Of a stretch of DNA of 37,964 nucleotides, positions 1-37,964 are shown in pieces. The translations under genes and the position numbers were made by a program. Each line of letters starts with the position of its first letter. Within the stretch, counting starts at the first letter, position 1. The notes below the pieces were generated by a model. The model was not told the DNA's origin, ran no database searches, and saw only the letters and a list, made by a program, of their open reading frames with translations. The DNA is from a virus (lineage: Duplodnaviria; Caudoviricetes). Where the stretch lies: positions 1 through 37,964 of the IMG/VR virus record IMGVR_UViG_3300043747_000016; one strand, written 5' to 3'.

Positions 1-127
1 ATGGTATTAATGAAGGTTGATTTTCCGTTTCTGCCGGTACCATACAAGAAAAACATCACTTGTTCGGATATATCTCCAGTAAGCGTATATCCAATTGCTT
101 TTTGTAAAAAATTGATGATTTCATAAT
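1..127. repeat. Terminal direct repeat, copy 1 (assembly overlap of a circular contig)
   Basis: 1-127 is identical to 37838-37964. The primase frame reads through the junction. Confidence 0.95.
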
Positions 128-1538
128 TCGTAGATCCATCATCATTTTTAAAGATGCTTTCCATAAAATTAATCCAATGTGGACAATCAGTCTTTTTTTC
201 ATACTCAATTTCTGATATTTTAGTAAAAAGATAATCTCGTTCATGTGGAAGGAATTCACCTGTTTTCAAATCAATAACACCGTTTGAACAATTGAAAAGA
301 AATTTATGTGAATCGAATTGTGATTTCTTTACCGATACCAAAGGCCTTGCATCCAAAATACTGTTCATTCGTATAGAACGTTTTTCACATTTCCAAGCCC
401 ACTTTTGAACGGATTCATCATCTACCCTGTAAAGATCTCTGAATGTTTGTGAGGCGATTTTTTCAATCTCCCTCTTATTATCCTGTTCCCATTGTTTACC
501 GTTCCAAATAAGCCATTCTAGCTCGTTACAATACTTTAGATTTTTTCCGTGATGATGAATAAGCCGTTCGGCATTTCCTAATTCAGAGAGCATAAAAAAC
601 GGGTCTCTTTCTTCGAAAGTATCATCTTCGTTTTCCTCGATAAAAATTTCAAATGGTTCTTCTTCAAGATCAGCAATAGTCGATGTTGTGGAATTAATCG
701 CGTTCTGGATAGTCATTTCACCATATGTAAGCTGGCCACGCTGTTCATCCCATTTGTCACGAATTAATGACGATTCTCGAAACATCGAATCGATTTTGAA
801 AACATCTTTGTTTGTCCAAAAGGCTAAATGATTACATAAAGCTAAATCTGTGGAAGAATGGTCGCCGTTAATTAATTCACCTTCGAATAGATCCCTAATA
901 CTTTGACCATTTTTGCTGTTGAACATCTTTTCCCATAATTCAAAGTTTGATAAATTACTAATATTGGATTCTTTTTTAATGACTGTTTTTACAACCTTTG
1001 ATTCTTTTTCTTTAAGATACTTTTGGAATAAAAGCGCTAATTCATCCGTTCTTTCTACAACTTCATTCACATTTTGCGAGTTCCCAGTGAAAGTGAAATA
1101 TCTACCATTCCTGTAAATTTCCAACCCTAACTCTGGATTTTTCTTACCGGTTCCCTTTTGGATTGGTAGCTCACCTTTAACAATGATGTGGACACCATCG
1201 CCACTTGGAGAAAATTCCGTATAAGAATCCATCATTTCGATAACTTCTTCAGCTAACGATGAATATTCACCATCTTTGATACAGTGGTCTATGTCGATAC
1301 CAATGTATGGATCATCTTTTGAAAACATAAATCCGATACCATCATATCCACCATTCTTATAGGCAAAGATAGCACTGTGAAATGTAGACCATGTTCTTTT
1401 ATTGTTTGATTGAGCCATTTGCCCATCTACTTGATAAGGAACTTTGGTTGTTTTACCATCACGTTCTTCTTTTCGCCAAAGTATCCATTGCGGAACTTGT
1501 TTTAACTCATTGGGAATGTTGTTGAATTGGTATTTGAT
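1..1538 (-). CDS. P4-family primase/helicase, N-terminal part (prim-pol region, D5_N); continues across the junction, about 787 aa in total
   Basis: Manual translation gives IKYQFNNIPNELKQVPQWILWR...ELGNAERL...FNCSNGVIDLKTG...QKAIGYTLTG, in frame with track ORF 37012..37896. RBS GGGAGG lies 8 nt before ATC at 1538. Confidence 0.9.
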   Translation of the reverse strand, partial: MKYQFNNIPNELKQVPQWILWRKEERDGKTTKVPYQVDGQMAQSNNKRTWSTFHSAIFAYKNGGYDGIGFMFSKDDPYIGIDIDHCIKDGEYSSLAEEVIEMMDSYTEFSPSGDGVHIIVKGELPIQKGTGKKNPELGLEIYRNGRYFTFTGNSQNVNEVVERTDELALLFQKYLKEKESKVVKTVIKKESNISNLSNFELWEKMFNSKNGQSIRDLFEGELINGDHSSTDLALCNHLAFWTNKDVFKIDSMFRESSLIRDKWDEQRGQLTYGEMTIQNAINSTTSTIADLEEEPFEIFIEENEDDTFEERDPFFMLSELGNAERLIHHHGKNLKYCNELEWLIWNGKQWEQDNKREIEKIASQTFRDLYRVDDESVQKWAWKCEKRSIRMNSILDARPLVSVKKSQFDSHKFLFNCSNGVIDLKTGEFLPHERDYLFTKISEIEYEKKTDCPHWINFMESIFKNDDGSTNYEIINFLQKAIGYTLTGDISEQVMFFLYGTGRNGKSTFINT

Positions 1539-1580
1539 GTGATTTACCTCCCTTCAAGAGGGGAAAAACCCCCTCGTTAT

Positions 1581-1604
1581 TTCGTTTTATTCTCGTAAGA
1601 CGAC
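1581..1604 (-). repeat. Dispersed 9-6-9 dyad site B
   Basis: GTCGTCTTA CGAGAA TAAAACGAA, directly after the TAG at 1605-1607. Confidence 0.7.
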
Positions 1605-1760
1605 CTAAAGTTTTACATCAAACTCTTGTTTAAACCAATCTTTTATTTCCTCATACTCTTCCTCAGAAATGCCCCAATGTTCTATAAATTCCTTAAATGA
1701 ATACCGTCTGGCCTCTTTCATAAGTGCATACATAAATGTGTCTAATTTGCTTGGCTTCAT
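1605..1760 (-). CDS. Small hypothetical protein, 51 aa (MKPSKLDTFMYALMKEARR...)
   Basis: Manual ORF with RBS AAGGAGG; below the track cutoff. Confidence 0.75.
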   Translation of the reverse strand: MKPSKLDTFMYALMKEARRYSFKEFIEHWGISEEEYEEIKDWFKQEFDVKL

Positions 1761-1778
1761 TGTTTTTCCTCCTTTGGT

Positions 1779-1928
1779 TCACATATGTTTCGCTAATTTA
1801 AACCAATTTTTCATTGCTATAATGTCTTTTTCGCTCAAGCGTGTTTCTACTTGTGCGTTATTTGTATATATAGTTAGAACAATTTCTTTCTTTTCGTAAT
1901 CCATAATATATGATGATGGATTATCCAT
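1779..1928 (-). CDS. Small hypothetical protein, 49 aa (MDNPSSYIMDYEKKEIVL...)
   Basis: Manual ORF with RBS GAGGTGA. Confidence 0.7.
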   Translation of the reverse strand: MDNPSSYIMDYEKKEIVLTIYTNNAQVETRLSEKDIIAMKNWFKLAKHM

Positions 1929-1945
1929 TCTTTTCACCTCACTAC

Positions 1946-1969
1946 GACACAATTTGGTTCAAATAATCA
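1946..1969 (-). repeat. Dispersed 9-6-9 dyad site A
   Basis: TGATTATTT GAACCA AATTGTGTC, directly after the stop of 1970..2404. Confidence 0.7.
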
Positions 1970-2404
1970 TCAGAAAGGAACCGAACTATCATCAATTACA
2001 ATTTCCATTGGTGGTTCTGCTTGTGAAGGTTTAAACCCCTTAACTTGTACATATTTTTTACCGTTATATTCACGTTCCCCAACAACCAAGCGTAAATTTT
2101 TATGAAGGAAAAACTCAGCCCATTCTTTGAAAGAATTAAATTCTTTACCGTTTGGAAATCCAGCTGCTTTCGATGCTGATTGGAATCTCCACATGGTATT
2201 CTCTGAAACAATGAAGTTATCATATAGAATTTTACGAGCTTGGAAATCTTGATCTACATCACTACGAATCTCATAATCTACAGAAACAACATTTTTATCT
2301 GTGGATGATTTTTTAAGCTCAAAATTGATAACCGTTACTTCATATTCTCCTGGTGTGATTGATGTAAATCCTTCTTTAGCTTGGCTATGATCGATTTTAA
2401 ACAT
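1970..2404 (-). CDS. DUF669-like phage ssDNA-binding protein
   Basis: PGEYEV motif, acidic C-terminal DDSSVPF tail, adjacent to ERF. Confidence 0.75.
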   Translation of the reverse strand: MFKIDHSQAKEGFTSITPGEYEVTVINFELKKSSTDKNVVSVDYEIRSDVDQDFQARKILYDNFIVSENTMWRFQSASKAAGFPNGKEFNSFKEWAEFFLHKNLRLVVGEREYNGKKYVQVKGFKPSQAEPPMEIVIDDSSVPF

Positions 2405-2416
2405 TAATATTTCCCC

Positions 2417-2836
2417 CTAAAATTCAATATTTTCTTTTGGTTTTTGGCTTGCAAGGTTGCCATCGTCATCTTCATCAGATGTAATGCCAAACATTGCAGA
2501 TAAGCTATATCGCTTCAGGTAAGTAATGACACTCCCTGTTGCTTGTGCATCTTGTTTAACAGGTGTTGCAAAAATTGGTTCGCTTTCGATATATTCTCCA
2601 GAACTGTGAAGGATAACAGTTACCACACCAACTTTATTTTCTTGATTCATCGGATATTGAATGAAACTTAATCCATGCTTATTAGCAACTTTTGTAATGG
2701 CTTCTACAACGCTCTCAAGAGGAACGTAGGAACTTTTGAAGAATGGGTTAACCTTATCCTTTGAAGGTTGTTTAACATCCTTCTGAAAGGCTGACAATGC
2801 TTTTGCTAATTCAGCAATACTTTCTGATTTATGCAT
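2417..2836 (-). CDS. ERF-family single-strand annealing protein
   Basis: NPFFKSSY...L and GSVITYLKRYSL...DEDDDG motifs. Confidence 0.9.
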   Translation of the reverse strand: MHKSESIAELAKALSAFQKDVKQPSKDKVNPFFKSSYVPLESVVEAITKVANKHGLSFIQYPMNQENKVGVVTVILHSSGEYIESEPIFATPVKQDAQATGSVITYLKRYSLSAMFGITSDEDDDGNLASQKPKENIEF

Positions 2837-2885
2837 AATTCATTCCTTTCCGTGATATACTAAAAATGTAATATTTCCATATGGG

Positions 2886-3077
2886 CTAATCTTGCTCCCC
2901 AGCTATTAGCCCTTCGATGACTTTTTCAATTTCCTCGATTGTAGCTTCATGTACCTTGCTTTTTTCTTTCAGCATCACATTAGATTCTTCATTTGATTTA
3001 ATCTTGTCTAAATTTTCCTGAAGTTGACGTTGATGATATCTAAGACTTTTCTTTAATTCATCTAAGACAAGTTTCAT
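2886..3077 (-). CDS. Hypothetical coiled-coil protein
   Basis: Track ORF, translationally coupled to the upstream gene. Confidence 0.7.
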   Translation of the reverse strand: MKLVLDELKKSLRYHQRQLQENLDKIKSNEESNVMLKEKSKVHEATIEEIEKVIEGLIAGEQD

Positions 3078-3295
3078 TAATCCTCACCTTCCACACTGAT
3101 TGAAATATCGATAATGTACTGATGAATACATTCGTGATTTTGATGAAGATAAATTTCACCGTTTAGCGGAAGATAAAAGTAATCCTCATTCGCGTAAATT
3201 TCCTCTTGGCATCCTTCACATTCACCGACTACTTTCGGTTTATCATCTTTCCAAAGTCGATCGATGACCATCTTATTTTCAATATCCAAACTCAC
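3077..3295 (-). CDS. Hypothetical protein with CxxC...HxxC metal-binding motif
   Basis: CEGC...HQNHEC; RBS GGGAGG. Confidence 0.7.
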   Translation of the reverse strand: MSLDIENKMVIDRLWKDDKPKVVGECEGCQEEIYANEDYFYLPLNGEIYLHQNHECIHQYIIDISISVEGED

Positions 3296-3302
3296 AACCT
3301 CC

Positions 3303-3437
3303 CTAATCTTGTGGATGATCCATCATATAGCCCACAGTAATAATTTCCCTTAAACTTGTTGAATACTCGATAGTCTCATACTTTGTATGAAGATCCGCAT
3401 CAGATACGAGATTCAAAAGTACTTTGTTGATTAGCAT
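3303..3437 (-). CDS. Small hypothetical protein, 44 aa
   Basis: Manual ORF MLINKVLLNLVSD..., coupled to the upstream stop, RBS AGGAG. Confidence 0.55.
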   Translation of the reverse strand: MLINKVLLNLVSDADLHTKYETIEYSTSLREIITVGYMMDHPQD

Positions 3438-3632
3438 TTATTTATCTCCTTTCTTTGATTTCATACTGTTTTCTTGATGTTTCTTGTATTTATCTTTTGG
3501 TATTTCTGAAAAAGAAATGATTCTTTCTCTTTTAGTCGGAACAATTGGATGCTTTTTGATGTATTCCTGGCGTTCCTCTTCGGTCATATACCAAACAGTA
3601 ACTTTACCGTGCATGGTTTCACCTCTATTCAT
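3438..3632 (-). CDS. Hypothetical phage protein
   Basis: Track ORF; probable start MHGKV after GAGGTG. Confidence 0.65.
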   Translation of the reverse strand: MNRGETMHGKVTVWYMTEEERQEYIKKHPIVPTKRERIISFSEIPKDKYKKHQENSMKSKKGDK

Positions 3633-3810
3633 AAACAGTTAAGGAAACTTCAACATGATCAGATTCCACATTGTCCTGTATCAATTTCGCAATTTCTTGT
3701 TTTGCCATATGGATAAACTGTCTTTTGTGGAATGAAGATAAACCATTCAATTCCTCTATTTCTTCAGGATCCAATGTGTATTGAATTTTAATAGTGGTTT
3801 CGAATTTCAT
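3625..3810 (-). CDS. Hypothetical protein
   Basis: Track ORF in the early operon. Confidence 0.65.
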   Translation of the reverse strand: MKFETTIKIQYTLDPEEIEELNGLSSFHKRQFIHMAKQEIAKLIQDNVESDHVEVSLTVYE

Positions 3811-3904
3811 ATTTAATCGACGATTCCAAAAAGCTTAAATGCAACCATCCCAAGAATTATAAGGATGATAAAAACGACCCCAAACATAAGTTCACCCACT
3901 ATAT

Positions 3905-4021
3905 TCACCCCTTTACTTTCAATATTTCGTTCCACATCTTATGGCACTGAATAATGATGGAAATATCTTTCATTTCATAACCAGTTCGAAAGCTATTTAC
4001 TAACCAAGTTGGCATGCTCAC
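3905..4021 (-). CDS. CmpA-like small protein, 38 aa
   Basis: MSMPTWLVNSFRTGYEMKDISIIIQCHKMW...; RBS AAGGAGGTGA. The MPxWL-x10-KD-x3-I-x6-W pattern matches B. subtilis CmpA as recalled. Confidence 0.6.
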   Translation of the reverse strand: MSMPTWLVNSFRTGYEMKDISIIIQCHKMWNEILKVKG

Positions 4022-4092
4022 TATGATCACCTCCTTAAATGTATGAATACTTTTCACCGCAAATTTTGCATGTTTGGTAAAAAGAGAAGGCT

Positions 4093-4443
4093 TTATTCAG
4101 CCTTTGCATTCGCTTTATAAAACTCTCGAAGTTCAAAGAAATCTTCCATGCTGTATTCAATAATTCCAATCCCATATTCGGCAGTTTTTTTTAGGCAATC
4201 ATCAACCCGTTTTGTATTTGAGCAATAAGTAAATTCCCTGTAAAGCAGGCCATTTATTGTTTTGAATAGACAATACATATTAGATATAAAATCGTTATCC
4301 TTAATTACATAGGCAACTAATTCAGCTTTGTTTTCGCGATTCTCATTCACACCATCAATAAAATTGTTAATGAAATCCAATACTTTACCTTCACCAATTG
4401 CTTTTAACGGTTCAAGATCAGAAGCCAGATATTTTTTGTTCAT
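4093..4443 (-). CDS. Hypothetical protein
   Basis: Track ORF 4093..4464; better start at ATG 4443 after GAAGGTGAG. Confidence 0.7.
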   Translation of the reverse strand: MNKKYLASDLEPLKAIGEGKVLDFINNFIDGVNENRENKAELVAYVIKDNDFISNMYCLFKTINGLLYREFTYCSNTKRVDDCLKKTAEYGIGIIEYSMEDFFELREFYKANAKAE

Positions 4444-4543
4444 TTTTCTCACCTTCTTTTTCATTTTTTAAAATGATTGGTAATGAAGTTTTTCTAAGCA
4501 GCTGAAGCAGCAATTTTGCTGTTTCTTTTGATGGTTGGTTCAT
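4418..4543 (-). CDS. Small protein after cro, 41 aa (MNQPSKETAKLLLQLLRKTSLP...)
   Basis: Manual ORF with RBS AGGAGGG. Confidence 0.6.
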   Translation of the reverse strand: MNQPSKETAKLLLQLLRKTSLPIILKNEKEGEKNEQKISGF

Positions 4544-4554
4544 ATTACCCTCCT

Positions 4555-4917
4555 ATTGGTCAAAACAACCAATTTTAATCTAAAAAAATATCCTTTATAC
4601 TTACATTAAGTTTTTCAGCAATGTTTTTAGCTAATACTAAGCTTGGATTTCTTTTACCACTTTCAATGTGATTTAACCACCAATTTGTTACACCAACTGA
4701 TTTAGCTAGTTCTTTTTGCGAAATACCTTTCTTTTTGCGTATTACTGCGATGTTATTTTTCAATTATCAATTCCTCCTTTCTTTTTGTTATTGGTTCATT
4801 TAACCAATTTATATCTTGATTATAATTGGTTCTTTTAACCAAGTCAATAATAAAATTGGTTATTTAAGCAAAAAAGTTATTTTAATGAATTAATAACTTT
4901 TGGTCTTGTAAACCAAT
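4555..4917. promoter_or_regulatory. Switch operators TTGGT-N7-ACCAA (4555-4573, 4790-4808, 4825-4843, 4899-4917, degenerate copy at 4855) and sigma-A promoter for cro
   Basis: Repeated palindrome. Minus-strand TTGACT (4847-4842), 17 nt, TATAAT (4824-4819). Plus-strand TATAAT at 4921-4926. Confidence 0.8.
4575..4763 (-). CDS. Cro-like XRE HTH regulator
   Basis: SQKELAKSVGV...IESGKRNPS motif; divergent from the repressor. Confidence 0.9.
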   Translation of the reverse strand: MKNNIAVIRKKKGISQKELAKSVGVTNWWLNHIESGKRNPSLVLAKNIAEKLNVSIKDIFLD

Positions 4918-4934
4918 TAGTATAATGTTAGTAG

Positions 4935-5297
4935 GTGATTATTATGGGAATACATGTTGGTTTAAAAATAAAGGAACTTAGAAAAGAACATAAGGACACT
5001 TTGAAATCTTTAGCTGAAAAAGTTAATTATGATTGGAGTAATTTATCTAAAGTCGAAAGAGGTGTTTATGGTGCATCGGTTGACTTATTAAAAAAAATAG
5101 CGGAAGTATATAATGTTAGTCCAAACTATTTTTTCGATGGTTTTACTAAATCGGAAGGCAACCTTCTTGTGGAAGAAAGTATCGTACCTTCCGATCTAAA
5201 GAAAAAATATAATTTTGTTGTAGATGGGGTTGAAGCTACTGAGGAAGAGCTTCTTGAGGCAATAAAGCTTATTCGTTTGCTTCGCCCATCTGATTAA
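4935..5297 (+). CDS. CI-like XRE HTH repressor (no peptidase domain)
   Basis: N-terminal HTH (TLKSLAEKV...LSKVERG); divergent from cro. Confidence 0.85.
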   Translation: MIIMGIHVGLKIKELRKEHKDTLKSLAEKVNYDWSNLSKVERGVYGASVDLLKKIAEVYNVSPNYFFDGFTKSEGNLLVEESIVPSDLKKKYNFVVDGVEATEEELLEAIKLIRLLRPSD

Positions 5298-5451
5298 GTA
5301 TTTTATCCCTGTGAGCACATGCGGTAAGGATCATCGGACAACTAATGCATCTCACTTCATTTTTGAATTTGATGGAGGACAGTGTTTTTTTTGCCAATTC
5401 CGCAAAATGTTTTAAATCAATTATTTCTCTTTCGCTTTCGCTATCGTGCAT
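5269..5451 (-). CDS. Hypothetical protein convergent with the repressor
   Basis: Track ORF; RBS AGGAG before ATG 5451. Confidence 0.45.
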   Translation of the reverse strand: MHDSESEREIIDLKHFAELAKKTLSSIKFKNEVRCISCPMILTACAHRDKILNQMGEANE

Positions 5452-5487
5452 TGTAAACATCTCCTATTAACAAAGGTGGTAAGTTAT

Positions 5488-5718
5488 TTGTATGATGTCG
5501 GCAGATGTCTTTTGTCCGACAAACTTTTACAGGCACGAATGTCACAACAAGAACTAGCTGAAAGAATCGGTGTAACCAGACAACAAATCAATCATTATTC
5601 AAACAATCGAAGAATTATGACGCTGCATGTTGCTAAAAATATTGCTTTCATTCTTCAATGCGATATTGATGATTTGTACGAATGGATTCCTGTAAAATCT
5701 CGGAGTAAAAGACGATAA
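5488..5718 (+). CDS. XRE HTH protein
   Basis: MSQQELAERIGVTRQQI motif; TTG start after AAAGGTGG. Confidence 0.8.
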   Translation: MYDVGRCLLSDKLLQARMSQQELAERIGVTRQQINHYSNNRRIMTLHVAKNIAFILQCDIDDLYEWIPVKSRSKRR

Positions 5719-5838
5719 TGGGTAGATTTTCTATCTACTCGCCGACATTTGTATGTCAATTGACTTACCTATTTTACATGATATTTTACAATAATTGTGT
5801 GATGATTTATATATTTTTAAGTGTAAAAATTGGATTCA

Positions 5839-5872
5839 TGGTACAATTATACCATTACAAGAACAAATGTTC
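5839..5872 (+). promoter_or_regulatory. Extended -10 promoter and LexA (Cheo) box upstream of the integrase
   Basis: TGGTACAAT at 5839-5847; GAACAAATGTTC at 5861-5872. Confidence 0.7.
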
Positions 5873-5921
5873 TATTATTTTATTAAGAATAGGTTGAAAT
5901 TTAGTGAAGAGGAGTAACAAT

Positions 5922-7373
5922 ATGAAAGTCGCGGCATACATCCGTGTTAGTACACACGAACAAGTTGAGGAAGGATATTCAATACCTGCGCAACGGAATA
6001 AGTTGGAAGCTTATGCACTTTCTCAAGAATGGGAAATTGTCCAATTTTATGTAGATGAAGGGATCAGCGCCAAAGATATGGATAGGCCAGAGCTACAACG
6101 TATGTTGAAAGGAGTTAGAGAAGGATTATTTGACTGTGTGTTGGTTTATAAATTAGACCGTCTTACAAGGTCCGTAATGGACCTTTATACTCTTCTGGAT
6201 ACATTTGAAAAACATAACATCAAATTTAAAAGCGCAACCGAAATTTACGATACAACAACAGCAATCGGCCGCCTTTTTATAACCCTTGTTTCGGCACTTG
6301 CACAATGGGAAAGAGAACAGCTTGGAGAGCGTGTCAGTTTCGGGATGCAGCAAAAAGCAAAAGAAGGAAAATGGACAGTAAGCACTCCACCATTTGGTTA
6401 TATTTCAAATGATTCTCAATTAACAATAAATGCCTCAGATGCTGCTATTGTAAAAGAAATATATACTCTTTATCTCTCTGGTATGGGCATGTGGAAAATT
6501 GCTAAAAATCTTAACGATAGAGGTCTTAAAACAAAAAGGAATAAACCTTGGGGCCAAACTTCGGTTCACTATATCTTAACTAATCCAATTTATAAAGGAA
6601 CAACAAGATATAATTTTCGAGTTAACAATGAACAGTATTTTGAAATGGATGACGTTGCGCCAGCTATCATATCAGAAGAAGAATTTAATTTAACGCAGCA
6701 AATGATGGAAAATAGAAAAAGTGTTCATCCTCGTCAGGCTACATCTCGGTTTATGTTTAGCAAGGTTTTAAAATGTTCCCGATGTGGATCCACACTAATC
6801 GGTAAATCCTCCACAACGAAGAGAGGAGATAAAAAGTATTACTCTTATAATTATATTTGCCAAAATAAACTTCGCGGCACCTGTGACCTGCCAACCATCA
6901 ATGAAAATTTTTTCGAACAAAAATTTCTTGAGTTAATGGATAATTGGAATTTTAATGAATATGCCAATGAGATGGTTAATGAAGAGGTTGCTGTTTCGGT
7001 TGAAGATATAGAAAGTAGAATCAAGCAGCTGCAGGATGAATTAAAAAATATTGAAAGCCGCCGATCAAAATGGCAGTATGCCTGGGTGCAAGAAATGATT
7101 ACGGATTTGGATTTTAAAAAACGCATGGATGAAGAAAACGAAAAAGAAAAGATGATCCTCAAGGAATTAAATGAATTAACTCCAAAAGAATCATCCCCCG
7201 CAGATTCAAGTATAATCGATTTATGGACAGATTTAAAGTTGAATTGGTCATATATGGACCATCAGGCAAAGAAACAGTTTATTTTGATTGCTGTTAATTA
7301 TATCATTGTGGACAAAGTAAATATGAATCGTAATCCTGATTCAATTGAAATTAAAGAGGTTAAATTTAATTAG
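5922..7373 (+). CDS. Large serine recombinase (integrase)
   Basis: Catalytic YIRVST, DRLTRS, recombinase domain, Zn ribbon CSRC...C...C, coiled coil; RBS GAGGAG before ATG 5922. Confidence 0.95.
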   Translation: MKVAAYIRVSTHEQVEEGYSIPAQRNKLEAYALSQEWEIVQFYVDEGISAKDMDRPELQRMLKGVREGLFDCVLVYKLDRLTRSVMDLYTLLDTFEKHNIKFKSATEIYDTTTAIGRLFITLVSALAQWEREQLGERVSFGMQQKAKEGKWTVSTPPFGYISNDSQLTINASDAAIVKEIYTLYLSGMGMWKIAKNLNDRGLKTKRNKPWGQTSVHYILTNPIYKGTTRYNFRVNNEQYFEMDDVAPAIISEEEFNLTQQMMENRKSVHPRQATSRFMFSKVLKCSRCGSTLIGKSSTTKRGDKKYYSYNYICQNKLRGTCDLPTINENFFEQKFLELMDNWNFNEYANEMVNEEVAVSVEDIESRIKQLQDELKNIESRRSKWQYAWVQEMITDLDFKKRMDEENEKEKMILKELNELTPKESSPADSSIIDLWTDLKLNWSYMDHQAKKQFILIAVNYIIVDKVNMNRNPDSIEIKEVKFN

Positions 7374-7384
7374 CCTCTTTTTTC

Positions 7385-7430
7385 TGTGCCTATTATTCAT
7401 ACAGGGCATCTTGTCTGTACAATAGGCACA
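7385..7430. other. Putative attP
   Basis: 46-bp imperfect dyad (17/22 arm matches, outer TGTGCCTATT perfect) around central CA, just after the integrase stop. Confidence 0.7.
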
Positions 7431-7433
7431 TAC

Positions 7434-7646
7434 TTAACCGTCACATCGTTTATAAAGATCATCTAGCTTACAATTCAACAACTCAGCTAATAAATAGGCC
7501 TTATCCATCGGTATATAATTTTTCTGCAATTCATAATTCCTCAGCTGCCTTGTGCTGATCTCCAGCTTATCGGCAATAAAATCCTTCCGTAATCCACTTT
7601 CTTTTATTAGTTGCTCCAACCTGCAATGTAATTTCATATTCATCAC
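7434..7646 (-). CDS. XRE HTH regulator divergent from the FtsK operon
   Basis: GLRKDFIADKLEIS...LAELLNCKLDDLY motif. Confidence 0.85.
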   Translation of the reverse strand: MMNMKLHCRLEQLIKESGLRKDFIADKLEISTRQLRNYELQKNYIPMDKAYLLAELLNCKLDDLYKRCDG

Positions 7647-7657
7647 CTATGCTAAAT

Positions 7658-7682
7658 ATTCCATTTTTTAAATGAATTTCCT
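7658..7682 (-). promoter_or_regulatory. Sigma-H-type promoter
   Basis: AGGA-N17-GAAT. Confidence 0.55.
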
Positions 7683-7780
7683 CCTGAAATATTTTTCAGA
7701 TGGACATACATTAAAACTTCAGATAGGCCATACATTGTAACCATAACAACAAACATGTTTCAGGAAAGAAGGTTACTAAC

Positions 7781-7999
7781 ATGGTTATAAAACTGAATCA
7801 AAAGCCAATCGTGGTCCGTGAGGACAATGAGGATCAAAAGGATTTTAGCCCTGTTTATTTCGCTGTTAGCTGCATCGGGTACGCGTTGATTTTGTGGATT
7901 ATGGATTATTCTTGTTTTATGTTTTTTGGTCTTCATCCTTTTCCTTTTCTTAACTGGTTATTCAAAATCATCGGGGGTGTTTTTCATGGGATTGGTTGA
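7781..7999 (+). CDS. Small membrane protein
   Basis: Hydrophobic segments; RBS GAAGG. Confidence 0.7.
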   Translation: MVIKLNQKPIVVREDNEDQKDFSPVYFAVSCIGYALILWIMDYSCFMFFGLHPFPFLNWLFKIIGGVFHGIG

Positions 8000-8267
8000 G
8001 GGGATGAATAAAATTTTCGGTGTAGAATGCGATGAATGTAGTGTGCCATTTCCTAAGTCGATGCTTGTTTCATTCGAATGTGTTGGTTTTTCTAAGTATA
8101 ACGGCCGCTATTGTGCGCATTGTTATCAAAAGATAGCCAAAAGTTTTGGATTTTGTGATGATTGCGGCGATGAATACCCAAAAGAACATTTGTATAAATC
8201 AGTGATGGGACATAAAACGATACTATGTTTACGTTGCTTAAACAAGGAGGATGACGATGCGATTTAA
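7986..8267 (+). CDS. Zinc-finger protein (four CxxC)
   Basis: CDEC, CAHC, CDDC, CLRC; ATG 7986 after GGGGGTG. Confidence 0.7.
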   Translation: MGLVEGMNKIFGVECDECSVPFPKSMLVSFECVGFSKYNGRYCAHCYQKIAKSFGFCDDCGDEYPKEHLYKSVMGHKTILCLRCLNKEDDDAI

Positions 8268-9480
8268 AAATGAAATCACTAAAAAAGTTTATGAGGTTTT
8301 GCTGCAAACAGGATTCGAACATAGCGTGATTTTAGACATCGTTCAAAATGAAAATGTCCTATCCACAAAGATAATTTTGCCCCCTAGTATCGATTTAGAC
8401 GACCTTGAAACGATCCTCCCTAATCTCAAACAGGAATTAAACGCAATGGATGTGAAGTTTGGAAAAATCAAAGGTAAAAAGGTTGAAATTTTGTTTGGTA
8501 TGCGGGATTTATCTAACGTTTCTTTTAACATCAGAAAAGACACTTTACAAATTGAATTGCCGTCATCTTATGGCGTTTCTATTTTGGATTTTGCCGATGG
8601 TGCTAGTTGTCACCTACTTGATGGCGGCACAACCAGGATGGGAAAAACAAATTTGATGCTATATATTTTAACTGTTTTATATGTACAGCTTAACGGCGAT
8701 GTCGATTATTTTATAACCTCAACCAAATTAAAAGATTATTACCCGTTGTTTGGGCTGCCTAATGTAAGAACGGCTAAAGGAGTGGAAGAATTTGAGGATA
8801 TGCTTGATGACCTTATTACTCTTTATAAGTCTAGGGATAGCCTTTTATATTCGGAGGAATTTATAAAGGCAACCGATGCTAAGGATGTTAAAAAGTTTTA
8901 TCCTGATAAATACTATTTATTTCGTCCTGTTTTTGTGGTCATCGATGAATATGCCAGGTATGCGGATAATCGGGAAGTTCAATTAAAAGTTATGGAGTTA
9001 GTCGAATCGGCGGGTTATGTGAATGTCCATGTATTAATCTCAACTCAAAGACCCGATGCAAGGACCGTTTTACCGCCAAGGATCAAGGGTAATTTATTGG
9101 CCCGAATCTGTTTTACCACAACCGACAAAAACAACTCAATCGTTGTTTTGGACCAGGAAGGGGCGGAAAAGTTAGGGGAGATTCCAGGGCGGGCCATCTT
9201 CTTAAATAGCAATGTTAATATTGTCCAGGTTCCACGAATGACAGCCGCCAACAGTTCCAGGCTATTAAAACCATTCAGGAGGAATAAACAACATGTTAAC
9301 CAAGGTGAAACGGGATCAAATGATACTGCATTACCTAAATCATTTCAAAGTCTTGACGAGAAATCAGTTGGCATTATTGATATTCCAGAGCAACAGCAAC
9401 CCCGTAAATGTGACAAATCGGGTAATGAAAAGGCTAATAACGGGTGGTTCCTGCTTGCAGATCCCCCGGACAAAAGATAA
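8257..9480 (+). CDS. FtsK/SpoIIIE-family ATPase
   Basis: Walker A GGTTRMGKT, Walker B VVIDE, STQRP, GRA motifs. Confidence 0.9.
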   Translation: MRFKNEITKKVYEVLLQTGFEHSVILDIVQNENVLSTKIILPPSIDLDDLETILPNLKQELNAMDVKFGKIKGKKVEILFGMRDLSNVSFNIRKDTLQIELPSSYGVSILDFADGASCHLLDGGTTRMGKTNLMLYILTVLYVQLNGDVDYFITSTKLKDYYPLFGLPNVRTAKGVEEFEDMLDDLITLYKSRDSLLYSEEFIKATDAKDVKKFYPDKYYLFRPVFVVIDEYARYADNREVQLKVMELVESAGYVNVHVLISTQRPDARTVLPPRIKGNLLARICFTTTDKNNSIVVLDQEGAEKLGEIPGRAIFLNSNVNIVQVPRMTAANSSRLLKPFRRNKQHVNQGETGSNDTALPKSFQSLDEKSVGIIDIPEQQQPRKCDKSGNEKANNGWFLLADPPDKR

Positions 9481-9847
9481 ATGTTATTTATATGGACATA
9501 TCGGTATCAATCCAAATAGTAATAAGATAAATCATTATTTAAAAATTGTGGACTTTTATCTGCAAGCCGGGAAACCTAATGTTTTTGTGGTTGAACCTGA
9601 ACTGGGGTGCTATGAGCCAGATGTTTATTTTAAAAATAACAAAGGGGAGCCGATCTGTGTGGAAATACAATTAACCGTGATAAGCCATAAAAAAATGCAA
9701 AGAAAAATAGATGATTTTGTTAAAGAATCAGGAAAAACACATGATTCCAAAAAACTAATGATTTGTAGTGATTATCATTATAAAGTTAAAATGCCCAGTG
9801 GTTTTCATCTGATTCGACAAGGATTGCCAAAAGAAATTATTTTTTAA
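9293..9847 (+). CDS. Replication-relaxation (Replic_Relax) family protein
   Basis: N-terminal wHTH (RD..IL..L..F..LT..QL) and PD-(D/E)xK-like EPD...VEIQ; own RBS AGGAGG; 188-nt overlap with the FtsK gene. Confidence 0.8.
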   Translation: MLTKVKRDQMILHYLNHFKVLTRNQLALLIFQSNSNPVNVTNRVMKRLITGGSCLQIPRTKDKCYLYGHIGINPNSNKINHYLKIVDFYLQAGKPNVFVVEPELGCYEPDVYFKNNKGEPICVEIQLTVISHKKMQRKIDDFVKESGKTHDSKKLMICSDYHYKVKMPSGFHLIRQGLPKEIIF

Positions 9848-9855
9848 CATTTTGA

Positions 9856-9880
9856 AGGAATTTAATGGATATTATCGAAT
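9856..9880 (+). promoter_or_regulatory. Sigma-H-type promoter
   Basis: AGGA-N17-GAAT. Confidence 0.55.
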
Positions 9881-9916
9881 AGGAAATAAATACTAAAAAT
9901 TTATGGGGGAATAGTA

Positions 9917-10252
9917 ATGAAAAAATTGTGGATTGGATTATTAAGTTCTTTAATCGTAGTTGTATTATTAGCTGGATGTGGAACAAATAAACCTGTAAAA
10001 CCTGACTACACAACAGAACAATTTGAAGCTGCATTGAATAAAGGTGATAACGTGGAAGGAAAAACCGTATCGGTCAAAGTGGAAAAACTTGTACCAAATA
10101 GCGCACTTGGTTATGATATTTGGGCTGGAAAACATCTGAATTTTGTTTCCTCTGATAATCCTAATGTTAAAGCTGGAGATACAATCATTGTAAAGGTTAC
10201 GAAAGTAACAAGCAGTTTAGGTTCATATATGATTAGTTACGAAAAACAATAG
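9917..10252 (+). CDS. Lipoprotein
   Basis: Signal peptide with LAGC lipobox. Confidence 0.85.
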   Translation: MKKLWIGLLSSLIVVVLLAGCGTNKPVKPDYTTEQFEAALNKGDNVEGKTVSVKVEKLVPNSALGYDIWAGKHLNFVSSDNPNVKAGDTIIVKVTKVTSSLGSYMISYEKQ

Positions 10253-10261
10253 TATAAAAAC

Positions 10262-10292
10262 AAGCCCCTACTCAAACGAGTAAGGGCTTTTC
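10262..10292. terminator. Bidirectional intrinsic terminator
   Basis: AAGCCC...GGGCTT stem between convergent genes. Confidence 0.7.
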
Positions 10293-10293
10293 T

Positions 10294-11310
10294 TTATTTT
10301 ACGCGGATTTTTTGACCTGCAAATATTTTATTAGGGTCACTAATGCTATTCCATGCTTGAAGTTGACTTACGGTCGTTCCATTTGCTGATGCAATCTTTG
10401 AAAGTGTATCTCCTGACTTGATTACATAATAAACAGGTTGAGCTTTTAATGCTGGATTATCTAACCAGTAGAATACCCCACTTGCTTCATCAACCCAATT
10501 AGCCCCGCCTAGGTTATCCCAACAATGGCCATTTGAATCTATTACCTTATCAAACACATGAAAAGTTTCGTCTTTTTGTGTATCTCTCACATATTCGGCG
10601 CGATGATCTGGCGCTTTTCTAATGTCTGTCGTTCCATCACATCTCAATGTTTGTAGGATGGTTTGTTTTGTGCAAAAAACAGGATCGATTGTTGGTTGTG
10701 GCTGAGGTGCTTGTTGAACCTGACCCCATGCTCCAATGTCATCTCTTTCCAGGTTGTCCAAATCAACATTTGCCCCGGTGTTATTCCAATTGGTTTTATC
10801 GATTTGATATTGATAAATATTTAAAAAGCTACAATGCTGGCCAGAGCTCCATGCGGTTGTCTGAAACCAATAATCCGCCGCGTTATTTTGATGCAAATAA
10901 TTAAGAACGGTAAATGATCCATATGCACCTAATTTGTAGTTTCCTAGATTAGCGCGGATCGCATTGAAGTAGGATAAAATATTGGCCAAATCTCCCGCCT
11001 GGGCATCATAATCCACAGTAAAATAAATTGCGGTTCCTTCTGGCTGACCCACCGAATGTGCAAGATTAATAGCATCCACCGCATCGGATTTCCCTTTGGC
11101 TGCCGAAAAATAACCTGCTGATGTTGGATTCGTTTCATAAATGCTAAATATCTGCATTCCTGCCGCCTTTATGTTAGCAGTTTCTCCAAGTGTTAAACCT
11201 TTCCATGTCGAACGGCTGAGATAACGCCCAACATATTTAATTCCGTTTTTAGCTAAATTAGAAATCTGTGTTGGGTTTAATCCTGTACAGTCCACAGAAT
11301 TTATAGTCAT
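10294..11310 (-). CDS. Endolysin: DUF1906/GH25-like muramidase, SH3-like region, LysM
   Basis: YVGRYL, AIYFTVDYD, QTTAWS motifs; C-terminal YVIKSGDTLSKIA...GQKIRV LysM. Confidence 0.9.
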   Translation of the reverse strand: MTINSVDCTGLNPTQISNLAKNGIKYVGRYLSRSTWKGLTLGETANIKAAGMQIFSIYETNPTSAGYFSAAKGKSDAVDAINLAHSVGQPEGTAIYFTVDYDAQAGDLANILSYFNAIRANLGNYKLGAYGSFTVLNYLHQNNAADYWFQTTAWSSGQHCSFLNIYQYQIDKTNWNNTGANVDLDNLERDDIGAWGQVQQAPQPQPTIDPVFCTKQTILQTLRCDGTTDIRKAPDHRAEYVRDTQKDETFHVFDKVIDSNGHCWDNLGGANWVDEASGVFYWLDNPALKAQPVYYVIKSGDTLSKIASANGTTVSQLQAWNSISDPNKIFAGQKIRVK

Positions 11311-11654
11311 TATTTAACCTCCTTCGCCTTGGATACTGCTTGTTCAATCAATGTGGATAACAATGGTTCAATTTGTGTTTTTACTGAAGCAATCGCATCG
11401 TTCTTTATGGTTTGTGCTAATTGTGGATTCCATGCTTGTCTCGCCTTTGCATCATTGACAATACGATTATTGAAATCATTTACCACTGATTCAGCGATTG
11501 TTGAAAATTCATCTGTGACAGTCGAGGCCGTTTTAGCATTCGTGTGGACCTCTAAAAACTGTTTAATCTTAGGAGTCACATAAGTGATCCCCGCAATAGC
11601 TACGATATAGACAAGAGCCGATAATGCTTGGATAAATTGAGCTTCTAAAGTCAT
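11310..11654 (-). CDS. Holin (LL-H-like)
   Basis: N-terminal TM segment, LIEQAV motif, directly upstream of the endolysin. Confidence 0.7.
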   Translation of the reverse strand: MTLEAQFIQALSALVYIVAIAGITYVTPKIKQFLEVHTNAKTASTVTDEFSTIAESVVNDFNNRIVNDAKARQAWNPQLAQTIKNDAIASVKTQIEPLLSTLIEQAVSKAKEVK

Positions 11655-11657
11655 GAA

Positions 11658-11945
11658 TTATTCCCCCTTATTTTCGAGTGAATCTAATCTTTTATGTGCC
11701 TGCTTAGAGCTTTCTTCCACACGAATAACACGCTCTGATAGTTCATTTGTACGTCTCTCGTTGGCTTTAATATCGACTTGGATGTTTGATACTCCCGTGC
11801 TTATATTCGTTAAGGTGGTACGAATAACCGCCAATTCTGAAGCATCATTTTTCACCTCTTTATCTCTTGAACGAGTAAATGTAAATAAAGCGATTAAAAA
11901 GCCTCCAATGGCACATACAATCCCGATTTGAATATCGATTGACAC
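11658..11945 (-). CDS. Holin/hemolysin-like lysis protein (one TM plus coiled coil)
   Basis: GTG start after GGGGGCGG; C-terminal ERVIRVEESSKQAHKRLD. Confidence 0.7.
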   Translation of the reverse strand: MSIDIQIGIVCAIGGFLIALFTFTRSRDKEVKNDASELAVIRTTLTNISTGVSNIQVDIKANERRTNELSERVIRVEESSKQAHKRLDSLENKGE

Positions 11946-12033
11946 TTGACCGCCCCCTAAAAATAAATCCATCTATATAAAAAAAGAGCCCATAAAATGA
12001 GCTCTTCAACTTAAAATATTTAATTCCATTTAC

Positions 12034-12057
12034 GACACATTTTCATCCAAAGACGAA
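12034..12057 (-). repeat. Dispersed 9-6-9 dyad site C
   Basis: TTCGTCTTT GGATGA AAATGTGTC, 5 nt after the acetyltransferase stop. Confidence 0.75.
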
Positions 12058-12062
12058 CTAAG

Positions 12063-12581
12063 TTAAATAGCACAGATATTTTCTTTTGTTTTTAATATCT
12101 GTGCTGGGATTCCAACTGCAACTGAATTTTCTGGTATATTCTTTGTAACAACAGAATTGGCTCCAATTTTAGAATTTTTTCCGATAACAATTTTACCTAA
12201 AATTTTAGCTCCTGCACCCACTAGAACATTTTCTTCAAGAGTAGGAAAACCGTCGTTTTTTCCATGTGATAATCCTAATGTGACAGAATGGTATAGCTTA
12301 CAGCCTTTTTTTATTACAGCGTTTTTACCTATCACCAATCCAACTCCATGAACAATCACTACTCCACCTTCAATTTTCGCTCTCCAATCGATATCAATAC
12401 TATATAATATCTGGATCAATCGAGTTAAAATCATAGGAATTAAAGGTATTTTATGCAACCATAACCAGTGTGAAATACGATAAGATATTAATGCATGGAC
12501 TCCTCTATTGGTCAGTAAAGAAAGAATAAACTTTCCTTCGACTTTTTTTATGTCCATGATAATCTCCTTTGAAATATTCAT
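12063..12581 (-). CDS. CysE/EpsC-like hexapeptide-repeat O-acetyltransferase
   Basis: HGVGLVIG, VTLG, GAGAKILG, IGANSVV, VGIPA left-handed beta-helix motifs. Confidence 0.9.
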   Translation of the reverse strand: MNISKEIIMDIKKVEGKFILSLLTNRGVHALISYRISHWLWLHKIPLIPMILTRLIQILYSIDIDWRAKIEGGVVIVHGVGLVIGKNAVIKKGCKLYHSVTLGLSHGKNDGFPTLEENVLVGAGAKILGKIVIGKNSKIGANSVVTKNIPENSVAVGIPAQILKTKENICAI

Positions 12582-12669
12582 GAATTATTCCCCCCAAAAA
12601 ATATTACTTTTTCCTACAAATTATTATACTTATAAATTGTAATAAAAGTAATATTTTTGGAATAAAAAG

Positions 12670-14175
12670 TTAAATTATAGGACTTACTCTTGTTGTACTT
12701 AATGTTGTCCCGTTTACAGCCATTGAGTAATACCATCCTGCTGGCACATATAATTCAATTAATTCTGTATTACTGCTAGATGTTGAACCGTCAACATATT
12801 TTGATAATGCTTGAGGGTTTGAACTTGAAGACGTTCCTAAATAAGCAACTGCATACCCTGCTGTTCCACTGACATTAGCGTATATTTGTTGTCTAACAAT
12901 AATAGGAAACGGATTTGTATTTTGATAAATGGTTCCACTCACTAAAGGATTAGCAGGAGGTGAAACACTTGGCGAACCTGTTATATACGGTGCGCCTGTA
13001 CCCGACAAAGCTGCAAAATTATTAATTCCAATTCTATAACCAGTAGCTAGACTAATAATAGGAACTACGCAGTCCTCAAATGTACAACCTGTAACTAGTA
13101 TTTGTCCTTGCAAACCATTCGCTCCTAAACCTTCAAAAGAACAACCTGTTATAGCTATACCATCCGCTGTTGCTATTGCATTAATAAATTGAAGTGTGTG
13201 AACCGCTGGAACTTTGGCAGAACAACCTGAAAAAACAGTACCGCGATTATCACCACTAGAAGGATTAACTGTTATTAATGGATAATTTGTATCATTAGGA
13301 ACAAATACACATCCTACAAACAATGTGGAATCGGCATTACCCAAAAACATTTTAGAAACTGATGGTGTAGCAGGATTTTGTCCAGCTTCAAATTTACAAT
13401 TCGTAAAGCTGTTTAAAAATACTTGTGAATTTGTTCCACCATCTACATTCAATAATTTTGTACAGGATTCAATTCGTACACCATGAAAATGGTTAGCGTT
13501 GCATCCATTATCAGTGTTAGAACCTAAATTCAAGCCTAATCCACAATACATCAATTGAACATTTTCAAAATAACCATCTTGAGCAAAGATAAGGTCTAAT
13601 CCTGTTCCACCAATTTGAGCTATCATAATATCTTTAATAAAAAATCGACCATCAGCATTATTTAAATGAATTCCTCCGACAGAAGGTGAACTTGCGTTAT
13701 ATGAAGTAGTCCCGTCACTTGAACTTATACTTAAACCCTCAATACCAAAATCAGTAATAGCTGGCGCTCCACCTACACCATTAACTGAAAATACATATCC
13801 TGATGTTCCTGTCGGGTTAATTCTTGTTGCCATTGCTCCCGCACCTTGAATGTACACATGTGAACGCAAATATATAGTGCCTGATACCTGATAAACACCT
13901 TGAGGTATATATACAATTCCTCCGTATTTTCCGTTTGATGGCGCACCATAGGCAGAATTTGAACTATTTGGTGCAATGCTATTTATAGCGTTTTGGATTG
14001 CTGTTGTAGAGTCATTTACTCCCGTTGGGTCTGCTCCAAAATCTTGTACAACATCAACCCATGCATTTTTCCAGTGTGTCGCATTTTGGGCCAAAGACGT
14101 CTCAGCAGCCGTCAGTCTCGGCTCTAAATAAGTGGGATCATTTTTAAGGTCTGGAAACTTATTTCCCCATCCCAT
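12670..14175 (-). CDS. Tail spike / receptor-binding protein with pectate-lyase-3-like beta-helix (depolymerase)
   Basis: DFGADPTGVNDSTTAIQNAI and GIVYIPQGVY motifs; last gene of the tail module. Confidence 0.85.
   Translation of the reverse strand: MGWGNKFPDLKNDPTYLEPRLTAAETSLAQNATHWKNAWVDVVQDFGADPTGVNDSTTAIQNAINSIAPNSSNSAYGAPSNGKYGGIVYIPQGVYQVSGTIYLRSHVYIQGAGAMATRINPTGTSGYVFSVNGVGGAPAITDFGIEGLSISSSDGTTSYNASSPSVGGIHLNNADGRFFIKDIMIAQIGGTGLDLIFAQDGYFENVQLMYCGLGLNLGSNTDNGCNANHFHGVRIESCTKLLNVDGGTNSQVFLNSFTNCKFEAGQNPATPSVSKMFLGNADSTLFVGCVFVPNDTNYPLITVNPSSGDNRGTVFSGCSAKVPAVHTLQFINAIATADGIAITGCSFEGLGANGLQGQILVTGCTFEDCVVPIISLATGYRIGINNFAALSGTGAPYITGSPSVSPPANPLVSGTIYQNTNPFPIIVRQQIYANVSGTAGYAVAYLGTSSSSNPQALSKYVDGSTSSSNTELIELYVPAGWYYSMAVNGTTLSTTRVSPII
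14078..14101 (-). repeat. Dispersed 9-6-9 dyad site H (in frame within the tail-spike gene)
   Basis: GACGTCTTT GGCCCA AAATGCGAC, codons 25-33 (ETSLAQNAT). Confidence 0.7.
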
Positions 14176-14528
14176 TATCGAAGCACCTCCGCACGATAGG
14201 CACCTGTTGCAGTAATTGTTAAGCTTGTAAACGGATCAAATAAAGCCGAGTAAGCTTCTCCTACTTTTACTGTTCGAGTAAATGTATTAATGGTAAAAGT
14301 TAAGTCAGCCGTACCATCATTGACGATTGAAAAACCATACCGATTATCAGGAAAGGTTGTAATTGGTGATACATTGGTCCATGCTTCCATAGCCACAGTT
14401 CCGCGAGCCCTATAAAAAGGTGTTCCATTATCCCCTTGAGCAATTACATAGGCATCTAGAGAAGCATCATAAAATTGTGGAGCTATTTTTCCGTTAGCTG
14501 TTTGTAGGTCTTTATTGTTCGCTGCCAT
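14175..14528 (-). CDS. Minor tail/baseplate protein
   Basis: Position in the tail module; beta-rich composition. Confidence 0.6.
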   Translation of the reverse strand: MAANNKDLQTANGKIAPQFYDASLDAYVIAQGDNGTPFYRARGTVAMEAWTNVSPITTFPDNRYGFSIVNDGTADLTFTINTFTRTVKVGEAYSALFDPFTSLTITATGAYRAEVLR

Positions 14529-14532
14529 TTAA

Positions 14533-14850
14533 TCACCCCAAATCATTAATTATATTGATTAAAATAAAACTATCATTAGGAAAAGTTTCAATCCTGGCAT
14601 CTGAAAAAGTTACCTCAAATTCGGCTTGAAATGATCCAGTTTCATTTGTATCCCCTTGTTCAAATACCATCCACACAATGCCATTCACAGCATCTTGGAT
14701 TTGTGCTTGCCGATCTACTTTCACGGTTCCGCTTTTTGACATTAAAAAACGAACCGTTGCACCAGTTAAATCCACTGGGCCCGATTCATTCGAAAGGGTA
14801 GCTTTAATATTGTCTTTTGTATCATTTTGTTTTATTTTTACAGTTGCCAA
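14533..14850 (-). CDS. BppU-like baseplate upper protein domain
   Basis: IKQNDT...VDLTGATVRF...AEFEVTF...ETFP motif. Confidence 0.7.
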   Translation of the reverse strand: MATVKIKQNDTKDNIKATLSNESGPVDLTGATVRFLMSKSGTVKVDRQAQIQDAVNGIVWMVFEQGDTNETGSFQAEFEVTFSDARIETFPNDSFILINIINDLG

Positions 14851-14853
14851 TAC

Positions 14854-15027
14854 TTAAACCTCCTTATGCTCGGACGTGGTTTGCGAATAGGTCATAAAAT
14901 AATAGTCCGTATGAATCCGAACAACCTCAATATCAACCTTATTAAAGAAGGGTTGAATATCAATTTTATTAGAAAAAGGCTGAACATTCACTATTCTTGA
15001 TATTGGTTCAATGGATACCATATTCAT
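14854..15027 (-). CDS. Small protein, 57 aa, with a 9-aa internal repeat
   Basis: Manual ORF with ATGA overlap to the upstream gene. Confidence 0.55.
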   Translation of the reverse strand: MNMVSIEPISRIVNVQPFSNKIDIQPFFNKVDIEVVRIHTDYYFMTYSQTTSEHKEV

Positions 15028-15251
15028 AATACAGCATCCTTCCCTTCATCAGATTCAATTGCCTTTATACAATGATCTTTTTGAATCTTATTAAGCAACC
15101 AACAAAGGAAATTGCAAACAGGACATTTATCATGATTGGCTAAATGTTTACCCATTCGGCTACTCATTGTTTCATCCGGGTCCCCACCAAGAACAGCATT
15201 ACATAATTGGTCAATGGAAATTAGGATATTCCAAATATATCTTTTTACCAT
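15024..15251 (-). CDS. Conserved small phage protein (DQLxN...GDPDETxSSR type)
   Basis: Motif recalled from tail-end regions of other phages. Confidence 0.7.
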   Translation of the reverse strand: MVKRYIWNILISIDQLCNAVLGGDPDETMSSRMGKHLANHDKCPVCNFLCWLLNKIQKDHCIKAIESDEGKDAVL

Positions 15252-15769
15252 ACAATCGCATCCAAATCAGCTTTTGTTTGTGATGCATCTACTTGAGAAA
15301 ACAGGCTAAATAATTTTTCCCATTGTGCATTACCAAAATCATGGCCTTCATGGAATACTTGGAAAAATTGATCTTTCGTATGCCCTAACCATCCAGCATC
15401 AATAGTAAAGAACTTACATGATAAATAATTAGAATCGGTTAAGAATCGATTCATTTCAGTATTAAAGTTTGATTGAGCTTTATCATGTGAAGGATAGGTA
15501 TGTGCTTCTCCTAATGCAGAAGATGCAAATCCACCTGCAATGGCTTCATTACATTTTTTACTCAACTCTGATTTTTTTATGGATTTTAAATCAGTTAATA
15601 TATCAGTTTGTGCCATTCCTTCTACCCACGCACCATTTGCATATTGCGCTTTAAATAATCCATCTTGTGGCTTAATCGTTGCACAATCCGATGGAACTTT
15701 TTCGCGATCTTGCACTACCACATCTTCCACATAGAAACCGTTATTATCAAAACGATAAACAACTTTCAT
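15245..15769 (-). CDS. Tail fibre-associated protein (DUF4376-like)
   Basis: GFASSALGEAHTYPS motif, C-terminal AIVW. Confidence 0.65.
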   Translation of the reverse strand: MKVVYRFDNNGFYVEDVVVQDREKVPSDCATIKPQDGLFKAQYANGAWVEGMAQTDILTDLKSIKKSELSKKCNEAIAGGFASSALGEAHTYPSHDKAQSNFNTEMNRFLTDSNYLSCKFFTIDAGWLGHTKDQFFQVFHEGHDFGNAQWEKLFSLFSQVDASQTKADLDAIVW

Positions 15770-15770
15770 T

Positions 15771-16529
15771 CTAATTCGCCGCCTTAAATGATCCTTTTAA
15801 TACAACATTAATAGAAGTTGACATAGCTTGTAAGTTTTGGAGATACCCTGCATTTGAAATTTGCGTAACAAAAGATGTGCCGTTTGCAAATCCTGTATGC
15901 ATTTCTTGCTCTCCTGGTCGATAGCCAGCAGGGAATATCATAATCGTTGTATTTACACCAGTTGAACCATTCATAATGGCTAGGTTGTAATTAACTGTTC
16001 CATCTGGGTCTTTCCAAAAATGACACTGATAGTTTTTTACCCATCCATTCAATAATGTTGGTGTAATCAATGGACTTGGGAATCTTTCATCTGTTATGTT
16101 ACCAGCTGCAATTGTGCTTACATTGGCTCCAACATAAACTTGTGCAAGACTTATTTGCCAAATCGCTGTGCTTTGTGTTAAAGCTGGTGGTGTTGGACTT
16201 GCTGCCGGTGTTCCTTGTAATACAACCAATGAAATATTATTATTCGTCCAGTCCACTTGAATAGCAACACGATCTATTCTTGGATTTGAAACATCTGGTG
16301 TACTAATAGGGAGAATTGTCTCTGCTGTTGTCTGAAAGAAAAAACCTTGAATCCAGGCGTTTCCAGATTTAACCTTTACTTGTAAACCGCTTGAATCAGC
16401 ATAAGTTAAATGCTCATTAAGTGCGCCTTTAATAACACCTGTTTGCATCCAATTTTTAGCCATCAATCCCCACTGTGCCTCAGTAACATTTGAACCTGGA
16501 CCCGAATCAAACGGGAAAAAATCTGCCAT
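15771..16529 (-). CDS. Minor tail / baseplate protein
   Basis: NPRIDRV, QISLAQV and P.GYRP motifs. Confidence 0.75.
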   Translation of the reverse strand: MADFFPFDSGPGSNVTEAQWGLMAKNWMQTGVIKGALNEHLTYADSSGLQVKVKSGNAWIQGFFFQTTAETILPISTPDVSNPRIDRVAIQVDWTNNNISLVVLQGTPAASPTPPALTQSTAIWQISLAQVYVGANVSTIAAGNITDERFPSPLITPTLLNGWVKNYQCHFWKDPDGTVNYNLAIMNGSTGVNTTIMIFPAGYRPGEQEMHTGFANGTSFVTQISNAGYLQNLQAMSTSINVVLKGSFKAAN

Positions 16530-16565
16530 TTACTTACACCCTCTCCATAATAAAAACCACCCAAA

Positions 16566-17213
16566 TTAGGATGGTTGTTTGTTCCAATATTTTAGTTCGG
16601 CTTGTTTTCTTGCTTTTATTGCATCTTCTTTATTTTCAAATGATCCTAATTGGATAGATTCTCTATCCACTCTAATTCTAGCAATCCACTTTTTACTTCT
16701 CTTTACCCAACTAACACCAGCAAATCCACTACTATTGTTTTTATTGACCCTTCTGTTTAAAGTTTGTTCCAATGGTGTAGACCATTTGCAATTAGAAGGT
16801 TCATAATTACCATTAACATCTATTCGGTCTAAACTGAGTTTTGGGGAAGGTTTGTCGCCCATATCAGCATAGAAGTTTTTAAAATTATGCCAACGTTCAC
16901 AAACTGAAATCCCACGTTGTCCATAATCTTTATAATGTTTATTTTTCGGATTTTCACATCGTTGAATCATTTGACTCCAAATATAATATTCTAAAGTATC
17001 ACTTTTGCTGTGGCGAGTTCTAATTTCAATTTGCAAACAACCGCAGGAACGAACCCCTCCACTTTTAAGGTTGCCGGTTGTTACCCTTTTTTCGTTGCCA
17101 CAATCACATTTGCAAAACCAAATGGCTTTCTTATGTTTATTAGAACCATCTCGCCTAACAACAGTTAATCTTCCAAATTTTTGTCCAGTTAAATCGATTA
17201 TTTTTCTTGGCAT
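16566..17213 (-). CDS. Free-standing HNH endonuclease with AP2 domain
   Basis: DLTGQKFGRLTV, CKCDCG/SCGC, SLDRIDVNGNYEPSNCKW, AP2-like GVSW...W.A.I...LG.F. Confidence 0.9.
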   Translation of the reverse strand: MPRKIIDLTGQKFGRLTVVRRDGSNKHKKAIWFCKCDCGNEKRVTTGNLKSGGVRSCGCLQIEIRTRHSKSDTLEYYIWSQMIQRCENPKNKHYKDYGQRGISVCERWHNFKNFYADMGDKPSPKLSLDRIDVNGNYEPSNCKWSTPLEQTLNRRVNKNNSSGFAGVSWVKRSKKWIARIRVDRESIQLGSFENKEDAIKARKQAELKYWNKQPS

Positions 17214-17319
17214 GTTTTATACAACCTCCTGTAGTTGTTTCCTGATATTTGTTTATAAGGGCAGAGAGTCAGGAAACTCCTCTTCGGTGATCAGCCTAGC
17301 CCTTAATTAAATTATACCA
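17214..17319 (-). promoter_or_regulatory. Extended -10 promoter and structured 5' leader of the HNH-AP2 gene
   Basis: TGGTATAAT at 17319-17311; nested stems and an RBS hairpin. Confidence 0.6.
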
Positions 17320-17340
17320 TTATTCTTATATAAATTCATG

Positions 17341-18564
17341 TTATACACGCTCCAGATTGATTAATCTCTTATTGATTTGTTTTATCTTAGTGAAAATGTT
17401 TAAACCTGGTCTCACCGTTGAATCTGGTGAACCGATTACAGGGTTTATGGTTTCTCCGCTTTGGTCGATTGTTATGGTTACTTGTCTTATCACATCTGTA
17501 ATAACATTCGCTACAGTTTGAACTTCCCTTAATTTTTCCACAGTGATCATTTCTGTTTGATATAAAGAAATAAAGCTAGTAAGTTCATCTGTTTCAGCAA
17601 TTACATCAGGTTGAGTTAAGATAACCGTTACTTTATCACCAAGGTTATAATTACGAACAAAAGCCATTCCATCGGTATCCGTTGCTGTCATGCTTAAATT
17701 CGTTTGGTTTGCCTTTTGAGATAATTCTGCGCTTATCGCTTGCTGTAATTGTGTTGGGTCGGTCGTGTCTCTTTGATCCAAGAATTCCTCTATTCGCCCA
17801 TAGGTTACGATGCTATCAGAATCACCGCTCTCTTGGGTTGTTCTAGATGCTCCCTGACCTGTGCCACCTGCGATAATATAATTTGCTTGTGGTGCCGTTT
17901 CGGTATAGTCAAAATCAATTAAATTCCCCAATAAAGGCGAAAAAATAACGGATTTTGTTTTATCCGTTGGTTGATACACTTGAAATTGAAGAGCATTTCC
18001 ATTTTGAACTATCTTAAACCCTAAACCCCCACCAGCTAAAGCAAGCGTTCCGCATAGGTCTAACAAGGTATTAAATCTCGCATTCCCTTTTACTGAAGAA
18101 CCGCGCCCTTGATCTGTTTCTATTGTGATATTCTGTTTTCTGTTTGACTGTGATCCACTGCCTATATTTGCATCCACATACTGTTTCAAAACGGTCTCAG
18201 CAGGTCCTGTTCGAACGTCATAATCTGCGTTATATGGTGGACCTACCTGTGTAGGTAAAGCGATAAAATGCTGTAAAACAACATTGTCATCATAACCATT
18301 GATCGTGAGCATATCTTCGTCTTTGCTCCATTTACGCTGTTTTTGCATTACAGGACCACTGAAGATCGTAATACCATCACGAACAACAATTATTCCCGTT
18401 TTTGGTTTTATCAGTTCAAAGGCTGCCGGACAGTTCATAGGCAAGGTTAATGCCCAAGTACCTACCAAATTAAATTGTGGTTTTAAGGTTAAAGATTGAT
18501 AATTTTCAATCTCTGCCACCCTATTAAGATATTGATCTCGTACATATAAAGTATATTTCGCCAT
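17341..18564 (-). CDS. Siphovirus Gp37-like tail hub (Tal) protein
   Basis: Follows Dit; GRIEEFLDQRD and YNLGDKVTV motifs; start MAKYTLYVRD. Confidence 0.8.
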   Translation of the reverse strand: MAKYTLYVRDQYLNRVAEIENYQSLTLKPQFNLVGTWALTLPMNCPAAFELIKPKTGIIVVRDGITIFSGPVMQKQRKWSKDEDMLTINGYDDNVVLQHFIALPTQVGPPYNADYDVRTGPAETVLKQYVDANIGSGSQSNRKQNITIETDQGRGSSVKGNARFNTLLDLCGTLALAGGGLGFKIVQNGNALQFQVYQPTDKTKSVIFSPLLGNLIDFDYTETAPQANYIIAGGTGQGASRTTQESGDSDSIVTYGRIEEFLDQRDTTDPTQLQQAISAELSQKANQTNLSMTATDTDGMAFVRNYNLGDKVTVILTQPDVIAETDELTSFISLYQTEMITVEKLREVQTVANVITDVIRQVTITIDQSGETINPVIGSPDSTVRPGLNIFTKIKQINKRLINLERV

Positions 18565-18565
18565 T

Positions 18566-19420
18566 CTATGCACCCCAATACCGATTCTGATAGGATAATT
18601 GGACATTACTTGCCACTTGCGAATTTTGCATTTCAATACGCACTTGATTGTTGCCAGCTTGCAAAGCCCACAGAGAGGAATCTGACGACATATTCGGATA
18701 AAGATTTGTTCCATCGCCAAATGTTACAGTCTTTTTACCCGGACGAGTATCAATAGTAATCGTATCTCCAGGTGCCAAAGTATAATTAATATTAATAAAT
18801 TCACCTGTGGTTAAATTTCTTATATAAATGGTATCCCCAGGTCCAGTAATAATCCATGTCGGCCAGCTTTCTACATCTCCATTATTGGCTATGGTTGTAT
18901 CTGCAAAAACCGTGGAAGATGTTAAGCGCATTGGTAGCATTGGAAAGAACGTTGCTGGTGTGCCTACGGTAAACGTTTGAACAATAGGATTAGGGTCATA
19001 CCAATATGGGTCAAATGCCTTTAAAACAATTATTACACTTTGCCAAGAAAGTCCTGTTTCCTGTATTTCCAATCCGCTTGAATAACGGCAAGTAATTAAT
19101 CGTTGACTCCCATCTTCGGCAATGATTTTTAATTGTCCATCACCAGCCAAAGGATTAAACATATTTAATAAATTCCTGATTTGTGTCCTTAAATCACTTT
19201 TAGATACCCCTGTGATTCCAAGAGGTAAATCGATATCTCTTGATTTTACATAGGCTTGTTTCAGCCGCGTTCCTGGTTGAAATGGAACTTGTTGCTCCAC
19301 TAAGTCCACAGGAGGCATAAAACGCCCTGTTGGTCCCACAAGGATCTCAAAATTAGGAGAATTGGATAAAGGTGTTTCATTTCCTGTTGCATCTATCCAA
19401 AAAAACTGTTCACTAGGCAT
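18566..19420 (-). CDS. Distal tail protein (Dit)
   Basis: Follows the tape measure gene; A.DPYWY, N.GDV and L..GNN motifs. Confidence 0.85.
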   Translation of the reverse strand: MPSEQFFWIDATGNETPLSNSPNFEILVGPTGRFMPPVDLVEQQVPFQPGTRLKQAYVKSRDIDLPLGITGVSKSDLRTQIRNLLNMFNPLAGDGQLKIIAEDGSQRLITCRYSSGLEIQETGLSWQSVIIVLKAFDPYWYDPNPIVQTFTVGTPATFFPMLPMRLTSSTVFADTTIANNGDVESWPTWIITGPGDTIYIRNLTTGEFININYTLAPGDTITIDTRPGKKTVTFGDGTNLYPNMSSDSSLWALQAGNNQVRIEMQNSQVASNVQLSYQNRYWGA

Positions 19421-22205
19421 AATTTAAAGCCTCCATTCTTTGCAAGGCTCTTACTAAATCTTTTTCATCCATACTTGCTTGTAATGAATTCACTGTGACA
19501 TTGTAGGTCTTATTTGTTCCACCTAACATTTTGTTAGTATCACGATTATTCTTGATTACTGATCCACCTGGAACATACATTAATTCTGGTCCTTCTTCCC
19601 CGACCATATGCCATCCAGCAACCGCGCTATTTGTACCAGTTGCATAGCCTTTATATGCTCCACCGCTCATCATGGATTTAATACCCGGTACGTTAAATAC
19701 ATCGCCATAACGAGACATAATGTAACGAATACCAGCCACCGCGTTTGCCACAGGATTGTAAATGTCTCCTAATCCTTTGATAGCATAGGCATTGAATGTG
19801 GAATCGATGGTCTGAAATAACCCTTTAGATGGATGACCAGCTTTTGCATTTGAATCCCACAGGTTGATTGCGTTCGGATCCCCGCCAGATTCATGTTGCA
19901 CCAGTGTGGATAATGGTCCTAACCATGATGAAGGAGCGCCAACAATAGATAAAGCCGACTGGATCCAACCTGCAGCATTACCGCCGGAACCGCCTGAGAA
20001 AGCGCCTGTTAGGAATCCTTTGATTTTGTCAACGGTATTCATAATTCCTCCGCCAAAATCTTTAAATACTGCTTTACCTAAATCAAGTAAATTTCCCGAA
20101 GAAAGACCATTTACCAAACCATCAAGAATATGTCCGCCCATTTCAGTAAATACTTTAGATGGACTATGGATGCCTAGAGCTGACTTGAATTTATCGACTA
20201 ACGTTGTTGCTAATCCCCCTATTGCATCTTCGATTGCGCCAACACCTGATTTCAACCCCGCAACGATTCCAGAAGGGATATTTTTAGCAGCATCAACAAT
20301 TTTATTGAAATTTGTTGATGCCGTATCTAGGAATTTAGCAAACCATGTACCAGCATCGTCAACAAATAGTTTTAATCCATTAACAATAGAAGTCCATCCA
20401 CCGGAAAATAATTCTTTTAAAAGACCAAAAAAACCGCCTATTCCTTTTAAAAGTTTTCCTATAAACATTAACTGTATAATGTTCCAAATGGCTTCAACCG
20501 CTCCGCCTAATATGTCCTTAATGCCCTGCCATAAGGTTGACCAGTTTCCCGTGAAAATCCCTGTGAAAACTAAAATAATGCCCTCGATAATCTTTATAGC
20601 TCCATCTATTACGCCTTTTATGTTATCCCAAACGGATTTTATGATAAATTCTAAAACCGGGGCCAACGCTTTAAAAATAACGGCTAGAACAGCAAAGAAA
20701 TTTTTAACCGCTTCGGTAATTTGTCCGCCGTAAGTATCCCACCATTTTTTAATCTGAGCAAACTCAGAACCTATGAAATTGACAATATCCGACAAAATCG
20801 GCATGGCTATTGATTTGATAGTATTAAAGATAGAAATAAATGAATTAGCAATGCTATTTTTTCCAGTAAATAAACCTTGAACAAACCCGGTAATAATTTG
20901 GAATATACCAGTCCATCCTTTTACTAGATCATTTACGTAAGCCTGGCCAATTTTTTGAACATTATTTAAAAAATCGGTTATTGTATCTCTTATTTTTACC
21001 GTTGTTTGTGTGATACTCACAACCGTTTTGGGGCTTAATCCTAATTTAGTTAAAAAGTCGATCCCTTGAATGGTATTACCTTTGAAAATATCTAAGATTC
21101 CAGGAAGTTCGGATAATGCTGTTTTAAGAGATGATGTGACCTTTTGGATTAATGCGATTTGATTGGTTGAGAAACCTAAACTGTCTAAAATGCTTATTCC
21201 GGTTCCTTCACCAGCTCCTCCATTGAAAATATCTTTAACACCTTTAAAAGCACTTTTGATATTGGAAAAACCGTTTTGGATACCTCCGACAAATCCCTCG
21301 ATTAATTTCACCGCTGTACTTCCAAAAGTTTGGTTCATGGTATCTTCGAATGATTTAAAATCCCCGCGACCTAATGACACGAAAGCATTCATGACATTTA
21401 ATGTTTGAGTTAAGCCATCATGCAACACATTAAATAACGGTTTAGCAAGAATACCACTAAGGATTGAGAAGTCATCTTTCAAAGTGGACATCATACCATT
21501 CCATGTTGCACTTTGTTTGTCCGCCGAACCTTTTACTGTGTTGGCAATGTTGTTAAATGCCTTATCGTAAATGTCACTAGTAATCTTACCCTGGGATGCC
21601 ATTTTTCTAACTTCTGCAACGTTAACGCCTAATTCTGCCGCAATAGCTTTGAAGATTGGTATGCCCTGATTTTGTAGGATATCCAAGTCTGATGTATAAG
21701 CAACCTGTGCTTGGTCCACTTGGCTCATCTGGCGAACAAGTTCTTTAGCGTTATCTGCCGTGATATTAAATGCACCAGAAACGTCTGCAATTCTCGTTAA
21801 TTGGTCAAATAATTTTTGGCCGCTATATCCTGCATTATTTAGATATTTGGCCATTGCATCCACACCCTCAGTATCAAACTGAGTTTTAGCTGCAAAAGTA
21901 GCGATATCTTGAATCATCTGTTTTGCTTTTTGTGTGGAACCTAATAATGTTGTCCATGCTACCTGTGACGATTCTTGCATGGCATTATAAGCAACACCAG
22001 TTTTTGCGATATAACCACCCATAGCCACAAGAGCAGCACCAGCCGCCGCAACAGCTGCCGCAGTAACTTTTCCCACCGTTCCTAGTGTCGAACCTATCGA
22101 ACGATTGGCCCCTTCTACTTGACCTTGCATTTGTTGTAGTCCTCGTGTGAGTTGCGATCCATCGAACCCCGCGCGCACCATCAAGTTACTTACTGCACCC
22201 GCCAT
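19413..22205 (-). CDS. Tape measure protein with C-terminal lytic transglycosylase (SLT) domain
   Basis: Long Ala/Gly-rich amphipathic protein; LGIHSPSKVF; HESGGDPNAIN...GLFQ...YI..RY. Confidence 0.95.
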   Translation of the reverse strand: MAGAVSNLMVRAGFDGSQLTRGLQQMQGQVEGANRSIGSTLGTVGKVTAAAVAAAGAALVAMGGYIAKTGVAYNAMQESSQVAWTTLLGSTQKAKQMIQDIATFAAKTQFDTEGVDAMAKYLNNAGYSGQKLFDQLTRIADVSGAFNITADNAKELVRQMSQVDQAQVAYTSDLDILQNQGIPIFKAIAAELGVNVAEVRKMASQGKITSDIYDKAFNNIANTVKGSADKQSATWNGMMSTLKDDFSILSGILAKPLFNVLHDGLTQTLNVMNAFVSLGRGDFKSFEDTMNQTFGSTAVKLIEGFVGGIQNGFSNIKSAFKGVKDIFNGGAGEGTGISILDSLGFSTNQIALIQKVTSSLKTALSELPGILDIFKGNTIQGIDFLTKLGLSPKTVVSITQTTVKIRDTITDFLNNVQKIGQAYVNDLVKGWTGIFQIITGFVQGLFTGKNSIANSFISIFNTIKSIAMPILSDIVNFIGSEFAQIKKWWDTYGGQITEAVKNFFAVLAVIFKALAPVLEFIIKSVWDNIKGVIDGAIKIIEGIILVFTGIFTGNWSTLWQGIKDILGGAVEAIWNIIQLMFIGKLLKGIGGFFGLLKELFSGGWTSIVNGLKLFVDDAGTWFAKFLDTASTNFNKIVDAAKNIPSGIVAGLKSGVGAIEDAIGGLATTLVDKFKSALGIHSPSKVFTEMGGHILDGLVNGLSSGNLLDLGKAVFKDFGGGIMNTVDKIKGFLTGAFSGGSGGNAAGWIQSALSIVGAPSSWLGPLSTLVQHESGGDPNAINLWDSNAKAGHPSKGLFQTIDSTFNAYAIKGLGDIYNPVANAVAGIRYIMSRYGDVFNVPGIKSMMSGGAYKGYATGTNSAVAGWHMVGEEGPELMYVPGGSVIKNNRDTNKMLGGTNKTYNVTVNSLQASMDEKDLVRALQRMEALNYA

Positions 22206-22208
22206 ATA

Positions 22209-22502
22209 TTATTCACCTGCCTTTTTCACTGTGCCGTCAAGGGCACTGTTTAACTGCATAACATTAGCGAGCATTTCCTCAGCAGTCATTTCTTTTGATT
22301 CTTCCGTCTTGCCAAGAACCTCTTTTAAAGCAGGCAGTTTTTCAACTCTGTGGAAGTACTCTCCCATCCACACGAGAGTTAGTCTTTCCTCTTGGTCGAA
22401 TTTCTGCTTTTCTTCGAATATCTCAGCATGAAGATTCAACTCATATGGAGTCATTTCGTTATATTCCTGTATAGACAAACCCATACGGATAGCAGATTTC
22501 AA
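22209..22502 (-). CDS. Tail assembly chaperone, frameshift extension (gpGT-like)
   Basis: The -1 frame is open from the slippery site into this ORF. Confidence 0.8.
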   Translation of the reverse strand: MKSAIRMGLSIQEYNEMTPYELNLHAEIFEEKQKFDQEERLTLVWMGEYFHRVEKLPALKEVLGKTEESKEMTAEEMLANVMQLNSALDGTVKKAGE

Positions 22503-22552
22503 GGATTCTTCCCAATAATTTTCAAGAAAATCATCTTGAGTGCTATCCGCAT

Positions 22553-22888
22553 TTAGTTTTTTTCTTCACCTTTAGGAGTTGCATTTTCAACAGTTCCAAA
22601 AGACTTTACAAATGCTTCGTTTAACTTTTCCATTAATTCTTTGAATGTTTCAGCTTGATCCAATAAATCTTCCATATCCTCAAGCTTTAGAGTTTCGCCA
22701 TTCTCTTTGGCATCGGACAATAAACCGCAATAAAGAACTTTCTCTAAGTCCTCAAGCTTGAAATTGGACATATCCATATTTGAAATATCCATATCAGTTA
22801 GAGTAGTTAACTGCTTCAATGCTTTATGTCCATATCTAAGAAAACGTGGTCTATCCAAATTGATAACAACTAAATCGTTATTTTTCAT
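22553..22888 (-). CDS. Tail assembly chaperone (gpG-like)
   Basis: Between major tail and tape measure genes; ends A-AAA-AAC-TAA. Confidence 0.85.
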   Translation of the reverse strand: MKNNDLVVINLDRPRFLRYGHKALKQLTTLTDMDISNMDMSNFKLEDLEKVLYCGLLSDAKENGETLKLEDMEDLLDQAETFKELMEKLNEAFVKSFGTVENATPKGEEKN

Positions 22889-22946
22889 GTTATCCTCCTC
22901 AAATTAAAAAAGGCTAAGGAATCCCCTAGCCTTCAAGTTTTAATCA

Positions 22947-23375
22947 TTAGGTACCAGCGACAAGATCAGGCTGTCCTGATACTTTCAAAGTAGCATCAAA
23001 AGTAACTGTTGCGCCCGTAGAGGCACCCGTTTTGAACCCTGTTACAACCGCATCAAATGTCCAACTTGCACCTGTTAAACCACCAGGAGCAGCTGGGAAT
23101 TGAATAGTATAGCTAGCGCTTGTGCCTGCTTGTAGGTCTGTTAGGATTGCAGAATGTGAGGAATAATCAAAGAAACCACTGATTGCTACATCATCAACTG
23201 ATTTGAATCCATTGATGTATGTCTTGTATCCACCTGTTGTATCTAATGCCGTTGTCTCAATGCTGTCGGCTTTAATAGATAAACCTTCAATTTTACTCAG
23301 GAATGCAATTGCTGTTCCCGAAGTCTTCTTAATCGTTGTGCCTTGTGATGAGATAGGCCCTGGAGTTGCTGTCAT
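22947..23375 (-). CDS. Major tail tube protein
   Basis: IETTALD...YINGFK and TFDATLKVSGQP motifs. Confidence 0.9.
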   Translation of the reverse strand: MTATPGPISSQGTTIKKTSGTAIAFLSKIEGLSIKADSIETTALDTTGGYKTYINGFKSVDDVAISGFFDYSSHSAILTDLQAGTSASYTIQFPAAPGGLTGASWTFDAVVTGFKTGASTGATVTFDATLKVSGQPDLVAGT

Positions 23376-23388
23376 TTATAAAACCCCC

Positions 23389-23781
23389 TTATATTCTTAC
23401 TGTGAATGGAATAATACTTAAATATTGAAATAGCTGATCAATGTATTGTTCAGTTGGTTTTTCATATGAAACGTCCTGAATGAATACACCACCAGCACCG
23501 CCAATAATCCTATTTTGAAAGGATTCTATTGTTGAAATGACTTGTTTCGTAATGTCTTTTAGCCCTGAATAGGAATCATTTAAAATATGGAGCTCACCAT
23601 TTACTTCTTTGGGGCCGAAATACCCGCTTAAACATTTTTCTGGAACTCCTTCATTGCTTATATAAACAAGATAAGGCGTTTTAACTCCCTCGATGGCAGT
23701 CAAAGGAAAAACCTTATTAGTAAGATTAGAAATACTATTAAGTTCATTCTTCAATGCTTCCTCAAAGTTCATTAAAATCAC
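23389..23781 (-). CDS. Tail terminator/completion protein (DUF3168-like)
   Basis: Synteny; TPYLVY motif. Confidence 0.7.
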   Translation of the reverse strand: MILMNFEEALKNELNSISNLTNKVFPLTAIEGVKTPYLVYISNEGVPEKCLSGYFGPKEVNGELHILNDSYSGLKDITKQVISTIESFQNRIIGGAGGVFIQDVSYEKPTEQYIDQLFQYLSIIPFTVRI

Positions 23782-24227
23782 CTCGCTTGTGAAAGAATCT
23801 TATCTAATTCATTTTTAGCCACATCGACTATTTTTTGTTCCACACTGTTTTTTGTTTGTTCAGCACTATTTTTCATGTACTGTAAACCGACATGATAACC
23901 GCCATTATGATAATGCCAGCCGTACTCCTGAGATGCAGGATAGTATGATCGATTCCCATACTTAGAAATCTTCACTAACTTTTGGTTATAAGCCCGGTCA
24001 AAAGTGATTTCATACACTTTTTTGCCTGGAGAATTTGCCCTTTCACCAACCAGTTTTAACGATGCTTTTAACCACCCATCATGAACAGGAGCATCGGCTT
24101 TCGTTGCTGTCAAATCAATTTGGGCACCTTGTCGGGCCGCTTTCGTCGCAACCTTCTGAGGGACCTTACCTAATTGATCAATGAGTTGTTTAAGCTCATT
24201 AAAACCTTCAATTTCCATACCACTCAT
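23778..24227 (-). CDS. HK97 gp10-like tail component
   Basis: IEGFNEL, APVHDG.LK.S and QEYG motifs. Confidence 0.8.
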   Translation of the reverse strand: MSGMEIEGFNELKQLIDQLGKVPQKVATKAARQGAQIDLTATKADAPVHDGWLKASLKLVGERANSPGKKVYEITFDRAYNQKLVKISKYGNRSYYPASQEYGWHYHNGGYHVGLQYMKNSAEQTKNSVEQKIVDVAKNELDKILSQAR

Positions 24228-24556
24228 TTGACCAACTCCTTACAATACATCTGTAATTCGATGTTTCGCTCTTGGTAGTTGGCAACGGAGGTAATCATTA
24301 AATATCTGCCATTGAGCACAATCCGCATATCAGGTGTAATCCCTGGTACATAACGGATATGAACCCTGTGTGTGATTTCACTGTTAATTTCATTCGCTTT
24401 GAAAAACTCGCTTCCACTTAGAGGGAAAACACCGGCACGAACATTAACAACATCTGTCCAATCCTCAGTCGTGGAACCATATGAATCCTCCGCGAATTGC
24501 CTTTGCTGTATGGTAACTGGAACTCGATATTTGCCAGCATTAATTCGATATCTCAT
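24224..24556 (-). CDS. Head closure / head-tail adaptor
   Basis: W..V, G.EF and IRY...ITPDMRI motifs. Confidence 0.85.
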   Translation of the reverse strand: MRYRINAGKYRVPVTIQQRQFAEDSYGSTTEDWTDVVNVRAGVFPLSGSEFFKANEINSEITHRVHIRYVPGITPDMRIVLNGRYLMITSVANYQERNIELQMYCKELVK

Positions 24557-24864
24557 AGGTAATTCACCGAATGAGAATCTAATATCTGCTTAATGACAAA
24601 ATTAAGCTTGGTATTGTCCACAACAAAAGCACGATTATCATACATTTCATTGCTCAAAACCATCAAAGCAATTGTGAGATCCTCGTGATCATCCACACTA
24701 TCGGTAATATTGTTTGTAGGATCATCGATAAGTGGTAACCCTGTGTAAGTAACAATGAATTGCTTACATGCTTCCAAGATGGTAATAAACAAATTGTCAT
24801 CTTCATCATGGTAGATGTTCGCATATTGTTTTAAATCCGCAATGGAAACATCACTGATTTTCAT
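24553..24864 (-). CDS. Head-tail connector (gp6/gp15-like)
   Basis: LKQY...DEDD...YTG...MYDNR. Confidence 0.85.
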   Translation of the reverse strand: MKISDVSIADLKQYANIYHDEDDNLFITILEACKQFIVTYTGLPLIDDPTNNITDSVDDHEDLTIALMVLSNEMYDNRAFVVDNTKLNFVIKQILDSHSVNYL

Positions 24865-25033
24865 CTTCAGTCACAACCTTTTTATTAGGCTTTTTGACTT
24901 CTGAAATCAACCCAATCAACCCGTTTTCAACCCAATTTTCGAGTGTATAGGTATCAAGTTCAATGTCATATTCAATACCTTTTTCAAAGGTTCCAAGAGC
25001 CGAATGAAAGGATTTTTTCGCTTTGAATTTCAT
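24851..25033 (-). CDS. Small head-module protein
   Basis: Track ORF with RBS AGGGGTGA. Confidence 0.7.
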   Translation of the reverse strand: MKFKAKKSFHSALGTFEKGIEYDIELDTYTLENWVENGLIGLISEVKKPNKKVVTEDENQ

Positions 25034-25086
25034 TTAATCACCCCTTTAAAAAAGGAAAAGGGATGGAATAAACCACCCCTTAATCA

Positions 25087-26277
25087 TTACTTACCTACAT
25101 ATACAGCAACTTTTTGTGGCTCAACGATTGCAGAATCACATTCTACAACAGCTACAACACCAACTGCATATTGATCAGCAAAACGCTCGTTCAGCACTTG
25201 CATTTGAACGCCTTGAGTCAATTTAAGGTGCAGACCTGAGAAATCACCGTAGAAAATTTCTTTAGCACTAACGCCCATAACTGGCATTTGGTCAGAAACA
25301 TATACAGGTTTTCCAAGCAAACTAAATGGTGCATCCTGGGATAATGTATTCCCCATAATTAGCATGTTATTACCTGCTCCAGCAGTTAACCCTTGGATAT
25401 AAGAAAGAGTTGTAGGGTGCATAATCCAAGCACAATCAGCTTGATATACTTGTGGTACTTTCACTTGTAGGTTAATCAATTCTTGTGGAGTGATTACCAT
25501 AGTTGTTGCACCTGTAAGTGATTGAGTAGCATTAGCAAGGCCGCCAAGTTTAGTTGCACCTGAGCCCACGGAGCTATTTGCATTGTTTAATAGTTCTTTT
25601 TCTAAGAAATACGCTAGAGCTTTTGCGATTTCGTTTACAATAAAAGGAACAACGTCAACATCAGTACGATTGATTAAAGATTTAGAAATTAACGCTAGTG
25701 ATGTAACAATTGTGTTTCCAAGTTTAATAGAACCGAAGTTAGCAGATTGCGCTGTCATGGTTGCAAGTTCAGTGTAATATCCAGCTGGTACGTGTTGAGT
25801 GTAATCATAAGAAGGAATGATTAGATCTCCAGGTACATCCCAAATAGTAGCTTTAGAAAGAATTGGCGACATGTTTTTAACAGTGTCAATGATACGATTA
25901 GCAATTGTTTGTGGGATAACCACACCTTGACCGCTTGCAGATAATGCACGCGTGTCAACACCTTTAACAAAATCAACAAAAGCGCGTTCTTCTTTTGTAA
26001 TTACTTCAGCGCGAATTTCTTCATCAGTTTGTGGCTTTTTAACGGTAATGACTGTACCTAGGGCCCTAGACTCTTCCTCAGCTTTTAATGTTTTATCAAT
26101 TTTTGCAATCTCAGTTTTGATTTGTTCGAAACGGTTGCTTTCTTCATCAGAAAACGCACGAGTTTCTTCTTTCGCTTTATTCACGATGCCTTCCATTTCA
26201 ATAACAAGATCATTTCGTTGTTCTACAAGTGCTTTTTGTACAGATCGATATTCGATAACTGGTTTCATAAGTGTCAT
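25087..26277 (-). CDS. Major capsid protein, HK97 fold
   Basis: Coiled-coil delta domain; LLGKPVYVSDQMP and FYGDFS motifs. Confidence 0.95.
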   Translation of the reverse strand: MTLMKPVIEYRSVQKALVEQRNDLVIEMEGIVNKAKEETRAFSDEESNRFEQIKTEIAKIDKTLKAEEESRALGTVITVKKPQTDEEIRAEVITKEERAFVDFVKGVDTRALSASGQGVVIPQTIANRIIDTVKNMSPILSKATIWDVPGDLIIPSYDYTQHVPAGYYTELATMTAQSANFGSIKLGNTIVTSLALISKSLINRTDVDVVPFIVNEIAKALAYFLEKELLNNANSSVGSGATKLGGLANATQSLTGATTMVITPQELINLQVKVPQVYQADCAWIMHPTTLSYIQGLTAGAGNNMLIMGNTLSQDAPFSLLGKPVYVSDQMPVMGVSAKEIFYGDFSGLHLKLTQGVQMQVLNERFADQYAVGVVAVVECDSAIVEPQKVAVYVGK

Positions 26278-26891
26278 TAATGATGACCACCTTTCAATTT
26301 TAGAATTTCTATTTCTTTTTCAAATAAGGAATAATCAACTGTTTCTTCCCGTTTTTCTTCCTTTTTTGGAGTCAAATCTTCAATTTCTGCCCGGAATCCA
26401 TCACTCCTATTTTCGGTGATGACATCAATTTCGCCCCTTGCCTCAATTGAAGTTGCAATATAAGCAGGTGTTTTATCCAAGATGGACACTTCCAAAAGCT
26501 CAATATCCTCTAAAAACCGTCTTTGGATGCCATCTTGTCCATCCTGCCAGTTTGGCTTTTGGTCAATAAACCCAAAGCTCCAGCCGGTAAGCTTTCCATC
26601 TTTGGCTTTCTGAATGACTTCATCATCAGTTACAGTAGCAATCGCCCTCAGGCCAATGCTATCCTCATAAAGCTGCAGGTTTCCTTCTTTTATGGAACCT
26701 AATTGACGATTCTCATCATGATTAAAGCGCAAGTCCACATTATCGGTTTTTCCTAATGCTCGTTGGAATGTACCTGGTATAATCTGCTCTTTAAATGGAC
26801 CTCTCGAAGAAGGTAAAATTCTACTCTCACGGCCCACTGCATTCACATAGCCATCAAGCAGTACCTGATTGCCCCGGATCTCTATTCGCAT
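26277..26891 (-). CDS. HK97-family prohead protease
   Basis: FNHD, GWSFGF and LLEVS...PAY motifs; start MRIEIRG after AAGGAGG. Confidence 0.9.
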   Translation of the reverse strand: MRIEIRGNQVLLDGYVNAVGRESRILPSSRGPFKEQIIPGTFQRALGKTDNVDLRFNHDENRQLGSIKEGNLQLYEDSIGLRAIATVTDDEVIQKAKDGKLTGWSFGFIDQKPNWQDGQDGIQRRFLEDIELLEVSILDKTPAYIATSIEARGEIDVITENRSDGFRAEIEDLTPKKEEKREETVDYSLFEKEIEILKLKGGHH

Positions 26892-28176
26892 TATCATCAC
26901 CTCCTTCAGTTCCAGCCGATGGTTGATTTTTTTGTCCTGTCGGTGGACTCTCGCCAACAACAGGTTGAGACTGTGGTTTGGCGCCCATATCCGTCATTTG
27001 ATTGGTGTTAGGTGTGTAAATTTGCTTAGTTGTTGGATTAAACAATACATCTGCTAGCCCCAATTTAATGAAATCTAAACCTAAAGGTTCTAAATTCTCT
27101 TTTGTTCTTATCTCGTCAATTTGGAAAATACCATCTTTTACAGCGAGATCATAAGCTTGGAAACGTTTAAGAATGTCGCCTTTTACAAGCTCGTTCGTGT
27201 CAAAGGCAAAATAAAAAGACCCCTTTTCCTTTTCGAGAAGTAGGTCTTTATTCAAAGCTGTTTCAAATGATTTTATAGTCGGCAATATAGCAAGCTTTAC
27301 AAATGCGTCATAAAGTCCATCCATATTGGTGACTTTGCCATCCAAGAGTTCAATAGGAATATTAAGCAGCTTTGCAATATCCTCGTTATTGGTAACTTTG
27401 TTGGAATTTAGTTGCATCTCCACGCTTGAATTGTTTGCTTCTTGAAATTTCAGCCCATCGTTGAGTACGATAACATTTTCGGTGTTGTTAGAATATAAAT
27501 TTTTAAATGCTGTTTTAACTGCTTCAATCGCCTTTTCTGATAATCTATTGGCAGCCTGCAAAAACCCCTTCTTGTTACCGCCTGTACGGACCAACATATC
27601 TTCAAATACTAATGAGTTGTAAGACACGGACAAAAGCTTATTTACTTCTTCAAGGACTCCTGTACCTGTGATTCCATCCCGCGTTTTACGGGTTATCTTG
27701 AGTAATTGGAAATCCTGATAGACATTTCCGTAAATAACAAACTCCATTTTCTTGAAGATTGGGTCAGGATTCACTAAAGCTACACCAACTTGAGGATTTG
27801 ATACAAAGTTAAGGGATTTAACATTATTTCTAAACCTATTGATGTAGATATAACCAGCTCCATAGATGATTGAGTCCTCAACGGCTGCCTTCTTCATTTG
27901 AAACCCGTCTAATAAGTCGCCGGTCGTTGTATTAAGCATCTCAACCCGTGGATCATCGTCAATACATTTGATTTTCTGACCCGTTTTTTGATATAGCTTA
28001 ATCGGTAAGCTGGCAACAGTATTAGAAATAAGATTAACACCAGCATTTAGGGATGGAATAGTCATTGCTTGTTCTTTTGTTATGACACTGTCATCTGTTT
28101 GACCCAATAGAATGTCATTTAAGGTTAAATCGCGCTGTTCAATTGGTTTAGCTTTCTTTCTGCTCCACCATGCCAT
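26854..28176 (-). CDS. HK97-family portal protein
   Basis: VASLPIKLY, IAKLLNIP and EIR..ENL.PL motifs. Confidence 0.95.
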   Translation of the reverse strand: MAWWSRKKAKPIEQRDLTLNDILLGQTDDSVITKEQAMTIPSLNAGVNLISNTVASLPIKLYQKTGQKIKCIDDDPRVEMLNTTTGDLLDGFQMKKAAVEDSIIYGAGYIYINRFRNNVKSLNFVSNPQVGVALVNPDPIFKKMEFVIYGNVYQDFQLLKITRKTRDGITGTGVLEEVNKLLSVSYNSLVFEDMLVRTGGNKKGFLQAANRLSEKAIEAVKTAFKNLYSNNTENVIVLNDGLKFQEANNSSVEMQLNSNKVTNNEDIAKLLNIPIELLDGKVTNMDGLYDAFVKLAILPTIKSFETALNKDLLLEKEKGSFYFAFDTNELVKGDILKRFQAYDLAVKDGIFQIDEIRTKENLEPLGLDFIKLGLADVLFNPTTKQIYTPNTNQMTDMGAKPQSQPVVGESPPTGQKNQPSAGTEGGDDNANRDPGQSGTA

Positions 28177-28194
28177 TCATTCACCCCCTTTCTG

Positions 28195-29871
28195 CTAAAA
28201 CACCATGGCTCCCCAGTCGCTATCAGGATTAAATATGACATCCTGAGCCATTAAATAAACAGCATTTATAAGTGCGACAACCATGTCCACTTTACCAGAA
28301 GATTTTTTCTTATTTACATATAGATTCAAGTTTGTATCTTGAGTTGCTTTTGCGTTTTGGAAATTTATTTCTAAGAGTTTGTTCTCGGAATATTGGAATT
28401 CTTGATTTAATATCTTCTCTTGAAGAAGTTTAGTAGCAGGATGAAGCACACTTGAGTGCTGTTTTACCTCCACAGTTTTGATCATTGTTTCTCTTTCCAA
28501 GCGTTGGGCAGTCGAGAGACAGTTAAAACGGTCAAATGCCAACCCTTGAACGGTAACATTGTATTTTTGTTCGATTCCCATTATAAAATCCTCAATGAAT
28601 CCATAATCCACTGTCATATCTCCACATGCATAACATTTCATGGCTTCTATGAACTCATAATAGTTAATTTTCTCTGTTCTATTTTTTTCTTCAATACGTT
28701 CAGCAGGGATAAACGCAATTGCTTCGGCCAATATTTGACCGTCTTCCTCACTGACCATTCCCACAGCACAGTTGTCTGTAGTCATCGCTAAATCTAATGA
28801 CAACCAAACATTACGGCCAGACCAATCAATAGAATCAACCTTGCATTTTTTTAGGTCATTAATATCTATATATGACTCTGTACCAATGCCTTGAAAAACG
28901 ATATTACAGTGTTTAGTTACAAAGTTTTCCCTTTTGCTTTGCACCTCGATAGCGACTTGTCTTTTACTTTTTAAGTCTTCCATGATTTCAGGCACTTCTA
29001 AAGCTAAAGGATTGGCTTGTTCTAAGACATTATCATCATTCATCCAATCTTTAGTATTATCAGGCTCATATAAAAGAGCGAATACCTTGTCATCTTCCAC
29101 TAATTTAGCTAATACTTTTTTCGCATAGAGGACTTCATCTTCAAATGGATTATCAAATGTAGGATATTTTGTACTGATAACGCAACCTAATTTATTTAAA
29201 ATGGTCAATTGTCCTGACCTCATAGCTTCAATGGCATAAGGGTTTGGCAAAGCACCTGTTTCATCCACAAGGAAAACAGATGGGAGTTTACCATCTAACC
29301 GACTCGTACTGTAATTCAAAGGGATATATTTGTTATCAGTGATTTTGCATTCAATATCGTCCCTACGAATTTTAAATTTCTCTGTAAGAGCAGGAGACAC
29401 GGAAATCGTTTCTTTAATTGCTTCTTTTACTTCCCTACTTAGTGATCCGTCTGGTGCAACGGAATAAAACTTACTAAACTTAGGCTCAAGTAAGAAAAGG
29501 AGTAAGAAAATGATATTTATAAGCCATGTCTTACCGTTTTTTCGGCATATTTCTAGGATTGCAGTCTCATACCGTCTTTTTTCTGTGTTCTCTCTGTGGA
29601 CGGTACATAGTACAGCAATAATAAAAAAGGACTGAAACCCCGCGATAGTGTTGTACACTGAATCGCCTGAGTTTAGTCCTTTAGCCATTTTCATTAATTT
29701 AAGTAAACCGTCAATAAGATTTACTTTATTTTTATCAATCATATATTTTTCATCTTTGCCATCTGCAATATCTAAAAACTGTTGGCATTGCATAATCACA
29801 AATTTTGGCGCGTTTATCTCACTATTAACAACGGATAAAGCATATTCGTAGCTTTTATGGTTTTTAATCAA
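28195..29871 (-). CDS. terL: Terminase large subunit
   Basis: CRKNGKT, LVDE, LDLA...D and KVDMVVA motifs. Confidence 0.95.
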   Translation of the reverse strand: MIKNHKSYEYALSVVNSEINAPKFVIMQCQQFLDIADGKDEKYMIDKNKVNLIDGLLKLMKMAKGLNSGDSVYNTIAGFQSFFIIAVLCTVHRENTEKRRYETAILEICRKNGKTWLINIIFLLLFLLEPKFSKFYSVAPDGSLSREVKEAIKETISVSPALTEKFKIRRDDIECKITDNKYIPLNYSTSRLDGKLPSVFLVDETGALPNPYAIEAMRSGQLTILNKLGCVISTKYPTFDNPFEDEVLYAKKVLAKLVEDDKVFALLYEPDNTKDWMNDDNVLEQANPLALEVPEIMEDLKSKRQVAIEVQSKRENFVTKHCNIVFQGIGTESYIDINDLKKCKVDSIDWSGRNVWLSLDLAMTTDNCAVGMVSEEDGQILAEAIAFIPAERIEEKNRTEKINYYEFIEAMKCYACGDMTVDYGFIEDFIMGIEQKYNVTVQGLAFDRFNCLSTAQRLERETMIKTVEVKQHSSVLHPATKLLQEKILNQEFQYSENKLLEINFQNAKATQDTNLNLYVNKKKSSGKVDMVVALINAVYLMAQDVIFNPDSDWGAMVF

Positions 29872-30329
29872 TCTCTACCACCACTCAGGACCTTTAACAA
29901 TGGATCCTCAGCAGCTTCTTGAGCTTGAATGTTTAGGTTGCCTAGCTTTGCTCTAGCCTGTGGTGAGAGAGATAATTCATTCACTGTACGGAATAGGTCT
30001 TTTGTGTATTTGTCCTTTGATGCCATTAACATTTTATCCCGCAATAACTCAAGATCGTTATTTATCATTGTTTCTATATGCTGCAGGCGATCAATTGCAA
30101 TCACACATGTTTCTAATGCGAAAACATCAAGATTAGATAATATCCCACTCACCCGTAACTCGTCCACAATATATTTAAACAACTCTTTTTGATGGTTATT
30201 TAAGTATTGGGACGGAAGAATATTATTTGCCTTACCTTTTAATTTTTCCTCTTGTTCCAATCTTGATTTAATTTCACCTTTTGTCATTGCACCCGTTTTT
30301 GTGGCTACCGATTTTGTTGGTCTGGCCAT
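29868..30329 (-). CDS. terS: Terminase small subunit (P27 family)
   Basis: MARP start, ELSLSPQARAKL motif. Confidence 0.9.
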   Translation of the reverse strand: MARPTKSVATKTGAMTKGEIKSRLEQEEKLKGKANNILPSQYLNNHQKELFKYIVDELRVSGILSNLDVFALETCVIAIDRLQHIETMINNDLELLRDKMLMASKDKYTKDLFRTVNELSLSPQARAKLGNLNIQAQEAAEDPLLKVLSGGRD

Positions 30330-30389
30330 ATTCTCACCTCCGAATAGTTAAATTTTAGGAGTTAAAAGGTTCATTTCTAAAAAAAATGG

Positions 30390-30460
30390 TACGTTCAAGT
30401 CGATGCGTGGTGTTCAGCCACCCACCAATAATTATTTTGGCACTCCGGGGGGATGCCAGA
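30390..30460. other. Candidate cos region
   Basis: GC-rich patch with a G7 run between HNH and terS, the usual cos location in HK97-like phages. The cut site cannot be read from the sequence. Confidence 0.4.
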
Positions 30461-30585
30461 CAAAATAATTTACATGAAATAGTCTGAATTGTTTCAAATT
30501 ATCACACAATTACGACAACATTCGACAAATCGACACGATTCGACATAAATACGCATGATATATAGTAACCAAGTAATACTTCGCC

Positions 30586-30987
30586 TTATATATTAATTAA
30601 TTTATTAATATCCTCTTGTTCCTTAGCAATAGCATACTGTACATCTCTAGGTATATCACCTGCATCTGCCATGTAGTGATGGTACTTACATAGTGACAGC
30701 AGGTTAGTGTTATCTAGTCCACAAGATGTATCCTCATGTAGTGGTGTTATATGATGTACCTCAATAGTATCGAATGTATATTGCTGCTGTGTATTGTATA
30801 GTTTACGGATACATACTTGGCATAGCCCTTTGTCACGCTGCCTTATCTCTACTGACTTCTTTCTCCAGCGTGTAGTATTACGGAACTTATCTGCATCGGA
30901 TAAATTGTATTTATTTCGTACTGGTTTATTTGGACACTGATAATTCTTGGCATGTATTCTCCCACAATAAGAGCATGACTTCATCAT
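30586..30987 (-). CDS. Terminase-associated HNH endonuclease
   Basis: RDKGLCQVC, VHHI and NLLSLC..HH motifs; upstream of terS. Confidence 0.9.
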   Translation of the reverse strand: MMKSCSYCGRIHAKNYQCPNKPVRNKYNLSDADKFRNTTRWRKKSVEIRQRDKGLCQVCIRKLYNTQQQYTFDTIEVHHITPLHEDTSCGLDNTNLLSLCKYHHYMADAGDIPRDVQYAIAKEQEDINKLINI

Positions 30988-31081
30988 TCATCATCATTCC
31001 TATATTCGTACATATGAAATCCAAAGTATAAAAAGAAAAAGGTGAGTATTCCACCAACGATATAACCGGCAAAGAAGTTAA

Positions 31082-31228
31082 TCATTTACGTCTGATCGCC
31101 CCTTTATGTCTGACATACACAGGCATATTGACACCCATTAATTCTTCTAGTTCCTTTTTACTTAAATGAACCTGTTTTCTTTTAGCATGTTTTTTCGGTG
31201 ACTTATTCTTTTGATGATTTGTTTCCAC
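31082..31228 (-). CDS. Small basic phage protein, 48 aa (...LSKKELEELMGVNMPVYVRHKGAIRRK)
   Basis: Manual ORF with GTG start after GGGGTGA. Confidence 0.65.
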   Translation of the reverse strand: METNHQKNKSPKKHAKRKQVHLSKKELEELMGVNMPVYVRHKGAIRRK

Positions 31229-31489
31229 ATGCAATCACCCCGATAAAATGAATAAGCCACCTTTCCTGCGGCAGATGGCAAGCCGTCCCGATCCACACCT
31301 TAGCATTTGGGATCAATGCAGAAAGGAGGTAGAAAAACGATTGATATGTCATGATACATATTAAATCGTCCAGGTGCAGAATATCGAATATAAAAAAAGT
31401 ACCCTTCAAAATGAAAGGTACTACAACTAGAAATGCGTTTAACAAACTAGAATATGCACGTAAGGTCTTTTCCGAGACCTTTGATAATA

Positions 31490-31550
31490 CTATTATAATA
31501 CGTTCAATTTAAAAAAGTACTGCTGGATTACTGCGTTATTCTGCCAAAAA
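31490..31550 (-). promoter_or_regulatory. Putative late promoter with three GCAG(A/T)A direct repeats
   Basis: GCAGAA/GCAGTA/GCAGTA at about 10-11 bp spacing, then TATAAT; downstream of the ArpU-like gene. Confidence 0.55.
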
Positions 31551-31591
31551 TTAGCCACCTGGTTTAATGCCCATACGATCACCTCCTTTAC

Positions 31592-31615
31592 GACACATTT
31601 TGGTCGTAAGACGTC
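31592..31615 (-). repeat. Dispersed 9-6-9 dyad site D
   Basis: GACGTCTTA CGACCA AAATGTGTC, abutting the stop at 31616. Confidence 0.75.
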
Positions 31616-31915
31616 TTAAATAAGTTCCTCTTTCATATGCATTTTTAAGAACTCTGCCATACCTAAACCGATAATCCCATCCAAACAAGTCCAACCGCTT
31701 GCAACAGTTCCATTTTTATATTTCCTTACTACTACCAATTCTTCGATTTCATTACCGTAAAGCTCATTTAACAAAATTCTAATTAGTTCTTTAACAGTTA
31801 TTTCACCGTTCTTTTTTGCTTTAATGTCCTTTAATTCCTCAACATTTCCAACTAATTCAGAAACAGATACCTTAACTTTTATTTCACTTGGTAATTTAGA
31901 CAAATTACAATTCAC
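31616..31915 (-). CDS. Hypothetical protein (cassette cargo)
   Basis: Track ORF; start may be TTG 31903. Confidence 0.7.
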   Translation of the reverse strand: MNCNLSKLPSEIKVKVSVSELVGNVEELKDIKAKKNGEITVKELIRILLNELYGNEIEELVVVRKYKNGTVASGWTCLDGIIGLGMAEFLKMHMKEELI

Positions 31916-31922
31916 CTCTTGT

Positions 31923-31946
31923 TATGTCTTTTCTTTCAAATATTCA
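31923..31946 (-). repeat. Dispersed 9-6-9 dyad site G
   Basis: TGAATATTT GAAAGA AAAGACATA; the first 3 nt are the ArpU-like stop. Confidence 0.65.
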
Positions 31947-32369
31947 TTCAGCCACAATTCCAAATGCTTCAGCAACAACCGCAATCATTTCTCTTTTCAA
32001 ACGATAATAAGTACGATCAGGAATTTTTAAATCTTTATAAACATCCACATCGAAGCGATCTAACAGATAACGATGTTCCCAAATTTGCTGTTGAATCGGT
32101 CTTAACGATTCATACACTAAATCTAATTTTCTTACCGTCCGTGTATATTCATCTAATTCGATTTCAGTTAAGGCAATCTTTTCGGGTTCGCTATAAAATT
32201 GATTACCTCTTTGGCTTTCGGACCCAGAATAACCTGGCGTTAATTTCGGTTCTAAGTCCATCTTTTTACTTTCGATGATAGCCTCATACATTTTATAACG
32301 GCTCATAAGCTTTTCTGCCTGCCGTTTAACTTCTTTGGTTAATTTTATGTCCAACAGAGTTAATTGCAT
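31944..32369 (-). CDS. ArpU/RinA-family late transcriptional activator
   Basis: RYL...D..VY..L.I..RTYYRLK motif; end of the early region. Confidence 0.85.
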   Translation of the reverse strand: MQLTLLDIKLTKEVKRQAEKLMSRYKMYEAIIESKKMDLEPKLTPGYSGSESQRGNQFYSEPEKIALTEIELDEYTRTVRKLDLVYESLRPIQQQIWEHRYLLDRFDVDVYKDLKIPDRTYYRLKREMIAVVAEAFGIVAE

Positions 32370-32377
32370 TCAATCAC

Positions 32378-32800
32378 CTACTCAACACGATTAATACTAG
32401 CTTGTTGGTCAAATCCATTCGGGTAACGTTTCATCAATTTCACAATGTTCATCGTTGCGATTTCCTCTAATGAAAATCCAGCCGAATTCGATAAATTTGT
32501 TAGGTACCAAAGGCAATCGCCTAACTCTTTTGCCAATTCAAGAGGTTCCATTTCATGACCGTGGAAAACAACTTTCTTTAATAAATCCACAACTTCTCCA
32601 GCTTCGCCATTTAATCCCATGGAATAATTACAATAGGCTTCATTTTTCGTTAAATCTTTGTTGCGTGTGCGTAATGCTAATTCTTGATATTCTGCAAACT
32701 TCACGATGTTACTGCCTCCAAAATCTGTTTCGTTAATCGAATTATTCTTATTCTCATATATTAGTTTCGAGACTTCATATACTTTATTATCAACGTTCAT
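32378..32800 (-). CDS. MazG-like NTP pyrophosphohydrolase
   Basis: GLNGEAGEV...KELGDCLWY...NIVKL..RYP. Confidence 0.9.
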   Translation of the reverse strand: MNVDNKVYEVSKLIYENKNNSINETDFGGSNIVKFAEYQELALRTRNKDLTKNEAYCNYSMGLNGEAGEVVDLLKKVVFHGHEMEPLELAKELGDCLWYLTNLSNSAGFSLEEIATMNIVKLMKRYPNGFDQQASINRVE

Positions 32801-33072
32801 TATTTTTTACTTCCTTTCACTCTGGATCCGTATAATTTATATTTTTGTAATTGATTTTTGACTTCCCACAATTCAACGCCAAACAAATCAGCAATTTGCA
32901 TATCACTAAATCCCATGCCCCAATATTTCACTAATTTTTGAATAAAATGATCTCCCCATCTTTTTAGCTGAAGTTCCCGTGCTGCAGGATATTTATATTC
33001 AATAGGGCATTCTTCAAAAAGACAGATTGTTAACAATTGTTTTTTTGTTGCTTCTTCCCATCTTAAAACCAT
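32800..33072 (-). CDS. Hypothetical protein with C-terminal HTH-like segment
   Basis: GFSDMQIADLFGV. Confidence 0.65.
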   Translation of the reverse strand: MVLRWEEATKKQLLTICLFEECPIEYKYPAARELQLKRWGDHFIQKLVKYWGMGFSDMQIADLFGVELWEVKNQLQKYKLYGSRVKGSKK

Positions 33073-33248
33073 TTATTTTCACCGATCTCTATATCGATTT
33101 CTTTAAAACTTGATAAAACCAATTCATATTTCAATTCATCATAAGTAAGTTCATCGATGCTTGTACCTGTTTGAGAATGAGTAATGCCTTTTTCTTTTAA
33201 TTGCTCCAAAACAAAATTACGTTTCATATTTTGTTGCAAATTAAACAT
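33063..33248 (-). CDS. FbpA-like small protein
   Basis: L..KGI...G.SIDELTYDELK pattern. Confidence 0.55.
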   Translation of the reverse strand: MFNLQQNMKRNFVLEQLKEKGITHSQTGTSIDELTYDELKYELVLSSFKEIDIEIGENKWF

Positions 33249-33272
33249 CGAACATCACACCTTTTGAGAGAA

Positions 33273-33425
33273 TTAGTACGGTAGGTCTCGCATATTTAAC
33301 CGATCTTTCTTTAACTTCTCAATTAATTCTTTCGCTTGCTTTGGATTGATCTGCTGCATTAATTCAGCTAATTGTTTTTTATATTGAATCCGTTCTTTGT
33401 CTTCGATAAATTTTGATTTAGCCAT
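33273..33425 (-). CDS. Small hypothetical protein, 50 aa
   Basis: Manual ORF with RBS GGAGG. Confidence 0.65.
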   Translation of the reverse strand: MAKSKFIEDKERIQYKKQLAELMQQINPKQAKELIEKLKKDRLNMRDLPY

Positions 33426-33487
33426 GTTGTTCCTCCAAGTCAATTAATTTATTAAGATAAAAACTAACTTTCTTTGAATCTTCCATG

Positions 33488-33625
33488 TCACTCCGCCAGC
33501 TCCTTTTGTTTATTAGCCTCTTCCCAGAATAGTGAATCCACTTTCGAAAGAAGATCATGAAGCTCCGGCAATGACAACCCACATTCTTTTATGACTTTTT
33601 CTAATATTTCAACTTTTACGGACAT
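33488..33625 (-). CDS. Small hypothetical protein, 45 aa
   Basis: Manual ORF with RBS AAGGAGG. Confidence 0.65.
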   Translation of the reverse strand: MSVKVEILEKVIKECGLSLPELHDLLSKVDSLFWEEANKQKELAE

Positions 33626-33637
33626 GAATTTTCCTCC

Positions 33638-33661
33638 TTCATAATTTGGTCGAAAGACGTA
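33638..33661 (-). repeat. Dispersed 9-6-9 dyad site E
   Basis: TACGTCTTT CGACCA AATTATGAA, abutting the stop at 33662. Confidence 0.7.
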
Positions 33662-33832
33662 TTAGTCTTCTAGTTCTCTCATACGATTTCTGACCCAATC
33701 TAATTGACCTCCGACAACCATTCCCTTTAATTGCATTCTGTAGGCTTCGAATAGTTCATCTTTCAATTCTTCAATTTCCTTTTCTAATTGATTAATCCTA
33801 TCTTCGTTTGTTTCTTCTGGCATATAAATCAT
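33662..33832 (-). CDS. Small acidic coiled-coil protein, 56 aa (cassette cargo)
   Basis: Manual ORF MIYMPEETNEDRINQLEKEIEELK...; RBS AGGAG. Confidence 0.7.
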   Translation of the reverse strand: MIYMPEETNEDRINQLEKEIEELKDELFEAYRMQLKGMVVGGQLDWVRNRMRELED

Positions 33833-33847
33833 TGTCTTCACTCCTAC

Positions 33848-33871
33848 GACATCTTTTCTTTCAATTGTTCA
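33848..33871 (-). repeat. Dispersed 9-6-9 dyad site F
   Basis: TGAACAATT GAAAGA AAAGATGTC; the first 3 nt are the upstream stop. Confidence 0.65.
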
Positions 33872-33979
33872 CGTTCTCTTAAACTGATTTTCATGCTGTA
33901 GAATGTATCTTTGTCCGTTGTATTCAATCACAGTTGCTACACCATTTTTGGTTTTGATCACTTTGACGTTATTATTCAT
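33869..33979 (-). CDS. Small hypothetical protein, 36 aa
   Basis: Manual ORF MNNNVKVIKTKNGVATVIEYNGQRYIL... Confidence 0.6.
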   Translation of the reverse strand: MNNNVKVIKTKNGVATVIEYNGQRYILQHENQFKRT

Positions 33980-34127
33980 ACAAATCCACATCAACTTTAT
34001 TAGCAATCAATTCGATAAACTCAACCAATTTTTCAATCTGTTCAGGTAATGGCATATCCCATTTAACGCGATTTACATCCACACCTAAAATGCGACTGAC
34101 TTTAAAGGCTAAAATGTTTTCATCCAT
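33972..34127 (-). CDS. Small hypothetical protein, 51 aa
   Basis: Manual ORF with RBS AGGGGTG. Confidence 0.6.
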   Translation of the reverse strand: MDENILAFKVSRILGVDVNRVKWDMPLPEQIEKLVEFIELIANKVDVDLYE

Positions 34128-34141
34128 TCTTTTAACACCCC

Positions 34142-34780
34142 TTAAAATGGTTCTCTAAGCGTGATTAATTCCGAATAAGGCAATTCATAAATCCACTTAC
34201 AAAAATCATGCCATTCGCTTAATCTGTGGTTCTTACGGCTATGATAAATATTCTTTAAGACTTGATAGTTTGCCGTTACCGCTCTACGATAGTTAAAACC
34301 CACAGCGGTTAAGAAAACCATTTGCCGCCATTCTCGAGAAGGTTTTTTCTTACCTGAATTTACCCAACGTTTCTGGGCTACGTTTAATAAGTCGATATAG
34401 GCATCCAAAATATCATCATCTAAATCTTCAAAACTGAAAGCGGAGGCAGGAATATAATCTTTTCCTAACGTGTGCATCATGCTTGTACTATTCGCCACGG
34501 TCCCCACTTTGTAGGTATCAAATTCTGACCACCATTTCTCAGGTGCGATAATATCCACTGATATAAGAATCTGTCTTAAATACTTACCGTGATCAGAGCC
34601 AGCTTTCGAAAGTTTCATAGCAAGTTTGTGGTCTTCATAGCCTACTTTGAATTCAACTTCTTCATAAGCATCATCCAATGACCATTTACTATCCGATTTA
34701 TCCCAAGACTCCCAACTATTCCGCATTCCACGAATAGCACCATCTAAGTTAAAAACTTCAGTATTTTCAAATTTAATCAT
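34142..34780 (-). CDS. Divergent ThyX/Thy1-like protein
   Basis: H..YLRQ, WWSEFDTY..G...NSTS.MH, NY..L.NIY..R..H...EW layout; canonical RHR motif absent. Confidence 0.6.
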   Translation of the reverse strand: MIKFENTEVFNLDGAIRGMRNSWESWDKSDSKWSLDDAYEEVEFKVGYEDHKLAMKLSKAGSDHGKYLRQILISVDIIAPEKWWSEFDTYKVGTVANSTSMMHTLGKDYIPASAFSFEDLDDDILDAYIDLLNVAQKRWVNSGKKKPSREWRQMVFLTAVGFNYRRAVTANYQVLKNIYHSRKNHRLSEWHDFCKWIYELPYSELITLREPF

Positions 34781-34980
34781 CCGTTTTTTATCGTTCCTCT
34801 CTTACCATTTTTATAATGCGGTTTCCTGTCCTTAGCAGCTTCATCTTTGAGTTTTTTAATCACTCTGCGTAAATGGCGAATGGTTTTATCTTTGTTGATG
34901 TTAGCCCTGCGTAATTGTTTATTTTGCAATGTGGCATTATCCAATTTATCCTTTAACGCGGTGTAATCGATATGGTCCAT
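34777..34980 (-). CDS. Hypothetical basic protein
   Basis: Track ORF; ends HYKNGKRGTIKNG. Confidence 0.7.
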   Translation of the reverse strand: MDHIDYTALKDKLDNATLQNKQLRRANINKDKTIRHLRRVIKKLKDEAAKDRKPHYKNGKRGTIKNG

Positions 34981-34993
34981 AGGATCAACTCCC

Positions 34994-35767
34994 TCATGAA
35001 ATCACTTGGCGTTTCCTACCTTGATAATCTCCGTATTTTCGCATGTTCCTTCTTTTATCAACAATGTGGATCCGTTCTCTGCCAAGTTCATAAGCTATTT
35101 CATCATCAGATAAACCCATACTTTCAAGATCCAGAAACATTCGAACTTCTTTTCTTGTCCAACGCAAGGATATTTTTTTCCTTGGAATAATCCCTTTTTC
35201 TCTTAATCGGGAGACTCTGCGTTGTACTGCATTTTCACTTCGATTCAAGAATTCACCGATTTCTTTTTGCGTGTAATTGCCATTAAGTAAACTTATAAGC
35301 CTTTTATCTTCTTCATCGGACCATATAGCTGCCTGGCGTTTAGGTATGCAGTGATAATCTCGTTGACGTTCTTCTTTTACCCATACTGGTTCAGGTAATA
35401 GTAAAAGTGGATCGATTTTAAAGAAATTGATTTTTTCTTTATTTTTCTTTGCCCATTTCCAAAAATCATCAACGCTAATCAAGTTGAATTTTGCTGTTTG
35501 TCGTGTAACTTTTCTAACTGATTTTAAACCATGATTTTCTATCCAACGATAAACAGCGTGACTATCTACATTTAATGCATTTGCTAATTCATTGGCTGTT
35601 AATTTTCCAGACAACAATTTTGTATTTTCAATTCCTAAACGTCTAACCCTTACCTCAATAGCATTGACTGATCGTCCTAACCTTTTAGCTAGCCCCGGGA
35701 AACTTAAAGTTCCAACCTTTTCTTTTAAAAAATCTTCTTCTTCCATTGTCCAATGCTTACCAGGCAT
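34994..35767 (-). CDS. Multi-repeat HTH/Myb-like DNA-binding protein
   Basis: Three W(T/S)xxE...(I/L)xxxLxR repeats plus a central HTH. Confidence 0.7.
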   Translation of the reverse strand: MPGKHWTMEEEDFLKEKVGTLSFPGLAKRLGRSVNAIEVRVRRLGIENTKLLSGKLTANELANALNVDSHAVYRWIENHGLKSVRKVTRQTAKFNLISVDDFWKWAKKNKEKINFFKIDPLLLLPEPVWVKEERQRDYHCIPKRQAAIWSDEEDKRLISLLNGNYTQKEIGEFLNRSENAVQRRVSRLREKGIIPRKKISLRWTRKEVRMFLDLESMGLSDDEIAYELGRERIHIVDKRRNMRKYGDYQGRKRQVIS

Positions 35768-35780
35768 TAGTTTTCCACCC

Positions 35781-36305
35781 CTATTCCTTTAATAAATTTC
35801 TAACTTGATAGTACAAATGATGGTATATAAAATTACCCATTAATTTTTTATCCATCCAAACAGTATTAAAGCCATATCTAGCTTCGAAAGCCTTTAACCT
35901 ACCCAATAGTGCCTGTGGCTTATATTTGCTTCTGTATACCCCGTTTAAAAGGTTCTCGTAGGTATCTTCAATAACTAATAAGAAGTTCATCCCATGACTA
36001 CGAATCAATTCATTCTCAAAACGATCCTCTTTGGTGTTTTGGGCAAATTCATCTATGTTTGCTTTCCGTTCGATGACAATATCAAAATATAAATCTCGCA
36101 GAAGTCCCAATTCTGGATTAGCTGGTATCATCGCAGCATAATCACCGGTATCAAGTTTCTGAAATTTGAAAGGTACTTCCTTTTTTCGAAAATAATCAAC
36201 GATATGCTGATTGCTTTTCTCCCTGGTATCCACAATGAGGATGAGACTATCTAAGATGGTTTTGATTTCTTTATCTGTAAATTTGTAATGGAGCAAATCT
36301 TTCAA
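35781..36305 (-). CDS. ERCC4/XPF-like nuclease
   Basis: VDTRE, GDY and IERK motifs. Confidence 0.9.
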   Translation of the reverse strand: MKDLLHYKFTDKEIKTILDSLILIVDTREKSNQHIVDYFRKKEVPFKFQKLDTGDYAAMIPANPELGLLRDLYFDIVIERKANIDEFAQNTKEDRFENELIRSHGMNFLLVIEDTYENLLNGVYRSKYKPQALLGRLKAFEARYGFNTVWMDKKLMGNFIYHHLYYQVRNLLKE

Positions 36306-36742
36306 CTCCGTTTCCTGAAGTAATTCATGGACCGTTCAAATAATTCTTTTGAAAGGGTATCTGTTTCATCAGATTCATAATTTGCTAACGGATCAGGTGG
36401 AAACCATCCATTTTTAGCAAACTGCTTTATTAACTCCATTACCATAATTGGAGTACCTTCATCTTCATTCAGCCATTTGCCAATCTTGTCATTCATTTCT
36501 TGTTCTATACAAAGGTAAAAATTAAATATTTTATCAATGGTTTGTTTAATCGCATGGTCCTGATTCGAATACTCACCTTTGAGGTATGAAACAATCCATT
36601 TTTTATAATCCTTAACAACTTGTTCTATTTCAGGATAGATATTCATAGGATTGTCTATATAAAGATCGTCACCTTCCACAGTGAGATTTGAACCCATCGA
36701 TTGAATATCTTTAATGATTTGTTTTGGATGCAATTTTTTCAC
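36302..36742 (-). CDS. Hypothetical protein downstream of the primase
   Basis: Track ORF. Confidence 0.7.
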   Translation of the reverse strand: MKKLHPKQIIKDIQSMGSNLTVEGDDLYIDNPMNIYPEIEQVVKDYKKWIVSYLKGEYSNQDHAIKQTIDKIFNFYLCIEQEMNDKIGKWLNEDEGTPIMVMELIKQFAKNGWFPPDPLANYESDETDTLSKELFERSMNYFRKRS

Positions 36743-36753
36743 CTTTTTTCAAC

Positions 36754-37100
36754 GGGTTAATAAAGGGTTAATAAATAAAATCATTCATTAACCTGTATAA
36801 ACCAAGTAATACCAATGGTTTGAGCGTTTGGGTTAACGGAGGTTAATGGTTTTTACATTACCAGTTTCACATGTATATATGCCATATGCTTTTATATGTT
36901 TTTCTTATAAAATGGAACATGTATTTTTATTAACCCTTATTAACCCTTATATTATTTTTTATATATAAATAAACAATAAATATATAAATAAACATTGATT
37001 TATCAAGGTTTTTAAAGCTTTTTTCGATTTATTGGAGTAACTATATTTGGGTTAATTAATTCATCTTTTTGATTAATTTCGTTAACCCATTCGTTAACCC
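36754..37100. repeat. Putative replication origin with (G)GGTTAA(T/C) iterons
   Basis: About ten copies in both orientations around very AT-rich DNA at the 3' end of the primase gene. Confidence 0.65.
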
Positions 37101-37964
37101 CATATCCTTCTGCAAAACCTGGGTTGCCAATCAACCCCACACCGAAAAAGTAAACTTTATTTTTAGCCCCGTTTGCTTTTTTATATCCTCTTGTTTCTAA
37201 TTGACGGTAAAATGCACGATTTTTTAATTCAATCTCTCCGTTTTCAAAACACCATTTTTTATAATCATCAAATATGTTTTTCGCTTCGACTTTTGCGAGA
37301 GGATTGATAATGCATCTTTCCGAGAGATAAGGACCCAAAATATCCATTTCATCACGATAACTTTCTGTCGCTTGCTTAATAGATTCTGGTTCTCCCAATC
37401 CTTCACTTTGCCACTTCAAACAACCATCAACAGCCCATTTAAGGATGCCAGACATTTCTTTTTCAAGTTTTTTCGGTAACTCTTTATCGATCTTTTCCTT
37501 TGGTATGGTGACGGTAAATGGAATCAGTCTAATTCTTCGCCAAATTCCTTCATCGCTACCTTTTACAATGGGCTTATGATTGGTTGTGAAGAATACTTTA
37601 AATTCAGGAGTAAACTCGAAAAATTCTTGTCTAAGGAATCGTGCAGATATTTTTTCTCCACCAGTTATTTGCTTAACCAACGATTCAGATAACTGCTGCC
37701 CTTCTTCACTTTCCACAGCTGAAACAAATCTTGCTCCATCCAATCTTGCAATATCGTTATTTACAGCGTTATCGTTTTTCTTTTTAATGAAAGTATCGCT
37801 ATTTGTTTGCCTACCATAATCACCAAGCAAAGTTTGAATGGTATTAATGAAGGTTGATTTTCCGTTTCTGCCGGTACCATACAAGAAAAACATCACTTGT
37901 TCGGATATATCTCCAGTAAGCGTATATCCAATTGCTTTTTGTAAAAAATTGATGATTTCATAAT
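37012..37964 (-). CDS. P4-family primase/helicase, C-terminal SF3 helicase part
   Basis: Walker A GTGRNGKST, KQITGG, TNHKP and IWRR motifs. Confidence 0.95.
   Translation of the reverse strand, partial: YEIINFLQKAIGYTLTGDISEQVMFFLYGTGRNGKSTFINTIQTLLGDYGRQTNSDTFIKKKNDNAVNNDIARLDGARFVSAVESEEGQQLSESLVKQITGGEKISARFLRQEFFEFTPEFKVFFTTNHKPIVKGSDEGIWRRIRLIPFTVTIPKEKIDKELPKKLEKEMSGILKWAVDGCLKWQSEGLGEPESIKQATESYRDEMDILGPYLSERCIINPLAKVEAKNIFDDYKKWCFENGEIELKNRAFYRQLETRGYKKANGAKNKVYFFGVGLIGNPGFAEGYGVNEWVNEINQKDELINPNIVTPINRKKL
37838..37964. repeat. Terminal direct repeat, copy 2 (assembly overlap)
   Basis: Identical to 1-127. Confidence 0.95.

Follow-up and report, generated by a model that had tools for sequence, protein, structure and literature searches.

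Eight sites and the modules between them

The window analysed here is a stretch of soil-phage DNA of 37,964 nucleotides. It carries eight sites of 24 bp, all on the minus strand, in which two 9-bp arms flank a 6-bp core, and all eight sequences given in a preliminary description were confirmed verbatim. The sites form four pairs, each enclosing a module on the minus strand; the classes of the cores at both module ends are read along transcription. Site A (1946..1969, core GAACCA) is an entry site directly after the stop codon of the SSB gene, and site B (1581..1604, core CGAGAA) is an exit site, also directly after a stop codon. Between them (1605..1945) lie two small ORFs of 57 and 51 aa, located between SSB and primase, for which a family search gave no match; the module is missing from the relatives L005, phi105 and A9Y. 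Site G (31923..31946, core GAAAGA) is an entry site that overlaps the stop codon of an ArpU-like late activator, and together with the exit site D (31592..31615, core CGACCA) it brackets one 99-aa ORF (31616..31922), which belongs to a small family, has a weak PADLOC match to AbiEi (E 7e-4) and found only a weak partial match in viral contigs. The entry site F (33848..33871, core GAAAGA) and the exit site E (33638..33661, core CGACCA) enclose one 59-aa ORF (33662..33847) without a match in the family search.

The fourth pair is of a different kind. Site H (14078..14101, core GGCCCA) is an in-frame entry site inside a tail-spike gene of 501 aa (12670..14175), at about codons 26-33, and the pectate-lyase-like domain of the spike starts at aa 43, just past H. 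The corresponding exit site C (12034..12057, core GGATGA) lies upstream of the holin region. Because H is in frame in the spike gene, the H-C pair encloses the spike body, which is likely the host-recognising part, and an EpsC/CysE-like O-acetyltransferase (12063..12581, 172 aa; NF041874, 165 bits with a cut-off of 150). A search for a phage counterpart of the H-C module found none. The four pairs proposed in the preliminary description are thus present, but this one does not hold accessory genes alone, and the role of H as the in-frame fusion point of the tail spike had been missed. Across all modules, in this and other phages, cargo scans with Pfam and PADLOC gave strong matches only for spikes, the acetyltransferase and a DNA methyltransferase in G006.

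Contact with a stop codon (abutting it, including it or 5 nt away) was found for seven of the eight sites, H being the exception. An RBS follows the entry site, and the module genes look promoter-less. Entry and exit cores are unlike in all four pairs, and the first bases of the core follow the class of the site: GA for entry and CG for exit of the small genes, GGC for the in-frame entry and GGA for the exit of the tail spike. The cores of G and F are identical, as are those of D and E, in direct orientation. As for the claimed arm dyads, the 9-6-9 layout holds, but the symmetry is weak, with only 3-7 of 9 arm positions pairing. Both arms fit one matrix, and no C/D polarity can be read from them.

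Scoring of the sites

The arms alone are modestly above chance, with leave-one-out ranks of 3-57 among 75,882 positions. With a matrix made from 59 sites of other phages, which had themselves first been found by the window-derived matrix, the eight sites rank 1, 2, 4, 5, 7, 8, 14 and 29 of 37,941. A comparison with shuffled sequence, as suggested earlier, did not come out in favour of the sites: at a score of 8 there were 11 matches, against a shuffle mean of 6.2 and a maximum of 15. Core-blind matches in post-stop position had GA or CG cores in six of six cases in the window, the matrix being partly trained on these. The signal that exceeds chance is the combination of position, core and breakpoints. 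Four further site-like matches (13774-13797, 20462-20485, 30493-30516 and 30532-30555) were excluded, as they have no stop-codon position and no address in gene orientation. A loose end of run X1 lies at 13787; it has no alternative arm there.

The match count within the shuffle range and the weak dyad symmetry are what one would expect if the sites were a chance likeness among AT-rich gene junctions. We consider this extremely improbable, since breakpoints fall inside four of the sites and core-only differences in two more, since the same layout is found in unrelated phages, and since some ends of homology blocks coincide with sites.

Sequence switches in soil metagenome contigs

Soil metagenome contigs contain sister strains and other phages whose sequence departs naturally from that of the window inside G, D, H and C. 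In two of the pairs, H-C and G-D, modules have been swapped exactly at the sites between phages of the same soils. At H, the breakpoints flank the core, one loose end lying before 14083 (X2) and others behind 14094 (X3, X4); at C, they were found behind 12050 (X2, X4) and before 12041 (X3). Eleven of the 19 loose ends listed, from a total of 29, are at most 6 bp away from C or H. The dominant strain in X2 (depth about 130), which has no differences from the window on the listed pieces over 1000-12050, departs from it inside C and inside H, whereas the window's own H-C module has a depth of 26-31. This module is also joined to the flanks of other phages, at H in X3 and X4 and at C in X3. The window itself may derive from X1 and X2.

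The G-D module was found in another phage and another gene context in X4 (record 18) and X5 (record 25), with no differences from 31604 in the core of D to 31941 in an arm of G. Breakpoints at D are located in the middle of the core (31604) and in the left arm (31609, 31612), and two further upstream sequences end at D. For F-E, a near-identical X2 strain covering 31908-37964 (6 kb) has three differences, all of them in cores: 33859 in F, and 33648 and 33649 in E. No variation of A-B was seen in runs X1-X4, and we infer exchange at B from its site class only. The earlier proposal that the sites are junctions of gene-module exchange is supported by the switches inside G, D, H and C, and by block ends in other phages. 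A scan of metagenome contigs for the exact pattern gave 12 matches; the same scan of viral contigs gave two, which were judged unrelated on reading.

Deletions by F x G or D x E, which would be expected from the identical direct cores, were not seen in contigs covering G-D and F-E. Likewise, empty-site or excision joints are absent from the 10 joints listed, from contigs that drop rare forms. The same samples yielded no helper phage with a recombinase.

The site family in other Bacillales phages

Sites of this family are present in further Bacillales phages, including unrelated ones with the same layout, and many of these phages follow the core classes of the window (GA and CG around small genes, GGC and GGA around the tail spike); one and the same family brackets tail and non-tail genes in a phage without the candidate enzyme described below. 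Matching sites in the same slot but with different cargo were found in G008/G009, L128/L129, L022/L024 and L002/L003; in L119/L152, the common sequence begins only at the in-frame site. For block-end pairs picked after inspection, four of them from one lineage, 10 of 27 ends of homology blocks are on sites (0.15 expected) and 17 are away from them. Core-blind post-stop matches have GA, CG or GG cores in four of four cases in new genome loci, and in 11 of 12 cases in nine recombinase-bearing phages plus half of a tenth (two of these are training sites); the controls gave two of seven, with a background of 14%. No site pairs were present in the cultured relatives phi105, A9Y and NIIg9.7 or in records G001, G004 and G005, and BhaS-171 has one weak pair, which the post-stop filter passed over.

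The block ends away from sites would be accounted for if the sites were conserved boundary or protein-binding sequences, and the swaps resulted from relaxed homologous recombination by an Erf-like annealing protein, or were found there because selection retains viable junctions. The phage does encode an Erf-like protein (2417-2836), stop codons and a domain boundary are expected places for viable mosaics, and in SPbeta MrpR there is a precedent for a recombinase fold that serves as a repressor. However, apart from the core and the inner arm bases the exchange partners have little in common, H is located within a structural gene, and the fixed 6-bp spacing, the class-specific core starts and the core-only differences fit neither homology nor an operator. 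We therefore think this explanation quite unlikely.

The preliminary description had instead proposed an integron-like system, in which circles are excised by entry x exit recombination and inserted at single empty sites. This would agree with promoter-less-looking genes that are flanked by sites and have an RBS behind the entry site, with the presence of the G-D module in a non-homologous slot, and with G046, a chromosomal island in which the directly repeated sites on either side of a recombinase have the same GACT core start, as an insertion would leave them. Against it, entry and exit cores differ in all four pairs of the window and also in pairs of other phages, no hybrid empty site was found at eight cassette-free junctions of relatives with the ancestral layout, and the candidate enzyme has no insertion relative to host Xer. 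Integron-like insertion is thus very unlikely, and the unlike cores together with the missing hybrid sites favour replacement by double crossover. How the slots originated is not covered by this preferred explanation, as the outer arms of L002/L003 differ though their flanks match, and as cassette-free relatives are free of sites.

A candidate recombinase

This complete genome has no PF00589 match and thus no recognisable tyrosine recombinase, and its own large serine integrase (5904-7373) was ruled out as the enzyme because the 9-6-9 layout is unlike serine att sites. In other phages, site pairs at tail genes often adjoin a gene for a Xer-like tyrosine recombinase. In this candidate family (L074), the R-K-H-R-H-Y catalytic residues are intact, and a core-binding and a catalytic domain are present. 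The family has no insertion when aligned with host Xer, scores 103 bits with TIGR02249 (below the cut-off of 265) and forms a clade separate from host Xer in a quick tree, whose outgroup consisted of two host Xer proteins only. Its occurrence in 16 of 401 Bacillales genomes marks it as accessory. The link to tyrosine recombinases made in the preliminary description stands in so far as an enzyme family is associated with the same kind of site; judged from sequence, the enzyme for the sites of the window is a candidate only, and we infer that such a recombinase acts on them.

With the window-only matrix, the top-scoring site upstream of the recombinase carries a GGA core in 8 of 23 loci, compared with 2 of 77 controls; a broader matrix gives 14 of 23, compared with 4 of 77. 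This did not hold in a new set, where none of 18 genome loci had a GGA core at the best site within 650 bp upstream; only three loci had a GGC/GGA pair further upstream, and none of about six tail-context loci did. A second recombinase clade gave 0 of 20 in the upstream GGA test, and in some of its loci sites are found downstream instead. On a chromosomal island, a site directly follows the recombinase stop codon, with about eight sites around the recombinase.

The same double crossover could also be carried out by host XerC/XerD (CodV/RipX), as in the case of pdif, or by a 180-aa mini-recombinase that many Bacillus phages encode beside ArpU. Sites do occur in phages without a tail recombinase (this window, BhaS-171, L022/L024), each of the two arms is similar to the inner 9 bases of the XerC arm of E. 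coli (PMC2731167), and the mini-recombinase is encoded by G008 and G009 as well. Yet eight dif-type matches from five Bacillales genomes reach scores of only -18 to +3.6 with the site matrix and carry T at position 2, where the right arms of the sites have A; two genomes, BtCS33 and 11143, encode the mini-recombinase but have no post-stop site; and the sites cluster at the tail recombinase. A host or mini-recombinase therefore seems unlikely. A search for ArpU in the 401 genomes found one.

A model of module replacement

In our preferred explanation, the four entry/exit pairs probably exchange modules by double crossover, catalysed by a Xer-like tyrosine recombinase that other phages would supply in trans. 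A single enzyme would bind both 9-bp arms and exchange strands across the 6-bp core. The first two to three core bases would have to match, entry with entry and exit with exit, so that excision of a module is blocked while its replacement is allowed. Two phage DNAs in one cell would then be joined at one address and resolved at the other. Mismatches elsewhere in the core would be tolerated and leave a heteroduplex, which may be how the core-only differences arise. As a swap at H is in frame, the short constant N-terminus would receive a new spike, and host recognition would change.

A wider reading, for which we see about even chances, is that the sites are a communal standard across Firmicutes phages: one phage-borne Xer-like family with an address of two to three bases would mediate swaps between unrelated phages and slots, including those of phages that have sites only, with tail-spike heads and small accessory genes as cargo between symmetric 9-6-9 sites. 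Several compatible slots per genome would be tolerated because the enzyme arrives only briefly in trans.

Phage mosaicism is usually credited to illegitimate or relaxed homologous recombination and selection. Here, part of the mosaicism can be traced to defined 24-bp sites that have a readable code and for which a candidate enzyme can be named; it is thus directly testable. If the model is true, it accounts for the second integrase that annotations of Bacillales and Clostridia phages place between the tail and holin genes, represents a dedicated route of host-range change in soil phages, and provides a natural set of mutually non-reacting sites that is possibly useful for laboratory cassette exchange. 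No published account of such a system was found in the literature searched, which comprised main texts and few subscription journals.

Comparison with known systems

In integrons (IntI, attI, attC), small genes are bounded by tyrosine-recombinase-type sites, as they are here, and IntI has a specific insertion in the catalytic domain. Unlike integrons, the sites described here lack attC hairpins, do not form an array at a single attI and have no crossover triplet common to both ends; the pairs are dispersed, no empty sites were found at the eight junctions and 10 joints compared, the genome has no PF00589 match, and the candidate enzyme lacks an insertion relative to Xer. A scan of the window against Rfam gave no match at the gathering score, and the 24-bp sites have no long inverted repeats.

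In the pdif/dif modules of Acinetobacter Rep_3/OrfX plasmids, two arms flank a 6-bp spacer whose match sets the partners, although a mismatch can be tolerated, and single modules are replaced between left-matching and right-matching spacers via cointegrate and resolution (PMC13141974). A 6-bp spacer, crossovers inside the site and single-module replacement with matching left and right cores (G008/G009, L128/L129, window and X2) were found here as well. In contrast, pdif sites are inversely oriented on plasmids, where host XerC and host XerD each use an 11-bp arm of their own (PMC13141974), whereas the present sites point in one direction on phage genomes and share one 9-bp arm motif that is not like Bacillales dif, as the dif-type scores above indicate. 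Further differences are that only the first two to three core bases are fixed by class, that one site is an in-frame fusion site, and that the candidate enzyme is phage-borne.

The Rin shufflon of Bifidobacterium and Eggerthella prophages inverts stored tips at identical asymmetric 11-bp repeats, and its receptor-binding gene is likewise accompanied by a tyrosine recombinase that has no arm-binding domain (PMC6109161, PMC8778435). In both systems, a first site lies within the gene and a second just past its end, giving a constant N-terminus and a variable C-terminus. Here, however, one tip is stored, the cores are unlike (GGCCCA / GGATGA), tips are obtained from other phages, and genes outside the tail are bracketed by the site family as well. 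No Xer-like gene lies by the receptor-binding gene of this genome, though relatives with the same sites have one, and no Rin-type inversion joint was among the joints at H-C in the soil contigs.

For the IMEX phages VGJ and CTX, homology is also needed on one side only of the 6-bp central region, but whole elements are integrated at chromosomal dif by host XerCD (PMC5357621). Finally, Tyrovirus has a recombinase (gp50) in the structural module and an 11-6-11 site after the stop codon of that gene, which was proposed as attP (PMC9703825). As in our case, an unexplained Xer-like gene and a dyad site are found among the tail genes of Bacillus phages; unlike in our case, the Tyrovirus site is a single one with perfect arms (PMC9703825).

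Eight sites in a temperate phage genome

The window represents a full-length genome, circularly permuted and with direct terminal repeats (100% complete). It is that of a 38-kb temperate siphovirus of the Bacillales type, whose gene set includes an HK97 capsid, a large serine integrase, Erf, primase and ArpU. The eight 9-6-9 sites of the preliminary description, all on the minus strand, were each found exactly as stated and form four entry-exit pairs: A-B (1946-1969, 1581-1604), H-C (14078-14101, 12034-12057), G-D (31923-31946, 31592-31615) and F-E (33848-33871, 33638-33661). Their placement at stop codons was also borne out, with seven of eight at, or 5 nt from, a stop; site H lies in frame within the tail-spike gene, just ahead of a pectate-lyase-like domain. 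As dyads the sites are imperfect: the 9-6-9 layout is present, but the arms pair at 3-7 of 9 positions. When the arms alone were searched, the match count in the window was within the shuffle range (11; mean 6.2, maximum 15). A matrix of 59 sites from other phages placed all eight in the top 29 of 37,941 positions, a partly circular result since those 59 were initially picked up with a window-derived matrix.

Two further site-like dyads, 15 bp apart, lie at 30493-30555 in the packaging-site region between HNH and terS; the core of the one at 30532 is CGA when read along the plus strand, against gene direction. An HNH endonuclease gene with a weak AP2 domain (16566-17213) is inserted amid the tail genes. 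An FtsK/SpoIIIE and replication-relaxation module (7434-10252, plus strand) sits between endolysin and integrase, likewise in BhaS-171 and NIIg9.7.

Breakpoints in soil populations

This phage or relatives were present in five soil metagenome runs (X1-X5), of which X1 and X2 are possibly the source of the window itself. The dominant X2 strain (depth about 130) shows 0 differences from the window on the pieces listed for 1000-12050 and departs from it inside C. Another loose end departs inside H, and the window's own H-C module has a depth of 26-31. Read by eye, the letters past C and H are alternative arms with unchanged cores, and the open frame at H is kept over the 8 codons visible. The window's module was also found attached to foreign flanks, at H in X3 and X4 and at C in X3. 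Among the 19 loose ends listed (10 further are unlisted), 11 lie no more than 6 bp from C or H.

The exchangeable tail module (12063-14175) combines an O-acetyltransferase (12063-12581) and a beta-helix spike, possibly a receptor-binding plus receptor-modifying pair. At L022, a locus of another phage, a 427-aa hydrophobic ORF follows the spike, likewise inside sites.

The G-D module recurs in a 6.5-kb contig of another phage, which carries 31604-31941 with 0 differences, a stretch that begins at mid-core in D and ends in the inner arm of G. There it occupies a different slot, flanked by a homolog of the ORF at 33273-33443 and a MazG-like stretch, and its joints with this other context also occur in X3. 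X5 carries 31604-31993, with new sequence past the D mid-core. Two more sequences (X2, X4) terminate at the D left arm, and 3 of the 24 loose ends listed (45 further unlisted) are at D. The stretch 31908-37964 of the X2 strain has 3 differences from the window, each of them in the core of E or F. No variation was seen at A-B among the soil runs. Of the 10 joints listed, none represents an empty site, an excision or a deletion by F x G or E x D; rare variants are not kept in contigs. It is nearly certain that the sites are real exchange junctions.

The same site family in other phages

Whole-genome scans revealed sites with GA (entry) and CG (exit) cores at stop codons around small genes in G006, G008, G009, G011, G012, L002, L003 and isolate BhaS-171. 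In a core-blind post-stop search, 4/4, 11/12 and, in the window, 6/6 matches had GA, CG or GG cores (2 of the 12 and all 6 window matches belonged to the training set), against 2/7 in controls and a background of 14%. The same scan gave 0 matches in four isolates and three other phages. Cargo differs between matching sites in the phage pairs G008/G009 (146 vs 66 aa), L002/L003, L128/L129 and L022/L024, and the 99% similarity of L119/L152 starts only at the in-frame site. Ends of high-identity blocks fell on sites in 10/27 cases (0.15 expected) and elsewhere in 17/27, for phage pairs that were picked after inspection and include four from one lineage.

The cargo of one GA/CG pair is a DNA methyltransferase-like gene (L156:3700-4662, in G006). 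In the Terrisporobacter phage TPELB_ph1 (L177:4195-5725), an in-frame and a post-stop site, with cores that differ from the Bacillales addresses, surround a 577-aa tail gene followed by a member of the candidate recombinase family described below.

The cores of 67 hand-collected sites start with GA (14), CG (13), GGC (21) or GGA (19) and have A as sixth base in 58, a description of sites selected partly by core. Entry and exit cores are unlike in 4/4 window pairs. Where the cores of partners are unlike, the changes are at positions 3-6 (L119/L152, L022/L024, D in the second phage, and E and F in X2). These variable bases move with the right flank in some cases and not in others, as would be expected if the overlap were left as heteroduplex. 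One-sided homology within the 6-bp overlap suffices for IMEX elements (PMC5357621), and pdif tolerates spacer mismatch, single modules being replaced via cointegrates (PMC13141974).

A candidate recombinase

Among 80 holin-region loci, L074 carries an H-like in-frame site and, between spike and holin, a 333-aa gene for a tyrosine recombinase (NF040815, 231 bits at a cut-off of 220; PF00589; N-terminal SAM-like domains). Relatives are encoded at 45 viral loci, many between tail and lysis genes, by two Clostridia phage isolates, and in 16/401 genomes of the order searched (Bacillales). The family has R-K-H-R-H-Y intact and about 55 additional N-terminal residues, shows no insertion when aligned to host Xer, and, in a quick tree whose only outgroup was two host Xer proteins, stands apart from both.

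With the core ignored and a window-only matrix, the best site ≤650 bp upstream of the recombinase had a GGA core at 8/23 closer-clade loci, and at 14/23 with a broader matrix including the L074, L022 and L024 arms (controls 2/77 and 4/77). This association was observed at 0/20 loci of the other recombinase clade and 0/18 new loci from Bacillales genomes. Three of these 18 have a GGC/GGA pair farther upstream; about six in tail context have none, and the remainder do not resemble phage loci. Second-clade recombinase genes converge on the tail operon, and at several of these loci the downstream sites are of the GGC in-frame or GAC exit type. A chromosomal island in G046 has a recombinase of this family with a site directly past its stop and about eight sites nearby.

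That island looks like a cassette array: at about 59700-72100 of G046:C30 (L202, L217), sites whose cores start with GAC, GAA and CAA bracket small genes and repeated segments, and the CAA starts possibly add a CA address. A dif-type sequence (54774) is about 5 kb away.

The window encodes no tyrosine recombinase, nor does the tail region of BhaS-171, and action in trans must thus be assumed. None of nine recombinase-bearing phage genomes showed more than one clear GA/CG pair, vs three in the window. Less probably, host Xer serves the sites instead, whose arms are similar to that of XerC in E. coli (PMC2731167); however, Bacillales dif-type sequences match the site matrix poorly. The ArpU-linked mini-recombinase, whose role is called unclear in PMC3335513, is another less probable candidate, but two B. 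cereus group phages that carry it yielded no post-stop sites.

A different tyrosine recombinase (23-25% identity) lies between tail and holin genes in B. cereus group phages (L226:17728-18696, L227:18959-19927), at 11/80 holin loci.

Comparison with known systems

The preliminary description had proposed an integron-like system, a reading we consider improbable; defining features of integrons are absent. Module replacement recalls pdif, and the layout at the tail recalls the Rin shufflon (PMC6109161, PMC8778435), but defining features of each are lacking. Tyroviruses have an unexplained recombinase in the structural module and a dyad site (PMC9703825). We found no published description of the system in a literature search of incomplete coverage. 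New are the population-level breakpoints at sites, a single site family whose four addresses are used at the tail and at other slots alike, module movement between slots, and a phage using sites without encoding the enzyme.

A proposed route of module replacement

We consider it fairly probable that modules are replaced by double crossover, with the Xer-like family of the tail module acting in trans. In a cell with two phage DNAs, crossing over at one pair of like addresses would fuse them, and resolution at the second pair would leave the module replaced. The family would presumably supply catalysis; the cleavage positions and homology rule are likewise putative, and host range might change. 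Differing entry and exit addresses would guard against loss of the module, an essential one in the case of the spike. At odds with this mechanism is the persistence of identical cores in direct orientation in the window (G=F, D=E). At the SSB-primase junction, 3/3 cassette-free relatives lack a site, as do 5/5 with the ancestral layout at the ArpU end; L004 has one unrelated match about 190 bp downstream of the latter. In L002/L003 the flanks match, yet the outer arms differ.

The post-ArpU cassette lies within what was ancestrally the 3' end of ArpU (window 31440-31560, L002:880-1200, L003:1180-1400, L009:36440-36500), and the displaced last ArpU codons persist downstream of the exit site.

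Follow-up and report, generated by a model that had tools for sequence, protein, structure and literature searches.

Palindromic partner sites bound an exchangeable predicted-tailspike cassette in a temperate soil siphophage, with a phage-borne Xer-like enzyme as the likely recombinase

The putative receptor-binding gene of a temperate siphophage from soil carries, in frame, one of two palindromic partner sites (H within the gene, C beyond it) that bound a cassette encoding a predicted tailspike depolymerase and an O-acetyltransferase. On the alignments described below, H and C are real sites and the points at which crossovers occur, and comparisons of soil assemblies and related phages indicate that the cassette between them is swapped as a unit. 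The likely route is a double crossover, one at each site, and the likely enzyme is an Xer-like tyrosine recombinase that is phage-borne and supplied from another prophage; taken as a whole, this account appears quite probable. We give somewhat better than even credence to a broader proposition, namely that temperate phages of Bacillota share a natural form of cassette exchange, in which a mobile Xer-like recombinase acts on spacer-coded sites and co-resident phages trade tailspike domains and surface-modifying genes by paired crossovers.

The cassette and its bounding sites

The window (the whole stretch of 37,964 nucleotides that was analysed) is the complete circular genome of the phage, with a 127-nt terminal repeat; its genes comprise an HK97-like head module, genes for tail and lysis, and one for a large serine integrase. 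This integrase (5904-7373) is the sole recombinase among the window ORFs: the ORF scan found no tyrosine recombinase, and the 48 ORFs scanned contained neither a reverse transcriptase nor an invertase, with no RVT match. The genome also encodes an ERF protein (2417-2836) and several HTH regulators, and has an immunity region at 4575-5718. Since the named relatives of the phage are Neobacillus and Halobacillus prophages, its host is probably a member of the Bacillaceae. The region was present in five soil metagenome runs, two of which may be where it came from. Other genes observed in the window include an HNH endonuclease among the tail genes (16566-17213) and an FtsK-like and replication-initiator-like pair adjoining the integrase (8251-9847).

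Table 1. Cassette genes, flanking backbone and site copies in the window
Feature	Position	Strand	Evidence or remark
Downstream backbone lysis genes: two small ORFs, taken as holins from their position, and a GH25-like/LysM endolysin	10294..11972	-	
Terminator-like hairpin on the backbone side of C	11983..12007	-	conserved in L001
Site C, non-coding 13-6-13 partner, starting just past the acetyltransferase stop	12030..12061	-	spacer GGATGA (12043-12048); 20.5 bits
Cargo 2: hexapeptide O-acetyltransferase, EpsC type	12063..12581	-	NF041874, 165.4 bits (cut-off 150)
AT-rich intergenic stretch with imperfect inverted repeat	12582..12669	.	self-match 12597-12658, 79%
Cargo 1: pectate-lyase-like beta-helix, predicted tailspike/depolymerase	12670..14086	-	PF12708, E 1e-14
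Site H, imperfect 13-6-13 palindrome read in frame within the tail gene	14074..14105	-	spacer GGCCCA (14087-14092); 16.7 bits
Constant N-terminal peptide, about 24 codons, likely virion anchor (judged from position only)	14104..14175	-	
Upstream backbone: 117-aa conserved protein and BppU_N protein	14175..14850	-	
Early-region site	1577..1608	-	spacer CGAGAA; 14.0 bits
Weak early-region site	1942..1973	-	spacer GAACCA; 6.0 bits, within the chance range
Early-region site	31588..31619	-	spacer CGACCA; 13.9 bits; also a crossover point
Early-region site	33634..33665	-	spacer CGACCA; 14.2 bits

The beta-helix ORF matched PHROG tail spike/fibre proteins and the putative pectin lyase of PDB entry 7chu (E 6.5e-9), and its Atlas neighbours agree; it thus has the parallel beta-helix, pectate-lyase-like fold of tailspike depolymerases. 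A single-sequence AlphaFold model of the tail protein (pLDDT 34) was set aside. The terms 'depolymerase', 'virion-anchoring' and 'host range' are used here as predictions from fold and from the position of the gene, between tail and lysis genes. The acetyltransferase gene has a GC content of 32%, against 37-39% in its flanks. The AT-rich stretch preceding it is possibly its own promoter; a promoter scan of the region gave no excess over chance. On the backbone side, the gene for the 117-aa protein stands immediately before the anchor-peptide gene in L008-L011 and L040, and a search of genome contigs with this protein alone found none. When the region was compared with cultured phages by blastn, only a fragment of the acetyltransferase was matched.

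In other phages, most cassettes have no second gene of at least 100 codons. Where co-cargo is present, it is often surface-related: among the 18 proteins scanned, L008, L020, and L228 have acyltransferases, L056 an O-antigen ligase-like protein, and L089 a GDSL esterase. One H-C cassette (L058) holds a reverse transcriptase ORF (PF00078), and L240:4401-6073 has a 355-aa ORF resembling it, preceded by a small gene; DGR-like units may travel as cassette cargo in these two cases.

The minus-strand ORF 12670-14175 (501 aa) encodes ETSLAQNAT at codons 25-33, directly before WVDVVQDFGADPTG, as a sequence-only reading of this DNA had noted. That reading had also translated site C, in the equivalent frame, as SSLDENVS followed by a stop and placed the sites about 2.04 kb apart; the same translation was recovered in register, and the spacer centres lie 2044 bp apart. 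The sites are slightly wider than the coordinates it gave: with 13-bp arms and a 6-bp spacer, each covers 32 bp. The in-frame stop of C is merely the TAA that ends the palindromic arm.

H and C have 15 exact bases in common around three free ones, a pattern that is circular as evidence because it was derived from the H-C pair itself. As an independent test, we built a model of the arms only from other phages, never showing it the window; its training set was 35 distinct loci out of 67 test loci, after removal of those that were high-GC, out of frame, short, or duplicate and of three excluded by hand, and it was later refined with the partner sites found. Applied to the window, the refined model ranked C, H, and the early-region sites at 33634, 1577, and 31588 as the top five, all above the maximum of 13.2 bits reached in ten shuffles of the window. 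An iterative scan listed six co-oriented copies in the genome, namely H, C, and four in the early region. By location, H sits in frame within the tail gene, C follows the cassette, and the remaining copies surround early genes.

Both arms fit one consensus, roughly TTAnT(T/G)CGCAATT on the left and its mirror image on the right. The spacer length is strict, with 38 matches at 6 bp versus 2-5 at other lengths. Of the 30 loci whose downstream DNA was long enough, 16 had a partner site scoring above the 95th percentile of shuffles (a 5% null); 14 of these sites lie at or past the stop codon, and ten have a GGA spacer, a part of the site that the model ignored. The sites show two features of Xer/lox-type tyrosine-recombinase core sites, inverted arms around a spacer of fixed length (6-8 bp in that type) and crossovers at the spacer edges. 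No site exceeding its own shuffle maximum was found in L019, L022, L024, the G001/G121 prophages, G004, or G002, despite the same upstream gene. The exact motif derived from the window gave four, chance-like matches in IMG/VR. In whole genomes, strict patterns gave no excess over control in G001 and yielded 1/269 genomes, which suggests that they are too strict for chromosomes.

Crossovers at the sites and conservation of the motif

We compared the contigs of four soil runs with the window; the positions reported here come from the 20 loose ends listed out of 26. In all four runs, the window cargo passes at 14094, at the edge of the H spacer, into another anchor, whose letters read here as a consensus left arm, with T-Q-L encoded in frame; one run also has an end at 14084. 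In run X1, a different cargo follows the H spacer on a related anchor. In run X4, the holin side of the window (382 nt with no differences) is joined to another left arm at 12050, and in run X3 the window cassette is joined to another backbone at 12041. The partners have the spacer in common in all of these joints. The ends listed around C fall at 12028, 12029, 12041, 12050, and 12062. Altogether, seven of the 15 distinct loose-end positions among those listed lie on H or C, which make up about 1.3% of the stretch. Homology between the window and a Neobacillus prophage stops at 14091, inside H, and homology between L001 and the window begins at 12048, in the C spacer. The claim of the sequence-only reading that the H-C module is swappable at boundaries set by DNA-level sites is thus borne out by relatives and soil contigs joined at spacer edges. 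Breakpoints also occur away from the sites (14425, 14466, 32586, 33436, and more), showing that ordinary mosaicism is also at work; mosaic boundaries near the cassette include 14425 in L001 and 14466 in three runs.

Contig ends were also seen in the early region, at 31604, 31609 (two runs), and 31612 on the site at 31588; none was among those listed for the site at 33634. These two sites bracket genes for an ArpU-like activator and MazG (31588-33665), and because their spacers are equal, deletion between them would be allowed; no such joint was among those listed for the soil contigs. In run X2, an otherwise near-identical 1.9-kb contig has adjacent substitutions at 33648 and 33649, inside the spacer of the second site (33647-33652), possibly the footprint of a spacer exchange.

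Related phages show the same boundaries. The backbones of L020 and L021 are 94-97% identical, and the two differ in the stretch from an in-frame site to a downstream one; their identity returns at the C spacer. L252 and L257 have a common backbone and different cassettes, and diverge from the first base past the H spacer. Conversely, the proviruses L055 and L064, whose record names carry one common IMG number, share 1,872 bp at 99.95% identity between unrelated flanks, in a block that starts five bases ahead of H and extends into the right arm of C. Among 42 distinct internal ends of high-identity blocks, 11 lie within 45 bp of a site versus 1.2 expected; the other 31 lie away from sites.

At the protein level, searches with the N-terminus gave three matches in one case and 15 in another, from which P0029 was dropped as an unrelated repeat match. 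The anchor peptide is common to 16 proteins with unrelated C-termini, including GH113, SGNH/GDSL, and beta-helix domains. The identity profile was computed over 15 rows, the window included (P0023, P0026, P0034, and P0035 were omitted, being short or redundant). Identity per column reaches 1.0 at L28 and A29 and is 0.22-0.46 at residues 30-32, and 0.04-0.15 from residue 33 onwards. In the opposite arrangement, P0003 and P0034 have 328 identical residues past the site and unrelated N-termini. The predictions that identity among N-terminal homologues would fall at the site and resume at a C equivalent both agree with the data, the latter from L001, L020/L021, and the soil contigs. We also observed that P0030 equals P0035 minus 146 residues directly after SLAEN; the gap is due either to an assembly error or to recombination involving an internal pseudo-site.

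The third prediction was that synonymous positions of the motif would be kept at the DNA level, and this too agrees with codon usage and with a control comparison. In loci selected by their similarity at the protein level, the codon for Leu28 is TTG in five of five (background 17%) and that for Thr26 is ACG in three of four (background 13%); the motif is absent from two more distant homologues (L012 and L014). A rare-codon pattern retrieved 66 IMG/VR loci and a synonymous common-codon control 85. For assignment to protein families, we kept loci with less than 50% GC and at least 60 codons downstream and removed duplicates; one test ORF came from the whole-genome scan. Among the ORFs listed, tail spike, fibre, or neck families were matched by 23 of 39 with rare codons versus one of 36 control ORFs, plus three tape-measure matches, the control being drawn from viruses of every kind, Bacillota phages and others. 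If the wobble positions were free, codon use would lead one to expect roughly 20-fold more tail junctions in the control. In-frame placement was discarded as uninformative (41 of 43 AT-rich test loci versus 74 of 83 control matches), and the two sets are separated by family assignment only. A back-translated anchor pattern gave no match in two collections. In one Halobacillus prophage (L014:10001-15911), three tandem paralogous tail-like genes each start with a variant of the anchor peptide and lack the site.

Proposed exchange route, candidate enzyme and rival explanations

The H and C spacers differ at two to four of six bases in all 36 pairs and are never identical. They form two classes, GGC.. 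at H and mostly GGA.. at C, with the uniformity at H being partly forced by coding and by the search pattern; L011, whose spacer at H is GGA, departs from this pattern. Among unrelated phages, C spacers are highly variable (mean 2.67 mismatches), which limits exchange between matched spacers to local pools. Recombinant partners match in their spacers with one exception, L243/L301, which recombined despite one mismatch; differing flanking spacers and matching partners, both seen here, are what natural cassette exchange with heterospecific spacers entails. Tyrosine recombinases usually need spacer homology between partner sites. Under this rule, the differing spacers disfavour deletion by H x C recombination and favour paired H x H' and C x C' events, a model that fits the shared spacers of the recombinants.

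In the mechanism that we propose, the Xer-like recombinase would act on sites of the H/C type, working in trans, from another prophage, for phages without their own copy. Two phages would trade cassettes by one crossover between H and H' and one between C and C', with the matched spacers permitting both events and the spacer mismatch blocking H x C deletion, so that the outcome would be a natural recombinase-mediated cassette exchange. The N-terminal peptide presumably holds the protein on the virion, and the swap would then alter the surface polysaccharide that is recognised. The acetyltransferase may modify this polysaccharide in the lysogen, masking the receptor and blocking superinfection.

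The candidate enzyme comes from a conserved family of Xer-like tyrosine recombinases of about 333 aa (330-346), found beside the cassette in six of 34 site-bearing phages; a tyrosine recombinase of some kind was present in 15 of the 34 records. Five of the six members have 52-74% identity and one about 32%, and the gene lies downstream of the tail gene in five and upstream in one. Two close members tested scored above the NF040815 cut-off and below the XerC, XerD, and IntI cut-offs, with 104.6 against a cut-off of 265 for the integron-integrase model. All five aligned members have the R-K-H-R-H-Y set, which we take to be the tyrosine recombinase catalytic residues.

The association also appeared in a reverse test on 62 distinct viral loci selected by the recombinase out of 78 fetched, after removal of five training loci, duplicates, and one distant match. 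A site of at least 13 bits was found within 6 kb in 26 of the 62, compared to 3.5% of shuffles, and sites are about 12-fold enriched near the accessory recombinase; at this strict threshold, 36 of the 62 loci had no site. The in-frame sites near the recombinase have a GGC spacer in 12 of 13 cases. Within 1 kb upstream, sites of at least 8 bits occurred at 17 of 62 viral versus three of 20 chromosomal recombinase loci (null about 3%). The gene was found in 21 of 269 genomes of one Bacillaceae family. Two cultured phages have the order tail-recombinase-holin, each with a site just upstream of the recombinase; in L244, the recombinase adjoins early-region sites instead. About 180 bp upstream of the recombinase, an imperfect palindrome is conserved in L306, L311, L312, L313, and L319; its left arm is good, its right arm is shifted, and it is possibly an autoregulatory site.

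The main rival explanation is the route proposed in the sequence-only reading, in which the same recombinase and sites would excise the cassette as a circle by H x C recombination, leaving a stub, and insert it into an empty site with mismatch tolerated; Tn916-like coupling provides an analogue. The co-orientation of H and C and the in-frame stop supplied by the right arm of C would suit this route, as would the C-class spacer at the H position of L011, the mismatched L243/L301 pair, and the existence of a 36-aa stub (P0026). We nevertheless consider it unlikely, given matching spacers in 0 of 36 H-C pairs and classes that stay separate. There was no credible empty site in 129 loci: three formal candidates proved spurious (L271 and L272 oppose the tail-gene direction, and the L289 ORF is itself spurious), the 65-aa stub of L019 was rejected with a score of -21.6, below that of a site, and the stop of P0026 is out of register with the TAA of the arm. 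The four soil assemblies contained no joint skipping from H to C, bearing in mind that contigs drop rare variants.

Alternatively, the sites could be short homology patches for the Erf-like annealing protein of the phage, with the palindrome binding something else. An ERF protein is encoded in the window and a tyrosine recombinase is not, many breakpoints lie elsewhere, and hotspots of this kind are described for coliphage receptor-binding domains in the main text of PMC10408124. However, several junction partners share only the 6-bp spacer and two to three bases, too little for annealing, while their cassette-side arms differ, and annealing predicts neither the strict spacer, nor the dyad symmetry, nor the link to a recombinase gene; we judge it improbable. 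It is also highly improbable that a host XerC/XerD homologue, another Xer protein, or the phage serine integrase acts on the sites and that the neighbouring recombinase is incidental. That gene is absent from most site-bearing phages and the inner arm matches the pdif XerC arm at about six of 11 positions, as a host enzyme would lead one to expect, yet the arms are alike with no XerD-type arm, and the 12-fold enrichment concerns an accessory gene itself confined to 21 of the 269 genomes. The serine integrase in particular is disfavoured because recombinants share all six spacer bases rather than a 2-bp centre. Scarcely credible, finally, is the notion of regulatory operators whose match to mosaic boundaries is incidental: six co-oriented copies in a genome with several HTH regulators would accord with it, but the immunity region has none, crossovers map to the spacer edges, and many phages retain one copy within a coding sequence, where two domains meet.

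Comparison with known systems and unusual site placements

The H/C system works like an Xer-type module system and is not a member of the pdif, shufflon, integron, or DGR classes. The pdif (XerC/D) modules of Acinetobacter plasmids, as outlined in PMC7315799, have 11-bp arms around a variable 6-bp linker and bracket mobile gene modules, with pairs inversely oriented according to a title cited there. The likeness to that outline lies in arms and a 6-bp spacer that bracket genes, and in an inner arm partly resembling the XerC arm. By eye, in comparison with the pdif sequences given there, the arms here are symmetric, without an XerD arm and hence without the combination of XerC and XerD arms. 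In addition, the candidate here is a single phage-borne Xer-like protein, and what is exchanged includes a protein domain, since one site lies in a reading frame.

In the description of PMC6109161, the Rin shufflon, which occurs in Bifidobacterium prophages, has an armless phage tyrosine recombinase beside the receptor-binding gene; its repeat is asymmetric and 11 bp long, and the alternative tips that it inverts are stored in the same genome. Such an enzyme next to the tail gene is a feature in common with the present candidate, and as in that description, one site lies inside the gene and one just past its 3' end, in direct orientation; in contrast to it, no stored or inverted alternatives are seen here, the spacers differ, and the cargo moves between genomes. 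The sequence-only reading was correct that neither an invertase shufflon nor a DGR is involved. The window has one cargo, six co-oriented sites, and no adjacent invertase, unlike shufflons of the Rin, Min, Gin, and Cin types; no long internal repeat accompanies the lack of an RVT match in its 48 ORFs; and it contains no integron-like cassette array, the candidate enzyme scoring far below the integron-integrase cut-off.

In engineered recombinase-mediated cassette exchange (RMCE) with heterospecific lox or FRT sites, two non-matching spacers cause a cassette to be exchanged instead of deleted. By analogy, the H/C system would be a natural counterpart of this laboratory design.

Two other reports are pertinent. 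Conserved motifs flank the receptor-binding domains of coliphage and Klebsiella phage tailspikes (PMC10408124; bioRxiv 10.64898/2026.05.12.724579). In these two main texts they are patches of 20-95 nt read as homologous-recombination hotspots, the word 'recombinase' is absent, and neither a dyad nor a fixed spacer is mentioned. Tyrovirus gp50, in the account of PMC9703825, is an Xer-like recombinase of unknown function in the structural module of Bacillus phages, with an 11-6-11 palindrome adjoining. That account presents a single site by the tape-measure gene, read as attP, and describes no cassette; the Tyrovirus site, which may bear on novelty, is set apart from H and C by this description rather than by sequence. 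The literature searched, with most subscription journals outside its scope, contained no description of the H/C system.

The usual explanation for phage mosaicism and for swapped receptor-binding domains is illegitimate recombination or a relaxed form of homologous recombination. A defined site and a candidate enzyme can now be assigned to one common class of boundary, and the long-open question of module exchange becomes directly testable. The system would account for the 'second integrase' that annotations of Bacillota phages place between tail and holin genes, as well as the recurring xQLAE peptide in their tail proteins. If true, it would constitute a third dedicated mechanism of host switching, beside inversion shufflons and DGRs, and a ready source of RMCE tools, with natural spacer classes useful for engineering genomes and phages in laboratory strains.

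Sites were also seen in other settings. An unrelated large phage has a near-perfect copy of the window site (L005:3997-4024; 26.8 bits) between small ORFs. In L114 (4187-4326), the H site is present in three tandem copies, 60 bp apart, within one tail ORF. In L082, L110, L075, and L107, H-C cassettes are found away from the tail-holin junction, close to head or connector genes; in L107, four sites are placed around small genes.
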